A stretch of DNA of 64,000 bases from Nitrospinae bacterium CG11_big_fil_rev_8_21_14_0_20_45_15 (GCA_002787235.1 PCWG01000035.1:101109-165108); one strand, 5' to 3'. Positions 1 to 64,000 are shown, counted from the first letter of the stretch. Translations and numbers: made by a program. The notes: a model not told the origin generated them from the sequence alone.

Positions 1-2
1 TC

Positions 3-1088
3 CCTCAATTTATTGAGAATCTTGACAAAATCCGTAAAGGCGAGGCCTCAAAAGAAATCATGTCCGAAGTGCCGGGTCTTTACTATCGACTCGACGGTCA
101 AATCAAATTTAATCCAGAGGACGAGAAAGCGCAAAGCTTGGATCATCTGCCTTTTCCAAAGCGCGACCTTGTTGACCTGAATGACTATTTCACAGCTGCA
201 GACAAAGAGCGGATGACCACCATGTTCACTTCGAGAGGTTGTCCTTATAAATGTACCTTCTGCGATGTCACTGAAAAACAATACCATTACCGCTCAACAA
301 AAATGATTGTTGACGAAATGGAATATATTTTATCGCTTGGAATCAAAGAGATTCATATTTTCGACGACACTTTTAATCTGAACCGCAAACGGGTTATCGA
401 GATGTGCAACGAGATAATTCGACGCGGCGTGAAAGTACGCTGGACCGCACGCGTGCGAGCCAATCCTCTCGACCGCGAAATGCTTCTCCTCATGAAAAAG
501 GCGGGGCTTTCCCGCTTGCACGCAGGTATCGAATCCTTGGATCCTGCGGCCTTGATTGCCATGAAAAAACAAATCACCCTGGAACATATCAAGGATTTTT
601 TCGCACTGTGCAAAGAATTAAAAATTAACACTCTTTGTTATATGATCCTGGGGTTTCCTGAAGAAACCAGAGAATACCGAGAAACATTTTTCAAGACACT
701 TAAAAAACTGAGTCCCACTTATGTATTCATCAATGTTCTGTATCCTTTGGCAAAAACCAAACTTTACGATGATCTGGTAGCCAATGGTTTTTATCCGAGA
801 GATTTATGGGATGACTTCTTCAGGAATCCTGTTCCCAATTTTGAATTACCACCAATGAGAACTCCAGAACTGCAAAAAGAAGTGGTTGAGTTGATGGACA
901 ATGTTCACAAACGATTCTATCTATCGCCGTCTTTCATCATACAAGACTTGCGCAGGAACATGAATCCGAAAATGTTAATGAGGAAAGCCAAAATGGCCAT
1001 GCGTTTGATTTTTGCAAACACCTTGCAAGAAAATGCAAATGGAAGCCATCATTCCTCTCCTTTCCCTGCAAAAACTTCGGCATATTGA
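3..1088 (+). CDS. B12-binding-type radical SAM protein, 5'-truncated by the window edge
   Basis: CxxxCxxC motif in SRGCPYKCTFC; FDDTFN and GIES motifs typical of class B-like radical SAM enzymes; the frame is open from position 3 to the first ATG at 60. Confidence 0.85.
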   Translation, partial: PQFIENLDKIRKGEASKEIMSEVPGLYYRLDGQIKFNPEDEKAQSLDHLPFPKRDLVDLNDYFTAADKERMTTMFTSRGCPYKCTFCDVTEKQYHYRSTKMIVDEMEYILSLGIKEIHIFDDTFNLNRKRVIEMCNEIIRRGVKVRWTARVRANPLDREMLLLMKKAGLSRLHAGIESLDPAALIAMKKQITLEHIKDFFALCKELKINTLCYMILGFPEETREYRETFFKTLKKLSPTYVFINVLYPLAKTKLYDDLVANGFYPRDLWDDFFRNPVPNFELPPMRTPELQKEVVELMDNVHKRFYLSPSFIIQDLRRNMNPKMLMRKAKMAMRLIFANTLQENANGSHHSSPFPAKTSAY

Positions 1089-1169
1089 TTCATAAAAAAT
1101 CTGTTAAAACTAGCCAAAAACCGTCAATACTTGTTGCGAGAGTTTGTGATAAAAAATATCAGAGAATGG

Positions 1170-1545
1170 GTTATTCGCTCTCAAACAGAATTATCGATGA
1201 TTATCTAAAAGAATAAAGCAATCCTGAAAAATATTTTGTGTAGTTTATGGATATCTTTTTCCTGTTAAGTCTCATTAGCCCATTCTTCAATATCGCTTTT
1301 TTCCAAGTCTGGAATTTACCATGTTGCCCAGTTTTATCACAAACCATTCGCCTGTTTATTCCAATTCTTATTAGCCTACAATTTGTTAGCAAAAGAACAC
1401 AATTTCGGGGCACTAATAGCTTGGTTAGCCCATAGGCGATTGATACTCGCCGCCATTCACCAGGCCCGTTAGTTTGAGATTGTTCTGGACTTGGTTTTCG
1501 CCTATGATTGCGATATCGAGAATCCTTTTGCCTTACTTATCAAGA
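1170..1545 (-). pseudogene. Possible decayed class I SAM methyltransferase
   Basis: The minus strand reads *GKRILDIAIIG (motif I-like) near 1530 and, in another segment, VLLLTN...KNGL...KYFSGLLY, resembling a methyltransferase C-terminus; stops and frameshifts lie between them. Confidence 0.3.
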
Positions 1546-1610
1546 TTTATCGCGAAAAAAATCCGCAGAAAATACCCTGATAAAGCATTTTAATTTTCTA
1601 AACAGAAAAA

Positions 1611-4091
1611 ATGAATACCTCATCTGACACCACACCACACTCAGAACCCATAATAAATCTGACACAAGCCACTTCTGCTAGCCTATCCGACGACGTCACC
1701 CCCAATGAAATACTAATTGCACGAAAACGAGAACTCATTTTGTTCAATGGGTTTTTCTATGGCGTTCTATTTTTTCTGTACACCCTTTGTGGCTTACTAT
1801 ATGTAAATAAAGGGAACTCTATTGCGTGGAATGGAATAACAGAGGAGGGAGAATGGATTCTTTATGCCTGTTTATTCTCTTTGTTTCCTATTATTGCTGT
1901 AATCATCAGTCACTTGGCTGATCGCAAGGACCCGGAAAATCTTTCCTCATTTTCCACCACTATGTTTGTTTGGAACGGATCGGTAGTTTCCGGTTTAATG
2001 ATTTATCTATCAGGCTATCCGCTTCTAAAGGCCGCAGGGCTAGAAATTTTTAGAATTCCAAGTATGGGTCTGTTCATGCTCACAGGAATTCACCCCGAAG
2101 AGCTACAGATTACCTGCTTAATCCATTTTTTTGGCCTATTTCTTTTGGGAAATAATAGAATCGGAAGTTTCGTCCGCTGGACTTTCCCCTACCTTAGAAT
2201 TCCAATCTTAACATTAGTTCCCTTACTTTTTTGTTCCTTTTTCATTATCTATTCCCCATATGCCCCCCATTCTTATCCTATCAATTATATTCTGGAGGTA
2301 TTAAAGCACGAGACCTTCTTCATTTTTTTAAAGATTGGAGGAGCTATTACAGTTGGATGCTTGATTTTTGCCGTTTTTGAAAACCAACTTTTAAAATCAA
2401 AACCAAAGCTTCACCTATACATGGGGCGAGTCTCATTAGGAGTGGCCTTGACATTTTGCCTCCTGCTTTTCGACTTTAATCTCGTTGGCGATGCGCGCCA
2501 TTACAGTGCCGTTCTAGGCCCCGCTCTTCATCTCAAGAACGGGGGAATCCCTATGGTGGATGTATTTAGTATCTATGGATTTCTCCCTTACGTCATCATG
2601 TACTGGGCAGTTGATATTTTCACGATGACTTATTCCACAGGGGCTTTAGTGGTTAGGTATTTTAATGTAGCCCTCTTCATGGTCATTGTTATTTTAATCT
2701 ACCGGCTATGCTCGAAACGGTTCACAGCCTGCTTGATGATTTTACCCATGCTACTCCTGTACTTGATGATGGCTGATGGAGATAACTTGGCAAAATTTCC
2801 CTCCGCATCGGGGTTGCGTTATCTTATTCCCGTATCGCTGGCACTGGCTTTTTCATTTCTACCAATAGGCAAAAAACACAATTTTTGGACCCTGGGTTTA
2901 TTGACCCTCTCCTCCTTCTGGAGTGTGGAAACATTTGGCATGACTCTGTGCACTTATCTATTTTTCATCGTCGCCGCGGGAGTTTTGCAAAAACAAATAT
3001 TTTCAACTCTGGGGCACCTATTGCTGTTGCCGCTAACAATCGGAGCCGCACACTTGGCATATGCCGGTTATATGCTGATCCGCTACGACACCCTGCCTCG
3101 ATTCGACGTCTATTTACAAATATTCGCATCCTCTCGACCCACCGTTACCGATGGAACCACTTTTTGGTCCATGGCAATTCCGGTAAATTTATGGCTTTGG
3201 GCGATAAATGCCGTTGTCTACTTTATGCTTATAGTTTATATCTTGCATCAAGCACTAGAGACCAAGTCCAACAACCTGACAGAGGAAAATTGGAGGCTGG
3301 TAAATCGAGTACTGCCCACAGTGGCTGTGGGTATTTTTATGCTAATTTATTTTGTCGGTCGCTCTCACCCCTCAGGTTTGGTTATGGCAGAACTGCCCTT
3401 ATTTGTTGCGGGTTTGACCACATTAGACCTGTTGTTCTCCAAGAGCCTAAAATCCTGTATTTCCAAATGGTCTTTCCTTGTGGTTTTTTTAATCGCCTTC
3501 CCCCTGTTAACAGCAATCGGCCTGCATCGTTTCACTCCGCCCCTAAGTACACACTCAGGAAATTCGACTATTCTGAGACAATGCTACATGCCATCCGGTT
3601 GTCAACCACAATCCATTTACAAACATATCAGCGAGACCCTAAAAAAGAAGATGTATTTACACCCTGGTTCACACCCCGACGCACTTCTTTTAGCAATCCT
3701 TAAAGACACTCATCAAATGATAGAACTATTACAACCCAATCAAGATAAAATTCTTTTGCTAAATTCATATGGCATGCACGGTTTTCCTTATACAACAACC
3801 TCCCTAATGTATGCCAACAAAGGACATCGGCTTCCCATTTCAAATACCATAGAAGATGAATTAGCCCCTAAGGTTTACAATAAAATTTTTGCCGCCCTTG
3901 ACGGTCTTCAGGAAAATGAGATTCTTATCACACTTAAAGACAGTATGCCCCTTTTTCGATTTGAGCAATCCATCCTTGATAAAATCAAGGAAAAATGGAC
4001 TTTATGCCCACTACTACATTCTAAGAATGGTGTTGTGGCATACCGGTTAAGTAAAAGTAACGAATGCAAAAATTTGAATATAGTACCCTAA
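1611..4091 (+). CDS. Large polytopic membrane protein, putative GT-C-fold glycosyltransferase
   Basis: 826 aa with many hydrophobic helices and a soluble C-terminal region; located in a glycan locus; no diagnostic motif recognised. Confidence 0.55.
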   Translation: MNTSSDTTPHSEPIINLTQATSASLSDDVTPNEILIARKRELILFNGFFYGVLFFLYTLCGLLYVNKGNSIAWNGITEEGEWILYACLFSLFPIIAVIISHLADRKDPENLSSFSTTMFVWNGSVVSGLMIYLSGYPLLKAAGLEIFRIPSMGLFMLTGIHPEELQITCLIHFFGLFLLGNNRIGSFVRWTFPYLRIPILTLVPLLFCSFFIIYSPYAPHSYPINYILEVLKHETFFIFLKIGGAITVGCLIFAVFENQLLKSKPKLHLYMGRVSLGVALTFCLLLFDFNLVGDARHYSAVLGPALHLKNGGIPMVDVFSIYGFLPYVIMYWAVDIFTMTYSTGALVVRYFNVALFMVIVILIYRLCSKRFTACLMILPMLLLYLMMADGDNLAKFPSASGLRYLIPVSLALAFSFLPIGKKHNFWTLGLLTLSSFWSVETFGMTLCTYLFFIVAAGVLQKQIFSTLGHLLLLPLTIGAAHLAYAGYMLIRYDTLPRFDVYLQIFASSRPTVTDGTTFWSMAIPVNLWLWAINAVVYFMLIVYILHQALETKSNNLTEENWRLVNRVLPTVAVGIFMLIYFVGRSHPSGLVMAELPLFVAGLTTLDLLFSKSLKSCISKWSFLVVFLIAFPLLTAIGLHRFTPPLSTHSGNSTILRQCYMPSGCQPQSIYKHISETLKKKMYLHPGSHPDALLLAILKDTHQMIELLQPNQDKILLLNSYGMHGFPYTTTSLMYANKGHRLPISNTIEDELAPKVYNKIFAALDGLQENEILITLKDSMPLFRFEQSILDKIKEKWTLCPLLHSKNGVVAYRLSKSNECKNLNIVP

Positions 4092-4123
4092 ATTCAATAA
4101 ACCTCGTTCAACTAATTCCCATT

Positions 4124-4648
4124 ATGAAAGCTTATCAGCCCATCACAGCATTGTACTTCACGTTACTTCTGTTGGTTGCCGCTTGCGTACGATTATCCGA
4201 AAACAACATTCCTGTAAAATTCGACCAGGCCATTCTATCGATAAGTGGCGGGGGAAATGCTGAAAAATCCATCAAGGCACCCTCCCCGCAATTTGCTTTT
4301 GATTCTAATGAAGAAACCTCATGGACCCATGATAATAATACATCTGGCTGGATAAAAATTGACTTTCAAACCAATCATACGCAAAGTATTACTAGCTTAG
4401 AATTCCTTCCAGCTCATAGATCATGGTCGCATGCAGGAATAAAAAACTTTGCTTTCGAAGGTAGCGCAGATGATTCCACATGGGAAGAACTTCTCCATGG
4501 AACTGCAAAAGATGAATTCACCTTCCAAAAATTCCATATTATATATGATCATAAGGCCTATCGTTTTTACCGCTTGAGAATTCTAGATTCTTACACCAGC
4601 CATATTGGGATTAGTGAAATAAAACTAGAGGGGAAATTTATCCAATAA
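4124..4648 (+). CDS. Exported discoidin / F5/8 type C domain protein (possible lipoprotein)
   Basis: Start re-called at ATG 4124 (MKAYQP...LLLVAAC signal or lipobox); WIKIDF, FEGSADDSTWEEL and YRFYRLRI motifs of F5/8-C domains. Confidence 0.75.
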   Translation: MKAYQPITALYFTLLLLVAACVRLSENNIPVKFDQAILSISGGGNAEKSIKAPSPQFAFDSNEETSWTHDNNTSGWIKIDFQTNHTQSITSLEFLPAHRSWSHAGIKNFAFEGSADDSTWEELLHGTAKDEFTFQKFHIIYDHKAYRFYRLRILDSYTSHIGISEIKLEGKFIQ

Positions 4649-4731
4649 CAATCATTCAGAGTTATAGTCAAATGTGGTGTATGCCGACATGATCAGGCGG
4701 CACTCCTTTGAAGTTTGACTGTTTCCTCATC

Positions 4732-5796
4732 TGTGAAAGTCATGACTTGGGTTGACAAGTTTTGTTAGATTATAACTTTTCAACTGGAGGCAATGACATG
4801 ACCGTATCCGAAAGAGAAATCAAAAGAAAATTGCGTGTTCTAACTCACGCCAAGGAAACAGGAAACATTTCGAAGACCTGCCGTTTCTTTGGTATTTCTC
4901 GGCAATCTTTTTACATTCGAAAACGCGCTTACGAAAAATTTGGAGAACAGGGACTGGCTCCTAAAAAACGCGGTGTCTCCTCAGAAAACTCGAGTCTTAA
5001 AACTTCCTCGGAAATCGAAGCAAAAATCCTTTATATCCGTCGCAATTATCATCTGGGACAACTTAGAATCTCTTGGTATCTCAAGCGTTATCATGATATT
5101 AAAATCTCCGCTGGGGGCGTTCATAATGTTCTTAAACGGCATGGATTAAGCCTTCTTCCAAAAAATCAGAAAAAGAAGGCCCTCAAAACAATCCGCTATG
5201 AAAAACAAGTCCCCGGTCATCATATCCAAGTAGACGTCAAGTTCCTTATCTTTCCTCAGCCAGATGGATCGAAAATCAAACGCTTTCAATATACGGCTAT
5301 TGACGATGCCACGCGTATTCGGGCTTTAAAAATCTACGAAAAACATAACCAGCAAAATGCTATCCATTTCATTGATTACGTTGTTGAAAAGTTCCCTTTC
5401 CGTATCCAAACGATCCGGACAGATAACGGGCACGAATTCAAAGCAAAATTCCATTGGTATATCGAGGACTTAGGAATGCGACATGCTTATATAAAACCCA
5501 GGACCCCCAGACTCAATGGTAAGGTCGAACGCTCGCATAGAACAGATCAGGAAGAGTTCTATCAATTATTGACCTATACGGGGGATGTTGATTTAATGAA
5601 AAAACTAACGGTCTGGGAAAACTTTTATAACTTTGATAGACCCCACGGTGCTTTTAAAGGAAAAACGCCTTATGAAATTCTAAAAGAAAAATTAAAATAA
5701 AAGTAGCAGAACCTGTGTACCCTGTGCGTAAACTGCGAAGCAGTTTTCCACAAGTGCACAGGTATGAAACTGTCAACCTAGATTTTCGTCATTACA
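4732..5796 (+). mobile_element. IS481-family insertion sequence
   Basis: TGT at 4732 and ACA at 5794-5796, with GGTTGACA at the same offset (19-26) from both ends; an alternative left TGT lies at 4673; no target duplication found. Confidence 0.75.
4798..5700 (+). CDS. IS481-family DDE transposase
   Basis: N-terminal HTH; QVDVK, TDNGHEF and NGKVERSHRT integrase-core motifs; GGAGG RBS upstream of ATG 4798. Confidence 0.92.
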   Translation: MTVSEREIKRKLRVLTHAKETGNISKTCRFFGISRQSFYIRKRAYEKFGEQGLAPKKRGVSSENSSLKTSSEIEAKILYIRRNYHLGQLRISWYLKRYHDIKISAGGVHNVLKRHGLSLLPKNQKKKALKTIRYEKQVPGHHIQVDVKFLIFPQPDGSKIKRFQYTAIDDATRIRALKIYEKHNQQNAIHFIDYVVEKFPFRIQTIRTDNGHEFKAKFHWYIEDLGMRHAYIKPRTPRLNGKVERSHRTDQEEFYQLLTYTGDVDLMKKLTVWENFYNFDRPHGAFKGKTPYEILKEKLK

Positions 5797-5829
5797 TATG
5801 TCAACAAGATTAAACCAATGAACCTATTG

Positions 5830-7386
5830 CTATAAATGTTTTTTGATACTTGCTGTAAATCCTAACTTCCAAAAGATCCAACCCACAGGTCCCCGAATCA
5901 AAGAAAAATCACCCATTTTCACATGAGAAATACCTCTTCTAATCAACCAAATAGCGCGAACAAACCATAATACAATAGGAAATTGTATTTGTGACTTTTT
6001 GCTAGGCTGGACGAATTTCAGTAAAAAATCATATACAAATCTGGGTGGCTTCCATACAGGGAGTAAAAATACCAAAATGGTTGCCACGGTTGGAATATTC
6101 TCAAGATAATTTGCTGATATTTCCTCAACGGAGATATTCATATCTAAAAACTGGCTCTCCAACACAGTATTGGGAATAACTTTTAACGAAAAAACATTCA
6201 AAGTATAGGGCCTAGGCATATAATACAACATGTTTAACGTATCCAATACATCTTGTCTAGTTTCAATTGGGTTATCCAAAATAATATCAAAAGCCGGGGG
6301 AATCATTTTATCGGAAAACTTGGAAAGGATTCCCGCCGCAGAATGAATTAAGCCTAGTTTATTAGGACGCTCATAAAATTTCAGAATCCGGTCACTACCA
6401 CTTTGCACCCCCATCCTAACTCGATTTAATCCAGCATCTACCAAAAACTCCATTTTTTCTTCATTAACAAAGCTAGGGATTACCCCCTGCACACAAAATG
6501 GCATGGCGACTTCTCTTTTCCATTTATCACAAAACTCCCTCAAAAGGTTCTTCGGAAGTGCCATAAAACTATCATCATGAAAAATTACTGTAGAAACATG
6601 CGGATGCTTCTGACTAACCAATTTTAGTTGATTGACTAAATAATCTACCGATGTATGCCTAATTTTGGTGTAATTTTTATCATTTTCGATAAATTTGGTA
6701 TTACCACAATAAGTACATTTATATGGGCATCCAATGGACCAAACAGTATTAAACCCCAAACCATTAAAATTTAAATAATCTAACACCGTCATTTCTGAAA
6801 AACCTCTTCCCGCTTTAAAAATCAACTCATCTTCACCATATAAAGGCAATGGAAACTTTTCCATTTCTTCATTTGTAGCAAGCGGAAGAAAATCATTCCT
6901 AATAATTTCCTCCCCTTTTCTAAACCAAAAATTTCTACAATTAAAGTAATCTCTACCCTCCCTATAGCTATTTAAAAATTCCTCAAAAGCAAATTCCCCT
7001 TCACCTGTACATATTGCATCGGCATGAGTTATAGCGTCTTCAGGATGAATTATGGGATGGATCCCCCCCCATACAATAAAAACTCTTGGGTTTAGAAGTT
7101 TAATTTCCTTAATCAATGATTTTGTCATTTTTGAATAACCCGTCATTGAAGAGAAGCACACCATATCTGCTTTTGCTAAAGGTTCTGCAATTTCCCGTAC
7201 CAATCCAAAATCCATTTCCTCTATACTACCGGTTTTCCCCAAAAGCATGTTTACCGGAGAGGAAAAATTATTAAGGGTTAAAAAAAAATTCTTCGTATCG
7301 GGATGAATGGATCTAGCAAACGATGCCATTTTTCTAAAGCCCACGGCAATAATGCTATCCTCCTGGTTAACAAAGTGAATTTTCAT
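5830..7386 (-). CDS. B12-binding domain radical SAM protein
   Basis: N-terminal FSSMT...WGGIHP cobalamin-binding-like region; GCPYKCTYC; FHDDSF; GVQSGS; visibly AT-rich. Confidence 0.88.
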   Translation of the reverse strand: MKIHFVNQEDSIIAVGFRKMASFARSIHPDTKNFFLTLNNFSSPVNMLLGKTGSIEEMDFGLVREIAEPLAKADMVCFSSMTGYSKMTKSLIKEIKLLNPRVFIVWGGIHPIIHPEDAITHADAICTGEGEFAFEEFLNSYREGRDYFNCRNFWFRKGEEIIRNDFLPLATNEEMEKFPLPLYGEDELIFKAGRGFSEMTVLDYLNFNGLGFNTVWSIGCPYKCTYCGNTKFIENDKNYTKIRHTSVDYLVNQLKLVSQKHPHVSTVIFHDDSFMALPKNLLREFCDKWKREVAMPFCVQGVIPSFVNEEKMEFLVDAGLNRVRMGVQSGSDRILKFYERPNKLGLIHSAAGILSKFSDKMIPPAFDIILDNPIETRQDVLDTLNMLYYMPRPYTLNVFSLKVIPNTVLESQFLDMNISVEEISANYLENIPTVATILVFLLPVWKPPRFVYDFLLKFVQPSKKSQIQFPIVLWFVRAIWLIRRGISHVKMGDFSLIRGPVGWIFWKLGFTASIKKHL

Positions 7387-7439
7387 TAAATTGACTCAAA
7401 TAAAAATTTGTAAAATTCTATCTTTTTACCCAATAAAAG

Positions 7440-8502
7440 ATAAGTATCCTATTGTTTTATTAAAAGTTCAAGTACAATCGCTCAGGCGAAAAACTAGGGC
7501 AGATAGAAGGCTTATATTTCCCCATTTTCCTTTACCATCCATCGAGATTTTGATCCCTTTTTCTTTCAGCATGGAAGTAAATTCGAAAGATGTAAACTGC
7601 AATCCCAGATCTGTATTAAAAATCTCTAGTCTGCCATACCGTTCAATGGCTTCGTCTATTGCATCAACACAAAAACACGGTCCATAGTAGTTGAAAGTCT
7701 CCACGAAAACCATTTACGCCTACTTCAATCCATAACTGCAATCAAATACAAAAATCCCCGCTTGATAGAAATTATATCTGTACACCAGACTTGGTTGGCC
7801 TGCGTGATACCCAGATTTCTGAGGAGATACGTACAGCCGATGCTGTAGATTGGGAAAACTTGTGCGAGGTTCCTGCACAGATGGCATGCAAGCCCATTAT
7901 ACGCATCAAACGTCGAATTCGATGACGACCCACAAAATACCCCTCTGTAGTCGCAGCTGCCGTTCCATCTGGCACCTACGTAATAGAGCGTGCCATAAAT
8001 TGCTCGTCAAACAAACGCATCAACTTTAAATTGAATGGAGATTCACCCTTGAGATCAGAATGCCAGCCGGAACGAATAATCACATTGAGCCTGAATACTC
8101 AGATTTTTGTTAGATGGCTCCATCATTTCCTGACGCCACCTAACACAAACTGGATGGAGACATCTTACAAAAAATCAATTTCTACGTTCTGTTGCGCAAT
8201 TTTGGCATGCAAATTTTTGTGTTCAGCTTTATGAACCGCGCCCTGCAAGATTCTCGGGTTTCCCTGAAAAATCAGCTTCATTTGTTGACAGAACATCGCG
8301 TTTCTATCGGGTGAATAACAGTTGTGTAACTCCAAACTTGTAGGCCAGTTTCGAGTTGGAAGCCTCCTCTTGAATTACAAACAAAGAAACTTTTACCTTG
8401 AAACAGGCAGTGTGATTTTTCGTGTTCAACTCATATTCATGACCCTCCTTAGATCATAAATTATAAATTAACACTCCGTCCGAATTTCTAGGACCATCTC
8501 TA
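7440..8502 (-). pseudogene. Degraded IS3-family element (orfA/orfB fragments)
   Basis: Integrase-core fragment EIFNTDLGLQFTSFEFTSMLKEKGIKISMDGKG at 7468-7713; orfA-like LHAKIAQQNVEIDFL near 8170-8215; IR-like AGATGGTCCTAGAAATTCGGACGGAGTGTT on the minus strand at about 8470-8499; multiple stops and frameshifts. Confidence 0.8.
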
Positions 8503-8779
8503 TTTTTATTGGCCTAATCATTTACCCTCTTAAACTACGGCACTGGCTATTGCTAGCCTAAAAGTTAGTATCACCTCCCAGGGCAGAGACAGCCGACAAC
8601 TTCAAATTCGACGCTATCGCCTTTGAGTTCATTCGTTCCTGGCTGACATATAGATTTGTGGAAAAACCGATCCTGTTTGAAAAGTATCGTAGAATCAAAA
8701 CCTAGTTCCAGCTCTGACGTCCGTTGTTTTTTATCTAGGGCTAACTGAGATTACCACTTACATGACCAACGGTTTTTAA

Positions 8780-9232
8780 TGGCTGTTGCCTGAAAATCTA
8801 CATAAGATTGCGCAAGCGCAACGAGACTTTACTTTGAGCTTTTTCGGGGCGATGGCTTGTGATGACGGTAGCGGTAGAGATACCGATTGTGCTCCGAACA
8901 AAATCGCAACAAGATAAATTTCTCTAATTACCGTGTGAGGCGATTATGCCGCCGAGCAATTGTATGCCGGGTTTGAGCTGTTTCAAAAAACTTTAAACTT
9001 CCAATTTGATTGTTCCGGTTTCTGGCATCCGTGCCCCGAACCGGAGAAAACAGTAGCTGAAACCTTAAGTCTTCTAAAAAAATCCAAGATGAATCAGATC
9101 ATACTTATTAGACCGATTTCAATATGGTCCTGCTCTCTACAAACGATCGCTCTTGATTACATGATAAGTTATTCGACGGATCAAATACTGGAGCGAATAA
9201 CACCAAACTTAGAACATTCAAAAGCATCTTAG
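8780..9232 (+). pseudogene. Possible decayed GT2 glycosyltransferase
   Basis: ACDDGSGRDT at 8855-8884 (DDGS motif) followed, after a stop and frameshift, by YAGFELFQKTLNFQFDCSGFWHP, resembling the DxD region. Confidence 0.3.
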
Positions 9233-9518
9233 ACACTTGACAAAAAATTTCGCGCCATCGCAAATAATTTAGGAATCACTTACATTTCGTTTTTGAGTCG
9301 CTTTTTCATTGTTATGAGTGTTTGGCTAGAATTGGAGACGAACTGACGATTATCGATCGTTATCTATTTGGCACCAGTCTTCGCAGAGCTTTTTACAAAA
9401 AAAGTTTTCAAAACACCCCTAAAATTCTACGTTTTTTAGGGGCAATGAGTTAGGATGGAACAGTAGCGTCCCGGAAAAAAATATTCAATCACAAGAAATT
9501 TCTTTAAATCCCCTTGCC

Positions 9519-10442
9519 ATGGCAGAGAAAAAAAATCCTTCACGACTATTCAAAGTCCTTGAAAGGGGACAGGAAACTTTCGCGAAATTCCTGATCTTAT
9601 TTGGATCAGAAGTCCATCTAAAAGATGAAAGAGGACGCACCCCCCTTCATTGGGCTTCTGCAAGGGGACTTAAAGGATGTTGTAATTCTCTTTTGAAAAA
9701 GGGTGCCGATCTAAATTGTATTGATTTCGATGGCAATGCCCCATTGCATTTAGCCGCATTGAGTGGCAAAACAGCAACCCTCTCCTTTCTTTTGGGAAAA
9801 GGTGCCACAATCGATTGTAAGAACAATGCCGGTTTGACCCCTCTTCATCAATGTGCTCTAAATGGAAAGGAAGATTCCGCAAGCATACTTTTGGATCATG
9901 GCACTCCGATTGACGAAAAGAATCCTGAAGGAAAAACGGCTCTGCATTTAGCGATCCAAAACGCCCAAGCTAAAGTTGCCGAATTATTGATGCTTCACGG
10001 GGCTGATATCAAAACGACTGATGAGGAAGGAAAAACGCTCCTGCATGCTCTGGGCTACAGCGGTTCGATAGCACTGGGTGAAATTCTTCTAAACAAAGGG
10101 CTGGACATTAACGCGAGGGACGCTCATGGGGGAACGCCTCTTCACGAAACCGCCAATCAGGGTCATAAGGAAGCGGCTGAATTTCTCGTTAAGAATGGTT
10201 CAGATGTCAATCTTGCAGACATCTCGGGAAAAACTGCCATGCACTTGGCCGCTCAGTCGGACAAACATTTTTTTGGATTAATAAAAAGGCGTCAGCAAGT
10301 TGCTGAGATTTTGATCGCTAATGGTGCGGAAGTAAACGCCAAAGATAATGATGGCAATACCCCACTCCACCTAGCCACTACCGACGAACAGAAAAAAACA
10401 CTGGAAAAACTTTTAAAACGCCGAGGCGGTCGAAAAAATTGA
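9519..10442 (+). CDS. Ankyrin repeat protein (8 repeats)
   Basis: Eight GxTPLHxA-type motifs at about 33-aa spacing; no signal peptide. Confidence 0.93.
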   Translation: MAEKKNPSRLFKVLERGQETFAKFLILFGSEVHLKDERGRTPLHWASARGLKGCCNSLLKKGADLNCIDFDGNAPLHLAALSGKTATLSFLLGKGATIDCKNNAGLTPLHQCALNGKEDSASILLDHGTPIDEKNPEGKTALHLAIQNAQAKVAELLMLHGADIKTTDEEGKTLLHALGYSGSIALGEILLNKGLDINARDAHGGTPLHETANQGHKEAAEFLVKNGSDVNLADISGKTAMHLAAQSDKHFFGLIKRRQQVAEILIANGAEVNAKDNDGNTPLHLATTDEQKKTLEKLLKRRGGRKN

Positions 10443-10461
10443 TTTAAAAAGGAAAGAGAGT

Positions 10462-11253
10462 TTACTTTATCTTTGCTCTATGCAACATGGACTCAAGGAT
10501 GAAAGCACACAATGGATGAAACAGTCCTATTATGCGCCCACTTAATTCGGTGTAAACGGTCGTCCTTCTCTTTCCGGTGGCATTTATAATTCTTTTAGCC
10601 GCAATTTCCGGGGCCAAACCGCTACCACTGATATTTTTATTTGTCCCTCCCCCTTCCATTTGGTCTTGATGAAACCCCGTATCCATTTTTCCAGGAAATA
10701 CGTTGATCACATCTATGCCCTCTCCCAAGGTTTCTGTGCGAAGAGCTGTACCAAATGCCGCAAGAGCGGCTTTACTCGCCGAATAGGAAGTTAAAAAAGG
10801 AAAAGGAAGGATTGCCGAAAGGGACGTTACATTGATGATTTGCCCCCTCCCCTTTTTTTTCATCAATGGTAAAGCGAGTCTTAAAAGGTGAACCGGAGCC
10901 AGATAGTTGATTCGTATTTCTTCCTCAATCAAAGAGGTTTCGAGTGAGGAAAAAGGAACTGGCGTGGCCGTTCCCACATTATTAACAAGAACATCAATGC
11001 GGCCAAACTCAGCCAGAACCCACTCCAGCCAGTCTTGTGCCTCTTCGGGCTTGGTACAATCCAAAGCTTTGGCAATGACAACACCCCCGGACTGACGAAC
11101 TTCATCGACAAGAGCACCCAACAATTTTTCGTTCCGGGAGCAAAGTGCCAAGCGGGCACCCCTCCGGGAAAATTCCAAGCACATCTCCCGGCCCAGGCCT
11201 CGAGACGCCCCCGTGATAAGGACGGTCTTATCTTTGTAATCGTATTTACTCAA
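10462..11253 (-). CDS. Short-chain dehydrogenase/reductase (SDR)
   Basis: TGASRGLG, NNVG and YSASK motifs. Confidence 0.93.
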   Translation of the reverse strand: MSKYDYKDKTVLITGASRGLGREMCLEFSRRGARLALCSRNEKLLGALVDEVRQSGGVVIAKALDCTKPEEAQDWLEWVLAEFGRIDVLVNNVGTATPVPFSSLETSLIEEEIRINYLAPVHLLRLALPLMKKKGRGQIINVTSLSAILPFPFLTSYSASKAALAAFGTALRTETLGEGIDVINVFPGKMDTGFHQDQMEGGGTNKNISGSGLAPEIAAKRIINATGKRRTTVYTELSGRIIGLFHPLCAFILESMLHRAKIK

Positions 11254-12302
11254 TTCCAGGGGACGGAGCTGGATTTCAAATAATTCTTCCAGGCTGAAGG
11301 GTCAAGAGAAAGGATCAAACTCAATTCATTCTGAAAAAAGAAGGCACATGCCTTGCACTTTATTTTTGGGAGATGATCCCATGCCTTCTGAAATCCCACC
11401 TCTAAAAAATTGAGGACCTCCGCCTGCCCTGTCAAAACCGAACAGGGATAGACACGTCCATTTGCATCTATAAAACAATATAAATCACCCGCCTTGCATG
11501 GAATAATTTCAAAATCTTTATCCTTTATCTCGGCTTCCGTGTGTAGCATCTTGCTCAACTTTTCGTATGGCCAGTCGCGGATATAAGCATGCGTCTTATT
11601 GCAGTAATAAACGGGATATCCCTTATCTTTATAATCGATGATCTTTTGCATGATTCTTTGAGTATCTTCACGCCCGATCACATCAAACTGTTTGTTATCT
11701 TCCTCTTTGATCCGACCATAAGGAAAATGAAAAATAGACAACACCTTTTTCTCTTTCGCAAGTTCAATCACCTCATCCACACAATTCTTATTTGCATTAT
11801 TCAATACGGTACAAGTTGAGACCTGTAACTTATTGTCGACAGCAAACTCGATTGCATCAATGATTTTGGCATAATTCTGAGGCCCTCTATTATTGTTATG
11901 CTGGGCCTCATCCCCATCCAGACTGATATTAATAGAGCTGATATTTTCTAAAGCATCGAATTTTTCTCTCAGTGGCAATCCATTCGTGCTTAAGCTACAT
12001 TTCATACCTTTCTTCACTGTAATATAATCGATGATTTCCTTGATATCGTCCCGGATAAGAGGTTCACCCCCCGTTAGATTAATCAGCCGGGTTCCCAAAG
12101 CTGCTAATTCGTCAACAAGGGCAATCATTTTCTCCAGGGTAATATCATCGGACTCATGGGCATTGTAACTGGCAAAACAATAATCACAGGTCAAATTACA
12201 TCTATTAGTCACCGAAATGGCAACATGGGCGGGGAAACGTTTTCCAGTTACTTTAGCCTGCACCAACTGTCCAAGAAACTTTAAATTTTGAATTGCAGAC
12301 AT
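11250..12302 (-). CDS. Radical SAM protein with SPASM/twitch domain
   Basis: CNLTCDYC, LTGGEP, and C-terminal CKAG...IDANGRVYPC...CKAC. Confidence 0.9.
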   Translation of the reverse strand: MSAIQNLKFLGQLVQAKVTGKRFPAHVAISVTNRCNLTCDYCFASYNAHESDDITLEKMIALVDELAALGTRLINLTGGEPLIRDDIKEIIDYITVKKGMKCSLSTNGLPLREKFDALENISSINISLDGDEAQHNNNRGPQNYAKIIDAIEFAVDNKLQVSTCTVLNNANKNCVDEVIELAKEKKVLSIFHFPYGRIKEEDNKQFDVIGREDTQRIMQKIIDYKDKGYPVYYCNKTHAYIRDWPYEKLSKMLHTEAEIKDKDFEIIPCKAGDLYCFIDANGRVYPCSVLTGQAEVLNFLEVGFQKAWDHLPKIKCKACAFFFQNELSLILSLDPSAWKNYLKSSSVPWN

Positions 12303-12553
12303 TCTTTATCTCCAACGACCGAGAACTTTAATTATTCAGGCCCGTTTTTAGAGTGTTATCGAATTTTTTTCCGAAATTTAGCAACTCCATTTAATTCTAT
12401 ATTTTTCAAATACTAAAATAGAATCCATCTCCTACAATGGTATCAATTCCATACAAACCAATCAAGCTGGGATTGAATTCAGAAAAAAGTATTTCAATGT
12501 CGTTGTACTGCGTGTCATATTATAAACCTTTAAAAGGTAACTCTACCGATCAT

Positions 12554-14848
12554 TTACTTTAGTTCAAGTGAATAAAGCCGAATTATATCGGGTGACCCAC
12601 CTTTAGTGAACAACACTCTATAATATTTATACTGAACAGGTTCTTTTAACTCAAACGCTCTCACTTCCCTATGCTTCCATTCAGTTTGCTCAATCTGAAC
12701 ATCGAGATCCACCCAATCCACATTATCATGTGAGCCCTGCAGGATCCATGCAGATGGCATTCTATGATGTGCTCCATGATTGTCTGGTCCCGAGGAAATC
12801 TGGTAGGCTCCGACTGGAATCGCTTCCTCCAAACTAATTTTAAGCTCGTGTGGGAATTTTCCTGCTTGTTCCCAAAAAGTATCCAAAACCTCGTCAAAAG
12901 CATAGAATGGGCCGTAAGCTCTTCTATCTTCTGGCTTGATTATCAAACCTGCGATAGAACTCGGTCTTTCCAAATAATTCTGACTCACATGACGTGGAAT
13001 CAAATCCGTGTTCACGTCCTTATAAGGATCTACAGACCATCGAGTACTCCCATAAGGTAAAGCCAAAGGTGTCGATCCTTTGGGAGCCTTATCCCTCTTC
13101 TGAAGCATTAATAGCCTAACATCAGCGGCATCGTGAAGCACCTTTCTGACAACGAATTGAGGGCTATTGGGTGAATTGAGATATTCTTTAACAAAATCCC
13201 TTTGACGAAATAATGCATATACTTCGTGTTGAAAGTATTGGTCCGCAGACTCAGGAATTATGACAAAATCTGACTCTTCAAATGTCTTGGCAATTCCTTC
13301 CCGTACAGCCTTTGTGGCCTCTTCAGAGTAATTCATACTCCAAAGCAAGGGGTAAGCCTCTCCTGTATAATGCCTGAAAGCGGGCATGTTATTCTTCAGT
13401 CGATAATACTGCAGGACAGGAGCATTGTATAATTCATACCATAGAACAGCGAGAGTTCCTCCACCGAGTTCTTTATCGAGATTGAGAGCAAAATGCTCCA
13501 CTTCAAACGGATTTGCCGCATTTTTTACGCGTGTCAAGTCTGTATTCAATCGAGTAAAAAAGGTTCCATAAATCAAAATCAGGGTCATGAATACAGGAAG
13601 GATCCAATTTTGAAAGGACTCTATAAACCTTTCAGCCTTTTTGACTATTGGCGAAAAAACAATATATATGGTCAAAGAAACTGCCGATATCATGGGAATA
13701 TATGGTGTAGGCACGGAAAAAAATTGCGTCCGGAATATGAACAGATTGAGAAAAAATATCGAATAGAAAATAACCGTAGCTGTCAGCGCAAGTAATTTAT
13801 AATGGTTTCTTTGGTTTTCTTCAAAAAATTTGTCGAACTTGAATGTAAGCAACAGGCTTCCTAAAACTAATACATGACAGGTCAAAGTCATCAACTTCTC
13901 AACCAAAGTTGGGAAACTGTCCGGCCACCTCCAAAATAAAAATCCTGGAATAATTTTCAAATTATTTAGAATAACGTTCCAGTTCAACAATGTGTCACGG
14001 GCGATTCCAATATGATCACCATAATAACTACTTAACACAGTCCATTGAGTTGAATAAAACCAAAAGGACATGGAAATAGCTATAACGTTGAAACCCAGAA
14101 AATTGTAAATTAACGTTTTTCGAAAGTCCCTTGACTTCTCTTTACAAATTTTAACAACCATGATTACAAACGGACAAAATGATACTAAAAGCAAATACGG
14201 AAGAGAATTTCCTCTGCCCCAGACAGCAAATCCAATCAGTAACCCGGCGAATAGCGCGTTTCTCGTACGCTCTGGTTTCAAGACGTAAATCATTAGATTA
14301 CACACCGCTATTATTATCATCGCATTGAAAGCGGCATCCAACTGCATATTGGATAGTGCAATTTGGTGCTTAAAACCATAAAGGCTGGGATAGATCCAAA
14401 TGATAAGGGAAAGGAGATAAGAAGAGGCAATACTAAATTCCATAAACCGAGCCAATCGGAACAAAGAGGCTGATGAAAACCCAAACAAAACAAAGTTAAC
14501 CAACATTATGGAGTAAGGTTCTTTATAGAGAGCAGGAGACAACAGACTGATCATGAAATTAATCAACCAGTAAAAATTATAATGTCCCGTCAGAGCCGTT
14601 AGAGTCCATTGCCAAAAATCCTGTTGAACATGGTCCAAGTGATGGAAAAACCCAACTGTATACGAAAAAGGATCTCCTCTCGGCACCCTGGTGTCATGGT
14701 ATAAAAAAGAGTTTTGAGAGGCAATGAGGTAAAATATTACCGTATGGAATCCAATCAAGGTGTAGCCTAGAAGGGAATTCCCCTTCGGTGAAGAACTCCT
14801 CTGAGGCAACTTCAAATTAAGGTCAGCACTTATTTTTTTCTCGGACAT
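12554..14848 (-). CDS. Polytopic membrane protein with C-terminal discoidin domain (putative GT-C)
   Basis: Many TM helices and an early periplasmic GDPFSY motif; the C-terminus WILQGSHDNVDWVDL...YKYYRVLF is F5/8-C-like. Confidence 0.6.
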   Translation of the reverse strand: MSEKKISADLNLKLPQRSSSPKGNSLLGYTLIGFHTVIFYLIASQNSFLYHDTRVPRGDPFSYTVGFFHHLDHVQQDFWQWTLTALTGHYNFYWLINFMISLLSPALYKEPYSIMLVNFVLFGFSSASLFRLARFMEFSIASSYLLSLIIWIYPSLYGFKHQIALSNMQLDAAFNAMIIIAVCNLMIYVLKPERTRNALFAGLLIGFAVWGRGNSLPYLLLVSFCPFVIMVVKICKEKSRDFRKTLIYNFLGFNVIAISMSFWFYSTQWTVLSSYYGDHIGIARDTLLNWNVILNNLKIIPGFLFWRWPDSFPTLVEKLMTLTCHVLVLGSLLLTFKFDKFFEENQRNHYKLLALTATVIFYSIFFLNLFIFRTQFFSVPTPYIPMISAVSLTIYIVFSPIVKKAERFIESFQNWILPVFMTLILIYGTFFTRLNTDLTRVKNAANPFEVEHFALNLDKELGGGTLAVLWYELYNAPVLQYYRLKNNMPAFRHYTGEAYPLLWSMNYSEEATKAVREGIAKTFEESDFVIIPESADQYFQHEVYALFRQRDFVKEYLNSPNSPQFVVRKVLHDAADVRLLMLQKRDKAPKGSTPLALPYGSTRWSVDPYKDVNTDLIPRHVSQNYLERPSSIAGLIIKPEDRRAYGPFYAFDEVLDTFWEQAGKFPHELKISLEEAIPVGAYQISSGPDNHGAHHRMPSAWILQGSHDNVDWVDLDVQIEQTEWKHREVRAFELKEPVQYKYYRVLFTKGGSPDIIRLYSLELK

Positions 14849-14897
14849 GATTTTTTTGTTTTATTAAGGGAATGCTAGTGAAAACGAAGCGTTACGC

Positions 14898-15800
14898 TCA
14901 AGGCTTGAGTCCGATAGCCGCCATATTACCTACAGGCATGGGGAGGGGAACGCGGTCAATTCCTATTTTCTTTAAAGCTGAATGAAGCTTTTGCTTCACC
15001 CCTTTTCCAAGTGGAGCCAACCGTAGCCAATAGTGAAGGGGGTAAGTATTGATCACATTCTGAATTCGAATATTTTTGAAGCCTGATTTTTCCAACATGT
15101 ATTGCATGCTGACTGCGGAATTGATCTGGAGATGCTCGATATCAAATATGGGGGATTTTGTTTTCAGTACTCGCGCTAAAAACGATTGATAATTGTGCGA
15201 AATCACAAAAAATGCTCCACCTGGTTTCAAAAGACTGAATGCAGAATCACAAAACGTTTTTGGATCCTCCAAATGCTCCAAAGTCTGCATACAAGAAATC
15301 AAGTTGAAACTCTCCGCTTGAAAATCATTCGGATCAAACAAACCAAACCGGATATGAGGTTTGATATCATCATCTGCCGCCTCTATAGGAGCGCGGGAAG
15401 CCTCAACTCCAGTGACCTGTTCAAATCCCGCTCGACGTAATTGCTTCAAAAAAGCTCCGTTACCTGCCCCAATATCCAATGCATAACCACGTCCATTGAG
15501 TGAAGAAATAGTCTCCTTCAAATAGCGAAAATAGGTTTTTGCCGCAAACTCCGATTCTTCGGTGCTATCGTACAGAGCCTCTTCGTAAGCAGTCTCCAGG
15601 AACTCTACAGTTGGAACTTCGGGAGCATACAACAAATTACAAACCGGACAGATAACCATTTTATAAAAGGTATATTCAGGATCTTTGCGTGAAGAAAAAG
15701 AAAATCCGTCGATCCTTGACTCGTCAAACTGCGACTCCACCATCACATTGGAAATGTCTGTTGATTCGCAAACAGGACAAGGACGTGTTTTAAATTTCAT
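14898..15800 (-). CDS. Class I SAM-dependent methyltransferase with N-terminal Cys (Zn) motif
   Basis: CPVC...CPVC; ALDIGAGNG; LEHL; LLKPGG. Confidence 0.88.
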   Translation of the reverse strand: MKFKTRPCPVCESTDISNVMVESQFDESRIDGFSFSSRKDPEYTFYKMVICPVCNLLYAPEVPTVEFLETAYEEALYDSTEESEFAAKTYFRYLKETISSLNGRGYALDIGAGNGAFLKQLRRAGFEQVTGVEASRAPIEAADDDIKPHIRFGLFDPNDFQAESFNLISCMQTLEHLEDPKTFCDSAFSLLKPGGAFFVISHNYQSFLARVLKTKSPIFDIEHLQINSAVSMQYMLEKSGFKNIRIQNVINTYPLHYWLRLAPLGKGVKQKLHSALKKIGIDRVPLPMPVGNMAAIGLKP

Positions 15801-17788
15801 TTCAAATCATCTTTTCTAGAAATTTTACCCGTACTCTCAGAAGGCTTCCAAAGCTCACCGTAACGAATAATATTTCGTCTCAAAAAATGAGGACGACGCT
15901 TCACTTCCTCAAACACTTTGGAAAGATATTCTCCCAAAATACTTATCCCAAACAAATTCAAGGATCCAAAAAAAGTAATCATCAAAATTACAGTAACGAT
16001 TCCTTCTGCGGCAATATCGGGGTAAATAAGTTTCAAAACAATATGAAATATTCCCAGAATAAAAGAGCATACAAGTAGAAAAAAACCAGAGAATGACAGA
16101 ATAGTTAGCGGAGTATTACTGAATGAAAGTATTCCCTTCTTTGCCCAGTCAATATTTTTTAGAAAACTATTCGTCGTCTGCCCGAACATACGTTCCGGTC
16201 TTCTATAATCCACACCCGTTTGTTTGAATCCCGCAAAAGCTCGAATCCCACGGATGAACATATCTCGTTCAGGAAATTCCAATATGCTTCGTACAACACT
16301 TTTAGACATCAAAGAAAAATCACCTGCATCGTGTGGTATTTTGACATACGAAAAGGTATCAAAAACCCGGTAGAACGCCTTATAGGCCAATTGCATGTAT
16401 ATCGGGGCATCCCGTTTTACCCTACGACCATACACCACATCAAAACCTTCCTTCCACTTAGCCACAAATGCTTCAATCAATTCAGGGGGGTCCTGCAGAT
16501 CGCCATCCAATAGTACGCAAGAATTTTTTGAGGCCACCTCCATCCCACTTCTAAAAGCAGACTGTGAACCAAAATTTCTCGAATGACTGATTCCCAAAAC
16601 CCTTCTATCTTTAAGGGTAATTTCCCGAATCACTTCTTCACTGTCATCGGGGCTGTTGTCATTCACGAAAATGATTTCATAATCAATCTGCAGTTTATCA
16701 AATACAGATTTCAACCTTTCATACATGATTGGAATCGCCTGCCCATCCTTGTAGCACGCAATGATAGCGGAAACACTGTATTCCCCAACCAATTCATTCT
16801 GTTTAGAATTTCTCTGGTAATCATCCTTTAATTGAATCCCTTGATACCACTCAGCCGTTGCCTTCAAACCCTCTCTGAAATTTGTAAGGGGAGTCCATTG
16901 CAGTAATCGATTGGCCTTTTCGGGGTTGGCATACCAATTTTGCACATCCCAATCCCTATTGGGCATGGAAGAAAATTTAGCATCGGTTTCAATACCAAAT
17001 ACTTCCTTGGCGATTTGAGCTATCTGAGCAATAGTTGTAGCCTGTCCCGTGCCAATATTGAATGATTCTCCATAATTTTCTTCTTTCAAATTATTGGCCG
17101 CTTTAATGAAAGCCCGACAAGCGTCTTCCACATAAACAAAATCCCGGGAAACATTTGGATCCACAAAAGGGGGATATTCTTTACTCAATCCTTTGGACAC
17201 CACTACGGGAATCAAACGAGATGAATCTTCCAAAGGACCATAAACTGAATAAAGCCTGAGGTTGGCACACGGAAAGCGAAGCGATTTTCCAAAATAATAA
17301 AGCAAATAGGAAACTGCAGATTTTGATACTGCGTAATGGCTGTTCGGAGTCAGAAGTACATCTTCTTTTGGTGCTGTGGCATGATCCCCATACTCAGAGG
17401 AACTCCCGGCGTGAATATAACGGCGAACGCCTCGAGCCTGCAATTCTTCCAGAAGCTTAACAGTCAGATTAAAGTTGGTATCATGGATGAGTTGGTAATT
17501 CTTTTCAAAAGAATACGCTCCATAGGCGATACAATTGAATACAGTTTTGGGCTGAACACTATCCAAAACCTTAATAAGGTTCGAGGGAACCAGTAAATCC
17601 ATGACCCTTATATTTTTTTCGGGGACTCCCTCCAAACGCCAAGACGCATAGGTTCTGGAAGTTCCAACAACATCTTCGCGATGCTTGAGTAACATCCGCA
17701 ATAAATTGCCGCCAACAAATCCACTCGAACCCAACACAAGAATGGGTCCGGGAATAGCTCTAATTTCTTCGCTTAGACTCATAGTCAT
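15797..17788 (-). CDS. Fusion of NAD-dependent epimerase/dehydratase and ArnC/DPM-like GT2
   Basis: N-terminal GSSGFVGG, GSSSEYG and YAVSK; C-terminal VNDNSPD, SRNFG, LDGDLQDPPE, GDFSLM and two TM helices. Confidence 0.9.
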   Translation of the reverse strand: MTMSLSEEIRAIPGPILVLGSSGFVGGNLLRMLLKHREDVVGTSRTYASWRLEGVPEKNIRVMDLLVPSNLIKVLDSVQPKTVFNCIAYGAYSFEKNYQLIHDTNFNLTVKLLEELQARGVRRYIHAGSSSEYGDHATAPKEDVLLTPNSHYAVSKSAVSYLLYYFGKSLRFPCANLRLYSVYGPLEDSSRLIPVVVSKGLSKEYPPFVDPNVSRDFVYVEDACRAFIKAANNLKEENYGESFNIGTGQATTIAQIAQIAKEVFGIETDAKFSSMPNRDWDVQNWYANPEKANRLLQWTPLTNFREGLKATAEWYQGIQLKDDYQRNSKQNELVGEYSVSAIIACYKDGQAIPIMYERLKSVFDKLQIDYEIIFVNDNSPDDSEEVIREITLKDRRVLGISHSRNFGSQSAFRSGMEVASKNSCVLLDGDLQDPPELIEAFVAKWKEGFDVVYGRRVKRDAPIYMQLAYKAFYRVFDTFSYVKIPHDAGDFSLMSKSVVRSILEFPERDMFIRGIRAFAGFKQTGVDYRRPERMFGQTTNSFLKNIDWAKKGILSFSNTPLTILSFSGFFLLVCSFILGIFHIVLKLIYPDIAAEGIVTVILMITFFGSLNLFGISILGEYLSKVFEEVKRRPHFLRRNIIRYGELWKPSESTGKISRKDDLK

Positions 17789-17815
17789 TGCGCTAAAATG
17801 TGTTTGAAAATAAAA

Positions 17816-18739
17816 TCAGAAGGACCCCAATGCTTGAAGTGCTGTAGCAACCAACTTTTCGGACGACAAGCCGTTCACATCATTTAGAAATTTTTCACTT
17901 CCCGTTATTCCATTAGGAGTAGATCGGACCCCGCATCGAAAAACTTTACAGGAAATCCCTTCCTCTGCGATTATTTCGGAAACCAGAGAACCCACTCCTC
18001 CGACGATATAATGAGCCTCCACGGTTAGCACCAGAGGGTATCGGGCCAAGATCTCAACCAAATCGTCCTTAGGTGCTGGGGACAAACAAGATACCACCAT
18101 GAGTCCACACGAAATTCCTTTTTCAGACAAGGTATTTATGGCTTCCAATGCCGAGGGAGCAATACTGCCCATCGTCACCATCAAAAGATCATTCCCTTTT
18201 CTAATCTCCTGCGCTTTGCCAAGATCAAATTTCCCCTCTAATCCAGGCAACACCGTCTTATCGTCTTTTCCCAATCGAAAGTAAACGGGACCTGGAAGGT
18301 GATACGACGCCTTGAGTGCCGATTTTGCTTGTTGAGCGTCCGCAGGAGCTATCACTGTCAGACCGGGTTGCACTCGCATCACCCCAATATCCTCCAAGCC
18401 ATGATGAGTGGGGCCAGCATGACCATATTCAAAACCGCCGCCTATTGCAAGAATACGCACCGGCAATTGATGCAACACGGGCCCATTACGAATAAATTCG
18501 TAAGGTCTCAAGGCGGCAAAATTTACGATGGAATAGACAAAAGGAATGAAGCCAGATTCCGCAAGACCCGTCGCAAGACCCAACATATTCTGCTCTGAAA
18601 CCCCCACATTAAAAAACTGACCAGGAACCCTGTCGGCAAACTGTTCCAACACGCAATATCCCAGATCCGCCGTTAACAATACGATCCGAGGGTCTTGCTC
18701 AGCCAGTTCAGTCAATGTCCCTATTACGACACCTCTCAT
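17816..18739 (-). CDS. Transketolase C-terminal (pyrimidine-binding) subunit
   Basis: LTADLG, NVGVSEQNM, GPTHHGLED and GPVYFRLGK. Confidence 0.92.
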   Translation of the reverse strand: MRGVVIGTLTELAEQDPRIVLLTADLGYCVLEQFADRVPGQFFNVGVSEQNMLGLATGLAESGFIPFVYSIVNFAALRPYEFIRNGPVLHQLPVRILAIGGGFEYGHAGPTHHGLEDIGVMRVQPGLTVIAPADAQQAKSALKASYHLPGPVYFRLGKDDKTVLPGLEGKFDLGKAQEIRKGNDLLMVTMGSIAPSALEAINTLSEKGISCGLMVVSCLSPAPKDDLVEILARYPLVLTVEAHYIVGGVGSLVSEIIAEEGISCKVFRCGVRSTPNGITGSEKFLNDVNGLSSEKLVATALQALGSF

Positions 18740-19542
18740 ACTTCTATTCCAATTTCTTTTAGAGCCAGACTGTACTCTTCATCTGACATCGGCCAATAAT
18801 GCCATTTGATCGTACGCTCCATATATGATACGCCTTTGCCCAGAGTGGTCTTGGCGATTAGCATATGAGGTTTTCCGCTTAAAGAGTCAATGCCCGACAA
18901 AGCTCCCTCTAATTCACTATGATTGTGCCCATCAATGGTTTGCACCTGCCAACCAAAAGCCTTGAACCTTTCAGGAAGAGCTGTCAAATCCAACACTTCG
19001 CGCGTAAAACCCAAAGCCTGTTGACCATTATCATCGATAACAACAACCAAATTGGACAACTGATGGTGAGCCGCAAACATAACAGCCTCCCAAAAGGATC
19101 CCTCATTCAATTCGGCATCACTCACTAAAACATACACACATCGAGAAGATTTTTTTAACTTTGCCGCTAAAGCAGCTCCAGCCGCCATTGAAAGACCATG
19201 CCCCAGTGAACCTGTAGCAAAATCCACACCTCTTAATCCATATTCAGGGTGAACCCCAAGACGACTGTCGTCAGCGCAGTATGTATTCAATTCTTCCTGA
19301 GTCAACCAGCCTTTTAGATGGAAAGCCGCATACAGGGCCAAAGCCGCGTGCCCTTTAGAAAGAACGAAACGATCTCTTTCCGAGTCTTCGGGGGAAGGTA
19401 TGTTTAAAATGTGGCTATACAGAACAGCAATAATATCAGCTATGCTCAAAGCGGAACCAATGTGACCAACATGAGCCCGTTTCGATTGTTCTAGAATAAT
19501 ATGTCGGATTTTTTTTGCCCAATCCGTGGAGTTCAAATTCAA
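18736..19542 (-). CDS. Transketolase N-terminal (TPP-binding) subunit
   Basis: GHIGSALS, RDRFVLSKGH, TGSLGHG and SDAELNEG...DDNGQQ. Confidence 0.92.
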   Translation of the reverse strand: MNLNSTDWAKKIRHIILEQSKRAHVGHIGSALSIADIIAVLYSHILNIPSPEDSERDRFVLSKGHAALALYAAFHLKGWLTQEELNTYCADDSRLGVHPEYGLRGVDFATGSLGHGLSMAAGAALAAKLKKSSRCVYVLVSDAELNEGSFWEAVMFAAHHQLSNLVVVIDDNGQQALGFTREVLDLTALPERFKAFGWQVQTIDGHNHSELEGALSGIDSLSGKPHMLIAKTTLGKGVSYMERTIKWHYWPMSDEEYSLALKEIGIEV

Positions 19543-19738
19543 AACCTTTATCGAGTTACTAGATATTCACCCCCAAGAATGCAACTGGAAATGAATCAAA
19601 TTTCATTCATTGAAATATACCGTCTACAAACAGGATATTAAGAAGTCACAACTATTCATTTCCTGTACATTATGCAGAGAGGATATCTTTAGAAAAAACA
19701 ACACTGATTATAAGATACAACTAGCCTTTTAACAACTG

Positions 19739-20467
19739 CTAAGGTTTGAACCACCATTGACATTCAGTGATCCGACTCCACAGTAAGTTTGCTAAAAAAT
19801 CCAGTGTGACCAAGGGTTTGATAAAGGAAGGTCGATAATCAATGCGCTGGAAACTGGTCGGGATTTCCGCAATGGCCAACTTGAAACGACGGGCCTGAAT
19901 CATTATTTCCGCATCAATGAACCAGCCATTGGATCTCAAATCCATCCGTTGATAGACGGCACGTGTCATTATTTTCGGCTTCGAATTCATGTCTCCGCAA
20001 CGCAGGCCTGGAAACAATAACTTGAAAATAAAATTGTAGGTCTGTGAAAGAATTTTCCGATACACGCCATCATCACGCCGCACTCGGAAGGTTTTTGCCA
20101 GATCACATTGATCTTCCTTCATCTTTCGATAGACTCGGACAACATCTTCATATGGCATCTGACCATCGCCGTCAATGACCGCAATCGTTTCCCCTCTTGC
20201 CGCGGCCAAACCTGTTTTCATGTCCCAGCCCATCATCCCCTCTTTTTCCTGGGTGATGGCGACAATTTTTTCATTGTTTTCAGCAATACTGCGAACCACT
20301 TCAGGGGTGCGATCGTCTTGGCCTTTAAGATAATTGCCAACCAAAATGATTTCCCAATCCGGCTCACAACCCTCCAGCGACCCAATCAATTGATCAACAA
20401 ATTCCCGGATAGTTTCGGCACTTCGGTAAGCAAGCACGACAACCGATATTTTAGGCACAGTACCCAA
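19739..20467 (-). CDS. Glycosyltransferase family 2
   Basis: ISVVVLAY, IDGDGQMP and WFIDAEI. Confidence 0.88.
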   Translation of the reverse strand: MGTVPKISVVVLAYRSAETIREFVDQLIGSLEGCEPDWEIILVGNYLKGQDDRTPEVVRSIAENNEKIVAITQEKEGMMGWDMKTGLAAARGETIAVIDGDGQMPYEDVVRVYRKMKEDQCDLAKTFRVRRDDGVYRKILSQTYNFIFKLLFPGLRCGDMNSKPKIMTRAVYQRMDLRSNGWFIDAEIMIQARRFKLAIAEIPTSFQRIDYRPSFIKPLVTLDFLANLLWSRITECQWWFKP

Positions 20468-20661
20468 ATCTATAGCTATCCCCCGAAATTTAGTTAATCA
20501 AATACTCTGAACTCAATCCTGTTGGGAGCAGTTTTGCAATTTTTCACCACAAAAGCAATATCTTAAGCTGAGGTTGAGAGAGTCCAACGTGTCTTGTAAA
20601 TAAAGGATATATATTTCTTCGAGTCCCCTGCCACTTTAACTGCCAGCAGAATTCTAAGAAA

Positions 20662-21021
20662 TCACTCGATTCCAAAATATTCGCGCGCCAATTCCACTTC
20701 CATGGATGTGGGGTTTTCTGGGTCGTGCGGTGCCGGGGCATCTTTCAACGATTCCTGAGTCAGGGATAATGTGACTTTGCCCATATCTTCCACTTCGCAG
20801 ATCGTCAACGGAATCAAAATGCTTTTTCCGGCAATTCTGAGAAATCCGCCCAGGTTCACAATCACATATTCGGCGTGATGGGTTGCGTTAGAAACCAGCA
20901 AAGATTCAATTTTCCCTATCGATTCGCCAAGACGATCGTAAAGAAAAAAACCCACGATCCTGTCCACCTTCCGCAGCCTGTGGTTGTTCTCTTTGACACA
21001 CAAAAATTGCTTTGAATTCAT
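20662..21021 (-). CDS. PRC-barrel domain protein
   Basis: GESIGKIESLLV...EYVIVNLGGFLRIAGKSILIP...LKDAP pattern. Confidence 0.85.
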   Translation of the reverse strand: MNSKQFLCVKENNHRLRKVDRIVGFFLYDRLGESIGKIESLLVSNATHHAEYVIVNLGGFLRIAGKSILIPLTICEVEDMGKVTLSLTQESLKDAPAPHDPENPTSMEVELAREYFGIE

Positions 21022-21053
21022 ATCCCTGCAAGCTCCAGAATTCAGGCTTGGGA

Positions 21054-22799
21054 TCAGACCGATGAAGTGCTTTTAGATTTGGTGGTAAGGGCGTGCAGGC
21101 GGGTTTGCATCTCTTTCAGCGGCATGAGGTCGCCTTTCTTCGATGCAACAGCGATTCCATCGCGATAAGTTTTTTCAGCGTCTGAAAGCCGGCTGAGTTG
21201 TTCCTGAGTCTTGCCCAGTAACAAATAGGCCGCGGAGTAATCTTTATTCTCTCGCACAACGGTTTGCAGAGGGGCCAGAGCCTGTTCGTATTCTTTCGTC
21301 TCGTGAAAAATCGAGCCCAGACCGAAATTCGCAACCGCATCGACAGGATCTATTTCCAGTACTTCCTTGAACATGGCAATTTTCCGCGCTCTCTCCAACT
21401 TGTCTTTTTCTTCGTCTTTGGCTTTGGCTCGCTCCGACATTTTTTGCGCCATGACTTTTTCGAATTGAATAGCCGTCGCTTCACCTTTCTCAAACTCTGC
21501 ATCTTCGATTCGACCTTGTTGCATGTAATACACGGACAAATTAGTATGCGCCATGATCTCTTGAGGATCGATCTCAACGAGTCTTTTCATCAGTGCAATG
21601 GCCTCGTCGAGTTTATTTTGACGGGAAAGGAAAACTCCCAGTGCCTCGTAAGCGGCGGCATGCTTGGGGTCCATTGCAATGGCTTCGCGCAATATTTCGA
21701 TGGGTCGGTCTAGATTTTCTTCAGTCCGGTATATTTCTAAAGCCTCTTCTAAAAGTTTTCCAGATCGATCCGACCGGGTCTGAAGTTGATAAAAAGGCAG
21801 GAGACAGGTCTTGACTTTGACAGCTTCCCCGTTGATCGTCACATTCAGTTCGACATCGGGACTGCGCCAATCCTTGTGCAAATAAGCCAGTGCAATGTAG
21901 TTTTCCAAAGCCGGAGAATAAACAACGCTCTTGATCAACCCAATCTTTTTTTCGTCCAACAAAACATCGGTTTCTGACAAAGGGCTAAACGAGTTCAAAA
22001 ACAAGAGTCCCATCAAGGAGAAATTGGGCGCACCATAAGTCTTGATACGGGCAATGATTTCCTGCCCAATGTAACACCCTTTATTGTAACTGACCGATGT
22101 GTGCTCCAAACCGGTTTCCGGAAGAACATTCTTCGCGGTCATATCTTTTCCATACAGGGGAATGCCCGCCTCAACGCGCAAGATTTCCCGCGCCGGTGCC
22201 GCAATGCTTTCCGGGCAAATCGTCTCCATCGCTGAAAGAAGTTCATCCGATTTAACATCGCCACAGGGCAAACCAATCAGATAGCCCTCTTCGCCTGTAA
22301 GACTTTTTTGGATCAAAACAACGTTGTCGCTTTGCACGCAAATCGAATTGTATTTCTCCGGAATCTGTGCGTTTGGAATGATCTGATTTAAAATCAACAG
22401 ACTTTTAGGGCCTTGCAAAGCCTGAAGCGTATGCTGAGGGGAGCCAATCGTAACGTCTTCCCGAAAGATATAGGTTTCAAGATGACTTTTCAATTTATCC
22501 GCTTGAACAACTTCCACAAAAATCCAGGCCGCACTCGCCGATTCTCTGTAGATAGAGAAGGAAGCGATCAGCCGACCTTTGCGGTCGACAATCGCACTGT
22601 CCTGTCCCTGCCCGTCTTTCAGTAGATGGACATCATTGGTCGTCTGTGTCTGCAGGAAAGAGAACACATCCGCACCTGTGATGCCAAACAATTGATAGTC
22701 GGATAGCTGGAAACGTCCACAATTCTTTCTGACCTGAAGGTATTCCTCAAGCACAGAAGTCTCTAACGTTGACGTTGTGTTTCCTGTTGTGGAGTTCAT
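21054..22799 (-). CDS. ygfZ: YgfZ/GcvT-family folate-binding protein fused to TPR repeats
   Basis: ITGADVFSFLQTQTTND and the KGCYIGQE signature; the C-terminal ~230 aa are TPR repeats. Confidence 0.85.
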   Translation of the reverse strand: MNSTTGNTTSTLETSVLEEYLQVRKNCGRFQLSDYQLFGITGADVFSFLQTQTTNDVHLLKDGQGQDSAIVDRKGRLIASFSIYRESASAAWIFVEVVQADKLKSHLETYIFREDVTIGSPQHTLQALQGPKSLLILNQIIPNAQIPEKYNSICVQSDNVVLIQKSLTGEEGYLIGLPCGDVKSDELLSAMETICPESIAAPAREILRVEAGIPLYGKDMTAKNVLPETGLEHTSVSYNKGCYIGQEIIARIKTYGAPNFSLMGLLFLNSFSPLSETDVLLDEKKIGLIKSVVYSPALENYIALAYLHKDWRSPDVELNVTINGEAVKVKTCLLPFYQLQTRSDRSGKLLEEALEIYRTEENLDRPIEILREAIAMDPKHAAAYEALGVFLSRQNKLDEAIALMKRLVEIDPQEIMAHTNLSVYYMQQGRIEDAEFEKGEATAIQFEKVMAQKMSERAKAKDEEKDKLERARKIAMFKEVLEIDPVDAVANFGLGSIFHETKEYEQALAPLQTVVRENKDYSAAYLLLGKTQEQLSRLSDAEKTYRDGIAVASKKGDLMPLKEMQTRLHALTTKSKSTSSV

Positions 22800-22853
22800 T
22801 TCCCTTATAAACCTCGGAGCACGATTGGAAAATGATCGGAAAGAAACAATTTT

Positions 22854-23195
22854 TTAGGCAATGGAAAAAGATTCCCCACATCCGCAGGTTGAAGTCGCAT
22901 TTGGATTTGAAAATACAAAGCCTTTCCCTTGCAAGCCGTCTTGGAAATCCAACTGCATTCCCTTCAAATAAATCATCGACTTAGGGTCCATAAAAACCTG
23001 AAATCCTTCTTCTTCAACCACCGTATCCTTCGCTTCCTTAGGCGTGAACTGAAGATCATAAGACAATCCGGAACATCCTCCACCCTTCACACCAAGACGC
23101 AGGCCAATTCCCGGCTTACCTTCAGCCGCAACCAGCCTCTTGACTTCTTCACAGGCCTTGGGCGTAATTTTCACAAAATTAGTAACGACCGACAT
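22854..23195 (-). CDS. iscA: A-type Fe-S carrier (IscA/ErpA/SufA family)
   Basis: GGGCSG and CGCGESF. Confidence 0.92.
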   Translation of the reverse strand: MSVVTNFVKITPKACEEVKRLVAAEGKPGIGLRLGVKGGGCSGLSYDLQFTPKEAKDTVVEEEGFQVFMDPKSMIYLKGMQLDFQDGLQGKGFVFSNPNATSTCGCGESFSIA

Positions 23196-23355
23196 ACATT
23201 CCTCCTGAACCGACTGTTTGATAGAATAAGCGTTTCCCCGTAATACCGGGTCTATACCTATTTAGATATAAAAATCGCCCGCAGGGTTCATTAATTATAC
23301 TTAAAAAAATGATAGCGCGTCAATTTAGAATGGGTTTTCACAAAATTTGTGCAAT

Positions 23356-23392
23356 AAAAAAAGCCCCGCCGGATTTTTCCGGTGGGGCTTTT
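23356..23392 (-). terminator. Rho-independent (possibly bidirectional) terminator downstream of the desaturase
   Basis: AAAAGCCCCGCCGGA-TTT-TTCCGGTGGGGCTTTT stem flanked by A and T tracts. Confidence 0.85.
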
Positions 23393-23412
23393 GAATAAAG
23401 TCTCTGATTATT

Positions 23413-24309
23413 TCAAGCCGCTTGTCGGATGATCTCACCACTGAACAAAACCGGTTGCGCCTCTTCCTTAGGTAACGGTGTCAACTTGGCAACCTTTATC
23501 CGCTTTGCCAGTCCCAGCATCCGCAACACGCAGATAGAGTACCAGGTCATATCAATTTCCCAAGGTCTCAAACCATGTCGTGCCGAAGTCGGGAATGCAT
23601 GATGGTTGTTGTGCCAACCCTCGCCCCAGGCGAGAAGACCCACCCACCAGCAATTGGTAGAAAGATCCTGCTTTAATTTTACATTCACATAACCAAACAT
23701 ATGTGATGCGCTATTGACGAACCAAGTCACATGGTAAACCAGACAGATTCTAACAAACACACCCCAGAAAACCCAAGGCAGGCCACCGATCGCCAAAAGC
23801 ATCAAACCAAAAGCAACTTGGACCTTTATGAAATGAGCATCGAGAAACTGATAAAATTTATCGTCACAAATATCTTTTGTATAAGTATGGATGATCTCTT
23901 CATTATCAATCACCGGGTGCGTGTAAAGCATCCATCCCAAATGGGACCAGAAAAATCCTTTTCGAGCATTGTGTGGATCGTCGTCCGTGTCAGAGCTGGC
24001 GTGATGCATGCGATGTTGTCCAACCCATTTGATGGGTCCATTCTGGCAAGCCAAGGCTCCACAAAATGCAATGATGTAGGTCAGCCACTTTGGTGTCTCA
24101 AAACTACGATGCGTGAGAAGCCTGTGATACCCAAGGCAGATACCAATGGAAGCCGTGAGCCAATAGAGAAAAAGCATGACTGCCACAGCACTCCAGGAAA
24201 AACCAAAAGGGAGGAAAGCTGGAATCGCCATAACGTGGAGGAAAATAAAAAATCCCGCAACTGGTTTATTGAACGTGGGTACTGGTTTGAGTGATTTCAT
24301 TTGCGGCAT
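23413..24309 (-). CDS. Delta-9 acyl-lipid fatty acid desaturase (DesC/OLE1-like)
   Basis: His boxes HRLLTH, HRMHH and HNNHH; the likely start is MPQMKS at 24309 rather than 24420. Confidence 0.93.
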   Translation of the reverse strand: MPQMKSLKPVPTFNKPVAGFFIFLHVMAIPAFLPFGFSWSAVAVMLFLYWLTASIGICLGYHRLLTHRSFETPKWLTYIIAFCGALACQNGPIKWVGQHRMHHASSDTDDDPHNARKGFFWSHLGWMLYTHPVIDNEEIIHTYTKDICDDKFYQFLDAHFIKVQVAFGLMLLAIGGLPWVFWGVFVRICLVYHVTWFVNSASHMFGYVNVKLKQDLSTNCWWVGLLAWGEGWHNNHHAFPTSARHGLRPWEIDMTWYSICVLRMLGLAKRIKVAKLTPLPKEEAQPVLFSGEIIRQAA

Positions 24310-24485
24310 CTTATCCTCGCATTGGAAATAGGTGATAAAATTGTTTCTAATACAACCCCATTGTAAAGAAGCTTTGCCTGAATGATTGTAAAAGTTTTGT
24401 AATATTAAATTGCAGACCATAAATCAGCTTTTCGCTGTATAATTTTAATTGAGACCTTCTCATTGTAAAATATTGAATTGAAGGA

Positions 24486-25508
24486 TTGTTCCATCGCCAT
24501 CCTCATGATTTATTCACGAAACTCAGGAGACTTTTCTTGAACCGATTGCGAGCATTATTTCACCCTATTTTTGTTTTTGTCGGGGTACAGATCGCCTGGA
24601 TCATACTCATGGGGATCTGGATCTACTGGTATGTTCGCAACAGCCAGAAGGTCATGGAGTTCGCCGAAAAGCTGAAGCCTGAACTGCTGATGGACACTAA
24701 CTGGGACTGGGTCATTCTGGCGGAAGGCTGTTTTTTGATGCTCATCATACTCGCCGGTGTCTACGTCATCTTCGTCTACTGGACCAAACAAACCCGGCTC
24801 AACCGCCTGCACAGCAACTTTGTTTCCAGCGTTTCCCACGAGTTGAAATCTCCACTGGCTTCTCTGCAACTGTATCTGGAAACGATGAAGTATCGAAAAG
24901 TCACCGAACAAGACGCCCGCGAATTTGTGGAAATGATGCTGGCCGATACTGAACGCCTTTCGGGACTGATAGACAACATCCTGCAATCCAGCCGAACCGA
25001 TGCCAAAAGCATGCAGTTCCAGTTCGAGCCGATTTCCATTCACGAATTCTTAAGCGACGTACTCAATCGCTACCAAAGACAATTCGACGATCGCCACTTC
25101 AAGGTAAGTTTTCAGGTCGACAGCACTCCTACGCTTCAACTGGACAAACGGGCGATGCGCATGGTGTTCAACAATCTCATTGGAAATGCTCTACGTTATT
25201 CTTCAACGAATTCATCTTTCACGGTACGACTGTTCAGCGACAAAAAATTCTGCTACATCGAATTCACCGACGAAGGCGTTGGACTCAGTAAAAAAGAGAT
25301 CAATAAAATTTTCAAAAAATTCTATCGCGTGCAAGAGAAAGACACACAAAATATAGAAGGAGCCGGACTTGGACTCTTCATCTCCCGCGAAATCGTAAAA
25401 AAACATAAAGGCAAAATCAACGCCTTCAGTGAAGGACGCGGGAAAGGAGTCACCTTCACCATCACCCTGCCTCTCACTCCAGAAAAAAAAGACAAGGCAA
25501 AGCCATGA
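24486..25508 (+). CDS. Membrane sensor histidine kinase
   Basis: Two TM helices; SHELKSPL H-box; NLIGNALRYS; DEGVG; GAGLGL. Confidence 0.93.
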   Translation: MFHRHPHDLFTKLRRLFLNRLRALFHPIFVFVGVQIAWIILMGIWIYWYVRNSQKVMEFAEKLKPELLMDTNWDWVILAEGCFLMLIILAGVYVIFVYWTKQTRLNRLHSNFVSSVSHELKSPLASLQLYLETMKYRKVTEQDAREFVEMMLADTERLSGLIDNILQSSRTDAKSMQFQFEPISIHEFLSDVLNRYQRQFDDRHFKVSFQVDSTPTLQLDKRAMRMVFNNLIGNALRYSSTNSSFTVRLFSDKKFCYIEFTDEGVGLSKKEINKIFKKFYRVQEKDTQNIEGAGLGLFISREIVKKHKGKINAFSEGRGKGVTFTITLPLTPEKKDKAKP

Positions 25509-26353
25509 ACACACGCCAGCAAATTCGAAAGTATTTCAGCATAGGGTTCCTGCTACTCCTCTTTGCCCTGTCCGCTGTTACCGCAAGTGCAGAAGATCGA
25601 CTCAACGTGACCACAGAAACGCAAGTATCACTGAGCGGGAAAGTACACATCACTCTGCATCTTAAAAATATCTCTGGGCATCCGCTCTATTCCATCCATC
25701 CCATGTTCCACTTTCATCACAGCATGGAAATGGGAAACAGGATCGAGCAAATGCAACCCGGCGAGTCGGTAACCATCGACAACGACCGTCATCCCCCGGT
25801 AGTCCTCTCAGGGCGTTACCCACTGGTCGTCCTGCTCCACTACCAGACCGAGCCAAAACAAAAAGAATCCATCCTGCAAACCTATACCGGATCGTTCCAT
25901 CACAAAGAACCCGTCGAGTCCGTTGTCGGCGGCAACATGGAATTCGTGCAGGAGGGTGAAATCTCTAAGTTAAAAATTCACCTGAACAACCAATCCAATT
26001 CTCTAAAAAACGTCCGGCTCATGCTCATCCTGCCACCTGGATTGCAGGCCGATAAATTTCCGGGCATGATGACCTTCACCCTGCATGGCGGCGAAAATGT
26101 TTATTTCGAAACCGGTGTCCAGCACACTCAAAGCTTCCGCTCGCTCACTGGCTATTATCCCATCCATCTCCTGCTCGAATACGGAGAATTTTTAAAACAT
26201 TACACCAGCGAAATCCAAAGCAGTGTCTATTTCAATCCTATATTCGACCTGCACCAGCACTGGCCGCATCTAATCGCCATGATCCTGTTCGCAACCGGAC
26301 TCGCACTGGTTTACAAAAGAAGAATCAGCAACCTCCAACCCAAGAGCATATAG
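25505..26353 (+). CDS. Exported hypothetical protein with C-terminal TM anchor
   Basis: Signal peptide, beta-rich body and C-terminal hydrophobic helix; overlaps the kinase stop codon. Confidence 0.65.
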   Translation: MNTRQQIRKYFSIGFLLLLFALSAVTASAEDRLNVTTETQVSLSGKVHITLHLKNISGHPLYSIHPMFHFHHSMEMGNRIEQMQPGESVTIDNDRHPPVVLSGRYPLVVLLHYQTEPKQKESILQTYTGSFHHKEPVESVVGGNMEFVQEGEISKLKIHLNNQSNSLKNVRLMLILPPGLQADKFPGMMTFTLHGGENVYFETGVQHTQSFRSLTGYYPIHLLLEYGEFLKHYTSEIQSSVYFNPIFDLHQHWPHLIAMILFATGLALVYKRRISNLQPKSI

Positions 26354-26364
26354 CGCATCCTGAT

Positions 26365-26389
26365 TTATAAAAAATCAAGATTTGACCTC
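26365..26389 (+). repeat. Orphan copy of the RAYT element's right end
   Basis: TTATAAAA-AATCAAGATTTGACCTC versus TTATAAAATAATCAAGATTTGACCCC at 54302-54327 (1 indel, 1 mismatch). Confidence 0.8.
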
Positions 26390-26397
26390 TTAATATA

Positions 26398-26483
26398 AAG
26401 CTACGGTAAAATGAACTGTTAACAATCCGATTTTCTAAAAATCGGCACGCTCTATACGGACTCCGCTCCGACGGGCGTTTGCA
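26398..26483 (+). repeat. Modular hairpin repeat, copy 1 (degenerate)
   Basis: CTACGGTAAAATGAACTGTT...[22 nt]...GGACTCCGCTCCGACGGGCGTTTGCA aligns with the 50.7-kb copies. Confidence 0.75.
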
Positions 26484-26513
26484 TGAAAACCTAAACCTCA
26501 TCCAAACATCATC

Positions 26514-26558
26514 CTGAACAAAGCGAAGGATCTCTGTAGTCCAAACTCATGAAAGACA
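26514..26558 (+). repeat. 45-bp repeat of the CTGAGCxAAGCGAAGGATCTC type
   Basis: 40/45 identical to the reverse complement of 52163-52207. Confidence 0.8.
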
Positions 26559-26648
26559 ACTTCTCCTGAATTGTCTTTGCACGGAAGCATCGACCTAATA
26601 ATCCGTTTTTTAAGGGATACAAATTGCCCTGGCAAACTGTCCGCGCGT

Positions 26649-28742
26649 CTACCGCGAACTCATTGCCTTTTTAGTATCTGCAATCCATTGGTCTACCGTC
26701 TTCACTCGATACACCAAGCCAGCCTTGTCAAAAATCGACCGAGCCTTTTCAAAATATTGCAACGCTTTGGCATGATCCTTTTTATTATAATATCCCGATC
26801 CCAGATTATTCCAATCTCTTGCCACATCAGGATGATCGGAACCATAGGTCTTGAGATCGCTCGCCAACGCTTTCTCGTAATAACCAACGGCCTTGTCAAA
26901 TTCGCCTTTAGAATGCCAGGCTCCGCCCAAATTGTTCCAACGAGTCGCTACGTTTGGATGTGCGGGACCAAAGGTCTTGAGGTCGCTCGCCAGTGCTTTT
27001 TCGAAATAGCTGATGGCCTTATCGTATTCACCTTTAGAATTCCACGCCAATCCCAGATTGTTCCAACGAGTCGCTACATTTGGATGGTCTGGACCGAAGG
27101 TCTTGAGATCACTCGCTAACGCTTTCTCGTAATAGCCGATGGCCTTGTCGTATTCGCCTTTTGAATTCCACGCCAATCCCAAATTGTTCCAATACGTCGC
27201 AATCCCAGAATATTCTGGACCGAAGGTCTTGAGATCGCTCGCCAGTGCTTTTTCGTAATAGCCAATAGCCTTATCGTATTCTCCTTTCGACTTCCAAGCC
27301 ACTCCCAGATTGTTCCAATACGTCGCAATTCCAGGATGCTCGGGACCGAAGGACTTGAGATCGCTCGCCAACGCTTTCTCGTAATAGCCGATGGCCTTAT
27401 CGTAATCCCCTTTTGCCCGCCACACTTCTCCCAAATTGTTCCAATAGGTCGCTACCTTGGATTGCCCGGGACCGAAGTTCTTGAGATCGCTCGCCACTGC
27501 TTTTTCAAAATAGCCGATGGCCTTGTCGTAATCCCCTTTGGCTTTCCACACTTCTCCCAGATTATTCCAATACCGCGCAATTCCAGAATGTTCGGGACCA
27601 AAGGTCTTCAGATCACTCACCAGTGCTTTTTCGTAGTAGTCGATGGCTTTGTCATATTTGCCCTTCGCTTTCCACGCCCCTCCGAGATTGTTCCAATACG
27701 TCGCAACTTGCGGATGTTCGGGACCGAAGGTCTTGAGGTCGCTCGCCAGTGCTTTCTCGTAATAGACGATGGCCTTGTCGTACTCCCCTTTTGCTCTCCA
27801 GACTTCTCCCAAATTGTTCCAACGAATCGCCACATTCGGATGTTTGGGTCCAAAGGTCTTGAGGTCGCTTGCCAGTGCTTTTTCGTAATAGCCGATAGCC
27901 TTGTCGAATTCGCCTTTCGAATTCCACGCTCCTCCCAAATTGTTCCAACGAGTCGCTACATTTGGATGTTCGGGACCAAAGGTCTTGAGGTCGCTCGCCA
28001 GTGCTTTCTCGTAATAGCCGATGGCCTTGTCGTATTCCCCTTTTGCCCGCCACACTTCTCCCAAATTATTCCAATACGTAGCAACTTGAGGATTTTCCGG
28101 ACCGAAGGTCTTGAGACTGCTAGCCAATGCTCTCTCGTAATAGCCAATGGCTTTGTCGTATTCGCCTTTAGCATTCCATGCCAATCCCAAATTGTTCCAA
28201 TACGTCGCAACTTGGGAATTTTCGGGAACTAAGGACCTGAGGTCGCTATCCAGAGCATTTTTGTAATAACCGATGGCCTTGTCGTAATCCCCTTTTGCCC
28301 TCCACGCTTCTCCCAAATTGTTCCAGGAAGTCGCCACGAAATGATGATCGGGACCAAAGGTCTTGAGACCGCTCGCCAGTGCCTTTCTGAAATAACTGAT
28401 GGCTGTGTCGTATTCACCTTTCGCAGACCACGCTAATCCGAGACTGTTCCAGTAAATCGCAATTTGAGGATGTTCGGGACCAAAGGTCTTGAGGTCATTC
28501 GCCAAAGCGTTTTCGAAATAGCTGATGGCCTTGTCGTATTCGCCTTTAGAATACAATTCCAATCCCAGATTGTTCCATACACCTGCAATCGGGAAATGCT
28601 CTGGACTGACGTTGACCGTCGCCTGCCGATTGGTATTACCAGAATCTTCCTGTGCTAAAAGGGTAGAGCCCGACCCTGCCAGAATAAGAGCAGATATCAA
28701 ACAGAATAAATTAATTTTAGATTTTATGATTTGTTTGTACAT
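26649..28742 (-). CDS. Secreted tetratricopeptide repeat protein with 15 x 42-aa repeats
   Basis: Signal peptide, then 15 WNNLG...KGEYDKAIxYYEKALASDLKTFGP units (126-nt period). Confidence 0.93.
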   Translation of the reverse strand: MYKQIIKSKINLFCLISALILAGSGSTLLAQEDSGNTNRQATVNVSPEHFPIAGVWNNLGLELYSKGEYDKAISYFENALANDLKTFGPEHPQIAIYWNSLGLAWSAKGEYDTAISYFRKALASGLKTFGPDHHFVATSWNNLGEAWRAKGDYDKAIGYYKNALDSDLRSLVPENSQVATYWNNLGLAWNAKGEYDKAIGYYERALASSLKTFGPENPQVATYWNNLGEVWRAKGEYDKAIGYYEKALASDLKTFGPEHPNVATRWNNLGGAWNSKGEFDKAIGYYEKALASDLKTFGPKHPNVAIRWNNLGEVWRAKGEYDKAIVYYEKALASDLKTFGPEHPQVATYWNNLGGAWKAKGKYDKAIDYYEKALVSDLKTFGPEHSGIARYWNNLGEVWKAKGDYDKAIGYFEKAVASDLKNFGPGQSKVATYWNNLGEVWRAKGDYDKAIGYYEKALASDLKSFGPEHPGIATYWNNLGVAWKSKGEYDKAIGYYEKALASDLKTFGPEYSGIATYWNNLGLAWNSKGEYDKAIGYYEKALASDLKTFGPDHPNVATRWNNLGLAWNSKGEYDKAISYFEKALASDLKTFGPAHPNVATRWNNLGGAWHSKGEFDKAVGYYEKALASDLKTYGSDHPDVARDWNNLGSGYYNKKDHAKALQYFEKARSIFDKAGLVYRVKTVDQWIADTKKAMSSR

Positions 28743-28890
28743 GGGGAGATCGCCTCGATTGAGTGAGACTTTATTCTATCTAGTTTGGATCCGCTTAGCA
28801 AGATCAGAGAGATAACAGAACATCGCTCTAAAAAACAAAAACCATTTCATTTGACGGGAGTTTTACCATGCACGGTGGACTGTTTTTCTG

Positions 28891-28998
28891 GACACACCCG
28901 CCGGAGCGGAGTCCATATAAAAATCATGCGTATTAAGGAACGGATCTTTGGAATAGTTCAATGGCCTCCGGCGGCTTCGCCGGGCAGGCTAGGTCTGC
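28891..28998 (-). repeat. Modular hairpin repeat, copy 2
   Basis: The reverse complement reads GCAGACCTAGCCTGC-CCGGCGAAGCCGCCGG-...GAACTATTCCAAAGATCCGTTCC-[22 nt]-GGACTCCGCTCCGGCGGGTGTG. Confidence 0.85.
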
Positions 28999-29372
28999 TT
29001 GGCCCGTTTGTACATAGTCCATGCGAAAGTGAACCATCCGATCATGAAAGAGAGGCCACCAAGTGGGGTGATGGGACCGAGGAATCGGGGTCCATCAAAA
29101 GTGAGGCCATACAGACTGCCACAAAACAGGACAATCCCAGCGGTAAAAAAGATGCCCGATTTTTTGAGAGCTTTGTTGTCAGGTGCGCCGATTATCAGGC
29201 AGACAATGCCCAGTAAGATGAGTGCCAAGGCGTGATAGCCGAGGTAATGCGTTGCGGTTTGAAAAACTGCGAGTTTTTTTTCTGTGAGGATGGCTTTCAG
29301 AGAATGAGCCCCAAAAGCACCCAGCATCACACTCAGTCCACCAAAAGTTGCGCCGAGTGCGATCCAGGGCAT
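28989..29372 (-). CDS. DUF423 / YgdD-TMEM256 family membrane protein
   Basis: GAFGAH...FQTATHY...H...FCGSLY...GPITPLGG. Confidence 0.9.
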   Translation of the reverse strand: MPWIALGATFGGLSVMLGAFGAHSLKAILTEKKLAVFQTATHYLGYHALALILLGIVCLIIGAPDNKALKKSGIFFTAGIVLFCGSLYGLTFDGPRFLGPITPLGGLSFMIGWFTFAWTMYKRAKQT

Positions 29373-29380
29373 GATGGGTA

Positions 29381-29784
29381 TCAGTCTTCGGATTCTTCAA
29401 GCCGTGCGATGGCTCGAAACAACTTCTTCTGTGCTTTTTCAAACTCCTCGTGATTGAGATCCGTTCGACTCAAAGTCTCTTCCGCTCTTTTGCGTGCGGC
29501 ACGAGCGCGTTCGGCATCAATCTCGGGTCTGAATTCTGCTGTTTCCGCTAGGATAATTACGCGATTTTCAGTCACCTCTGCGTATCCCCCACTGACTACC
29601 ATTGAGTAGGTTTCATCTCCCTTTTGATAGGAGAGTGTACCCGCGCGCATGGTGGTCAAAATTGGAGCATGGTCGAACAGGATGCCCAAATCACCTTCGG
29701 TGCCGGGAATATTCACTTGTTCCGCATCGTCTGCGACGATGAGTTTTTCCGGCGTTACGATACTCAGTTGTAGTAAGTCAGCCA

Positions 29785-29785
<1 letters not shown>
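29381..29785 (-). CDS. atpC: ATP synthase F1 epsilon
   Basis: IVTPE, PGTEGDLGILFDHAP and SGGYAEV; operon position. Confidence 0.96.
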
Positions 29786-31242
<1,457 letters not shown>

Positions 31243-32100
31243 TCAGGCTTTTAAAGCTTCTGCCCCGTTTACGATTTCGATCAATTCTTTAGTGATGTAT
31301 GCTTGCCGCGCCTGGTTGTAGGTCAATGTCAAGGCACCTATCATCTCGCCAGCATTTCGAGAAGCACTGTCCATAGCCGTCATGCGTGCCCCGTGCTCTC
31401 CAGCGGAAGTTTCGAGAAAAGCCCGATACACCTGCACTCGCATGTATCGCTTGAGAAGTGCGTCAAGCATCTCTTCTTCTTCAGGCTCATATATGTAATC
31501 TATTGTCTGTCCATTTTCATCACCGCTTTCAGGAACAATTGGCAGAAGTCTTTCAACCACTACGTCCTGTTGCATGACGGATTTGAATTCGTTATAGACA
31601 ATAAATACCTGGTCAGCAGTTTTATTAGTGAATGCTTCCGCTAATTCGTCACCAATTTGAGCGGCAAGATCGTAATTGAAACCTTTTGTCCAACCAATAA
31701 ATTGCTTTGTGATATCGCAATCCTGAGATTTGAAAAAATCGTGACCTTTCTTGCCTGCAAGAATGAGCGAATCGGCCTTACTTCTGTTGCCGATTTCCTT
31801 CGCTGTTCGACGGATAATATTTCCATTGAACCCACCGCAGAGACCTTTATCGGCGGTGATCACCAGATAAAGTCTTTTATCACCTTCACGATTATCAAGT
31901 AGCGGATGCAGGTCGTAATTACATCGGGCGGCAAGATGACTCAATGTTTCCATCATTTTGACGGCATAGGGCCTGGCACCCATTATGGCGGTCTGAGCTT
32001 TCCTCAGTTTGGATGCCGCCACCAGTTTCATCGCTTTGGTGATCTGCTGAGTATTCTTGACGCTTTTAATACGGCGCCGAATGTCTTTAAGATTGGGCAT
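31243..32100 (-). CDS. atpG: ATP synthase F1 gamma
   Basis: SVKNTQQITKAMKLVAA and ARQAYITKELIEIV. Confidence 0.98.
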   Translation of the reverse strand: MPNLKDIRRRIKSVKNTQQITKAMKLVAASKLRKAQTAIMGARPYAVKMMETLSHLAARCNYDLHPLLDNREGDKRLYLVITADKGLCGGFNGNIIRRTAKEIGNRSKADSLILAGKKGHDFFKSQDCDITKQFIGWTKGFNYDLAAQIGDELAEAFTNKTADQVFIVYNEFKSVMQQDVVVERLLPIVPESGDENGQTIDYIYEPEEEEMLDALLKRYMRVQVYRAFLETSAGEHGARMTAMDSASRNAGEMIGALTLTYNQARQAYITKELIEIVNGAEALKA

Positions 32101-32185
32101 GGATTGGCTTTTAAAGTACTGTCGTTATGATTTTTGACTTGCACTCACCCGGACTTCTGGAGCGAATGCCTGAACGTTATACGAT

Positions 32186-33691
32186 TTACTCAAAAAGACC
32201 TTTGTACTCTTCGATTGCGGCTTTTAGTTTGGCCTCAATATCATCGTCAAGTTTCTTCTGCTTTTCAATCGTCTCAATAACGTCTACGTATTTTTCTTCC
32301 ATGAAGTTCAGAAACCCACTTTCAAATTTCTTGATCTTCGATGTCTCAACATCGTCCAGCAAACCACGAACACCCATAAAAATGGAAATAACCTGATGGG
32401 TGGTCTTAAGAGGACGATATTGATCCTGTTTCAAAAGTTCAACGAGGCGTTCCCCGCGTGCTAACTGGCTTTGTGTTGCCGCATCAAGGTCACTTCCGAA
32501 CTGTGCAAATGCCGCCATTTCGCGGTATTGCGCAAGATCCAGACGCAACTTACCAGCAACTTGTTTCATGCCTTTGGTTTGCGCCGCACCACCGACTCGG
32601 GATACGGACAGACCGACGTTGATCGCGGGACGTACACCGGAGAAGAACAAGTCTGTCTCAAGATAAATTTGCCCGTCTGTAATAGAAATAACGTTTGTCG
32701 GGATGTAAGCGGATACGTCGCCAGCCTGTGTTTCGATGATCGGCAATGCCGTGAGTGAACCGGCACCTAAATCATCGTTCAACTTGGCGGCTCGTTCGAG
32801 CAATCGTGAGTGAACATAGAAAACGTCACCGGGATACGCTTCTCGTCCTGGCGGGCGTCTCAAAAGGAGTGACAACTGGCGATATGCGGCGGCTTGTTTT
32901 GATAGATCATCGTAAACGATGAGACAGTGTTGCCCGTTATCGCGAAAATATTCACCCATCGCGCATCCAGCATAAGGTGCGATGAATTGCAAAGGCGCAG
33001 GCTCACTGGCCGTTGCTGAAACGACAATCGTATACTTCATCGCATCGTGCTCTTCCAGAGTTTTCACAACGCGTGCGACCGTGGAACGTTTCTGTCCGAC
33101 CGCAACATAAATACAAATAACGTTTTGGCCTTTTTGATTGAGGATAGTATCAATCGCTACTGCGGTTTTACCAGTCTGGCGGTCACCAATGATCAACTCA
33201 CGCTGACCACGTCCGATGGGAATCATACCGTCGATTGCTTTAATACCGGTCTGCATGGGCTCGTGAACGGATTTTCGAGCCGTAACGCCGGGAGCAATTC
33301 TTTCTATAGGACCAAAACGCTCGGCCTTAACCGGACCTTTTTCGTCAATGGGTTCACCGAGGGAGTTTACAACGCGTCCCACCAGTTCAGGGCCTACAGG
33401 AACTTCCATGATACGTCCTGTGCGTTTGACTTCATCGCCCTCTTTAACCTTGTCGTCAAAACCCAGAAGAACAGCACCCACATTGTCTTCTTCAAGGTTC
33501 AAAACCATACCCACAAGCCCGCCGGGAAATTCAAGCAGTTCGCTGAGCATGGCATTTTCAAGACCATAGATTCGCGCGATTCCGTCACCGACGGAAATTA
33601 CCCTGCCGGTTTCTTTCAGCTCGATACTTGTGTCGAATCCCTCAATCTGTTTCTGGATCAGGGAGCTTATTTCATCGGCTCGCAAATTCAC
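32186..33691 (-). CDS. atpA: ATP synthase F1 alpha
   Basis: GDRQTGKT and [15 protein letters not shown]. Confidence 0.99.
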
Positions 33692-34243
33692 TTAAACGAC
33701 CTCCTCTTTCTCGATAGCTTGTTTCAGAATGGACAAACGATTGCGAATACTGGCATCTGCGACGGTATCACCTACTTGTAGCGTCACTCCACCAATCAGC
33801 GTATTGTCCACGCGGGTTTCAATGATTATTTTTTTATTCAGGATTCGACCTAGTGCATCGCGCAGGTGGTTTACCTGGTCATTCGCCAACTCTCGTGTAG
33901 CAGATACGGTGACACGTACTTGGTTCAATCTCTCATCAGACACTTTTTCAAAATAGTTCGCTATAGAACGGAGAAACAAAATCTTTTTCCGTTCCGTCAA
34001 CAAGAGAATCATACTCCGTACGGCATCCCCAGCTTTCAGCTGGTCGCAAAGCGTTTGGACCATCTGCGCTTTATTTTCCTGAGGAATTCCGGGATGCGCA
34101 AAGAATCGAACCAGGTCAGGTTGAGCTTCAAATGCAGAACAAAAACTTTGAAGACTCCACAGCACACCGTCCAGATTCCTTGCGTCCGTGATACTCTTGG
34201 ACAAAGCATCTGCGTATCGTTTTCCAATTGCGTTTCTTAGCAT
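33692..34243 (-). CDS. atpH: ATP synthase F1 delta
   Basis: RYADAL and VDNTLIGG...DASIRNRL. Confidence 0.93.
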   Translation of the reverse strand: MLRNAIGKRYADALSKSITDARNLDGVLWSLQSFCSAFEAQPDLVRFFAHPGIPQENKAQMVQTLCDQLKAGDAVRSMILLLTERKKILFLRSIANYFEKVSDERLNQVRVTVSATRELANDQVNHLRDALGRILNKKIIIETRVDNTLIGGVTLQVGDTVADASIRNRLSILKQAIEKEEVV

Positions 34244-34272
34244 AGTTTGTTTCCGACGACCCTAATGGACCT

Positions 34273-34791
34273 TCAATTGGCACTCTGTTCCATCGATCGA
34301 ATCACTTCATCGATGGACTCGTTGATCAATTCTTGACTGGTCTGATCATCCAGTCTTTTTCTCAGAAACTTCTCTACAGAGGCCACGGTCAACTCAGCCG
34401 CATAATTGCGAATATCGTTGAACAATTTATTGCGGGAACTTTGAATTTCGTACTCCGCTTCTTGTTGCATTTGTTTGATCTTGGCCTGAGTCTCCTGCAA
34501 CAACTTGTCCTGATTTTTCTTGGCTTCATCGTGCGCCAACTGGACAATCGTATTCGCCTTCTCGTGTGCCTTTTTCAGCTCAGCCTCAAGCTCGGCTTTA
34601 ATCTTCTGACCCTCCGCTCGCAGTTGTTCCGCGGAAGAGATGTCATTCCGAATTTTCGACTCGCGCTCTTCCAAAGCTTCCAGAATAGGAGGAAACGCAT
34701 ACTTCTTGAGAAGTACGAAAAGAATTGCAAATGAAACCAGCGACCAAAATATAAGGGAGGAAAATACTCCCACTTGTTCAAATTGAGGCAT
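34273..34791 (-). CDS. atpF: ATP synthase Fo b
   Basis: MPQF N-terminus, a TM helix, then a coiled coil; operon position. Confidence 0.92.
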   Translation of the reverse strand: MPQFEQVGVFSSLIFWSLVSFAILFVLLKKYAFPPILEALEERESKIRNDISSAEQLRAEGQKIKAELEAELKKAHEKANTIVQLAHDEAKKNQDKLLQETQAKIKQMQQEAEYEIQSSRNKLFNDIRNYAAELTVASVEKFLRKRLDDQTSQELINESIDEVIRSMEQSAN

Positions 34792-34936
34792 TATAGTCTC
34801 TTTAAAAGTTTACTAAGAAAAACCCTTTGGAAAAATTTCGTCTGTGCTCCCCCTCTACTTAATGAGAGACAACAACACAAACAAAATTTTCTCAGGTCAT
34901 TCTTAAGTCTGAGAATTTGGCTCCAACAGGGGGGAA

Positions 34937-34961
34937 AGGCCGGAAATATTCTTTCCAGCCT
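34937..34961 (-). promoter_or_regulatory. Stem-loop immediately after atpE
   Basis: AGGCTGGAAA-GAATA-TTTCCGGCCT on the minus strand about 10 nt after the atpE stop; may stabilise atpE mRNA (inference). Confidence 0.5.
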
Positions 34962-34971
34962 CGCATTCCCA

Positions 34972-35199
34972 TTATTTGCTGGGCATAATTATAAAAGCAA
35001 TTACCAGAGCGTAAAGCGCGATAGCTTCGACGAGTGCAAAACCAATCCAGCAGTACTTGGCAACACGTGCTTCCGCATTTGGCTGTCGCCCTACCGTTTC
35101 AATGGTTTTTGCAAAAATATAGGCAATTCCCAATGCCGCTCCAAAAAATCCGGCCGCACACAAACCCATTCCAATCAATGCCGCTGCTTCTTGACCCAT
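34972..35199 (-). CDS. atpE: ATP synthase Fo c
   Basis: GRQP loop and essential Glu in VEAIALY. Confidence 0.97.
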   Translation of the reverse strand: MGQEAAALIGMGLCAAGFFGAALGIAYIFAKTIETVGRQPNAEARVAKYCWIGFALVEAIALYALVIAFIIMPSK

Positions 35200-35289
35200 T
35201 CTTTCATCTCCTCAAAAAATATATAATATATAGAAGAACTTCTGTTTTTATCGATCTTAATAAGTTTACTTCAAAGCATTTCTATCGCA

Positions 35290-36021
35290 TTAATGCAGGT
35301 TGATCACATCCCCGATATACACGCAGGTCAATGTGGTGAATATGTAAGCCTGAATGAAAGCGATGGCGATTTCCAAACCGTTAATGATGACGGTAAATCC
35401 AAATGGCATCCAGCCAATCACCAATGATGCGGACATGGCCAAGCCAAATAAAACTGCCAAAACAGTATGCCCTGCTGTCATATTGGCGAACAACCTGACA
35501 GACAAAGATATCGGCCGTGCAACCATGCTGATAATTTCAATAGGTACCATCAGGGGAACCATTATCTTTGGCACTCCCGGCGGAACAAGTATGCTTAAAA
35601 AATGACCGCCATGCTTGGCAAAACCAATGAAGAGGGTCATTATAAAAATACAAATCGCGAACGCACCCGTCACTACCAGCTGACTGGTGATTGTATAAGA
35701 ACCGGGCACAAGACCGATCAGATTACAGGCCAACACAAAAAAGAAAACTGTGGCTATAAAAGGGAAGTACTTTTTCCCTTCTTCTTTACCGATAAATTCC
35801 TCCACCATGCCGCGAATAAACTCCATTCCTATTTCCAAAACACTTTGCAGTTTTCCGGGAACGAGGGAGCTATCTCTCTTGCCTGCGGCCTTGAATAGGA
35901 AGAATACAACAGCCATTCCTGCCCACATGGCGAGTATCGCTTTGTTGATGGACAAATCCAACCCTAGAATATTTATATGTACCAGGGGATGAAGCTCAAA
36001 ATGATGCAGAGGACTTTCCAT
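35290..36021 (-). CDS. atpB: ATP synthase Fo a
   Basis: RPISLSVRLFANMTAGH and QAYIF. Confidence 0.97.
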   Translation of the reverse strand: MESPLHHFELHPLVHINILGLDLSINKAILAMWAGMAVVFFLFKAAGKRDSSLVPGKLQSVLEIGMEFIRGMVEEFIGKEEGKKYFPFIATVFFFVLACNLIGLVPGSYTITSQLVVTGAFAICIFIMTLFIGFAKHGGHFLSILVPPGVPKIMVPLMVPIEIISMVARPISLSVRLFANMTAGHTVLAVLFGLAMSASLVIGWMPFGFTVIINGLEIAIAFIQAYIFTTLTCVYIGDVINLH

Positions 36022-36114
36022 AATTCTTTTCTAATTGCCTGTATGGGGCGCGTTTTATTAGTTAAAAATTTAACATCTACTCAGATGAATGATTCCCAAA
36101 CAAAAAAATCCTGA

Positions 36115-36351
36115 TCAGCTCTCCCTATCTTCACTTTCTTCTTCCTGAAGATGGGTTGCAACTTTGTACACCATCAATCCCCCTGCGACACCTCCTAAAA
36201 GAAGCCCCGCTACCATCAACCAGGGTTTTGTTCCAAAAAACCAGTCCAGCGCATAACCCATCGAGGTCCCTACAAAAACTGAAACGACAAGCTCTGTACC
36301 CACTCTGAAAGCAAAACCCACTCCCTTACGAAAATCACTGTCTTCGCTCAT
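36115..36351 (-). CDS. AtpZ/AtpI family protein
   Basis: GYALDWFFGTKPW; first gene of the atp operon. Confidence 0.85.
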   Translation of the reverse strand: MSEDSDFRKGVGFAFRVGTELVVSVFVGTSMGYALDWFFGTKPWLMVAGLLLGGVAGGLMVYKVATHLQEEESEDRES

Positions 36352-36539
36352 GGGATTTAACCTTGGAAACCTAAAAGGTTTGATGGAGAAAAACGGGGGT
36401 ATAGTACAACAGGAGTGAGAATTTGTACAAGCTTGTTTTTTTGATTTTTTATAACGAACCGCTTTCTGACTGGAATTTCAATTAATTGAAGGATATTTTT
36501 TATTTCAAAAACCCAGCTATCACCTTTATAGAGTCCAAA

Positions 36540-36866
36540 CTAGTAAGGCAATTCACCAAATTTTTCTTCATATTCCTCAAGACCAATCATATCTATGGCA
36601 TCCCAGGGACACCCCTCAAGAAATGTATCCATTGGCCCCTTGGACGTGCATTTTTTGCAACCGATGCAAAGCAAGGGATCGACATCGATTCGAATAAAAT
36701 TAGGAGCGTCGGGATTCACCACTTCAAACATACAGTCGTCAACGGGGCACTCCGTCACACATATTGGAGAACCACCACAACCTGTACAAGCGTCATTGAT
36801 GACAGCCAAGATTTTTGGTTTTCTTTTACGTTGCCCGGTTTTTTTGGGTTTTTCTTTAACGGCCAT
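36540..36866 (-). CDS. 2[4Fe-4S]-type ferredoxin-like protein
   Basis: CTGCGGSPICVTECP and CIGCKKC...GCP. Confidence 0.85.
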   Translation of the reverse strand: MAVKEKPKKTGQRKRKPKILAVINDACTGCGGSPICVTECPVDDCMFEVVNPDAPNFIRIDVDPLLCIGCKKCTSKGPMDTFLEGCPWDAIDMIGLEEYEEKFGELPY

Positions 36867-37007
36867 GATATATTAGGAATGTTTTGGTTGAATTTAATTT
36901 CACCGATCTATTCTTCGACTTTGTATCAGAAAGTCGCAGGCTTTGCAATTATTTTGGTTCGATCTGGGAAATTACCTCAGACAGCTACATATTAGAAAAT
37001 CTAACCT

Positions 37008-38024
37008 ATGCCTTTCGAAGGTGTGCTGGGTCAATCGCGGCCCCGAAATATATTAAAAAATGCCCTATTAAACAATAAAGTTGCCCATGCATACTTGTTT
37101 TTTGGGGAAACCAGTGTGGGTCGAAAACCAATGGCTCTTGAGCTGGCTAAAACGCTCAATTGCACGGCTTCCATTCAAGGAGACAATTGCGGTATATGTC
37201 TGTCTTGCAATAAAATAGATTCCGGCATACACCCAGATATTTATATTTTAGAACCTGAAACGAGCACTTCTTCTACTCGTTTGGGGACTATTAAAATAGA
37301 AGCTCTGCGCGAACTTCAAAAAAAGCTGGCCTATCTTCCCTATGAGGGCAAATGCAAGGTCGCGATCATTGATTCTGCAGAAACAATGAATTCTCAGGCG
37401 TCCAATTCCTTCTTGAAAATTCTGGAAGAACCGCCGCCAAATACTTTGTTCATTTTGATTGCGTCCAACCCTCATCAGCTTTTGCCCACTTTGGTGTCAC
37501 GCTGTCAGGCTATCCGTTTCATGCCGTTGTCGCCTTCTGACACTAGGCGGATATTGATTCGAAATCGGGACAAGGGTGAGTTTGAAGCGAATGACGATGA
37601 GATTGAGATACGGGCCATGCGTGCGGGTGGCAGAATAGATCAAGCGATGGATCCCAGTTTACTGGAAATCTGTGAACGTCGCGAAGAATTGATCGAGTTG
37701 ATTGCAGGGGCTCATTTGAGCCGAATGGATGTTTTCATCCGCTGGAGCAAGTCGGTTGCCAAACAGTCGGTAGATGTCCAGGCTTTGCTATCAGAGATGG
37801 CTCGTTTGCTAAGAGACATTACTTTATTGCGAAGTTGTGGCCGGTCGGCAACCATCACCAATGCTGATTTGCGTCCGCAATTGATCAGTTTGGCCGAAAA
37901 AAAGAAATTAAATTCTCTGGTTAAAATGTTTAAAGCGACCTTGGTTGCCCAGAAAGACCTGGATGCCAATTACAATGCACAGCTGTCCCTGGAAAATCTT
38001 TGGATAGAATTTTGTGCTGCATAA
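37008..38024 (+). CDS. holB: DNA polymerase III delta' subunit
   Basis: HAYLF, CGICLSC, SFLKILEEPP and LVSRCQ. Confidence 0.93.
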   Translation: MPFEGVLGQSRPRNILKNALLNNKVAHAYLFFGETSVGRKPMALELAKTLNCTASIQGDNCGICLSCNKIDSGIHPDIYILEPETSTSSTRLGTIKIEALRELQKKLAYLPYEGKCKVAIIDSAETMNSQASNSFLKILEEPPPNTLFILIASNPHQLLPTLVSRCQAIRFMPLSPSDTRRILIRNRDKGEFEANDDEIEIRAMRAGGRIDQAMDPSLLEICERREELIELIAGAHLSRMDVFIRWSKSVAKQSVDVQALLSEMARLLRDITLLRSCGRSATITNADLRPQLISLAEKKKLNSLVKMFKATLVAQKDLDANYNAQLSLENLWIEFCAA

Positions 38025-38047
38025 GCACTCCTATTCCTCTTAATAAA

Positions 38048-38923
38048 ATGAAACAGCAGGAATCTATCGCTAACAAATCAAATCGCCCTCACTTTATCGT
38101 GGGAGTTCGTCTTTTTGGAGGCGAGCAGTCTCGCCTGTTCGATCCTGGCTCGATTAAAGTTCGAGTTGGAAATCATGTCATGGCCGAAACTGATGAGGGT
38201 ACTCAAATCGGAATCATTGCCTCGAATAAAATTTTGAATTTTAGCAAAGACCCCAAGTGCAAATACGGTCGTGTCATTCGTTTGGCTAACGATTCGGACA
38301 TGCAGGCCTACGAACGCAAGGTTGCCCAAGAGCAGAAGGCTAAAGTATTTTGTCTGCAAAAAATTGATGAACTGAACTTGCCCATGAACTTGAGCCGGGT
38401 CGTACACAACCTCGAATCCAGAAAAACCATTTTCTACTTCACGGCAGAAGGGCGAGTCGATTTTCGCCTGTTGATCAAGGAACTGGCTGGATTTCTCAGA
38501 CTTCGAATTGAAATGCGACAAGTGGGTGTTCGTGATGAAGCGCGTGCGATCACCGGTGTGGGTGTGTGCGGTGAAGAATTATGTTGTTCGCGTTTCCTAA
38601 AAGATTTTAATCCTGTAACCATCCGAATGGCAAAAGATCAGGGTCTGGCTTTGAATCCCGGAAAAATATCGGGCGTTTGTGGTCGATTGATGTGCTGTCT
38701 GCAATACGAACATGAGATCTACCGCACTCTGTCCAAAGAGATGCCCAAGGTTGGCAAAAAAGTCAACACGCCCATGGGACCGGGTCGAATCATCAAAAAT
38801 GAAATTCTCAGTCAAACGATTATCGTCCGCCATGATGATGAATCGATTTTGACTCATCCTATGGATGACGTCACTGTGATTCCCAATTCTGGCAAAACGC
38901 AGGAGGATTCAAAAAACCAGTGA
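38048..38923 (+). CDS. ricT: PSP1 / RicT (YaaT) family protein
   Basis: FYFTAEGRVDFRLL, RIEMRQVGVRDEA, CGEELCC and SGVCGRLMCCLQYE; start re-called at ATG 38048. Confidence 0.9.
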   Translation: MKQQESIANKSNRPHFIVGVRLFGGEQSRLFDPGSIKVRVGNHVMAETDEGTQIGIIASNKILNFSKDPKCKYGRVIRLANDSDMQAYERKVAQEQKAKVFCLQKIDELNLPMNLSRVVHNLESRKTIFYFTAEGRVDFRLLIKELAGFLRLRIEMRQVGVRDEARAITGVGVCGEELCCSRFLKDFNPVTIRMAKDQGLALNPGKISGVCGRLMCCLQYEHEIYRTLSKEMPKVGKKVNTPMGPGRIIKNEILSQTIIVRHDDESILTHPMDDVTVIPNSGKTQEDSKNQ

Positions 38924-39135
38924 ACGAGGCTGTCACACTGACTGAAATCAAACTTTCTGTCAGTGCTGAACAAGCGAGCCTCTTGTAATGATCGGGCCAC
39001 ACTCTTTTGGGATAGTCGGCCTTTTCAGCATTCGATGTTCCCTCTGTGGCTGAATTCATCGCAACTGTAAAGTATGTCACCTGTTTGACGACCTCTTTAA
39101 AATCAAGTGTTCAACTTCAAAAGTAAAAGGATTCC

Positions 39136-41088
39136 ATGCAAGACAAGCGCAAAAAATTTTATGTAACGACCCCTATTTATTATGTCAACGATGTCCCGCA
39201 CCTGGGTCACGCCTACACTACAATTGCAGCCGATGTCATTGCTCGATACAAAAGATTGAACGGCTATGAAGTTTCTTTTTTAACAGGTTCGGACGAACAC
39301 GGACAAAAGGTGCAACAAGCCGCTCAGGAATTGAAAGTCGATCCTCAAGTGCATGTGGATCGTTTGCACACGCGCTTCAATGATTTGTGGAAACGTTTGA
39401 ATATTTCCAACACCGACTTCATTCGAACGACTGAAGAACGCCACAAGAAAATAGTCCGTGAAATTTTACAAGATCTGTTCAATCGCGGTGAAATATACAA
39501 AGACTCCTACGAAGGTTGGTATTGCATGCCAGACGAGCGTTTCTGGACTGAAAAAGACCTGGTCAATGGAACCTGCCCGGAATGCGGACGCTCTGTAGAT
39601 AAAATACAGGAACATAATTATTTCTTTAAGATGGGCCAATATGGGGAATGGCTGGCAGAGCACATTCGCACCCACCCCACCTTCATTCAACCGGAATCCC
39701 GCAAGAATGAGGTGCTCGGTTTTCTATCAAAACCATTGGGTGATTTGTGTATCTCTCGTCCCAAATCCCGTTTGTCCTGGGGCATCCCACTTCCTTTTAA
39801 TGCGGACTATGTCACCTACGTTTGGTTCGATGCATTGATCAATTATATTTCCGCGCTCGGCTCGCAAGACGATGTGCGAAACGGCGGATTTTGGCCCGCC
39901 GATTTTCATCTCGTAGGAAAAGATATTCTGACAACGCATGCGGTCTATTGGTCCACCATGCTGAAGGCCATGAACCTGCCCTTGCCAAGCACAATTTTTG
40001 CGCACGGATGGTGGACGGTCGATGGAAAGAAAATGTCGAAATCTCTTCGCAATGTGGTGGAGCCCAATTTATTGATCGATCTGTTTGGTGTGGATTCCAT
40101 CCGCTATTTTCTTTTACGTGAAGCTCCTTTTGGTCAAGATGCCGACTTCTCTCATAAAGCACTCATCGGAAGAATCAACAGCGACCTGGCCAACAATCTG
40201 GGCAACCTCCTAAACCGAACCGTCAGCATGATCAAACGTTATCACGACGGCAAGATTCCTGATCCCGGAGAAACAACCGACTGCGATTCTCTAAAAAATG
40301 AGTTTGCCTCGGCACTCCCTGAAATTCGCAAGGGTTACGATGAGCTGGCCTACAATAAAATTTTGGAACGTATTTGGAAACTGGTGGATGCCGGCAATAA
40401 ATGGATCGACGTCAAGGCACCCTGGAATCTGTTCAAAACCGAAGAAGGCCAAAAAGAACTGGCACCGGTCATGTACCATACGGCAGAGAGCTTGCGCGCT
40501 GTCGCTGTCTTGATCTACCCTTTCATGCCGCATACCTCTGAACAAATTTTGATTCAGCTTGGAGTTGAAGGCGGACCCGAAAATCAAGGGATCGACTCCA
40601 TCTCCAACTGGTATGGCTTGAAACCGGGAACAGAACTGCAAAAAGGCGAACGACTTTTCCCCCGAATCGAAGAAAAACAAGAACAGGAAATCCAACAGAC
40701 TCTGGAATCAGCGAGTAAGGACAATGCCGCGCCCAAGACTGCGGAGAATCAGGACGAATTGGGAGCACCTATTTCCATTGAGGATGTCATGAAGCTGGAC
40801 CTGCGTGTCGGGAAAATTCTTGAGGCGGAAAACGTTAAAAAGTCGAAGAAGCTTGTCAAACTAAAGGTGGACATTGGTTTGGAAATCCGACAAGTGGTCG
40901 CCGGCATCGCAACATCCTACGAACCCGAAGCTCTGGTCGGTCGCTCCATCATTCTCGTTGCGAATTTAAAACCCGCCAAGCTGATGGGCATCGAATCTCA
41001 AGGAATGGTCCTTGCCGGCAGTGCCGATGGCAATATCGTTTTGGCGGGTTTCGATCAGGAATTGCCGACAGGAGCTCGCGTTAAATGA
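39136..41088 (+). CDS. metG: Methionyl-tRNA synthetase with C-terminal tRNA-binding domain
   Basis: HLGH (HIGH) and KMSKS motifs; C-terminal LDLRVGKI...ESQGMVL. Confidence 0.98.
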   Translation: MQDKRKKFYVTTPIYYVNDVPHLGHAYTTIAADVIARYKRLNGYEVSFLTGSDEHGQKVQQAAQELKVDPQVHVDRLHTRFNDLWKRLNISNTDFIRTTEERHKKIVREILQDLFNRGEIYKDSYEGWYCMPDERFWTEKDLVNGTCPECGRSVDKIQEHNYFFKMGQYGEWLAEHIRTHPTFIQPESRKNEVLGFLSKPLGDLCISRPKSRLSWGIPLPFNADYVTYVWFDALINYISALGSQDDVRNGGFWPADFHLVGKDILTTHAVYWSTMLKAMNLPLPSTIFAHGWWTVDGKKMSKSLRNVVEPNLLIDLFGVDSIRYFLLREAPFGQDADFSHKALIGRINSDLANNLGNLLNRTVSMIKRYHDGKIPDPGETTDCDSLKNEFASALPEIRKGYDELAYNKILERIWKLVDAGNKWIDVKAPWNLFKTEEGQKELAPVMYHTAESLRAVAVLIYPFMPHTSEQILIQLGVEGGPENQGIDSISNWYGLKPGTELQKGERLFPRIEEKQEQEIQQTLESASKDNAAPKTAENQDELGAPISIEDVMKLDLRVGKILEAENVKKSKKLVKLKVDIGLEIRQVVAGIATSYEPEALVGRSIILVANLKPAKLMGIESQGMVLAGSADGNIVLAGFDQELPTGARVK

Positions 41089-42476
41089 TCATCGACTCTC
41101 ATGCTCACATCGACACGGAACCATTCGACGAAGACCGCGAAGAAGTAATCCAGCGTGCGCGCGATCAAGGTGTGGAGTATATCCTCAATGTCGGTTGCGA
41201 CATCGAGAGCAGTCGCCGCAGTCTAGATCTGGCGGAGCGTTACGATCTCGTGTACTCGACTGCGGGCGTGCATCCGCACGATGTCAAATCCATTGATGAA
41301 GACACCTACGCCCATTTGAGAGTACTGTTAGCGCATCCCAAAACATTGGCAGTGGGTGAAACCGGTCTCGATTTTTTCAAAAATTATTCCCCAAAAGAAG
41401 AACAGCTCATTCATTTCCGCAAGCAGGTGGAGTTGGCGCGAGAGCTCAACAAACCGATCATCGTTCATACCCGCGATGCACAGAAAGACACCATCGCGAT
41501 CCTTGCTGATTATTTTCCGAAAAATGCTCCCGCCGGCTCAGGAATTTTTCATTGTTTTTCAGGCGATCAGTATTTGGCCGATCGCGCCCTTGAGATGGGA
41601 TTTTACATTTCCTTTTCGGGTTCGGTTACTTTCAAAAAAGCAGACGATCTTCGCGCTGTTGCCAAGACCATTCCTGCAGAACGATTGTTTGCCGAAACAG
41701 ACTGTCCTTACCTTGCTCCTGTACCCAATCGCGGCAAGCGCAATGAGCCGTCTTTTGTCCGCCACGTCGCTCAAGCTTTGGCTGATCTGCGCGGTGTCGA
41801 TATCGCCGACTTTGAGAGAGCCAGCGCGCTGAACTTTTTTGAACTGTTTGGTGTCGGCAGGCAGGCCAAAACCGGGACCATCGCATACCAGATCCGTAAT
41901 TCCCTTTATTTGAACCTGACACAACGATGCACGGCAGATTGTGTCTTTTGCACACGCCTCACCAAACCTGTCGTGCAAGGTTATAATCTGAAACTGGATC
42001 GTGAGCCAACCGCACAGGAGTTGTGGGAAGCCATTGACGATCCTAAAAAATACGATCAGGTTGTTTTTTGCGGATTCGGTGAGCCCACCCTTCGCCTGGA
42101 TACCCTTAAAGAAGTGGCCGCCAAGATCAAATCGGCGGGCGGTCAGGTTCGACTGAATACCAACGGACACGGCAACATCATCAATAAAAGAAATATTTTG
42201 CCTGAACTGAAAGGTTTGATCGATGAAGTGTCGGTGAGCCTCAACGCAGATACTTCAGAAGCCTATGATGCCGTCACGCAACCGCTTCCGGGTTTTAGGA
42301 ACGGCATTTACGACAAGGTCAAAGAATTTATTGTGGAAGCAAAGAAGTACATTCCCAAAGTACAAGCGTCGATCGTCACTCATCAAAAAGAAGTCGATGA
42401 AGAACAATGTCACGATTTGGCAGAAAACACCTTGGGCGTGCAATACCGTATGCGACGTTACAACATCGTGGGATGA
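41085..42476 (+). CDS. TatD-family hydrolase fused to a TatD-associated radical SAM domain
   Basis: DSHAH, GETGLD and ETDCPYL; C-terminal LYLNLTQRCTADCVFC and FCGFGEP. Confidence 0.92.
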   Translation: MIIDSHAHIDTEPFDEDREEVIQRARDQGVEYILNVGCDIESSRRSLDLAERYDLVYSTAGVHPHDVKSIDEDTYAHLRVLLAHPKTLAVGETGLDFFKNYSPKEEQLIHFRKQVELARELNKPIIVHTRDAQKDTIAILADYFPKNAPAGSGIFHCFSGDQYLADRALEMGFYISFSGSVTFKKADDLRAVAKTIPAERLFAETDCPYLAPVPNRGKRNEPSFVRHVAQALADLRGVDIADFERASALNFFELFGVGRQAKTGTIAYQIRNSLYLNLTQRCTADCVFCTRLTKPVVQGYNLKLDREPTAQELWEAIDDPKKYDQVVFCGFGEPTLRLDTLKEVAAKIKSAGGQVRLNTNGHGNIINKRNILPELKGLIDEVSVSLNADTSEAYDAVTQPLPGFRNGIYDKVKEFIVEAKKYIPKVQASIVTHQKEVDEEQCHDLAENTLGVQYRMRRYNIVG

Positions 42477-42543
42477 TGCTCATTAATAAATTAGCCGGAT
42501 ACATTTAGTTTTTAATTCAATCATTTTCAATTCAGGAGATCTT

Positions 42544-43272
42544 GTGAAAAAAACCATTTTAGTTTTAACCCTTGTCGCATTCGTCGCCGTAACCGTTCCC
42601 GCTCAAGCAGAAAGCAAACTCAAATCCAAGGCAGATAAGCTGGGATACAGCATTGGTCTTGATTTTGCCAAAAGCATTGAAAGCCTGTCTCAAGAAGTAG
42701 ACGTAAATTCTAAAATGGTCATAAAAGGCTTTGAAGATGCCATGGAAGGAAAAGACGTTTTGATCACACAAGAAGAATTCAAACAAGTGATGCAAGAATT
42801 CCAGGCTGAAATGCAGGAAAAGCAAGCCAAGATGCAACAAGAAGCAATGGAAAAACAAAGTAAGGAAATGGCCAAGGTCGGAGAAAAAAACAGCAAAGAA
42901 GGAGACGCATTCCTTGCTAAAAATGCAAAGGAAAAAGGCGTAAAAACCACCGCCAGTGGATTGCAATATAGGGTCCTCAAAGAGGGAACCGGGCAATCAC
43001 CCAAAGAGACCGATCAGGTTGAGACACATTATAAAGGCACCTTGATCGATGGAACCGAATTTGACAGCTCCTACAAACGCGGTGAACCCGCAGTATTCCC
43101 ATTGAATGCAGTCATCCCCGGCTGGACGGAAGCTCTGCAATTGATGAAAGTAGGCGGTAAAAATAAAATATTCGTTCCCGCCAAACTCGCCTACGGCCCT
43201 CGTGGCGCAGGTGGTGTGATCGGACCCAACGCAACACTCATTTTCGAAATTGAATTGTTGTCTATCAAATAA
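42544..43272 (+). CDS. fkpA: FKBP-type peptidyl-prolyl isomerase (FkpA/Mip-like)
   Basis: Signal peptide; SYSIG-like GYSIG; HYKGTLIDGTEFDSS; VIPGWTEAL. Confidence 0.93.
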   Translation: MKKTILVLTLVAFVAVTVPAQAESKLKSKADKLGYSIGLDFAKSIESLSQEVDVNSKMVIKGFEDAMEGKDVLITQEEFKQVMQEFQAEMQEKQAKMQQEAMEKQSKEMAKVGEKNSKEGDAFLAKNAKEKGVKTTASGLQYRVLKEGTGQSPKETDQVETHYKGTLIDGTEFDSSYKRGEPAVFPLNAVIPGWTEALQLMKVGGKNKIFVPAKLAYGPRGAGGVIGPNATLIFEIELLSIK

Positions 43273-43286
43273 GAAGTCTGCGTCAT

Positions 43287-43324
43287 CGTGAACGAGCGGA
43301 GGGCAACCGCCCTCCCCGTTCACG
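43287..43324 (+). terminator. GC-rich hairpin downstream of the FKBP gene
   Basis: TCGTGAACG..GGAGGGC-AACC-GCCCTCC..CGTTCACGA; the U-tract is weak. Confidence 0.55.
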
Positions 43325-43398
43325 AATTCATTTTATCAGGAAATACGGATGCACCTTTCCTTCCACGCAGTTGACCCGTCTTGGGAATCAGTTCAAAC

Positions 43399-44967
43399 AT
43401 GAATGAAAGGGACAGTACCTTTAATCGATGGCATGGGCTGGCAATCTTCCTGATTGCCATTGCGACTCGCTCTCTTTATTTTTTTCAGTTTCAAGACAAT
43501 CCCCTTTTCAACTACATTCCCGAACACACCGACTCTCAGCATTACGACACAGGCGCGCTGAGTTTTGCGAACGGGGACTGGATGGCAACGGCAACCGTTA
43601 ATATTTTTTCCCCGCTGTACAAATACCTCGTCGGATTCATCTATCTGACCTTCGGGAGAAATCTTCCCGTCGTCTGGTTCTTCCAGTTTTTGATGGGAGC
43701 CATCACCGTCCTGTTGATATTCCTGATCTGCGAAAAACTTTTCAACCAGCGAACCGCCTGGATATCCGCCCTACTGTACAATTTTCACGGTCCTGTCCTG
43801 ATGTATGAAGGAATCCTTTTGCGAGCCTCCCTCATTGCCTTTTTGGGAATCCTGTCGCTGTACCTGCTCATACGACTGCCCTCAAAGCCAGACTGGAAAC
43901 AACTGATGTTTGCAGGCTTGGGAATTTCTCTTTTCATCCAAAGTCGCCCGAACACCGCACTGGTTTTTGTCCTGATTTTTTTGTACTGGTTTTTTGTTGC
44001 CAAAAGAAAAGAATGCAACGTGCATCCCCCCCTGTTCCTTTGGGTCGGCTTATTTTTTCTTCCTTTATTGATTCAAGCCGGAATAACTCACGGGAAATTC
44101 GTTTTCTTTGAATTCAGCGGCCCCGCGTCCATCCTGCACGGCAACCACCCCGAACACATTGGGATGGGACACTCAGCCGAGCTTCATCACCCCGACGGTT
44201 ACAAACTGAGCACCACGGAAACCCTCAAAATATTTGCCATGCGCTTCATAGAGCATCCGCAAGCGATGGCTTTCCTGTTCGCAAGAAAACTGTATTTTTT
44301 CTTTTGTTCGTTTCAAGTCCCCAATAATTTTGACTACAATTTGTTCAAGGATTTTTCCTTTTTACTGCACGGCCCCTTGTCGAATTTCGGATTATTGTCC
44401 TCCCTCGGACTCGTCGGATTTGTCCTCGCATTTCGGGAACATCAAAAACTATGGCTCCTCTATTGCTACGCCATCGGCATGACCGGAGCGGTGATATTAT
44501 TTTTTGTACTGGCGCGTTATCGCATTCCAGTGATCCCATATTTTGCGATTTTTTCCGGCGTTGCAGTCGACCGAATCCTGCACTCAATAGATGCCCGTCA
44601 AACACGACAATGGGTTATAAGTACTGCCAGCGCGATTGCCTTGTTCGCATTCTTCAACTATCAGGCCTTGATACCTGATTTCAAACTGACAGGTCACAAA
44701 AGTTACGATCAGCGAATCGGCGAATATTATGTGCGGGCGGGAAGACTGGCCGAAGGCCATGCGAGGATCACAATATTTCTGAATCAATTCCCAAACGATG
44801 CGGGAGCCTCAAAAGTTTTGGGAATGATTTATCAACAAACGAATCAATGGGAAAACGCACTCAGAGAATTTGAACGCGCCGACCGCCTAGCTCCGAACGA
44901 TCCATGGACGCAAATGCAATTGAAACTAATGCGGGAAAAATACAACGCAAATAATTCCATGAACTAA
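43399..44967 (+). CDS. ArnT/PMT-like (GT39/GT83) membrane glycosyltransferase with C-terminal TPR
   Basis: DSQHYD periplasmic acidic motif, PLYKY, multiple TM helices, RYRIP and a terminal TPR. Confidence 0.75.
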   Translation: MNERDSTFNRWHGLAIFLIAIATRSLYFFQFQDNPLFNYIPEHTDSQHYDTGALSFANGDWMATATVNIFSPLYKYLVGFIYLTFGRNLPVVWFFQFLMGAITVLLIFLICEKLFNQRTAWISALLYNFHGPVLMYEGILLRASLIAFLGILSLYLLIRLPSKPDWKQLMFAGLGISLFIQSRPNTALVFVLIFLYWFFVAKRKECNVHPPLFLWVGLFFLPLLIQAGITHGKFVFFEFSGPASILHGNHPEHIGMGHSAELHHPDGYKLSTTETLKIFAMRFIEHPQAMAFLFARKLYFFFCSFQVPNNFDYNLFKDFSFLLHGPLSNFGLLSSLGLVGFVLAFREHQKLWLLYCYAIGMTGAVILFFVLARYRIPVIPYFAIFSGVAVDRILHSIDARQTRQWVISTASAIALFAFFNYQALIPDFKLTGHKSYDQRIGEYYVRAGRLAEGHARITIFLNQFPNDAGASKVLGMIYQQTNQWENALREFERADRLAPNDPWTQMQLKLMREKYNANNSMN

Positions 44968-44980
44968 AAAGCAACAGGGT

Positions 44981-47806
44981 TTACAGATAATCCTTCAAGT
45001 ATTTCCCGGTGTAAGATTTTTCATTTTTTGCAATTTGCTCCGGTGTTCCCTGCGCGATCAAGCACCCGCCCTTGTCCCCACCTTCCGGCCCCAGATCAAT
45101 GACATGATCCGCTGTCTTTATCACTTCCATATTGTGTTCGATGATGATCACCGTATTCCCCGTATCGGTCAATTTCGCAAGCACCACCAAAAGATGTTCC
45201 ACGTCCGCAAAATGCAAACCGGTTGTCGGTTCGTCCAGAATGTACAGGGTCTGACCCGTGGTGCGTTTGCTCAGTTCCTTCGACAGCTTGACCCTTTGCG
45301 CTTCCCCTCCCGACAACGTGGTCGCGGCTTGACCCAGCTTGATGTAATCCAGTCCCACATCGGCGATGGTTTCCAGTTTCGATTTGAGAGAGGGAATGTT
45401 CTTGAAAAATTCGCGGGCCTCTTCAACCGTCATGTCCAAAATCTGGGCGATATTTTTTCCCTTGTAGGCCACCTCCAGCGTTTCGCGGTTGAAGCGTTTG
45501 CCCTGACACGATTCGCAGGTGACAAATACATCGGGCAGAAAATGCATCTCCACCTTGATGAGCCCGTCGCCCTGGCAGGTTTCACATCGGCCCCCTTTCA
45601 CATTGAAGCTGAAGCGACCGGGCTTGTAACCACGCACACGCGATTCGGGAGTTTCACTGAATAGCTCACGGATGATCGTGAACACACCGGTGTAGGTCGC
45701 CGGATTGGAGCGCGGCGTCCTTCCGATCGGGGATTGATCGATATCAATGACTTTATCAATGTACTGAATACCTTGAATTTTTTCGAACTGGCCGGGTTTG
45801 TCGACAGACTTCCAGAAATGTTGCGCCAGTGCCTTGTACAGGATATCAATGACCAACGTGCTTTTGCCGGAGCCACTCACACCCGTCACACAAATCAATT
45901 TCCCCAACGGAAATTCGACATCGATTTTTTTCAGATTGTTCTGTTCGGCACCCACAATTTTAAGTGCCTTGCCATTTCCTTCGCGACGATTTTTCGGTAC
46001 GGGAATTTTCTTTTTGCCCGAAAGGTATTGCCCGGTCAAAGACTTTTTACTCTTCAACATTTGCGCAGGCGTGCCTGAAAATATGATCTCTCCACCATGC
46101 ACTCCCGCACCCGGACCCAAATCGACAACATGATCGGCCGCAAGAATGGTCGCGTCGTCGTGTTCCACAACCACAACGGTGTTGCCAAGATCGCGCAGGT
46201 GTAACAGCGTTTTCAGCAAGCGGTCATTGTCGCGTTGATGCAGGCCAATGCTCGGCTCGTCCAGTACATAAAGCACCCCCATGAGCGACGAACCGATCTG
46301 CGTGGCCAGACGAATGCGCTGACTCTCGCCGCCGGAAAGTGTCGCAGAGGTTCGGCTCATCGACAAATAATCGAGACCGACGTTGATGAGGAATCCCAGA
46401 CGTTCGCGTATTTCCTTGACGATGCGACGCGCTATCAGGTTTTCCTGTTCTGAAAGTTTCAGCTCATTAAAATAGTTGTACAAAGCTTCAATCGACAGGC
46501 GTGTGAGTTCGATGATGTTCTGCTCGCCCACACGCACGGAGATGGCGCAGGGTGTCAAACGCATGCCGTTGCATTGACTGCAATCCAGCGTACGCATGTA
46601 CTTGTGAATTTCATCCCGGGCCGAATTCGATTCAGTCTCGTGATAGCGGCGTTCCAGATCGGGGATGATGCCATCAAACGTTCCCATGTAATGCTGGCGT
46701 TGATTATTCTTTTCGTAAAAATACTGAATGGACTCAGCTCCCGAACCGTACAGCAGTATTTGCTGTATTTTTTCCGGCAGGTCTTTGTAGGGCACCGTTA
46801 ACTTGAACTTGAAATGTTTGGAAATCGTTTCCAGCATCTGATGAAAAAATACCGAGTTCTTTTTCTCCCAGGGCTTGAAAACTCCCTCACTCAAAGACAG
46901 CGACGGATCGGGAATGACCAGATCGGGATCGACCACCATCTTCGTTCCCAATCCATCGCATTTGGGACACGCCCCATTGGGATTGTTGAACGAGAACAGA
47001 CGCGGCTCCAGTGGCGGGTAACTGATTCCGCAATAATTACACGCAAATTTTTCGCTGAACAGTTGATCTTCACTTTGCCCCTTGTCCCCAATCGTTGCGA
47101 TCACCACAGCCCCTTCACCATGCTCCAGAGCGGTTTCTACAGAATCGGCCAAGCGCCGTCCCATGTTTTCCTTGACCACCAGACGGTCGATAACGATCTC
47201 TATCGTGTGCTTGAATTTTTTATCGAGGGTGATTTCCTCGTCCAGTGACCTCACCTCGCCATTGACCCGTGCGCGCACAAATCCATTCTTGCGCATTTGC
47301 GCCAGTTCCTTTTTGAACTCCCCTTTGCGGTTGCTGACGAGGGGAGCAAGGATCATTATTTTCGAGCCAATCGGAATGTTGCCGACTTGATCCACAATCT
47401 GCTGAGCCGACTGCCGGGAAATTTCACGCTCGCATTGATAACAATACACGCGCCCGACCCGCGCAAACAAAAGCCGCAGATAATCATAAATCTCCGTCAC
47501 GGTCCCGACCGTGGAGCGCGGATTGCGACTCGATGTCTTCTGCTCGATCGAAATGGCGGGTGAAAGTCCCTCGATGGAATCGACATCGGGCTTCTCCATC
47601 AACTCCAGAAATTGCCGCGCGTAGGCGGACAGCGACTCGACATAACGGCGTTGCCCCTCGGCGTACAAGGTGTCGAATGCCAATGAAGATTTTCCCGAGC
47701 CGCTCAAACCGGTGAAGATCACCAGTTTGTTGCGCGGAAATTCGAGCGATACGTTTTTCAGATTGTGCTCGCGTGCGCCTTTAATGATTATTTTATCGGT
47801 TGCCAT
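44981..47806 (-). CDS. uvrA: Excinuclease ABC subunit A
   Basis: [10 protein letters not shown] and [10 protein letters not shown]-loops, Zn fingers, and two LSGGE signatures. Confidence 0.99.
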
Positions 47807-47833
47807 GAAATGTGAGTGGGTGGGGAATCGGTA

Positions 47834-49648
47834 TTAAAAGAGGTGCTTCCATTTTTCGTCTACTTGCTGGACCATTTCGGGTGACATTTTTATCTCTTCC
47901 GGCCAACCCTGCACGTGTCCTTCTTCGGGAAATTTTTTCGACGCATCAATGCCCAGCCGCCCTTCAATCAAATATAGATCACGGCGCGGATCGATGTTAT
48001 TGAGCACCTTCCACATCGTTGTAGAAAGATCCCCCGGGTCGGTGTCTTCATCGACAACGATGAATATCGAGATGTCCCGGTTCTGCGAATCGTTCAGAAA
48101 ACTCTGGATCAATTCCCGCGACTCATGCGCTTCCGTTTTCTCGGCAGATGCAAACAACACGGAAAGCCGGGTGTCCATCTCCAGCACTTGACACGCCGTG
48201 ATGCTGGAATATTTATTCAACACGCGTTCCGGTTCAAAATCTTCGGCATTGGCTTGTGTTGCCTCCAATTCTGTTTCGAATCCCAACTCACCTTCTATTT
48301 TTGCAGTGAGGTCGATGCCTAACTTGGAACCATACAAGGCGTTATCCGATGCGTGATTCAGCACATCCATCACCCCTTCTGAAAAGAACAGGTCACGATT
48401 GAGATCGACTTTATTGAGGAGCAGGAAAGCAACTTCCACCAGATCGTGAACATCGATGCTGGAATCGACAACAACGATGGTTTTGACAAAACTCATCTGC
48501 CCCAATCCCCACAGGGAACTCATGAGCCGCCGCGCCTGCATGGGAAAACGCTTGTCGATGGACACGATCACCAGATTATGAAATACCCCTTCCGCCGGCA
48601 TGTTCATGTCCACAATCTCCGGCAACTGCGTTCGCATGAGCGGCAGGAAAATGCGCTCCGTCGCTCTGCCGAGATACAAATCTTCCTGCGGCGGCTTGCC
48701 CACAATCGTGGTCAGGTAAACGGGATTCTTCCGATGCGTGATCGCTGTGACGTGAAACACCGGATAAGGCCCGGCATGGGAATAATAACCCGTGTGATCG
48801 CCAAAAGGCCCTTCTATCCGGCTCTCGGCGGGGTCAATGTAACCTTCCAATACAATTTCAGCAGATGCCGGAACTTCCAGATCGACGGTCTTGCATTTGA
48901 CCAGTGGAACCGGAGACTTGCGCAAAAATCCCGCCAGCAAAAATTCGTCCACGCCATAAGGCAGAGGGGCCGAAGCGGAATAACACACCGCAGGATCGGC
49001 TCCAATGGCGACCGCCGTTTCCATCACCTGATGCTTTTTTTTGTATTCATAAAAAAAATGCGCGCCGTCTTTATGGATGTGCCAGTGCATGCCGGTGGTG
49101 TTCTTGTCGTACACCTGCATGCGATACAATCCCACATTGCGGATTTTCCCATCCGCGCTCCGGTTCACCACAATCGGAAGTGTGATGAAACGTCCCGCAT
49201 CGTTCGGCCAGCATTTGAGAATCGGAATGCGGGTGAGATCAACATCATCGCCCTTCAACACCACTTCCTGACAGGGGGCGGTTCGCACCTTCCGGGGAGG
49301 GAATTGTGACGCCTCCAGCAAGAGCGGCAGTAACTTTATTCTGTCTGCCCAGGTCGTTGGCGGCGCAAGTTTGATATACTTTTCAATGGCCGTGGGAATC
49401 TCTTCGATGTCTTCGACACCCAGAGCAAGGTTCATCCGGCGCGCGCTTCCAAAGGCATTGATGAGAACCGGCATGTCACAACCGATGACGTTCTCGAACA
49501 AAAGGGCCTTGCCGCCATCGGGACTCTTGGAAATTCGGTCCGTTATTTCTGTTATTTCCAAATCTCTGGAAACGGGATCGGAAATTCTGATAAGCTCTCC
49601 CTCATCGGAGAGACGCTGGATAAATTCTTGCAAAGAATAAAAAGACAT
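47834..49648 (-). CDS. UbiD-family decarboxylase (menaquinone/futalosine-pathway type) with duplicated C-terminal module
   Basis: EGPFGDHTGYY; two DP-RD...K/RLGID repeats; start re-called at MSFYSL (49648). Confidence 0.88.
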   Translation of the reverse strand: MSFYSLQEFIQRLSDEGELIRISDPVSRDLEITEITDRISKSPDGGKALLFENVIGCDMPVLINAFGSARRMNLALGVEDIEEIPTAIEKYIKLAPPTTWADRIKLLPLLLEASQFPPRKVRTAPCQEVVLKGDDVDLTRIPILKCWPNDAGRFITLPIVVNRSADGKIRNVGLYRMQVYDKNTTGMHWHIHKDGAHFFYEYKKKHQVMETAVAIGADPAVCYSASAPLPYGVDEFLLAGFLRKSPVPLVKCKTVDLEVPASAEIVLEGYIDPAESRIEGPFGDHTGYYSHAGPYPVFHVTAITHRKNPVYLTTIVGKPPQEDLYLGRATERIFLPLMRTQLPEIVDMNMPAEGVFHNLVIVSIDKRFPMQARRLMSSLWGLGQMSFVKTIVVVDSSIDVHDLVEVAFLLLNKVDLNRDLFFSEGVMDVLNHASDNALYGSKLGIDLTAKIEGELGFETELEATQANAEDFEPERVLNKYSSITACQVLEMDTRLSVLFASAEKTEAHESRELIQSFLNDSQNRDISIFIVVDEDTDPGDLSTTMWKVLNNIDPRRDLYLIEGRLGIDASKKFPEEGHVQGWPEEIKMSPEMVQQVDEKWKHLF

Positions 49649-49767
49649 AATGGGTTCGATGATTGCAGGATTAGAAACCGGACCCCGTATTATATATGAA
49701 TGCGGCTTCATGAAAATAATAAAAACAGGACAGCGGCAATGAGTTTTTTCTGGAAGGTCTCTCAGGT

Positions 49768-50682
49768 ATGATCCGATATTTTTTCAAACGCCTTCTGCAC
49801 GGTGTCCCCGTCCTCATCGTGGTGGCGACGCTCACCTTCTTCATCATGCGCACCGTCCCCGGCGGCCCCTTCGACACGGAGAAAAAACTGCCGCCGGAAA
49901 TCATCGCCAATATCGAAGCCAAATATCATCTCGACAAGTCCCCGACCGAACAGTACCTGCTCTACCTGAAAGCACTCGCACAAGGCGACCTCGGCCCTTC
50001 TTACAAATACATTGGCCGCGATGTTTCCAACATCATCGGCGACACCTTTCCGGTGTCCATCGCACTCGGCCTCTCGGCCCTGCTCGTCGTCGTCGCGTTC
50101 GGTGTCCCCTGCGGAATCGCCGGGGCCTACTGGAGGGGTTCGCCCATCGACCGCATTGTGGTGTTCTTTGCCACACTGGGGATATCCGTCCCCAGCTTTG
50201 TTTTGGGCGCGTTACTGGTCTGGGCCTTCGCGCACCAGTTCCACTGGTTCCCTCCCGCCCTGTGGGAAAGCTCGCACCATGCCATCCTGCCCGCACTCGC
50301 TCTCGGTGCTCCCTTCGCCGGTTACATTGCCCGACTCACCCGCACCTCTGTTCTCGACGTATTGTCCGCCGACTACATCCGCACCGCACGCGCCAAAGGT
50401 CTCAGCGAACCGACCATCCTGTTCAAGCATGTCCTGAAAAATTCTCTGTCCCCCATCGTGTCGGTACTCGGTCCGCTGACTGCCGGACTCGTGACCGGAT
50501 CGTTCGTCATCGAATTCATATTTTCGATCCCCGGAATGGGACGATTCTTCATCACCGCTGTCACCAATAGGGACTATCCGCTCATCATGGGGGTGACGCT
50601 CGTCTACTCTGTCCTCATCGTACTGGCAAACATCATCGTCGACATGATCTACGCCTGGCTCGACCCCCGCGTGCAGGTGTAG
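49768..50682 (+). CDS. oppB: Peptide ABC transporter permease (OppB/DppB)
   Basis: PGGPFD, DYIRTARAKGL EAA loop and RDYPLIMG. Confidence 0.93.
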   Translation: MIRYFFKRLLHGVPVLIVVATLTFFIMRTVPGGPFDTEKKLPPEIIANIEAKYHLDKSPTEQYLLYLKALAQGDLGPSYKYIGRDVSNIIGDTFPVSIALGLSALLVVVAFGVPCGIAGAYWRGSPIDRIVVFFATLGISVPSFVLGALLVWAFAHQFHWFPPALWESSHHAILPALALGAPFAGYIARLTRTSVLDVLSADYIRTARAKGLSEPTILFKHVLKNSLSPIVSVLGPLTAGLVTGSFVIEFIFSIPGMGRFFITAVTNRDYPLIMGVTLVYSVLIVLANIIVDMIYAWLDPRVQV

Positions 50683-50866
50683 GCCTAGCCTACAGTGAAA
50701 AGAACTATTCAAAAGATCGTTTCATTCGTGCGGATCGGCTCAAGGGGACCCCGCTCCGGCGGGCGTGTGCAAGCCCGGCGAGCCGCCGGGGGCAATAAAA
50801 CTATTCAAAAGATCGTTTCGTTCGTGCGGATCGGCTCAAGGGGACCCCGCTCCGGCGGGCCTGTGC
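50679..50866 (+). repeat. Modular hairpin repeat, tandem copies 3 and 4 (96-bp period)
   Basis: The 68-nt blocks at 50703-50770 and 50799-50866 differ at 2 positions; GTAGGC-CTA-GCCTAC hairpin at 50679-50693. Confidence 0.95.
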
Positions 50867-51159
50867 TAACAACAGGCAGGCCTAATCTACTTGGTGGACC
50901 TATTTATCCGGGATTGCCGGGAAATTCATTCTAAGCTACAATTAATCTACGGATATCCGAAACGTCTACAAAGGTTTCACAGTCACCCAAACCGACCCAG
51001 TGCGCTACACCATGAACAACAAGCGCACCGAGTCTCGCAAAAAATCAGAACTCCTCATAAGGAATTTTTAATATTGAAAAAAGACGCTTATCGACCCAAA
51101 GTGGACATTCCCCTTTTACGCTACACAGTATGACAAACAGCACTTTTGTAGGAGAATAG

Positions 51160-51852
51160 GTGACAAAAATGAAAAAAAAAGCTGATCACTTAAGAAGCAT
51201 TGAAACCGCTATAGTTGAACTAGCCTTATTAGAAGACCGCACAAGGGCTCCCAATCCAATTCCCCATCAATATATTGGAACTATAGTCGACAACACCCTA
51301 GGTTTACTTACAGCTTCTGCAAATTCACTAGATAACGGCGTAAGAATAGTTACTTTTTCTGACGATAAAAATTGGCTTTCATTAATGCAAGCTGTGCATA
51401 GATCTTTTTTTTCATCAATCCATATAGCCATAGAAATAAGCTTTGAAAGAATACTTGAAGATCGCAACATACAGGTAGAAAACAAACAACAGATAAAGCT
51501 TAACAAAGAACTTAAAACTTTTGAGCCGATCGATAAAAAACTCGAAGCCTTCATAACCAAAATAATTAAAGGAATCCCTCTTAATTTTAAAGATAAGTTA
51601 AATGCGGTACTTAAGCTAACTTCACTAAGTAATAATGAGAAGAAGAAATGGAGAAAATTTTTTATAGGCATGACAATTGTAAGAAACAAAGTTTCGCATA
51701 GTAATCCAACCTTAACTCAACAACAACAAGAGGATTTAAAACAGGGTGGCCTTCAAGTTTTGGTCTCAGAAAATGGCAATTTAAAAGCAAACCCCAGAAT
51801 GTACAAACAATTTGCAGAATTTTCTCTTAATTTCTTTGATTTAATGAACTGA
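51160..51852 (+). CDS. AT-rich hypothetical protein with HEPN-like RxxxxH motif
   Basis: AGGAG RBS and GTG start; helical protein with RNKVSH near the C-terminus. Confidence 0.6.
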   Translation: MTKMKKKADHLRSIETAIVELALLEDRTRAPNPIPHQYIGTIVDNTLGLLTASANSLDNGVRIVTFSDDKNWLSLMQAVHRSFFSSIHIAIEISFERILEDRNIQVENKQQIKLNKELKTFEPIDKKLEAFITKIIKGIPLNFKDKLNAVLKLTSLSNNEKKKWRKFFIGMTIVRNKVSHSNPTLTQQQQEDLKQGGLQVLVSENGNLKANPRMYKQFAEFSLNFFDLMN

Positions 51853-51866
51853 GAAACGAGATAATT

Positions 51867-51983
51867 GCCTAACAAATCACTACACTGGATTTCCGTAGCC
51901 ATCGCATTGTGATGTCCGCTATTTGGTCTATAGCAGACAATCATCCTGCCTGAGTAGATCATTTTTTAGGTGAACTCTCTAGC
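51867..51983 (+). other. Possible decayed attC-like site
   Basis: GCCTAAC-AAATC-ACTACAC 14 nt after the stop codon; only a degenerate distal arm (GGTGAACTCTCTAG) is present. Confidence 0.3.
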
Positions 51984-52105
51984 AAAATCCAAACGAAATC
52001 GCACGTTACAAATCAGTTAATATGGCGTGTAGATACTAAAAAGGCGATGGGTTCGCGGTAGTGGCGCGATCAGTGTGTCAGGACGATTTTTATTCCTTGA
52101 AAAAT

Positions 52106-52141
52106 GGATTGCCGCGTCGGCTAAAGCCTCCTCGCAAAGAC
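52106..52141 (+). repeat. REP-like palindromic unit of the GATTGCCxCGTC...CCTCGCAAxGAC type
   Basis: GGATTGCCGCGTCGGCTAAAGCCTCCTCGCAAAGAC; resembles a widespread intergenic repeat class. Confidence 0.55.
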
Positions 52142-52162
52142 GGCTGGTTAGTGTTCTTGCCA

Positions 52163-52207
52163 TGTCTTCGATAAGTTTGGACTCCAGAGATCCTTCGCTT
52201 TGCTCAG
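52163..52207 (-). repeat. 45-bp repeat, partner of 26514-26558
   Basis: 40/45 identity in the opposite orientation. Confidence 0.8.
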
Positions 52208-52305
52208 AAAATGCAGGGGTGAACGAAGTGAACCGTTCTATATTTCTTCCTTGCATTTCTAGGAGCTATGCTCCTGAATGACGATTGGTTGGGGTTTTTG
52301 TTTTC

Positions 52306-52483
52306 TGCACACGCCCGCCGGAGCGGGGTCCAGTTGGGACCTATGAGATTTAAAGAAACGATCTTTTGAGTAGTTCTTTTCACCGCAGGCTTGGCCTGCC
52401 CGCCGGAGCGGGATCCCGTTGGAGAGCATAAGTTTTAAAGAAACGATCTTTGGATAGTTCTATTTACAACGGGCTAGGCCCGT
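52306..52483 (-). repeat. Modular hairpin repeat, tandem copies 5 and 6
   Basis: Reverse complements contain GCAGGCCAAGCCTGC or ACGGGCCTAGCCCGT hairpins, GAACTA(C)TC(C/A)AAAGATCGTTTC, a 23-nt core and GGA(C/T)CCCGCTCCGGCGGGC. Confidence 0.93.
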
Positions 52484-53261
52484 CGGGGATTTCGCCGCCG
52501 TGGATTTTTCTGCGGATTTTGTTTTGGTCGAGCGGGTGATCGTAACCCGGCAGGATGGTTCCATCGTTGGAGTAGGGTCCGATTTTGCTCCAGGTCCCGT
52601 ATTGCGTTTCCGCGACGTATTCCATTTCGAGGATGGCTTTGGGGTTTTTGTATCCGTATTTTGCAGGAACGATCAAGCGGAGCGGGAAGCCGTGTTCGTC
52701 GCTTAGTTTCTCCCCGTTCATCGCGTAGGCTAGTAGCGAGCGAGAATCGCGCAGACTGGCAAGGTCGAGAGATTCCAGATAGGTATCGCCACAGTGAAAG
52801 ACGACCGCTTTGGCAGAAGGCAAGGGACGCACGAGTTTCTCCAGTTCCGGCAGGCGGAATCCGCTCCACTCTGCTTTTGCCGACCAGCATTCGACGCATT
52901 TGAGCCGCGAGACCTGAGACTCGGCGGGTAGGTTCCGCAATTGTTGCAATGTGAATTGTGTGGGTTGTTCGCACAGACCCGAAACCTTGAGGCTCCAGTT
53001 TTCCGCCCGAATCCGGCGCATGGGTTTGAAGAAATTGATGTAGAACTTATCAAATTCACCCTGACGCGTTTTGCCGACAAATTCCGTGCCGGTAAAAAAA
53101 TCGGTCTGCGCCGAGGATCGGCGCGGAGTGAGGAAGAGAGCTGTCAACAGTCCCATGCACTTGAAAACCGCATTGACCAGAAAAGACCGGCGACTGCTCA
53201 GCCCTTTTCCACCCAACTTTTTTAGAGCTTTTGTTTCTTGGGGGTCAAATCTTGTTTTCAT
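52464..53261 (-). CDS. Molybdopterin-dependent oxidoreductase (MsrP/SUOX-like), Tat substrate
   Basis: SRRSFL twin-arginine motif; CVECWS Mo-ligand Cys; HGFPLRLIVPAKYGYKNPK; the start is uncertain because it overlaps the RAYT TIR. Confidence 0.88.
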   Translation of the reverse strand: MKTRFDPQETKALKKLGGKGLSSRRSFLVNAVFKCMGLLTALFLTPRRSSAQTDFFTGTEFVGKTRQGEFDKFYINFFKPMRRIRAENWSLKVSGLCEQPTQFTLQQLRNLPAESQVSRLKCVECWSAKAEWSGFRLPELEKLVRPLPSAKAVVFHCGDTYLESLDLASLRDSRSLLAYAMNGEKLSDEHGFPLRLIVPAKYGYKNPKAILEMEYVAETQYGTWSKIGPYSNDGTILPGYDHPLDQNKIRRKIHGGEIPDGPSPL

Positions 53262-54327
53262 AGAATTGTGACGTCTTTTAAAGTTCCGATTTTATTTTAT
53301 CCAGCATTTTTCTCAATTTCGGGTCCGCTTCCAGTTCCCGGTTCAAGCGGCTGATGGCGGCAGAAACGCCGGAGTAGCTGATACCACCGAATTGTTTGGC
53401 GATGTCTTCGAGACGATGGCCGCCCGGTGCCCGGCACAGGCTGATCGCGATGGTGCGTTCCTGATTGCGGATTCCGCGCACGCTGTGGCGCAGGTCTTTG
53501 GGCGTTACTCCAAAAAATTCCGCACAACACTGGAGGATGCGTTTGATGGTCGGTGGTTTTTTGATGCGTTTGGCGCCGGCGATCTCGGGGCTCAATTTTT
53601 CCGATTCGACGAATTTGGATATTTTCTCTATGAATGCCTCATCTCCCAGCAAAGGGGATTGCCGGCTCTTGGAGTAGAATTCGGCGGTTTCATCGTCCAC
53701 ACCTTCATCAACGTATTTTTTGTAACGCGCTTTTGTGTTTGATTTCCCGATCATGCCCAGAATGAATTTGGTTTCCAGTTCGTTCCCGGCAGAAGCTTTT
53801 CCGGTGTAGGCGGGAAGGCTGGACCACAGGAGGCTGTCACTTTTCTGGGACAGGTTGGAGTCGAGCAAATTCCGGTGAATGTAGCGACTGACCTGGAGCA
53901 GGTAGTTGTCGCTGTCCACGAGGATGGATTTGTATCTGCCTCTGAAAAGAGGTCCATCGGTTCCCACTAAACGATTGAAGCGTTGCGTGTACACGCCGTT
54001 CAGATGCCGCAAGGCCCGCGCCAGTGTGGCTTGTGGGGAGCGAATGAGCAGATGATAGTGATTGTTCATCAGGCAATAGGCGTGAATTTCGACATCAAAG
54101 ATCACGCGGACTTCGCCCAACAGCTTGATGAAAATTTCACGTTGATTGTCGTTTCTGAAGATCGCTTTTTTGCCAGCTCCACGGCCCATGACGTGGTGCC
54201 ATGCTCCGGGGTAGTCTATTCTGAGGGGTCTTGACATGATGTATTGATTTCTATGGATGAGGTGAGTGAATAAATGACCTGTATGGAATCATACCTTTGG
54301 ATTATAAAATAATCAAGATTTGACCCC
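53241..54327 (-). mobile_element. RAYT-like Y1 transposase element bounded by 14-bp perfect terminal inverted repeats (TIRYT / group 2 RAYT-like)
   Basis: GGGGTCAAATCTTG at 53241-53254 and CAAGATTTGACCCC at 54314-54327 flank a single Y1 gene. Confidence 0.8.
53278..54237 (-). CDS. REP-associated tyrosine (HUH/Y1) transposase with C-terminal DnaA-C-like HTH
   Basis: MSRPLR..YPGAWHHVMGRG, AYCLMNNHYH (HUH), LFRGRYKS and YIHRN; C-terminal LEDIAKQFGGISYSGV HTH. Confidence 0.9.
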   Translation of the reverse strand: MSRPLRIDYPGAWHHVMGRGAGKKAIFRNDNQREIFIKLLGEVRVIFDVEIHAYCLMNNHYHLLIRSPQATLARALRHLNGVYTQRFNRLVGTDGPLFRGRYKSILVDSDNYLLQVSRYIHRNLLDSNLSQKSDSLLWSSLPAYTGKASAGNELETKFILGMIGKSNTKARYKKYVDEGVDDETAEFYSKSRQSPLLGDEAFIEKISKFVESEKLSPEIAGAKRIKKPPTIKRILQCCAEFFGVTPKDLRHSVRGIRNQERTIAISLCRAPGGHRLEDIAKQFGGISYSGVSAAISRLNRELEADPKLRKMLDKIKSEL

Positions 54328-54346
54328 ATTATTTTTACAATCGCAT

Positions 54347-54994
54347 TCACTTTGCACACCGGAAGCCAATGAAAGGCAATTTTTTGTTGATCGGTGCAAA
54401 ACTATACTCATAGGTTTTGCTGTATTCATAATCGAGGTGAAAATTCCACAATCCGCCACGGGTCACCGCCTTTCCTTTTGTGACATCAGCGGTCCATTCC
54501 CACACCGATCCCGCCATATCGCGAACGCCGTAGGGCGATCGGTCTTTTTTGTTGAGTCCGACATTGCGTTTGATCAGCCCTGAAAAATACGGATGTGCTT
54601 TTTCGGATAGTACCTTGTTTCCCCAGGGGTATGCGCGGGCATCCACTCCGCGCGCTGATTTTTCCCATTCCGCAGAAGTTGGCAATCGTTTGCCTGTTTT
54701 TTCGCAGTAGCTTTGCGCTTCCTGCCAGGTCACCGAGGTCACGGGATGCCGCTCTGCCCCTTTCGGATAGGGATGGTTGGGAACGATCCGGCTATATTCC
54801 GCATTGCTCGTTTCGAATCGGTCGATATAAAAGGTCGGCAGGTCGATGCTTTGATTGGTATCCTGTTCGCCTGCGGAAGAAGGTCCCATGATAAAAATTC
54901 CGCCCGGAATTTTTATCATCTCCGCGACGGGGCGACTCGCAACCGTGGTTGCCCAGATGCAGATCAGTAATATGATAAAACGGCTGGTTTTCAT
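54347..54994 (-). CDS. Formylglycine-generating enzyme (SUMF1/EgtB/PvdO) family protein
   Basis: IPGGIFIMG, PVTSVTWQEA, RLPTSAEWEKSARG, DMAGSVWEW and IGFRC. Confidence 0.9.
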   Translation of the reverse strand: MKTSRFIILLICIWATTVASRPVAEMIKIPGGIFIMGPSSAGEQDTNQSIDLPTFYIDRFETSNAEYSRIVPNHPYPKGAERHPVTSVTWQEAQSYCEKTGKRLPTSAEWEKSARGVDARAYPWGNKVLSEKAHPYFSGLIKRNVGLNKKDRSPYGVRDMAGSVWEWTADVTKGKAVTRGGLWNFHLDYEYSKTYEYSFAPINKKLPFIGFRCAK

Positions 54995-55062
54995 GATCGA
55001 ATAAAATGATAATAGAAAACAGGCAGGAATTCAGAATTTAAATTTACGCTGGGTGGAGTGCA

Positions 55063-55893
55063 ATGTTTGCAGAATTGGGAAATCTTTCGCGGTCGGCAAA
55101 ATGGGGAGCGGTGTTTGTTTTGCTGATTTCAGCCGCCGCTATTCTGGCTCCCTTGATCGCGCCCTATTCTTACGAAACGCAGGACACGGCGAATGTTTTA
55201 GCTTCGCCCGGTGTTGAGCATTGGATGGGATCGGACCGCCTGGGTCGCGATTTGTATTCACGCATTTTGTACGGCGCGCGCGTTTCCCTTTCCATTGGGA
55301 TTTTCACCACCGCATTGGCCTTGTTGATCGGCACGGTTTACGGTGCTGTTTCGGGTTACATAGGCGGGCGGGTGGATCAGGCGATGATGCGGATTGTGGA
55401 TGTTGTTTTTTCACTTCCTGACCTGCTGATGATTATTCTCATCACCGTTGTTATGGGCAGAGGCATGATGGGGATTTTTCTGGCCCTCACCTTAGTCAGT
55501 TGGGTCTCGGTCGCACGTCTGGTACGCGGGGAAGTTTTGCGTATCAAAGAGTTCCCCTTTATCGAGGCCGCCAGAGCTTTGGGAGCCAGCCATTTTCGAA
55601 TTGTTTTCCGGGAGATTTTACCCAATATGGTTGGCTTGTTGATGGTTACTTTGAGTTTCCGCATCCCATCCGCGATTTTGGCGGAATCCACGATCAGCTT
55701 CATTGGGCTGGGAATTTCGCCCCCCGACAGCAGTTGGGGAACATTGGCAAACGATGGTTGGAAAGCGATAAAATTTTACCCGCACTTGATTTTTTTTCCA
55801 TCACTCGCTATTTTTTTAACGATTCTGGCATTCAATTTTCTGGGTGAGGGCCTCAGAGATTATCTCGACCCTAAAAGCCGCCTGCGCCAGTAG
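55063..55893 (+). CDS. oppC: Peptide ABC transporter permease (OppC/DppC)
   Basis: HWMGSDRLGRDLYSRILYGARVSL, FIEAARALGAS and SFIGLG. Confidence 0.93.
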   Translation: MFAELGNLSRSAKWGAVFVLLISAAAILAPLIAPYSYETQDTANVLASPGVEHWMGSDRLGRDLYSRILYGARVSLSIGIFTTALALLIGTVYGAVSGYIGGRVDQAMMRIVDVVFSLPDLLMIILITVVMGRGMMGIFLALTLVSWVSVARLVRGEVLRIKEFPFIEAARALGASHFRIVFREILPNMVGLLMVTLSFRIPSAILAESTISFIGLGISPPDSSWGTLANDGWKAIKFYPHLIFFPSLAIFLTILAFNFLGEGLRDYLDPKSRLRQ

Positions 55894-56105
55894 ACAATGA
55901 GATAAAATCGGCTTCTTAAGATTTGCTCATTATTTTTAAATCGGTTAGAATATTTATGAGGGGGTAAACCTCTGTTCGTTTAAAATTCCCGTTTATTATT
56001 CAGTCCATGCTCCGGGGATTTTGATAGAATCGCAGATTGACATGAGCTTCTTTTCGTTATAAATTTACCGTCTTTAAAAGACGTTGTTGAATAAAGGTTT
56101 CTGTA

Positions 56106-56387
56106 GTGGAGCAGATCAAAACAGATTTGATCTCGGAAGTAATAAGGTTATCACAAACTAATTTCCTGAATCGCGAGCGTGCGAATTTCGAAAATGGTTT
56201 GGCTGATGATGCTGTGCTTGCCTGGATTCAGGGAAATGCCAAAAGCTACCGGGAAGGTTGGACCGACAAGTTGGAGAGTTACCCGATGGCTGAGTTGGGA
56301 AATCTATTGAAGCAACTTTCCTCCTCCGATCAGGATTTGGAAGAATTATTACATTTTAAATTGGACAGGGTTGAATCAAAACTCTGA
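56106..56387 (+). CDS. Hypothetical protein
   Basis: 93-aa ORF that fills the intergenic space and has helical composition. Confidence 0.55.
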   Translation: MEQIKTDLISEVIRLSQTNFLNRERANFENGLADDAVLAWIQGNAKSYREGWTDKLESYPMAELGNLLKQLSSSDQDLEELLHFKLDRVESKL

Positions 56388-56423
56388 TTTTAAGAACTTT
56401 TTTGATAAAGCGAATATTGAACG

Positions 56424-57005
56424 ATGGGCGATACTCCTGAAGAAAAAGAAACCGTTCCAGCTGAACAGCCTGCTGAAACTGCTGAGGTGAAACCCAAAGT
56501 GGCTCCGAAAGCCGCTCCTGCAAAAGAAGCTGGTGAAGCTGGCGAAGAAAAACCCAAACCCGCTCCAAAGGCGGCCCCTGCAAAGGCTGAGGAATTGCCC
56601 TGGATAGACAATGGCAATGGGACGATCACCGACCCCAATACGGGATGGATGTGGAAACAATCCGACGCCTGGGTAGACACTCACAAGTTTTATCTTTGGA
56701 AAGATCATAAGGAATATGTCGATGCCGTCAACGCTGAAAAGTTTGCCGGATATGACGACTGGGCCATCCCCAGCAAAGCGCAGGCAATGGTACTTTTCGA
56801 CAAAAACAAGAAGAAGAAATGCCTTGATAAAAACAGCAATCCTTATCACATAGATCCTTTATTTACAGCGGGTGGTGCTGCCAGCACCTGGATCACGGAA
56901 TGCTCGGACGAGCAGATCATTCGTTTTGATCTTGTCTGCGGAGTCGATACCCCCTATCCCGGACAGGATGTGTTTTCTTCAATGAGATTGGTCCGCAAAG
57001 CCTGA
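56424..57005 (+). CDS. DUF1566 (Lcl C-terminal) domain protein with low-complexity N-terminus
   Basis: DNGNGTITDPNTGWMW and FAGYDDWAIP; Pro/Ala/Glu/Lys-rich N-terminus. Confidence 0.85.
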   Translation: MGDTPEEKETVPAEQPAETAEVKPKVAPKAAPAKEAGEAGEEKPKPAPKAAPAKAEELPWIDNGNGTITDPNTGWMWKQSDAWVDTHKFYLWKDHKEYVDAVNAEKFAGYDDWAIPSKAQAMVLFDKNKKKKCLDKNSNPYHIDPLFTAGGAASTWITECSDEQIIRFDLVCGVDTPYPGQDVFSSMRLVRKA

Positions 57006-57098
57006 CCTGCACAGAACCGCCGAGAATGCGGATCAACTGAATTCTACTATATAAAAGGGAAGCGATTGAAAAATCGCTTCCCTTTTTGTTTTTACCTT

Positions 57099-57662
57099 CT
57101 ACTCTACCCGCTTCAAGGTATTCTTATCCCTGTGGTGGAAAATTTCGGACTGTCCTTTTATCTGAAGTTGAACATCTTCTTCGTAAGAAAAACTTTCAGC
57201 ATCGTGCAAAGTAACCATCAGTTCATAGCGAACAGTTTTGAATTCCCTGTCCAGAAAAGGATTGGAACAAATCCCATAGGTCTGCGATCCCAGATCCGCC
57301 GACAATTCAAAAGCAGTGGCCGAGGGTTCCACGGTTCCCCCGGCAATAATGGTGACCCCTCGCGGAACCATAAAACACCGAAACACTTGTTTTTCAGTTG
57401 CATCCCATAGCCAATAGCCCAACTCTTCATGAAAAGGTTGATCTTGCCCTGAGGGCCACGCGGTGGTCGAATATCGCAAACCATACAATCTCTGTTCGTG
57501 ATTGTCGACCGGGCCCATGGGTGTGAAAACCATGCGTTCGCGAAAGGGAGTGATTTCCGCTTCCCGGCTCTTTGAAGGTGCCGTGTCTTTGCCTTTTTCC
57601 CCTTCCCAGATTCCTGCCAAAAGTCGCAATGGACCCAGATTTTTTATAATGTCATCCGTCAT
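57099..57662 (-). CDS. FABP/nitrobindin-like beta-barrel protein (DUF1794)
   Basis: LGPLRLLAGIWEG, PFHEELGYWLW and HHRDKNTL. Confidence 0.8.
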   Translation of the reverse strand: MTDDIIKNLGPLRLLAGIWEGEKGKDTAPSKSREAEITPFRERMVFTPMGPVDNHEQRLYGLRYSTTAWPSGQDQPFHEELGYWLWDATEKQVFRCFMVPRGVTIIAGGTVEPSATAFELSADLGSQTYGICSNPFLDREFKTVRYELMVTLHDAESFSYEEDVQLQIKGQSEIFHHRDKNTLKRVE

Positions 57663-57703
57663 GGGTTTTCCTTTCTGCTATGGATCTTACAGTTTGAAAA
57701 ATT

Positions 57704-58096
57704 TTAACGTTTTGTTGATTTACCTGCATCGGGTACGTTTTTTCCAGGGTTTCGCTTCAACTCACTTGAGGTCTTGGTACCCTCTTCTTTCAGCCAAACC
57801 CGTAGAGCATTGGCGGTTTGAGCAGGATCCTTGCGGGTTTTTCGGATAATATTTTCGCGCAGTACCATTCCCAAAAGGGAAGGTTTGAGCTGTTTGTTTT
57901 TTTTCAGGAGATCTTCGATGGATGATTTGTCTGCCTTCGGAGGGACTGTCGACAGGGCTTGGGGCGGGGATTTGGGTTGAACTTTGGGAACCCCTTTTGC
58001 TATTTTTTTGGGTGGTTTTTTCCGCGAAGCACCGTAGAACAACACCGCAGACAAAAAAGCACCCAGCACAAGGAGAAAAGGGATAAAATCTTTCAT
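57704..58096 (-). CDS. Single-TM hypothetical protein with FliF C-terminal-like motif
   Basis: N-terminal TM, Pro/Lys linker, and IIRKTRKDPAQTANALRVWLKEE. Confidence 0.5.
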   Translation of the reverse strand: MKDFIPFLLVLGAFLSAVLFYGASRKKPPKKIAKGVPKVQPKSPPQALSTVPPKADKSSIEDLLKKNKQLKPSLLGMVLRENIIRKTRKDPAQTANALRVWLKEEGTKTSSELKRNPGKNVPDAGKSTKR

Positions 58097-59013
58097 GGCG
58101 TATCAACCCGGAAGCGCACCACAAAGTCCCCGCGTTTTTGGCCCCAGAGAATGGCACTTCCCTGACCGGGAATACGGTATTCTTCTCCTGTCAACGTGCC
58201 CTCTTCAACAAATATAGTGCGCTTGGAGTCCAGCGTTTCAACCTCTAGCGATCCACCATGCTCTGCCAGCTCATGGGAAATTTCAACATCGGCATAGATA
58301 TCATTTTTTACGCGTTTGAATCGCGGGTGTGGCATCGCGCAGACTTTGATCAACAAATTGCCAGGCGGGCCGCCATTTTTTCCATCACCACCTTTATGCT
58401 CAATCCGTATCGTGTATTGATCTGCGACTCCCGGTGGGATTTTAATTTCAATCGTAACAGATTTGACGACCTGTTTTTTTCCTTTGCAATGACTGCAATC
58501 TTTTCCTTCATCCTGCCCTGAGCCTGCACAATATGCGCAGTTGACGTATTTATCATAACTGTAGGGAATCTTGCCGCCAAGAGCCATCACCGGCAAAGGA
58601 ACATCTACCATAAACTGTAAATCGAAACCGGAGGTTGGAGCATTGGGGTCGGGACGAAATTCTTCTGCGGGTGGCGGTGTTCCATCTGCCCGAAAGGGTC
58701 CTTCTCGACGAGAGGAGCGAGAGCGTTGGTCTCCGCCAAATCCATAACCTCCGAAACCTGAATGGTTTGAACCACCACTGGATTTGCTTGAGGAAGAAGA
58801 ATAGGCACGTTGACGTTCGTATTCGGCACGCTTCTTTTTGTTGCTCAGCGTTTCGTACGCTTCGGCGATGATCTTGAACTGATCTTCCGCTTTTTTACTA
58901 TTGTTATTGGTATCCGGGTGATACTTCAAGGCAAGAGCCCGGTATTTTTTTTTAATCTCGTCTTTGCCAGCGTCTGGTTGAACACCCAGTATTTTATAAT
59001 AATTTCGAACCAT
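58093..59013 (-). CDS. DnaJ/CbpA-like co-chaperone
   Basis: J domain with HPD, Gly/Ser-rich linker, two CxxC motifs and a DnaJ C-terminal domain. Confidence 0.88.
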   Translation of the reverse strand: MVRNYYKILGVQPDAGKDEIKKKYRALALKYHPDTNNNSKKAEDQFKIIAEAYETLSNKKKRAEYERQRAYSSSSSKSSGGSNHSGFGGYGFGGDQRSRSSRREGPFRADGTPPPAEEFRPDPNAPTSGFDLQFMVDVPLPVMALGGKIPYSYDKYVNCAYCAGSGQDEGKDCSHCKGKKQVVKSVTIEIKIPPGVADQYTIRIEHKGGDGKNGGPPGNLLIKVCAMPHPRFKRVKNDIYADVEISHELAEHGGSLEVETLDSKRTIFVEEGTLTGEEYRIPGQGSAILWGQKRGDFVVRFRVDTP

Positions 59014-59025
59014 GAAAAGGAAGCT

Positions 59026-59754
59026 TTATTTTAAGGACGCTGATGAATGCGAAACACCTGTCTCACTTAATGAATCTATTATTTTATCCCGGTCGTGCCG
59101 GCTTTTAAACGGATAAAAGCGATCTTTGAACTTGAAGTCCAGTATTTTTGAATTGAACGGACCTTTTTCAGCTCTGGGAATGAGGCGAATCGTGTCCGAA
59201 CTGCGCTTGATAATTTCCGTCAAATCGCACGAACGGTAACGATACTCACCCAAAACTCCCTTAAAAACAAATTTATTACCTTCACTATACAAAAATCCCG
59301 CATCGAAAAAAACAGGAACATACATCCTGCCAAAAACATAATTGCTTTTACTCCCCTCGCATACGACAAATGCAGAAGGAGAAACAACCGGCACTTCCAA
59401 ATCAAAAAACCTCAAAACCGCAAGCCGGTAAAAATATTGCGAATAGTCAAACCATCGTAACGAAATAAAAAAGCAAAACACAAAGTTAAATAAAAATAAG
59501 TAACGATTTTCCAAAATAAGAAAATGGACTATCACTGATAAAATAGAAGCGGTTGCCACACTCATTAAGAAATTAAAGAGCACTGAAATGACACGAATTT
59601 TGAGAAGTAATTTCCCCGCAGAAGGTTGATGGCTCCACAACTCAACCGCCCGTGCAATGCAGGCCACCGTCCAGATTCCCAAAACACATGCCAGAGCCGC
59701 CCGGGGCAGGATGAAAAAAAACAAAACGAATAGAATGAAAAGAATCTCAAGCAT
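59026..59754 (-). CDS. Hypothetical membrane protein
   Basis: Several N-terminal TM helices and a soluble C-terminus; co-oriented with the dnaJ-like gene. Confidence 0.6.
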   Translation of the reverse strand: MLEILFILFVLFFFILPRAALACVLGIWTVACIARAVELWSHQPSAGKLLLKIRVISVLFNFLMSVATASILSVIVHFLILENRYLFLFNFVFCFFISLRWFDYSQYFYRLAVLRFFDLEVPVVSPSAFVVCEGSKSNYVFGRMYVPVFFDAGFLYSEGNKFVFKGVLGEYRYRSCDLTEIIKRSSDTIRLIPRAEKGPFNSKILDFKFKDRFYPFKSRHDRDKIIDSLSETGVSHSSASLK

Positions 59755-59878
59755 AAGTGATTCTACGTTTTTATTACCCTCATTCCAATGGCAGAAGATT
59801 ACAATTATTTTTTAAAATCGTGTATAATTCAGTCATCTATTACTTTCAATAATCCCTTAATAATTAAGAGGTTAGTTC

Positions 59879-60418
59879 TTGAATTTCAAACTTCCAGAGG
59901 TTCTTGAAAAGCAAAATCTGTATCGCTTGCTGGGTGTGGAAAATTTCGCGGATACTAAAGATATCAAGCGCGGGTTTTGCGAGATGGCCTTGAAGTTTCA
60001 CCCCGACCGTTGCCCGGACTCCCCAGAGCTTGAGCAGAGATTCATCATGATCGCCCTGGCTTACAAGATTTTGATCGATCCTCAAAAAAGACGAATATAC
60101 AATCGGACTCTTCCCGCCAAGCGCGGGACAAGTGTCATGTTTGGCCGCAAAGAATTTTTGCATCAACGCAAGAAATCTCCCAAACGTTTTTACTCCCAAC
60201 AAGCTCACTGCGATCACGATTACAGTCGCTTTGTGACCGAATGCCGGGAAAACTTTTTCAAATTCCTTCAAAATCCGGGAGAAATAAAAATACCTCCCAA
60301 GGTTTATAATAAAGGTGATATGAAGGAGGATGAGTTTGAGGATTTTGTTGAAGATTGCAGGGACGACTTTCAAAACTTTTTGCGAACCGTTCCGCAAATT
60401 AAAAAATACCCTCTGTGA
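59879..60418 (+). CDS. J-domain protein
   Basis: NLYRLLGV...KFHPD...AYKILIDPQKRRIYN. Confidence 0.85.
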   Translation: MNFKLPEVLEKQNLYRLLGVENFADTKDIKRGFCEMALKFHPDRCPDSPELEQRFIMIALAYKILIDPQKRRIYNRTLPAKRGTSVMFGRKEFLHQRKKSPKRFYSQQAHCDHDYSRFVTECRENFFKFLQNPGEIKIPPKVYNKGDMKEDEFEDFVEDCRDDFQNFLRTVPQIKKYPL

Positions 60419-60433
60419 CAGCATTGAGACTCA

Positions 60434-61012
60434 ATGATGTTTTATAAAAATACCGCGACAAAAATCAATTCGCTCCGTATGCGACGTATTTTCTATGTGC
60501 TGTTTCTTGTCTGCCTGTCCGCCTGCACGCATCCCATATCCGAAAAGTTTCGGTCGGAAGTCGATACGAACGTGACTTTTGAGCAGGTGTTGGATTCCCC
60601 CGATCAATACATCGGACACCATTTTTTATGGGGAGGGGCCATTGCAGAAACACGCAATTTGAAGAACGGAACAGAAGTGGAAATGGTTCAAAAAGAGTTG
60701 GACCTTCTTGGCTATCCCGATCGCGGCGATAAAACCAGCGGAAGGTTCATCCTTTTCACCAAAGAATATTTAGAGCCAACGATCTATAGCCAAGGTCGAT
60801 ACCTCGTCGGCGTAGGCATTTTGCGCGAAGTCAGAAATGGTCGTGTCGGCGAAATGGAGCAACTTTTCCCCGTTCTCGATTTGGAAGAACACCATTTGTG
60901 GGAAAACTACGATTCGATACCTTACCCTTCTTACCTTTACTCTTTCCCGCCCTATTGGGATCCCTTTTACCATACCTTCAGGCAGTCGCCCTATTCTGCA
61001 CGCTATTGGTGA
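60434..61012 (+). CDS. Slp-family outer-membrane lipoprotein
   Basis: Lipobox LSAC; WGGAI; GRFI; YLEPTIY..GR; Pro/Tyr-rich tail. Confidence 0.88.
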   Translation: MMFYKNTATKINSLRMRRIFYVLFLVCLSACTHPISEKFRSEVDTNVTFEQVLDSPDQYIGHHFLWGGAIAETRNLKNGTEVEMVQKELDLLGYPDRGDKTSGRFILFTKEYLEPTIYSQGRYLVGVGILREVRNGRVGEMEQLFPVLDLEEHHLWENYDSIPYPSYLYSFPPYWDPFYHTFRQSPYSARYW

Positions 61013-61032
61013 GCGCGCAGAACGTGTTTGAA

Positions 61033-61833
61033 TCATTTTTTCAGGGATGTTTCACCCGAAGAAAAGGACAAGGTTTTATTTTCACCTGTCTCAAGCAAAA
61101 GATTGCCCTGATCGTCGAGACCCAATGCTTTGCCACTGTACGTAGAAGTTCCTTGCGACAAAATAATATCCTTCCCGAACATTTCACAATGACTTTTCCA
61201 CTGCTCTAGCACCTGCTCAAACTTTTCAGCGAGCAGTAAAGTCAGTAGATTTTCCATTTCTTCCAGAAAGGCTGAAATCAGAATATTTCGATTCTGGGGA
61301 ACTCCCGTTTCAATGTCCAGCGAAGTGGCCACATCCGCCAGTCCCGCCCTTTCAAAATGCCCCTGATTGTGGTGCACATTGATCCCAATCCCCACGATGA
61401 TTCCGTAACTATCGGGATCGGGACAATAAAATTCGCTCAAGACTCCACAGATTTTTTTCCCATTCAACAAAACGTCATTGGGCCATTTCAACTTCGCCTG
61501 CACCCCGCACACTTCGTTGATCGCCAAAACCGCCGCAAGTGCAGGCAAGAGGGAAATCTTTGGACAGTCTTCTTTAGCCAAATCCGGACGCAGAAGGATG
61601 GATAGATAGATGCCAGCTCCCGGCGTTGACAACCAGGAACGACCAAAACGTCCGCGCCCCACACTCTGCGTATTGGCAATGAATACCGACCCGTGCTTTG
61701 CGCCATCCACAAAAGCACGCTCAGCACATAAATTAGTAGAATCAGTGGATTCAAAAAAATAAACTTCTCTACCAAGCTCGGCCTGGTTTCGCATATTTTC
61801 TATAAATGGTGGATCAATATCAGAAAATGTCAT
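61033..61833 (-). CDS. birA: Biotin--acetyl-CoA carboxylase ligase (no HTH)
   Basis: STDSTN, QSVGRGRFGRSW, KWPND, KKICGVL and GIGIN. Confidence 0.93.
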   Translation of the reverse strand: MTFSDIDPPFIENMRNQAELGREVYFFESTDSTNLCAERAFVDGAKHGSVFIANTQSVGRGRFGRSWLSTPGAGIYLSILLRPDLAKEDCPKISLLPALAAVLAINEVCGVQAKLKWPNDVLLNGKKICGVLSEFYCPDPDSYGIIVGIGINVHHNQGHFERAGLADVATSLDIETGVPQNRNILISAFLEEMENLLTLLLAEKFEQVLEQWKSHCEMFGKDIILSQGTSTYSGKALGLDDQGNLLLETGENKTLSFSSGETSLKK

Positions 61834-62017
61834 AATATTTTAAAGTTTGAAATAGAGGGACTTATTGTGATTTCATACGTCAATTACCTGTCTCCTATTA
61901 ATTTAACATAAAAAAAGATTGAAATATTCTGTAATTACTGATAAAACGCATTGTCCAAAAATAAATATGGGCCTCAGGCTGAACCGGTTATGGAATTTTA
62001 AATAAGGAGAGTTTTGG

Positions 62018-62143
62018 ATGAAAAAAGTGGCTGTATATATAGCATTATTGGTATTGGTTTCAGTGTTTGCTTCGGGCTGTTCTGAACAGAAATGTTGGGA
62101 AGGACATTGTAAAGAAGAGTATTCTCCCAAGCCTGCTGAATAG
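62018..62143 (+). CDS. Unannotated 41-aa lipoprotein
   Basis: AAGGAG RBS; MKKVAVYIALLVLVSVFASG-CSEQKCWEGHCKEEYSPKPAE*; below the ORF-track size cutoff. Confidence 0.75.
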   Translation: MKKVAVYIALLVLVSVFASGCSEQKCWEGHCKEEYSPKPAE

Positions 62144-62417
62144 AGATCATTTAATTCTGATTCTCTCCTGATCCGGTGCCAGGATAAAAATTTAGATCCC
62201 CCCTGCTCCAAGGACCTGCGTTGTCCTTTGACAGGGGGGCACTTATTTGCGCACCTGTAGCTTGACAATCCCCCCCTGTTTGGAGCTAGAATAAGACCTC
62301 GAACTTGGGACAGGAATGATTGGTTCAATCCGAGCAATGATCCACCCACCCCTTCACGAAGTGGTGGAACGGTGGGACTCCCACTGCGAAAGTTTTTTAA
62401 ATTTGAGGTAAAGATTC

Positions 62418-62741
62418 ATGGAAAGACACGCAGTTACGATTGAAGATGTCCGTGAAGTGCAAGACAATTTTAAAGCGGGCGTAACACAACACGAAGGAAA
62501 AGAATTTCAGGAAGCCATCGAAAGCTTCAAGACTGCCGCAAGTGTTCTTGCGGATGAAGAACATCTGAAAGAATTTCAAAAGAAATTAAAATCTGGTAAA
62601 TTCAAGTTACAGCAAGAAAGTATTGCGTATATGGGGTGCGCCGCGGTACATCTGAATAATCTCATCAATGAACTTGATGATGACCAAAAAGAGCAAGTAC
62701 CCGTGGACAAACAATTGACTGAAGCCTTTAGAGGTTGGTAG
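62418..62741 (+). CDS. Hypothetical helical protein
   Basis: GAGG RBS; 107-aa ORF. Confidence 0.7.
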   Translation: MERHAVTIEDVREVQDNFKAGVTQHEGKEFQEAIESFKTAASVLADEEHLKEFQKKLKSGKFKLQQESIAYMGCAAVHLNNLINELDDDQKEQVPVDKQLTEAFRGW

Positions 62742-62879
62742 TTTCCAACTCTCACTTCTTGCTCTGAAATCTTTTCAGAAATTCACTCAAAATCTGATGT
62801 TTTTCAGATAACAAGCCTTTTCCAAGGGCCGCTCGTTCAAAAGAACTTATTCCAGATTTCATTTTTCGGAGGGTTATTT

Positions 62880-64000
62880 TTGGACCAGGAATTTATAAAT
62901 CAGATACTGCTGAAAGAAATCCGCGAAAGAAAAATTCCTCTTAGCTTAGGGAAGACCTGCCCTGTCAAGTGCACCTTTTGCTACGAAAAGGATCACTCCT
63001 ATTTTCGTAAGACCTACGACATCCCCCTCACGACTGAAGAAAACTGGCGTTTTATCTTGAAAACGATCCAGAGCCTCCCCACAAAACCTTCAGAATCATG
63101 GGTGATCGGCGGCAACGAGTATATGGAATGGACCGACCTGTTCTTACATCCTCGCACAATGACCTGGATAGAGGAGTTTCTAGAGACCACTGATAAAAAC
63201 ATCATCATGTTCACCGTGGGTTATGTCGATCCTCAGAACATCAATCGTCTCGCTGAAAAATATCCCGGTCGCATCAATTTTGAGCTATCCGTTATCACAT
63301 TGGGGAAATACCGAAAACAATTGATGCCCAATGGACCCAGCGCAGAGCATGTATTAAAAGTGCTGGACGGCCCTGCCGTTACTTCGGCAAATTTTTATTC
63401 CTTTGGACCCAATACCATGTCCGAAGATGCTCGAATTATTTCCAAAGTAAACAGCAAGTGCCTGTTATGGATGGGATGTTTGACACCATTAAAAACACTG
63501 GACAGCGAAACCACGCGCGTCACACGATTGGGTAGAGAACATCTCCCCTATGAAGCGAAAAAAGTTTACGATGCGAACTATCCCAACATCACAATGCTTC
63601 ACACCGAATCCTATATCACTGCATTTTTAAATCGAAAGAAAATCTTTAAAACGCTGGATGCCTGTGAGATAGAGAAAAAAGACACGGTCGTCATGGCAGG
63701 CAACGTTTATAGAGTTTTAAAACTGTTTCGCCCCAACCGGGCAAAGTACCTCTATGTACCGAATGCCACCCTTGGAGGCGATTCCGACTGCACCACTCTT
63801 TTGACCTTCAATGATATTGCGGAGAGGTTGACCGACCAGCGAGTGGTCTACTTGCCGAAGGTCATAATGGAGGGATCAGGAAATCAGGAAAAAGATATTT
63901 CGGGGAATCTTTTTGAGGACTTTCAGGAACGCTTTCCTCGAATACGGTTCAAGGTCCTGCACAAAGTGAATTCCAGCATGTCCAACAAAAAGCTGTACGA
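62880..64000 (+). CDS. Radical SAM protein with DUF512-like C-terminus, 3'-truncated
   Basis: Not in the ORF track because there is no stop in the window; GGAGG RBS and TTG at 62880; CPVKCTFC; PNATLGGDSDCTTLLTFNDI resembles the DUF512 NxxFGG...LLTxxDI motif. Confidence 0.75.
   Translation, partial: MDQEFINQILLKEIRERKIPLSLGKTCPVKCTFCYEKDHSYFRKTYDIPLTTEENWRFILKTIQSLPTKPSESWVIGGNEYMEWTDLFLHPRTMTWIEEFLETTDKNIIMFTVGYVDPQNINRLAEKYPGRINFELSVITLGKYRKQLMPNGPSAEHVLKVLDGPAVTSANFYSFGPNTMSEDARIISKVNSKCLLWMGCLTPLKTLDSETTRVTRLGREHLPYEAKKVYDANYPNITMLHTESYITAFLNRKKIFKTLDACEIEKKDTVVMAGNVYRVLKLFRPNRAKYLYVPNATLGGDSDCTTLLTFNDIAERLTDQRVVYLPKVIMEGSGNQEKDISGNLFEDFQERFPRIRFKVLHKVNSSMSNKKLY

Follow-up and report, generated by a model that had tools for sequence, protein, structure and literature searches.

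Repeats and genes at the TPR and opp loci

The window analysed here is a 64,000-nt stretch of a Nitrospina genome (G000), which is compared with a sister MAG (G002) and a further relative (G001). Two accessory genes in the window are bracketed by copies of one repeat family, R. A combination of alignment, nhmmer and a covariance model placed all six copies of the preliminary description within a few bases of the positions reported there. Its modules were also right, comprising hairpin A, block B, a variable core, hairpin C (CCCGC-TCCG-GCGGG) and, in some copies, hairpin D, except that block B too forms a weak hairpin. Moreover, the copies face inward with hairpin A outermost as described, but in c1, although the unit is present, the 5' arm of hairpin A is absent. 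The first pair of copies encloses a TPR gene:

26377-26389, + strand: solo T motif AAGATTTGACCTC with 1 mismatch, 13 nt, in place of the 5' arm of c1 hairpin A
26398-26485, + strand: R unit c1 (placed at 26401-26485), head-truncated, after the TAG stop of a 282-aa gene at 25505-26353
26514-26688, + strand: X1 module, sharing 72% identity with X2, its inverted counterpart at 52022-52207
26649-28742, - strand: gene of a 697-aa TPR_12 protein, built of 126-nt repeats
28885-28998, - strand: R unit c2 (placed at 28885-28996) with both hairpin A and hairpin D, orthologue of the lone G002 copy

The DUF423 gene takes its TAG stop from the loop of c2 hairpin A. In X1 an orf79-like frame is disrupted by a stop codon and indels of 7 nt and 4 nt, and pieces of X1 recur beside other R tails in the genome. 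The TPR gene is missing from this locus in both relatives; G001 has neither repeat nor cargo, and G002 has kept the equivalent of c2 without the TPR gene and without c1. The empty-site comparison proposed for the interval from the 25505 gene to DUF423 therefore shows repeat c2 alone at a cargo-free site in G002 and does not support a cassette. The remaining four copies lie between oppB and oppC:

49768-50682, + strand: oppB, with its TAG stop inside c3 hairpin A
50681-50772, + strand: R unit c3, head-to-tail with c4, the pair taking up 50679-50871
50786-50871, + strand: R unit c4, with hairpin D ahead of it at 50773-50791
50872-51091, + strand: L segment, unique and non-coding, about 85-90% identical to G002, ending at the junction motif
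51092-51940, + strand: HEPN-like module, 33% GC, made up of the gene, a left motif and a right near-palindrome
51092-51109: left junction motif CGACCCAAAGTGGACATT of the HEPN-like module
51160-51852, + strand: HEPN-like gene with an invariant RNKxSH motif
51912-51940: right near-palindrome ATGTCCGCT-N11-AGCAGACAA of the HEPN-like module
52017-52256, - strand: orf79 / X2 module, which matches no protein family and is doubtful as a gene
52302-52398, - strand: R unit c5, head-to-tail with c6
52398-52482, - strand: R unit c6, the c5/c6 pair taking up 52302-52483; hairpin A of c6 codes for the C-terminal residues of the Mo-oxidoreductase
52464-53261, - strand: Oxidored_molyb (MsrP-like) gene, with its first codons within the left TIR
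53241-54327, - strand: TIRtron, inserted inside the FGE-MsrP gene pair
53241-53254 and 54314-54327: perfect 14-nt TIRs GGGGTCAAATCTTG / CAAGATTTGACCCC, the bounds of the Y1 gene
53278-54237, - strand: TIRYT gene (Y1_Tnp and Bac_DnaA_C; HUH motif HYH; Tyr in YIHRN)
54347-54994, - strand: FGE-sulfatase-family gene, which other genera have paired with the MsrP-like gene
55063-55893, + strand: oppC, which directly adjoins oppB in seven related genomes

Residues R175, N176 and H180 of the RNKxSH motif are invariant across 21 homologues of the HEPN-like protein, which has no Pfam match and matches the PADLOC RTasHEPN model weakly (E = 0.0014). The HEPN-like gene moves independently, in a module whose palindromic end sites are different from R. 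This module, ~0.85 kb here and 0.92 kb in other contigs, was found in at least four unrelated contexts without R or T at 78-80% nucleotide identity. In G002 the c3/c4 site and the c5/c6 site hold one unit each, and a Septu PtuA/PtuB pair takes the place of the HEPN-like gene. The two Septu genes are adjacent and overlap by 8 nt, encoding an AAA ATPase (PtuA, PADLOC E = 3.4e-160) and an HNH protein (PtuB, E = 6.9e-65). Accordingly, the second proposed comparison, from oppB to msrP, revealed both repeats around different cargo rather than an empty site. No recombinase was detected by Pfam among the seven oppB-oppC ORFs examined, nor was a serine recombinase found in G000, G001 or G002.

Structure and genomic placement of the R family

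The six copies are part of a larger family than had been described: G000 carries 29 units, spread over 23 loci, and G002 carries 23 units. None was detected in the 29 other Nitrospinales genomes scanned besides G002 (G001 and 28 further relatives). As in REP/REPIN families, the copies are numerous, extragenic and lineage-specific. A unit measures ~85 nt, or ~96-111 nt counting the terminal tail, and consists of a TAG tag and three hairpins: A, which has 6 bp and covaries, B, which is weaker, and C, which is invariant. At most heads TAG stands directly 5' of hairpin A; the tag reads GTAG in c3 only and CTAG or ATAG in the others. Set beside the PATE/MITE scheme derived from IS200/IS605, R has hairpins at both ends with A unlike C. 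Compensatory changes were observed at 6/6 pairs of hairpin A, whose covariation of 0.26 compares with 0.14 after shuffling and was equalled in 0/500 shuffles. Pairing in the hairpin of block B reaches 67% and includes many G-U pairs. Exact matches to the 14-mer of hairpin C number 23 in G000, 13 in G002 and 0 in G001, and its reversed control has 0 matches in the genome vs the 23 of the true sequence. These counts together with the compensatory changes in hairpin A indicate that R is not a product of chance. Identical dispersed copies were not found, the units being ~65-85% alike, and there is therefore no sign of recent transposition. A replication-strand bias was not found either (14/23 loci overall, 10/15 single loci).

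R occurs singly or, often, in head-to-tail arrays directly behind a co-oriented gene, whose stop codon it frequently provides. A co-oriented ORF ends within 40 nt of the R head at 16 of the 23 loci, and 12 of these 16 ORFs stop with TAG vs a genome-wide TAG share of 16% (p ~4e-7, binomial); the other 7 loci do not lie behind a co-oriented ORF. The mnmE gene ends with TAA in G000, where R is absent, and with TAG followed by R in G002, so that TAG seems to be brought in by R. Similarly, oppB stops with TGA in the R-free G001 and with TAG within hairpin A in G000 and G002. GTAG REPs are known to supply TAG stops (PMC3733652). Tail-to-tail pairs make up four of the 23 R loci, their two tails lying about 195 nt to 2.4 kb apart, and the remaining 19 are solitary or direct tandem. 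Genes are enclosed by two of these pairs only, both of them in the window. The alternative offered in the preliminary description, that units inserted independently at the 3' ends of genes, fits these data better, as most units are solitary or tandem at such ends. The classification as REP/REPIN-like holds for its REP part (a TAG hairpin, extragenic and stop-supplying) but not for REPIN doublets, since R does not form closely spaced inverted REPs that fold into one long hairpin.

The Y1 gene, the T family and cargo turnover

The gene described as a TIR-bounded RAYT is indeed a TIR-bounded Y1 HUH gene, but it belongs to the TIRtron class and R does not flank it. It is a TIRtron/TIRYT, and its Y1 HUH product carries a C-terminal HTH like that of DnaA. 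In Pfam it matched Y1_Tnp (E = 7.8e-11) and Bac_DnaA_C (E = 8.8e-8), and its match to the NCBIfam model REP_Tyr_transpos stayed under the cut-off. Its flanks are TIRs of the T family and not R; the nearest R unit is c6, past the MsrP-like gene and ~0.76 kb from the left TIR. The TIR fits the GGGGWSAS motif at 7 of 8 positions (GGGGTCAA). The TIR sequence also forms a dispersed family, as it does in some TIRtrons: at up to 2 mismatches T has 58 matches, of which about 40 are intergenic, vs 12 with the reversed control, and the exact 13-mer was counted 18 times in G000, 14 times in G002 and 0 times in G001. T adjoins truncated R units twice. The TIRYT gene is the sole Y1 gene of the G000 genome, and R, T and the Y1 gene are all confined to the same two genomes. 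As these are closely related, the co-occurrence of R and Y1 amounts to effectively one phylogenetic event. Co-occurrence plus proximity suggest a link between R and the enzyme, and this sole HUH protein probably generated or maintains T and may have done so for R.

At three R brackets the cargo differs among close relatives. The opp bracket, the sole one in which both cargo junctions can be read, has one breakpoint at the R tail and the other ~220 nt inside; the right G000/G002 junction falls directly behind ...GTGTGCAG. The two other brackets have one readable breakpoint each, at the boundary of an R unit or tail. One R bracket holds a pentapeptide-repeat gene in a ~89%-identical strain and only repeat-module fragments in G000. 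The yidC-mnmE gap contains an inverted R unit and an X fragment in G000 and a remnant of that unit in G002. Homology breakpoints were also located in this gap and at the c2 tail of the TPR locus, and for L127 vs C21 at model position 85.

Interpretation and comparison with known systems

Taken together, we consider R, with a probability of roughly 60%, to comprise REP-like gene-end elements, with tail-to-tail pairs that fall at hotspots for accessory genes. The six copies are members of a lineage-restricted REP-like element, and each inward pair would consist of two gene-end copies at facing transcription-unit ends. Accessory genes have been gained or replaced in the DNA between the R tails, and the bracketed gaps would be safe and recombination-prone sites rather than transposon ends. 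That R pairs mark hotspots is an impression from three loci.

The preliminary description had proposed R-delimited cargo cassettes mobilised in trans, i.e. composite R-cargo-R units that are cut out and inserted as wholes by the Y1 enzyme next to them via single-stranded hairpins. We regard this as very unlikely even though both window brackets enclose accessory genes, a third one in the related strain surrounds the pentapeptide-repeat gene, R and the Y1 gene share a narrow distribution, and the TAG-tagged hairpin is like RAYT substrates. In G002, c2 is kept without c1 or the TPR gene and both opp repeats are kept around other cargo, the left G000/G002 breakpoint at opp does not lie at an R end, and the HEPN module is also present in R-free contexts. 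Moreover, the outer R heads are fused to the stops of core genes (oppB, DUF423 and the MsrP-like gene), so that excision of a unit would strip these genes of their stop codons. Finally, 19/23 loci are not pairs, and the enzyme's own ends are T rather than R. A role at the RNA level would leave the Y1 gene irrelevant. In E. coli, REPs near stop codons have roles in upstream mRNA stability and translation termination, and R might likewise be a 3' UTR device that stabilises the upstream mRNA or modulates termination of translation, which we find doubtful. It is similarly improbable that sense orientation is kept by selection and that the inverted pairs are two convergent 3' UTRs. Units co-oriented with and abutting upstream stop codons, a hairpin A preserved by compensatory changes in old, diverged copies, the lack of identical recent copies and ~20 G-U pairs in helix B that are mismatches on the opposite strand all agree with such a device. 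However, G-T wobble is tolerated in single-stranded DNA hairpins as well, R has no T-run and is therefore not an intrinsic terminator, and at 7/23 loci the preceding sequence is not an ORF in the same orientation. The arrays, in which 3-5 units stand head-to-tail, and the insertions by which C-termini are rewritten are more like mobile DNA than evolved UTRs. As a secondary, exapted role, an RNA-level function is compatible with gene-end elements.

REPs are known as hot targets for some insertion sequences. The R tails could likewise be active integration targets, with X modules, T elements and gene modules inserted site-specifically either at the hairpin C base or in the R tail and the capture of cargo promoted. 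Several comparisons place homology breakpoints at the unit boundary or tail and T adjoins truncated units, but growth or shrinkage of tandem arrays at the boundary could give the same breakpoints. As the left cargo junction at opp is a unique motif inside L rather than an R tail, no recombinase is assigned and few loci are involved, we consider this reading rather unlikely. It is most improbable that the oppB-oppC block is an integron-like capture platform with TIRYT as its recombinase, in which gene modules with short palindromic ends, the HEPN-like one and perhaps Septu, inserted at the L motif and the same enzyme seeded R and T, with a GGGGTC/GACCC core common to all three. The order in this block is R, L with its unique attachment-like motif, swappable cargo, R, the MsrP-like gene, the TIRtron and the FGE gene. 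R itself does not behave as integron cassettes with attC sites do, as it lies behind core genes rather than cargo and forms arrays without ORFs.

GTAG-tagged REPs and BIMEs with a RAYT have been described in E. coli, Pseudomonas and Stenotrophomonas (Nunvar 2010; Bertels and Rainey 2011, PMC3116915; Di Nocera 2013, PMC3733652). Like these REPtrons, the REP-like elements of this study are short extragenic (G)TAG-tagged hairpins, present in tens per genome as singles, tandems and inverted pairs. They also lie near or over gene ends, where they supply TAG stops, in a lineage with a single-copy Y1 HUH gene. In contrast to the REP, a palindrome of 20-40 nt, R is a three-hairpin unit with a mostly CTAG or ATAG tag and no abundant master sequence, and the Y1 gene is not flanked by it. 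REPINs are compact hairpins, whereas R pairs are arranged tail-to-tail with spacers of 0.2-2.4 kb.

The TIRtron agrees with described TIRYTs (PMC3733652; TnpA-Y1 subclass 2.1.2, PMC6006769) in its Y1 HUH and Bac_DnaA_C domains, in flanking TIRs with GGGGWSAS and in a TIR sequence that is also a moderately abundant dispersed family. For subclass 2.1 genes, Quentin et al. 2018 found no REP-like sequences nearby (PMC6006769). The TIRtron analysed here differs from known ones in its Nitrospinota host, in its position inside an FGE-MsrP pair and in a co-resident second hairpin-type family, R.

In integron attC cassettes and Acinetobacter pdif modules, gene modules are bounded by short recombination sites. 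The HEPN-like module resembles these as a single gene with short imperfect palindromes in several contexts, including a site array (L140). Unlike in those systems, the opp locus has no integron integrase or other recombinase ORF in the island, and the module sites bear no likeness to dif. The AAC/GTT boxes of attC were absent by inspection both from them and from R. The opp locus is also similar to defence-island hotspots, as sister genomes carry different defence cargo, HEPN-like or Septu, at one position.

Anatomy and spread of the R repeats

The preliminary description had located six copies of a modular hairpin repeat in the window, and this was borne out; the copies can be aligned over ~85-110 nt. 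We refer to this REP-like family, which has a unit of ~85 nt with hairpins A, B and C, as R and to its units in the window as c1 to c6:

26401-26485 (+), R unit c1
28885-28996 (-), R unit c2
50681-50871 (+), R units c3 and c4
52302-52482 (-), R units c5 and c6

Hairpin C (CCCGC-TCCG-GCGGG) is near-invariant among the units. Hairpin A, the 5' arm of which is missing from c1, carries compensatory changes in 6/6 pairs (GTAGGC/GCCTAC, GCAGGC/GCCTGC, ACGGGC/GCCCGT, GCAGAC/GTCTGC and others) and reached a covariation score of 0.26 versus 0.14 in shuffles, with 0/500 shuffles being equally high. Block B forms a weaker helix that is 67% paired and contains numerous G-U pairs. When folded as single-stranded DNA, the units form the three hairpins; the z-scores, from -1.7 to -2.7, are modest. 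The R copies are old and have diverged, compensatory changes having preserved their hairpin A. An Rfam scan matched no family in the window, R included. A role of R as an intrinsic terminator was rejected, since it lacks a T-run and was not called by a terminator scan.

The genome analyzed here (G000; 3.37 Mb, 45% GC, 45 contigs, with the window at C32:101109-165108) was compared within its genus with the complete genome G001 and the fragmented sister MAG G002, whose oppB genes are 82% and 94% identical to that of G000, respectively. Iterated nhmmer searches of G000 yielded 23 solid and ~10 weaker R units. With a covariance model, 29 units were detected in G000 and 23 in G002; G001 and 28 further genomes from the family and order had none. 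Exact copies of the hairpin C 14-mer number 23 in G000, 13 in G002 and 0 in G001. Besides single units there are head-to-tail arrays, which repeat every 80-89 nt (three arrays of three units and the two doublets of the window), and four pairs are inverted tail-to-tail, namely two in the window and those at C21 18963/19431 and C21 79999/80376. Array length differs between strains, with five units at locus L134 versus one on contig C22, and locus L135 has an extra partial unit compared with contig C31. The unit boundary directly 3' of hairpin C is a repeated site of breakpoints. Measured against GC skew, R has no replication-strand bias (14/23 loci, not significant).

Accessory genes at the TPR and opp loci

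It had been proposed that inward-facing repeats delimit mobile cargo cassettes. A comparison of the TPR site among relatives, a check named in the preliminary description, speaks against this cassette model. A distance of ~20 nt separates the 282-aa gene from the DUF423 gene in G001, which has neither a repeat nor the TPR gene there. The corresponding gap of ~220 nt in G002 holds only the c2 equivalent, situated on the DUF423 stop, and lacks c1 and the TPR gene, so that a genome without the cargo still has one of the two repeats. The block inserted in G000 comprises a copy of T (a dispersed family equal to the 14-nt terminal inverted repeat, TIR, of the Y1 gene), the truncated c1, the repeat module X1 and the TPR gene, and is joined to the resident c2 at the c2 tail. 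T was rejected as the left end of this cargo because the copy points the wrong way. Transfer of the same cassette from the mnmE locus of G002 was also rejected, as the N-termini show no relationship and the cargo is oriented differently relative to R and X. The TPR gene (26649-28742) contains ~14 near-identical 126-nt (42-aa) units, and at least one paralogue (C2:38576-40336) also adjoins an R unit.

Seven related genomes, among them G001 (250-nt spacer, no repeat), have oppC next to oppB. In two other genera, G012 (L017 5637-7448) and G011 (L018 8269-10000), the gap is also occupied; by eye, one holds a RecQ-like helicase gene and the other a cytochrome-c-like ORF together with the terminal portion of a large ORF that includes a sulfite-oxidase-like molybdoenzyme part. 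In Nitrospinaceae, insertions thus seem to have entered this operon gap recurrently. The gap in G000 measures 4.4 kb and contains, in this order, c3 and c4, a unique non-coding segment (L), the HEPN-like gene, X2/orf79, c5 and c6, the MsrP-like gene, the TIR-bounded Y1 gene (TIRtron) and the FGE gene. The frame is the same in G002, but its R units are single, and where G000 has the HEPN-like gene G002 has a Septu system (PtuA, E = 3.4e-160; PtuB, E = 6.9e-65). The homology of G000 with G002 extends on the left from oppB through R and L up to ...TTATCGACCCAAAG(Y)GGAC(R)TT, ~50 nt before each cargo start, and on the right ends at the R tail, ...GTGTGCAG. A 30-mer from L had no match in a metagenome scan.

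The HEPN-like gene has 33% GC and an RNKxSH motif that is invariant in 21 homologues. It is part of a module:

51092-51940, HEPN-like module, ~0.85-0.92 kb in size, with palindromic end sites

On the left the module ends in CGACCCWWAGCNGACATTC, which lies ~100 nt before the gene start, and on the right in the near-palindrome AATGTCCGCT-N10-AGCAGACA, ~100 nt behind the stop; the palindromic sites are of AATGTCCGCT-N10-AGCNGACATTC type. The module recurs with 78-80% nucleotide identity in metagenome contigs with unrelated neighbours, its sharp boundaries being common to all, and none of these other contigs contains R or T. Moreover, its left motif is unique in G000 and equals the junction used by Septu in G002. 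It follows from the recurrence without R or T and the shared left junction that the opp cargo is a module of its own at a specific junction and is not delimited by R. This module type may represent an undescribed cassette system. Four module-type sites at locus L140 (1727, 2625, 3149 and 4356) bound successive gene-sized pieces; a split small serine-recombinase ORF lies just upstream of them. A serine recombinase as mover of the module in G000 was rejected, since G000, G001 and G002 have no PF00239 gene. Septu was rejected as a member of the module family, as its closest relative shares two ORFs only and no flanking sites. An integron reading of R and of the HEPN-like module was rejected: in Pfam, none of the seven ORFs examined between oppB and oppC is a recombinase, R stands behind core genes and not behind the cargo and also forms arrays devoid of ORFs, and on inspection neither R nor the module sites have AAC/GTT boxes.

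Further R brackets were found elsewhere. In a metagenomic strain ~89% identical (L127), a 389-aa pentapeptide-repeat gene lies between a tail-to-tail R pair, and G000 has at this site only ~290 nt of repeat-module fragments. In the yidC-mnmE gap, which was compared by eye, G000 carries an X fragment together with an inverted R unit; of this R unit, G002 has no more than a remnant, and in both genomes an inverted block B encodes the mnmE N-terminus. Downstream of mnmE in G002 a composite of R and X precedes another TPR_12 gene (L030 2874-3060). Behind R tails, short repeated pieces make up the mosaic of the X modules:

26514-26688, window, X module or piece
52022-52207, window, X module or piece
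~115100-115275, contig C35, X module or piece
~10408-10448, contig C21, X module or piece
80093-80142, contig C21, X module or piece
20387-20441, contig C22, X module or piece
~245570-245751, contig C37, X module or piece

We regard orf79 as a pseudogene or repeat module and not as a conserved small gene, since a stop and non-triplet indels disrupt its copy X1 and no family matched it.

The TIRtron and its dispersed family T

The window contains the only Y1 gene of G000, which encodes the enzyme TIRYT:

53278-54237 (-), TIRYT ORF with Y1_Tnp and Bac_DnaA_C domains, HYH motif and YIHRN tyrosine motif
53241-53254 and 54314-54327, TIRtron ends, perfect 14-nt inverted repeats GGGGTCAAATCTTG and CAAGATTTGACCCC

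TIRtrons have been described with the TIR consensus GGGGWSAS (PMC3733652), and no REP-like sequences were found near genes of TnpA-Y1 subclass 2.1.2 (PMC6006769). The Y1 gene and TIRs of the window match the TIRtron arrangement and correspond to this subclass. Given the TIRs, the domains and this arrangement, the gene had been correctly described as a TIR-bounded RAYT; the demonstrable partner of the enzyme, however, is T and not R.

Allowing ≤2 mismatches, the T motif has 58 matches in G000 versus 12 for the reversed control, ~40 of them intergenic, and exact copies number 18 in G000, 14 in G002 and 0 in G001. G002 has the Y1 gene with 89% identity, and G001 lacks it; the distribution of T thus equals those of R and of the Y1 gene, a co-occurrence that rests on two closely related genomes and amounts to effectively one event. 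GGGGTCC stands beside hairpin C on the R reverse strand in 13/20 units, T carries GGGGTCA, and in two cases T abuts a truncated R unit. This likeness and the abutment may hint at a connection.

The FGE-sulfatase/Mo-oxidoreductase gene pair is contiguous in other genera and interrupted by the TIRtron in G000. The MsrP-like (52464-53261) and FGE-sulfatase (54347-54994) genes form a two-gene unit kept across Nitrospinales genera, with a second paralogous pair at C4:36880-38324; in the window the unit has moved into the opp operon, where the TIRtron separates its two genes, and the MsrP-like ORF begins with codons of TIR sequence. Outside the window, at C21:100005-100713, a 172-aa gene with an RNHFEH motif and no family match lies between T motifs arranged as TIRtron ends, with an extra T copy at 100088. 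This may be a non-autonomous TIRtron derivative with a passenger gene.

R at gene ends

At 16/23 loci a co-oriented ORF ends ≤40 nt from the R head. TAG is the stop codon in 12 of these 16 ORFs versus 16% of long ORFs genome-wide (binomial p ~4e-7). The mnmE stop is TAA in G000, with no R behind it, and TAG followed by R in G002; similarly, oppB ends with TGA in G001 and with a TAG within hairpin A in G000 and G002. These differences between genomes indicate that the TAG stop arrives together with the R element. Besides, the stop codon of the DUF423 gene sits in the hairpin A loop, and the MsrP-like protein takes its six C-terminal residues from hairpin A of c6.

The most fitting reading of R is a REP-like family of gene-end elements, which would have arisen in the lineage that also acquired the TIRtron. 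On this reading the inward-facing pairs are two gene-end copies on facing transcription units, and the gaps between their tails are places of accessory-gene gain and swapping. Inverted gene-end repeats around accessory genes therefore need not be transposon ends, which calls for caution.

Our analysis adds the Nitrospinota, a group of marine nitrite oxidisers, to the scope of REP-like and TIRtron biology. It also brings to light a HEPN-like gene in a small, mobile module whose ends are palindromic, and it locates an apparent hotspot of defence genes within the opp operon. Two sister genomes with the Y1 gene, T and R and a complete congener with none provide a clean natural comparison, in which one can ask whether dispersed repeat families are made by TIRYT enzymes; to our knowledge, this is still an open question for the largest RAYT-like class. 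In its behaviour R resembles a tagged REP with a longer, modular unit. The comparisons at gene ends show that elements of the R type change both the stops and the C-terminal ends of core genes.

Follow-up and report, generated by a model that had tools for sequence, protein, structure and literature searches.

A single-copy TIRYT gene and its dispersed, conserved end sequences in a Nitrospinaceae genome read as a RAYT/REP-like system

The locus described here is best explained as a TIRtron with a long-resident, single-copy TIRYT gene and about 40 mostly solo copies of its end sequence, a reading to which we give a probability of roughly 0.78. It reads as RAYT/REP-like and not as a hopping insertion sequence, because the gene is fixed and constrained and the solo copies are conserved in place. 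The locus lies in a stretch of 64,000 nucleotides (hereafter the window, C32:101109-165108) from a genome of 3.37 Mb in 45 contigs (G000), and homolog names indicate that the host belongs to the family Nitrospinaceae. A reading of the window made from its sequence alone (the sequence-only reading) had implied a self-contained insertion element. This implication was contradicted by the single gene copy and its synteny in three lineages, by the strong purifying selection acting on the gene at saturated dS, and by the finding that the terminal inverted repeats (TIRs) are two of about 40 dispersed copies, of which the solo copies are conserved in place.

Two inverted arms enclose the gene. The core of the 3′ arm, GGGGTCAAATCTTG at 53241-53254 on the plus strand, is paired perfectly over 14 nt with its reverse complement, CAAGATTTGACCCC, at 54314-54327. 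In the 5′ arm, upstream of the gene, the same core reads on the minus strand and its GGGG tip points outward. A repeat search stretched the arms to 17 nt at 94% identity, with one mismatch (53241-53257 on the plus strand and 54311-54327 on the minus strand). By chance, two 100-nt flanks would contain an inverted pair of 14 nt without mismatch about 4e-5 times, and both arms of the perfect 14-bp TIRs that had been proposed to enclose the gene at 53241-54327 were found. The 3′ arm lies 20-23 nt from the stop codon and overlaps the first seven codons of an MsrP-like gene, and 76 nt separate the 5′ arm from the ATG downstream of it. The proposed lack of a target duplication was also upheld, the outer flanks (one ending in TTCTTG, the other beginning with ATTATT) having no direct repeat in common. 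The head of the arms is GGGG, and a GTAG head was absent from them. Stable hairpins were not found in the window arms, whose single strands fold at -0.9 to -2.1 kcal/mol with a stem of 3-4 bp. This is no better than shuffles, and hairpin recognition in this genome was not supported on that account. The inner TTGATT of the 5′ arm (54316-54311) resembles a -35 hexamer weakly (9/12), no more than shuffled sequence does.

The one long ORF called between the arms (53278-54237, minus strand) is the TIRYT gene, which encodes 319 aa and was characterised by Pfam, alignment, an AF2 model, fold matching and dN/dS. Pfam placed Y1_Tnp at residues 15-123 (E 7.8e-11, above the gathering score) and Bac_DnaA_C at residues 231-296 (E 8.8e-8; 32.5 bits against a cut-off of 31.5), so that the protein is laid out as an N-terminal Y1/HUH nuclease domain, a linker and a C-terminal DnaA-domain-IV-like HTH. 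The AF2 model had a pLDDT of 84. Its top fold match in the PDB was 4er8_A, the E. coli TnpA_REP with a REP hairpin (E 1.3e-5, target TM 0.71), followed by the ISDra2 and IS608 TnpA structures (2xma, 2a6m, 2vjv), and its HTH tail matched DnaA 8btg. The sequence-only reading had described a RAYT-like gene with Y1 and HTH domains, and both the Pfam domains and the match to 4er8_A bear this out. A phmmer search of PDB sequences found only DnaA, for the tail, with weak matches to domain IV structures (E 0.03-0.3); the relation of the Y1 domain to PDB entries emerged by fold search and not by sequence search. The score against NCBIfam REP_Tyr_transpos (NF047646, the RAYT equivalog) was 44.2 bits, below the cut-off of 80.

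Aligned to its homologs, the window protein retains H60, H62, Y119 and N123, and its H60-Y-H62 and S-R-Y119-I-H stretches match invariant columns of the family. The catalytic-tyrosine motif is SRYIHRNLL. Translation and alignment thus agree with the earlier remark that the usual YIxxNP motif reads YIHRNL here. NP was present at Y+4/Y+5 in 105 of the 117 homologs scored (from the 120 nearest), NL was found in the window protein alone, and the two relatives nearest to it have IL. HUH retained its first His in 104 of 115 homologs, again from the 120 nearest. Because N123 is lost in the nearest relatives, and H60 also in one of them, nuclease activity in this clade may be weakened or dispensable. 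What speaks for a working enzyme is the low omega measured for the Y1 domain, together with a catalytic site that is intact in G000.

The gene and its ends belong to the TIRtron/TIRYT class of Di Nocera, De Gregorio & Rocco 2013 (BMC Genomics 14:522, PMC3733652), which equals TnpA_REP subclass 2.1, group 2.1.2, of Quentin et al. 2018 (BMC Genomics 19:475, PMC6006769). The latter authors noted the DnaA-like tail and a mismatch between the TIR and DnaA boxes, and the C-terminal HTH of group 2.1.2 is related to Bac_DnaA_C, HTH_23 or HTH_28 (PMC6006769). The RAYT subgroup with TIRs starting GGGG(A/T)(C/G)A that the sequence-only reading had named is this same class (TIRYT/TIRtron in PMC3733652, subclass 2.1 in PMC6006769). 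It had been called mechanistically uncharacterised, in line with the literature searched, where neither experimental nor biochemical work on the TIRYT class was found. The present locus resembles the published class in its RAYT-like Y1 enzyme with a Bac_DnaA_C-type C-terminal HTH, in a gene of low copy number lying between inverted repeats that start with GGGG-W-S-A, and in repeats that form a moderately abundant dispersed family (singles, dimers and groups). It departs from the class at position 8 of the motif. GGGGTCAA agrees with the published TIR consensus GGGGWSAS at 7 of 8 positions, but the eighth is A, not S, and with A or G across the surveyed loci this last position of the consensus looks too narrow. 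New with respect to PMC3733652 and PMC6006769 are the fixation of the locus in three lineages, the conservation of solo copies at orthologous sites, the joint absence of gene and repeats from a congener and the erosion of catalytic residues in the nearest relatives.

The sequence-only reading had proposed a search for further copies. This recovered GGGGTCAAATCTTG throughout the genome but the whole gene only once, G000 holding one full gene copy and one 47-aa remnant. The 14-mer was present in 13 exact copies, in 26 at up to one mismatch and in 58 at up to two, against 0, 0 and 12 for the reversed control, and a PWM scan of the genome gave 40-44 copies vs 0-1 in the control. The TIRs at this locus are thus two members of a dispersed family of about 40 copies. 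A logo of the copies defined a repeat unit of about 27 nt, consisting of an A/T-rich lead, GGGGTCAAATCTTG and then aTTTnATAnA, with the GGGG tip outward. The only other copy of the end unit within the 64-kb window is a solo copy, GAGGTCAAATCTTGATTTTTTATAA, at 26365-26389 on the minus strand (C32:127484; PWM score 39.1 bits), which lies in a convergent gap. The copies are mostly single, with one clear inverted doublet of 95 nt (C21:100005-100099), and nearly all are intergenic. Three of the 44 PWM hits fell inside ORFs, all of them low-scoring.

Gaps between genes were classified from simple longest-ORF calls, which are crude. Convergent gaps held 24 of the 38 classifiable copies vs 17% of all gaps (p ~3e-10), and divergent gaps held one of the 38 (p ~6e-5). 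No bias to transcription direction was found among copies in tandem gene contexts (7 vs 6), nor any orientation bias by GC skew, a proxy for replication direction only (21:19). A promoter reading of the dispersed motif was rejected, as the copies lie mainly between convergent genes, nothing is conserved at the -10 spacing, and promoter-like hits at the locus were no commoner than in shuffles. We also rejected a terminator or other directional RNA element, since the unit has no GC stem followed by a T-run and the orientation in tandem contexts is random (7 vs 6).

A sister species of the same genus (G002, 87% complete) carries an ortholog with 89% amino-acid identity at the same locus, and the region around it is collinear with the window (79% nucleotide identity). 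In the alignment its arms are conserved at 14 of 14 positions (5′) and 13 of 14 (3′), and the spacer that separates the 5′ arm from the ATG has diverged. G002 carries 26 copies of the 14-mer, and about 16 of the 20 G002 sites examined share an intergenic gap with a G000 copy. When pairs from the two genomes were anchored on the repeat, the core was 93% identical, positions 15-27 were 58% identical, and the flanks, at 28-32%, were at the random level. Clean empty sites were not recovered for three copies found only in G002, whose insertion borders could not be defined because intergenic DNA is too diverged between the two species. The gene itself gave a dN/dS of 0.041 between G000 and G002 at a saturated dS of 1.38, and its most constrained part in this comparison was the Y1 domain (omega 0.025). 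Over the three lineages dN/dS was 0.04-0.09, with synonymous divergence saturated.

The third lineage (P0003, 77% amino-acid identity, on a 7.7-kb contig) has the gene order of G000, namely a permease, an FGE-domain gene, TIRYT and an MsrP-like gene. Its 5′ arm is AGGGTCAAGTCTTG and its 3′ arm has decayed, with mismatches at 6 of 14 positions. The protein carries H60Q and N123I, and its ORF is intact, with a dN of 0.14 at saturated dS. An ancestral, syntenic gene without conserved TIRs had been named in advance as the finding that would speak against a TIR-bounded element. The first part of this description held, the gene being both ancestral and syntenic, but the TIRs are conserved in two of the three lineages, and in the third one arm has decayed.

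Neither a TIRYT homolog nor any copy of the 14-mer was found in the whole of a closed genome from the same genus (G001). Within the genus, gene and repeats are therefore present together (G000 and G002) or absent together (G001). The G001 regions matching C2 and C15 are rearranged, and orthologous gaps could not be aligned there for decayed remnants. All six copies tested fall at synteny breaks between G000 and G001, in regions that are rich in breaks. Between G000 and G002, breaks were seen at 7 of 16 junctions with a repeat vs 1 of 11 without (Fisher p = 0.09), and a link of solo copies to structural breakpoints is suggestive only.

The TIRtron is part of a 4.4-kb block (50690-55060) that also contains other repeats, a HEPN-like ORF, the MsrP-like gene and an FGE-sulfatase-domain gene. 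This block splits two ABC permease genes of G000 that are adjacent in the closed congener, where the dppB-like and dppC-like genes lie 250 bp apart and the block is not there. The MsrP-like gene (52464-53261, minus strand), identified by ORF and Pfam as an MsrP/YedY-like Tat-signal molybdopterin oxidoreductase gene, lies outside the element proper. Its ATG (53261-53259) and first codons (MKTRFDP) are nevertheless inside the 3′ end of the element, and ATG and frame are retained in G002, which has an 18-nt in-frame deletion, and in the third lineage.

At E <= 1e-10 the TIRYT protein matched 5,710 relatives. The best 120 listed are mostly about 320 aa long with the same two domains, and many homologs among the matches listed sit on contigs of 1.0-1.4 kb. 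Flanking inverted repeats were surveyed at 58 of 80 homolog loci from many phyla; a pair was present at 47 of the 58, and 43 of these 47 carry the core GGGGTCA(A/G)(A/G)TC. The ends of the family thus have GGGGTCARRTC in common across phyla, often followed by a hairpin. GTCA...TGAC occurs in the arms of many relatives with two preferred spacings, 5 and 10 nt, and the relatives' arms, as DNA hairpins, have folding energies of -2.7 to -5.9 kcal/mol (z from -2.3 to -3.4). The window arms have TTGAT or TTGTT where the hairpin-forming relatives have TTGAC. An example of a relative's end that forms a strong hairpin is GGGGTCAAGTCTCCGCTTGAC. The 11-mer GGGGTCARRTC was enriched in gene-bearing genomes (102 vs 1, 49 vs 7, 40 vs 2, 34 vs 3 and 25 vs 3) and not in G001 (4 vs 5), and in one gene-bearing genome many of its copies are paired as inverted doublets of 75-95 nt.

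Full-length gene copies numbered from 1 to 6 in 20 other genomes. In a closed Nitrospirales genome, the identity among three copies is 99.4-99.5% along about 1.04 kb, running precisely from one arm to the other, and the sequences outside are unrelated. The TIR-to-TIR unit is therefore mobile in that genome.

IS200/IS605 elements have subterminal hairpins and no TIRs, are multi-copy and show a strong replication-strand insertion bias, and their TnpA, of about 130-155 aa, is without an HTH tail. The system described here is like that of IS608 and ISDra2 TnpA in its Y1/HUH fold and in lacking a target duplication. It is unlike them in having TIRs, one gene copy, a 21:19 orientation split and a 319-aa protein. 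Repeats of the REP(IN) type are palindromic, with a GTAG (or similar) head, and typically form inverted doublets. RAYT/REP and REPIN systems have reportedly been treated by Nunvar 2010, Bertels & Rainey 2011, Ton-Hoang 2012 and Bertels et al. 2017 (PMC5581495), and by way of the E. coli TnpA_REP structure 4ER8. As in these systems, the nuclease gene is single-copy and vertically inherited, with its own short repeats on both sides, and the repeats are scattered extragenically, often at gene 3′ ends, and have persisted for long. The best structural match of the N-terminal domain, 4er8_A, points the same way. Unlike RAYT/REP repeats, however, those found here have no GTAG head and no stable palindrome, are mostly singles, and number about 40 copies vs hundreds. 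The protein also differs in its extra DnaA-like HTH and in a REP_Tyr_transpos score of 44 bits, below the cut-off of 80.

We propose that the TIRYT gene is flanked by two inverted copies, each of about 27 nt, of what would be the cognate end sequence of its own enzyme. The HTH, the Y1 domain or both would recognise the conserved GGGGTCARRTC core, which heads a short hairpin in many relatives. Y119, together with the HUH metal site, would then nick one strand near the GGGG tip and form a covalent 5′-phosphotyrosine link. Strand transfer could move the whole TIR-to-TIR unit, or end sequences could be acted on in trans, and it is presumably this nicking chemistry that once spread the ends. What was observed is the domain composition and fold of the protein, its intact catalytic residues, the joint occurrence of gene and repeats, movement from TIR to TIR in another genome and the in-place conservation of solo copies. 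A host function that has nothing to do with transposition could also explain why the solo copies are conserved.

An active, autonomous insertion sequence moving as a 1,087-bp TIR-bounded unit is a very unlikely explanation of the locus. H60, H62, Y119 and N123 are intact and the TIRs are perfect, as such an element would have them, relatives do move TIR-to-TIR in the Nitrospirales genome, many homologs lie on contigs of 1.0-1.4 kb, as is usual for repeated elements, and the element is in a 4.4-kb block missing from G001. However, the genome has one copy, which occupies the same locus in three lineages at saturated dS with dN/dS of 0.04-0.09. Moreover, precise excision would delete the start codon of the downstream MsrP-like gene, because this conserved ATG lies inside the element. 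At the other extreme, the dispersed motif of 14-27 nt might be a regulatory or structural signal of the host that has no relation to the enzyme, with the gene merely lying between two of its sites. We regard this as hardly credible. Conservation of the copies in place and their concentration at convergent gene ends would suit a host signal, but inverted copies of the same core also enclose TIRYT genes of unrelated phyla, gene and motif are co-present or co-absent within the genus, and the motif shows neither conserved promoter spacing nor a GC hairpin with a T-run, its orientation to transcription being random.

The TIRYT protein may instead have been domesticated and serve as a sequence-specific DNA-binding factor, with about 40 conserved sites close to the 3′ ends of genes. 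There it would affect, for example, transcription ends, encounters between replication and transcription, or the structure of the chromosome, and transposition would no longer be selected. Solo copies at orthologous sites with a 93% identical core and randomised flanks would be expected of such a factor, as would strong purifying selection on the gene. N123 is replaced by I in the nearest relatives, and the 77% relative also has H60 changed to Q and a decayed 3′ arm next to an intact ORF (dN 0.14). The absence of orientation bias to replication or transcription and the weak hairpin in this genome fit as well. Nonetheless, we consider domestication unlikely, as the Y1 domain is the most constrained part of the gene (omega 0.025), which fits a working nuclease, and the catalytic residues of G000 are all intact. 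A His-to-Gln change can still bind metal, and RAYT/REPIN systems persist similarly without proven host function. A broader suggestion, possible though doubtful, is that the TIRYT gene and its roughly 40 solo ends form a host-integrated system kept by selection, acting at convergent gene ends and not for self-spread, with a nuclease that may be weakened. In a looser variant, the solo ends may mark or promote rearrangements and indels of adjacent gene blocks.

The preferred reading, a resident RAYT/REP-like TIRtron, bears on a very large family, as TIRYTs comprise 5,710 proteins at E <= 1e-10 from many phyla. A natural comparison is available in one genus, where two species carry the gene together with some 26 copies of the 14-mer (exact or near) at largely the same sites, and a closed genome has neither. 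That a TIRYT behaves like a RAYT is unusually clear here, given this comparison and the conservation of the solo ends. The TIRYT here acts like RAYT/REPIN systems in being single-copy and vertically kept, with conserved scattered ends, and the case favours the idea that enzymes of the HUH/Y1 type have settled on repeated occasions as long-term residents, each with a repeat population of its own. For a first study of binding and cleavage, the GGGGTCARRTC core and the two spacing classes of the hairpins offer concrete substrates. If the host-integrated reading is true, selection would have maintained the gene and its sites while neutral DNA diverged to the point of randomness.

The TIRtron (window 53241-54327) is flanked by an FGE-sulfatase-domain gene (54347-54994) and, on its other side, by an MsrP-like molybdoenzyme gene (52464-53261), and is thus placed between the two. 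The closed genome of the same genus, G001, carries a paralogous FGE-sulfatase-domain and MsrP-like pair, 10 bp apart and in reversed order (locus L031, 745-2223). Since the members of this paralogous pair are directly adjacent, the two genes look functionally linked. The 3′ end of the TIRtron, at 53241-53261, contains the start of the downstream MsrP-like gene, with its ATG and first seven codons (MKTRFDP). This ATG and its reading frame were conserved in three lineages, including the case with a decayed arm. Precise excision of the TIRtron would remove the ATG from the MsrP-like gene. An alternative start codon, TTG, is found closer to the twin-arginine motif.

The 4.4-kb block that holds the TIRtron and is missing from G001 (window 50690-55060) also contains a repeat family distinct from the TIRtron ends (..AACTATTCAAAAGATCGTTTC.TTCGTGCGGATCGGCTCAAGGGGACCCCGCTCCGGCGGG.., at 50690-50870 and about 52260-52430). 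These repeats flank both ends of an AT-rich ORF (51160-51852), in which MIT_C and HEPN_Apea matches were weak and below threshold.

Elsewhere in the source genome (G000), contig C21 carries a truncated second TIRtron, distinct from that of the window, of which a 5′ fragment is present (C21:78340-78570, locus L002). Its tip has a micro-repeat, AAAAGGGGTCAAG, in two copies, and its arm is of the hairpin type (GGGGTCAAGTCCGTTCTTGAC), followed by about 50 codons of a TIRYT ORF and then truncation. A CTAT variant of the end repeat, with eight copies in G000, forms a 95-nt inverted doublet on the same contig (C21:100005-100099). A third repeat copy is located nearby (C21:100700-100713), and an inverted repeat pair (within C21:100005-100713) therefore surrounds an AT-rich ORF of 172 aa, for which no Pfam match was found.

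In the closed Nitrospirales genome G041, three near-identical copies (L140-L142) had short tandem duplications of tip and flank at their ends (units of AAAAGGGGTCA on the left, units of TGACCCCTATT on the right), with arrays of additional end copies downstream. The genome of locus L112 (G060) contained many GGGGTCA(A/G)GTC copies as inverted pairs spaced 75-95 nt apart (e.g., C11:5668/5743, C30:26898/26973 and C59:19125/19200). These pairs are doublets of TIRYT ends and resemble REPINs or MITEs.

When G000 was compared with G001, all six tested solo copies of the TIRtron end sequence were exactly at gene-order breaks (C2:18632-36403 and C15:76230-91477), in two regions that are generally break-rich. 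On C2, three consecutive single genes with same-orientation solo copies between them corresponded to positions 1.61, 1.80 and 1.84 Mb in G001. Against the sister species G002, breaks were found at 7 of 16 junctions with a repeat and 1 of 11 without (p = 0.09). These counts are no more than suggestive of an association between solo copies and structural breakpoints.
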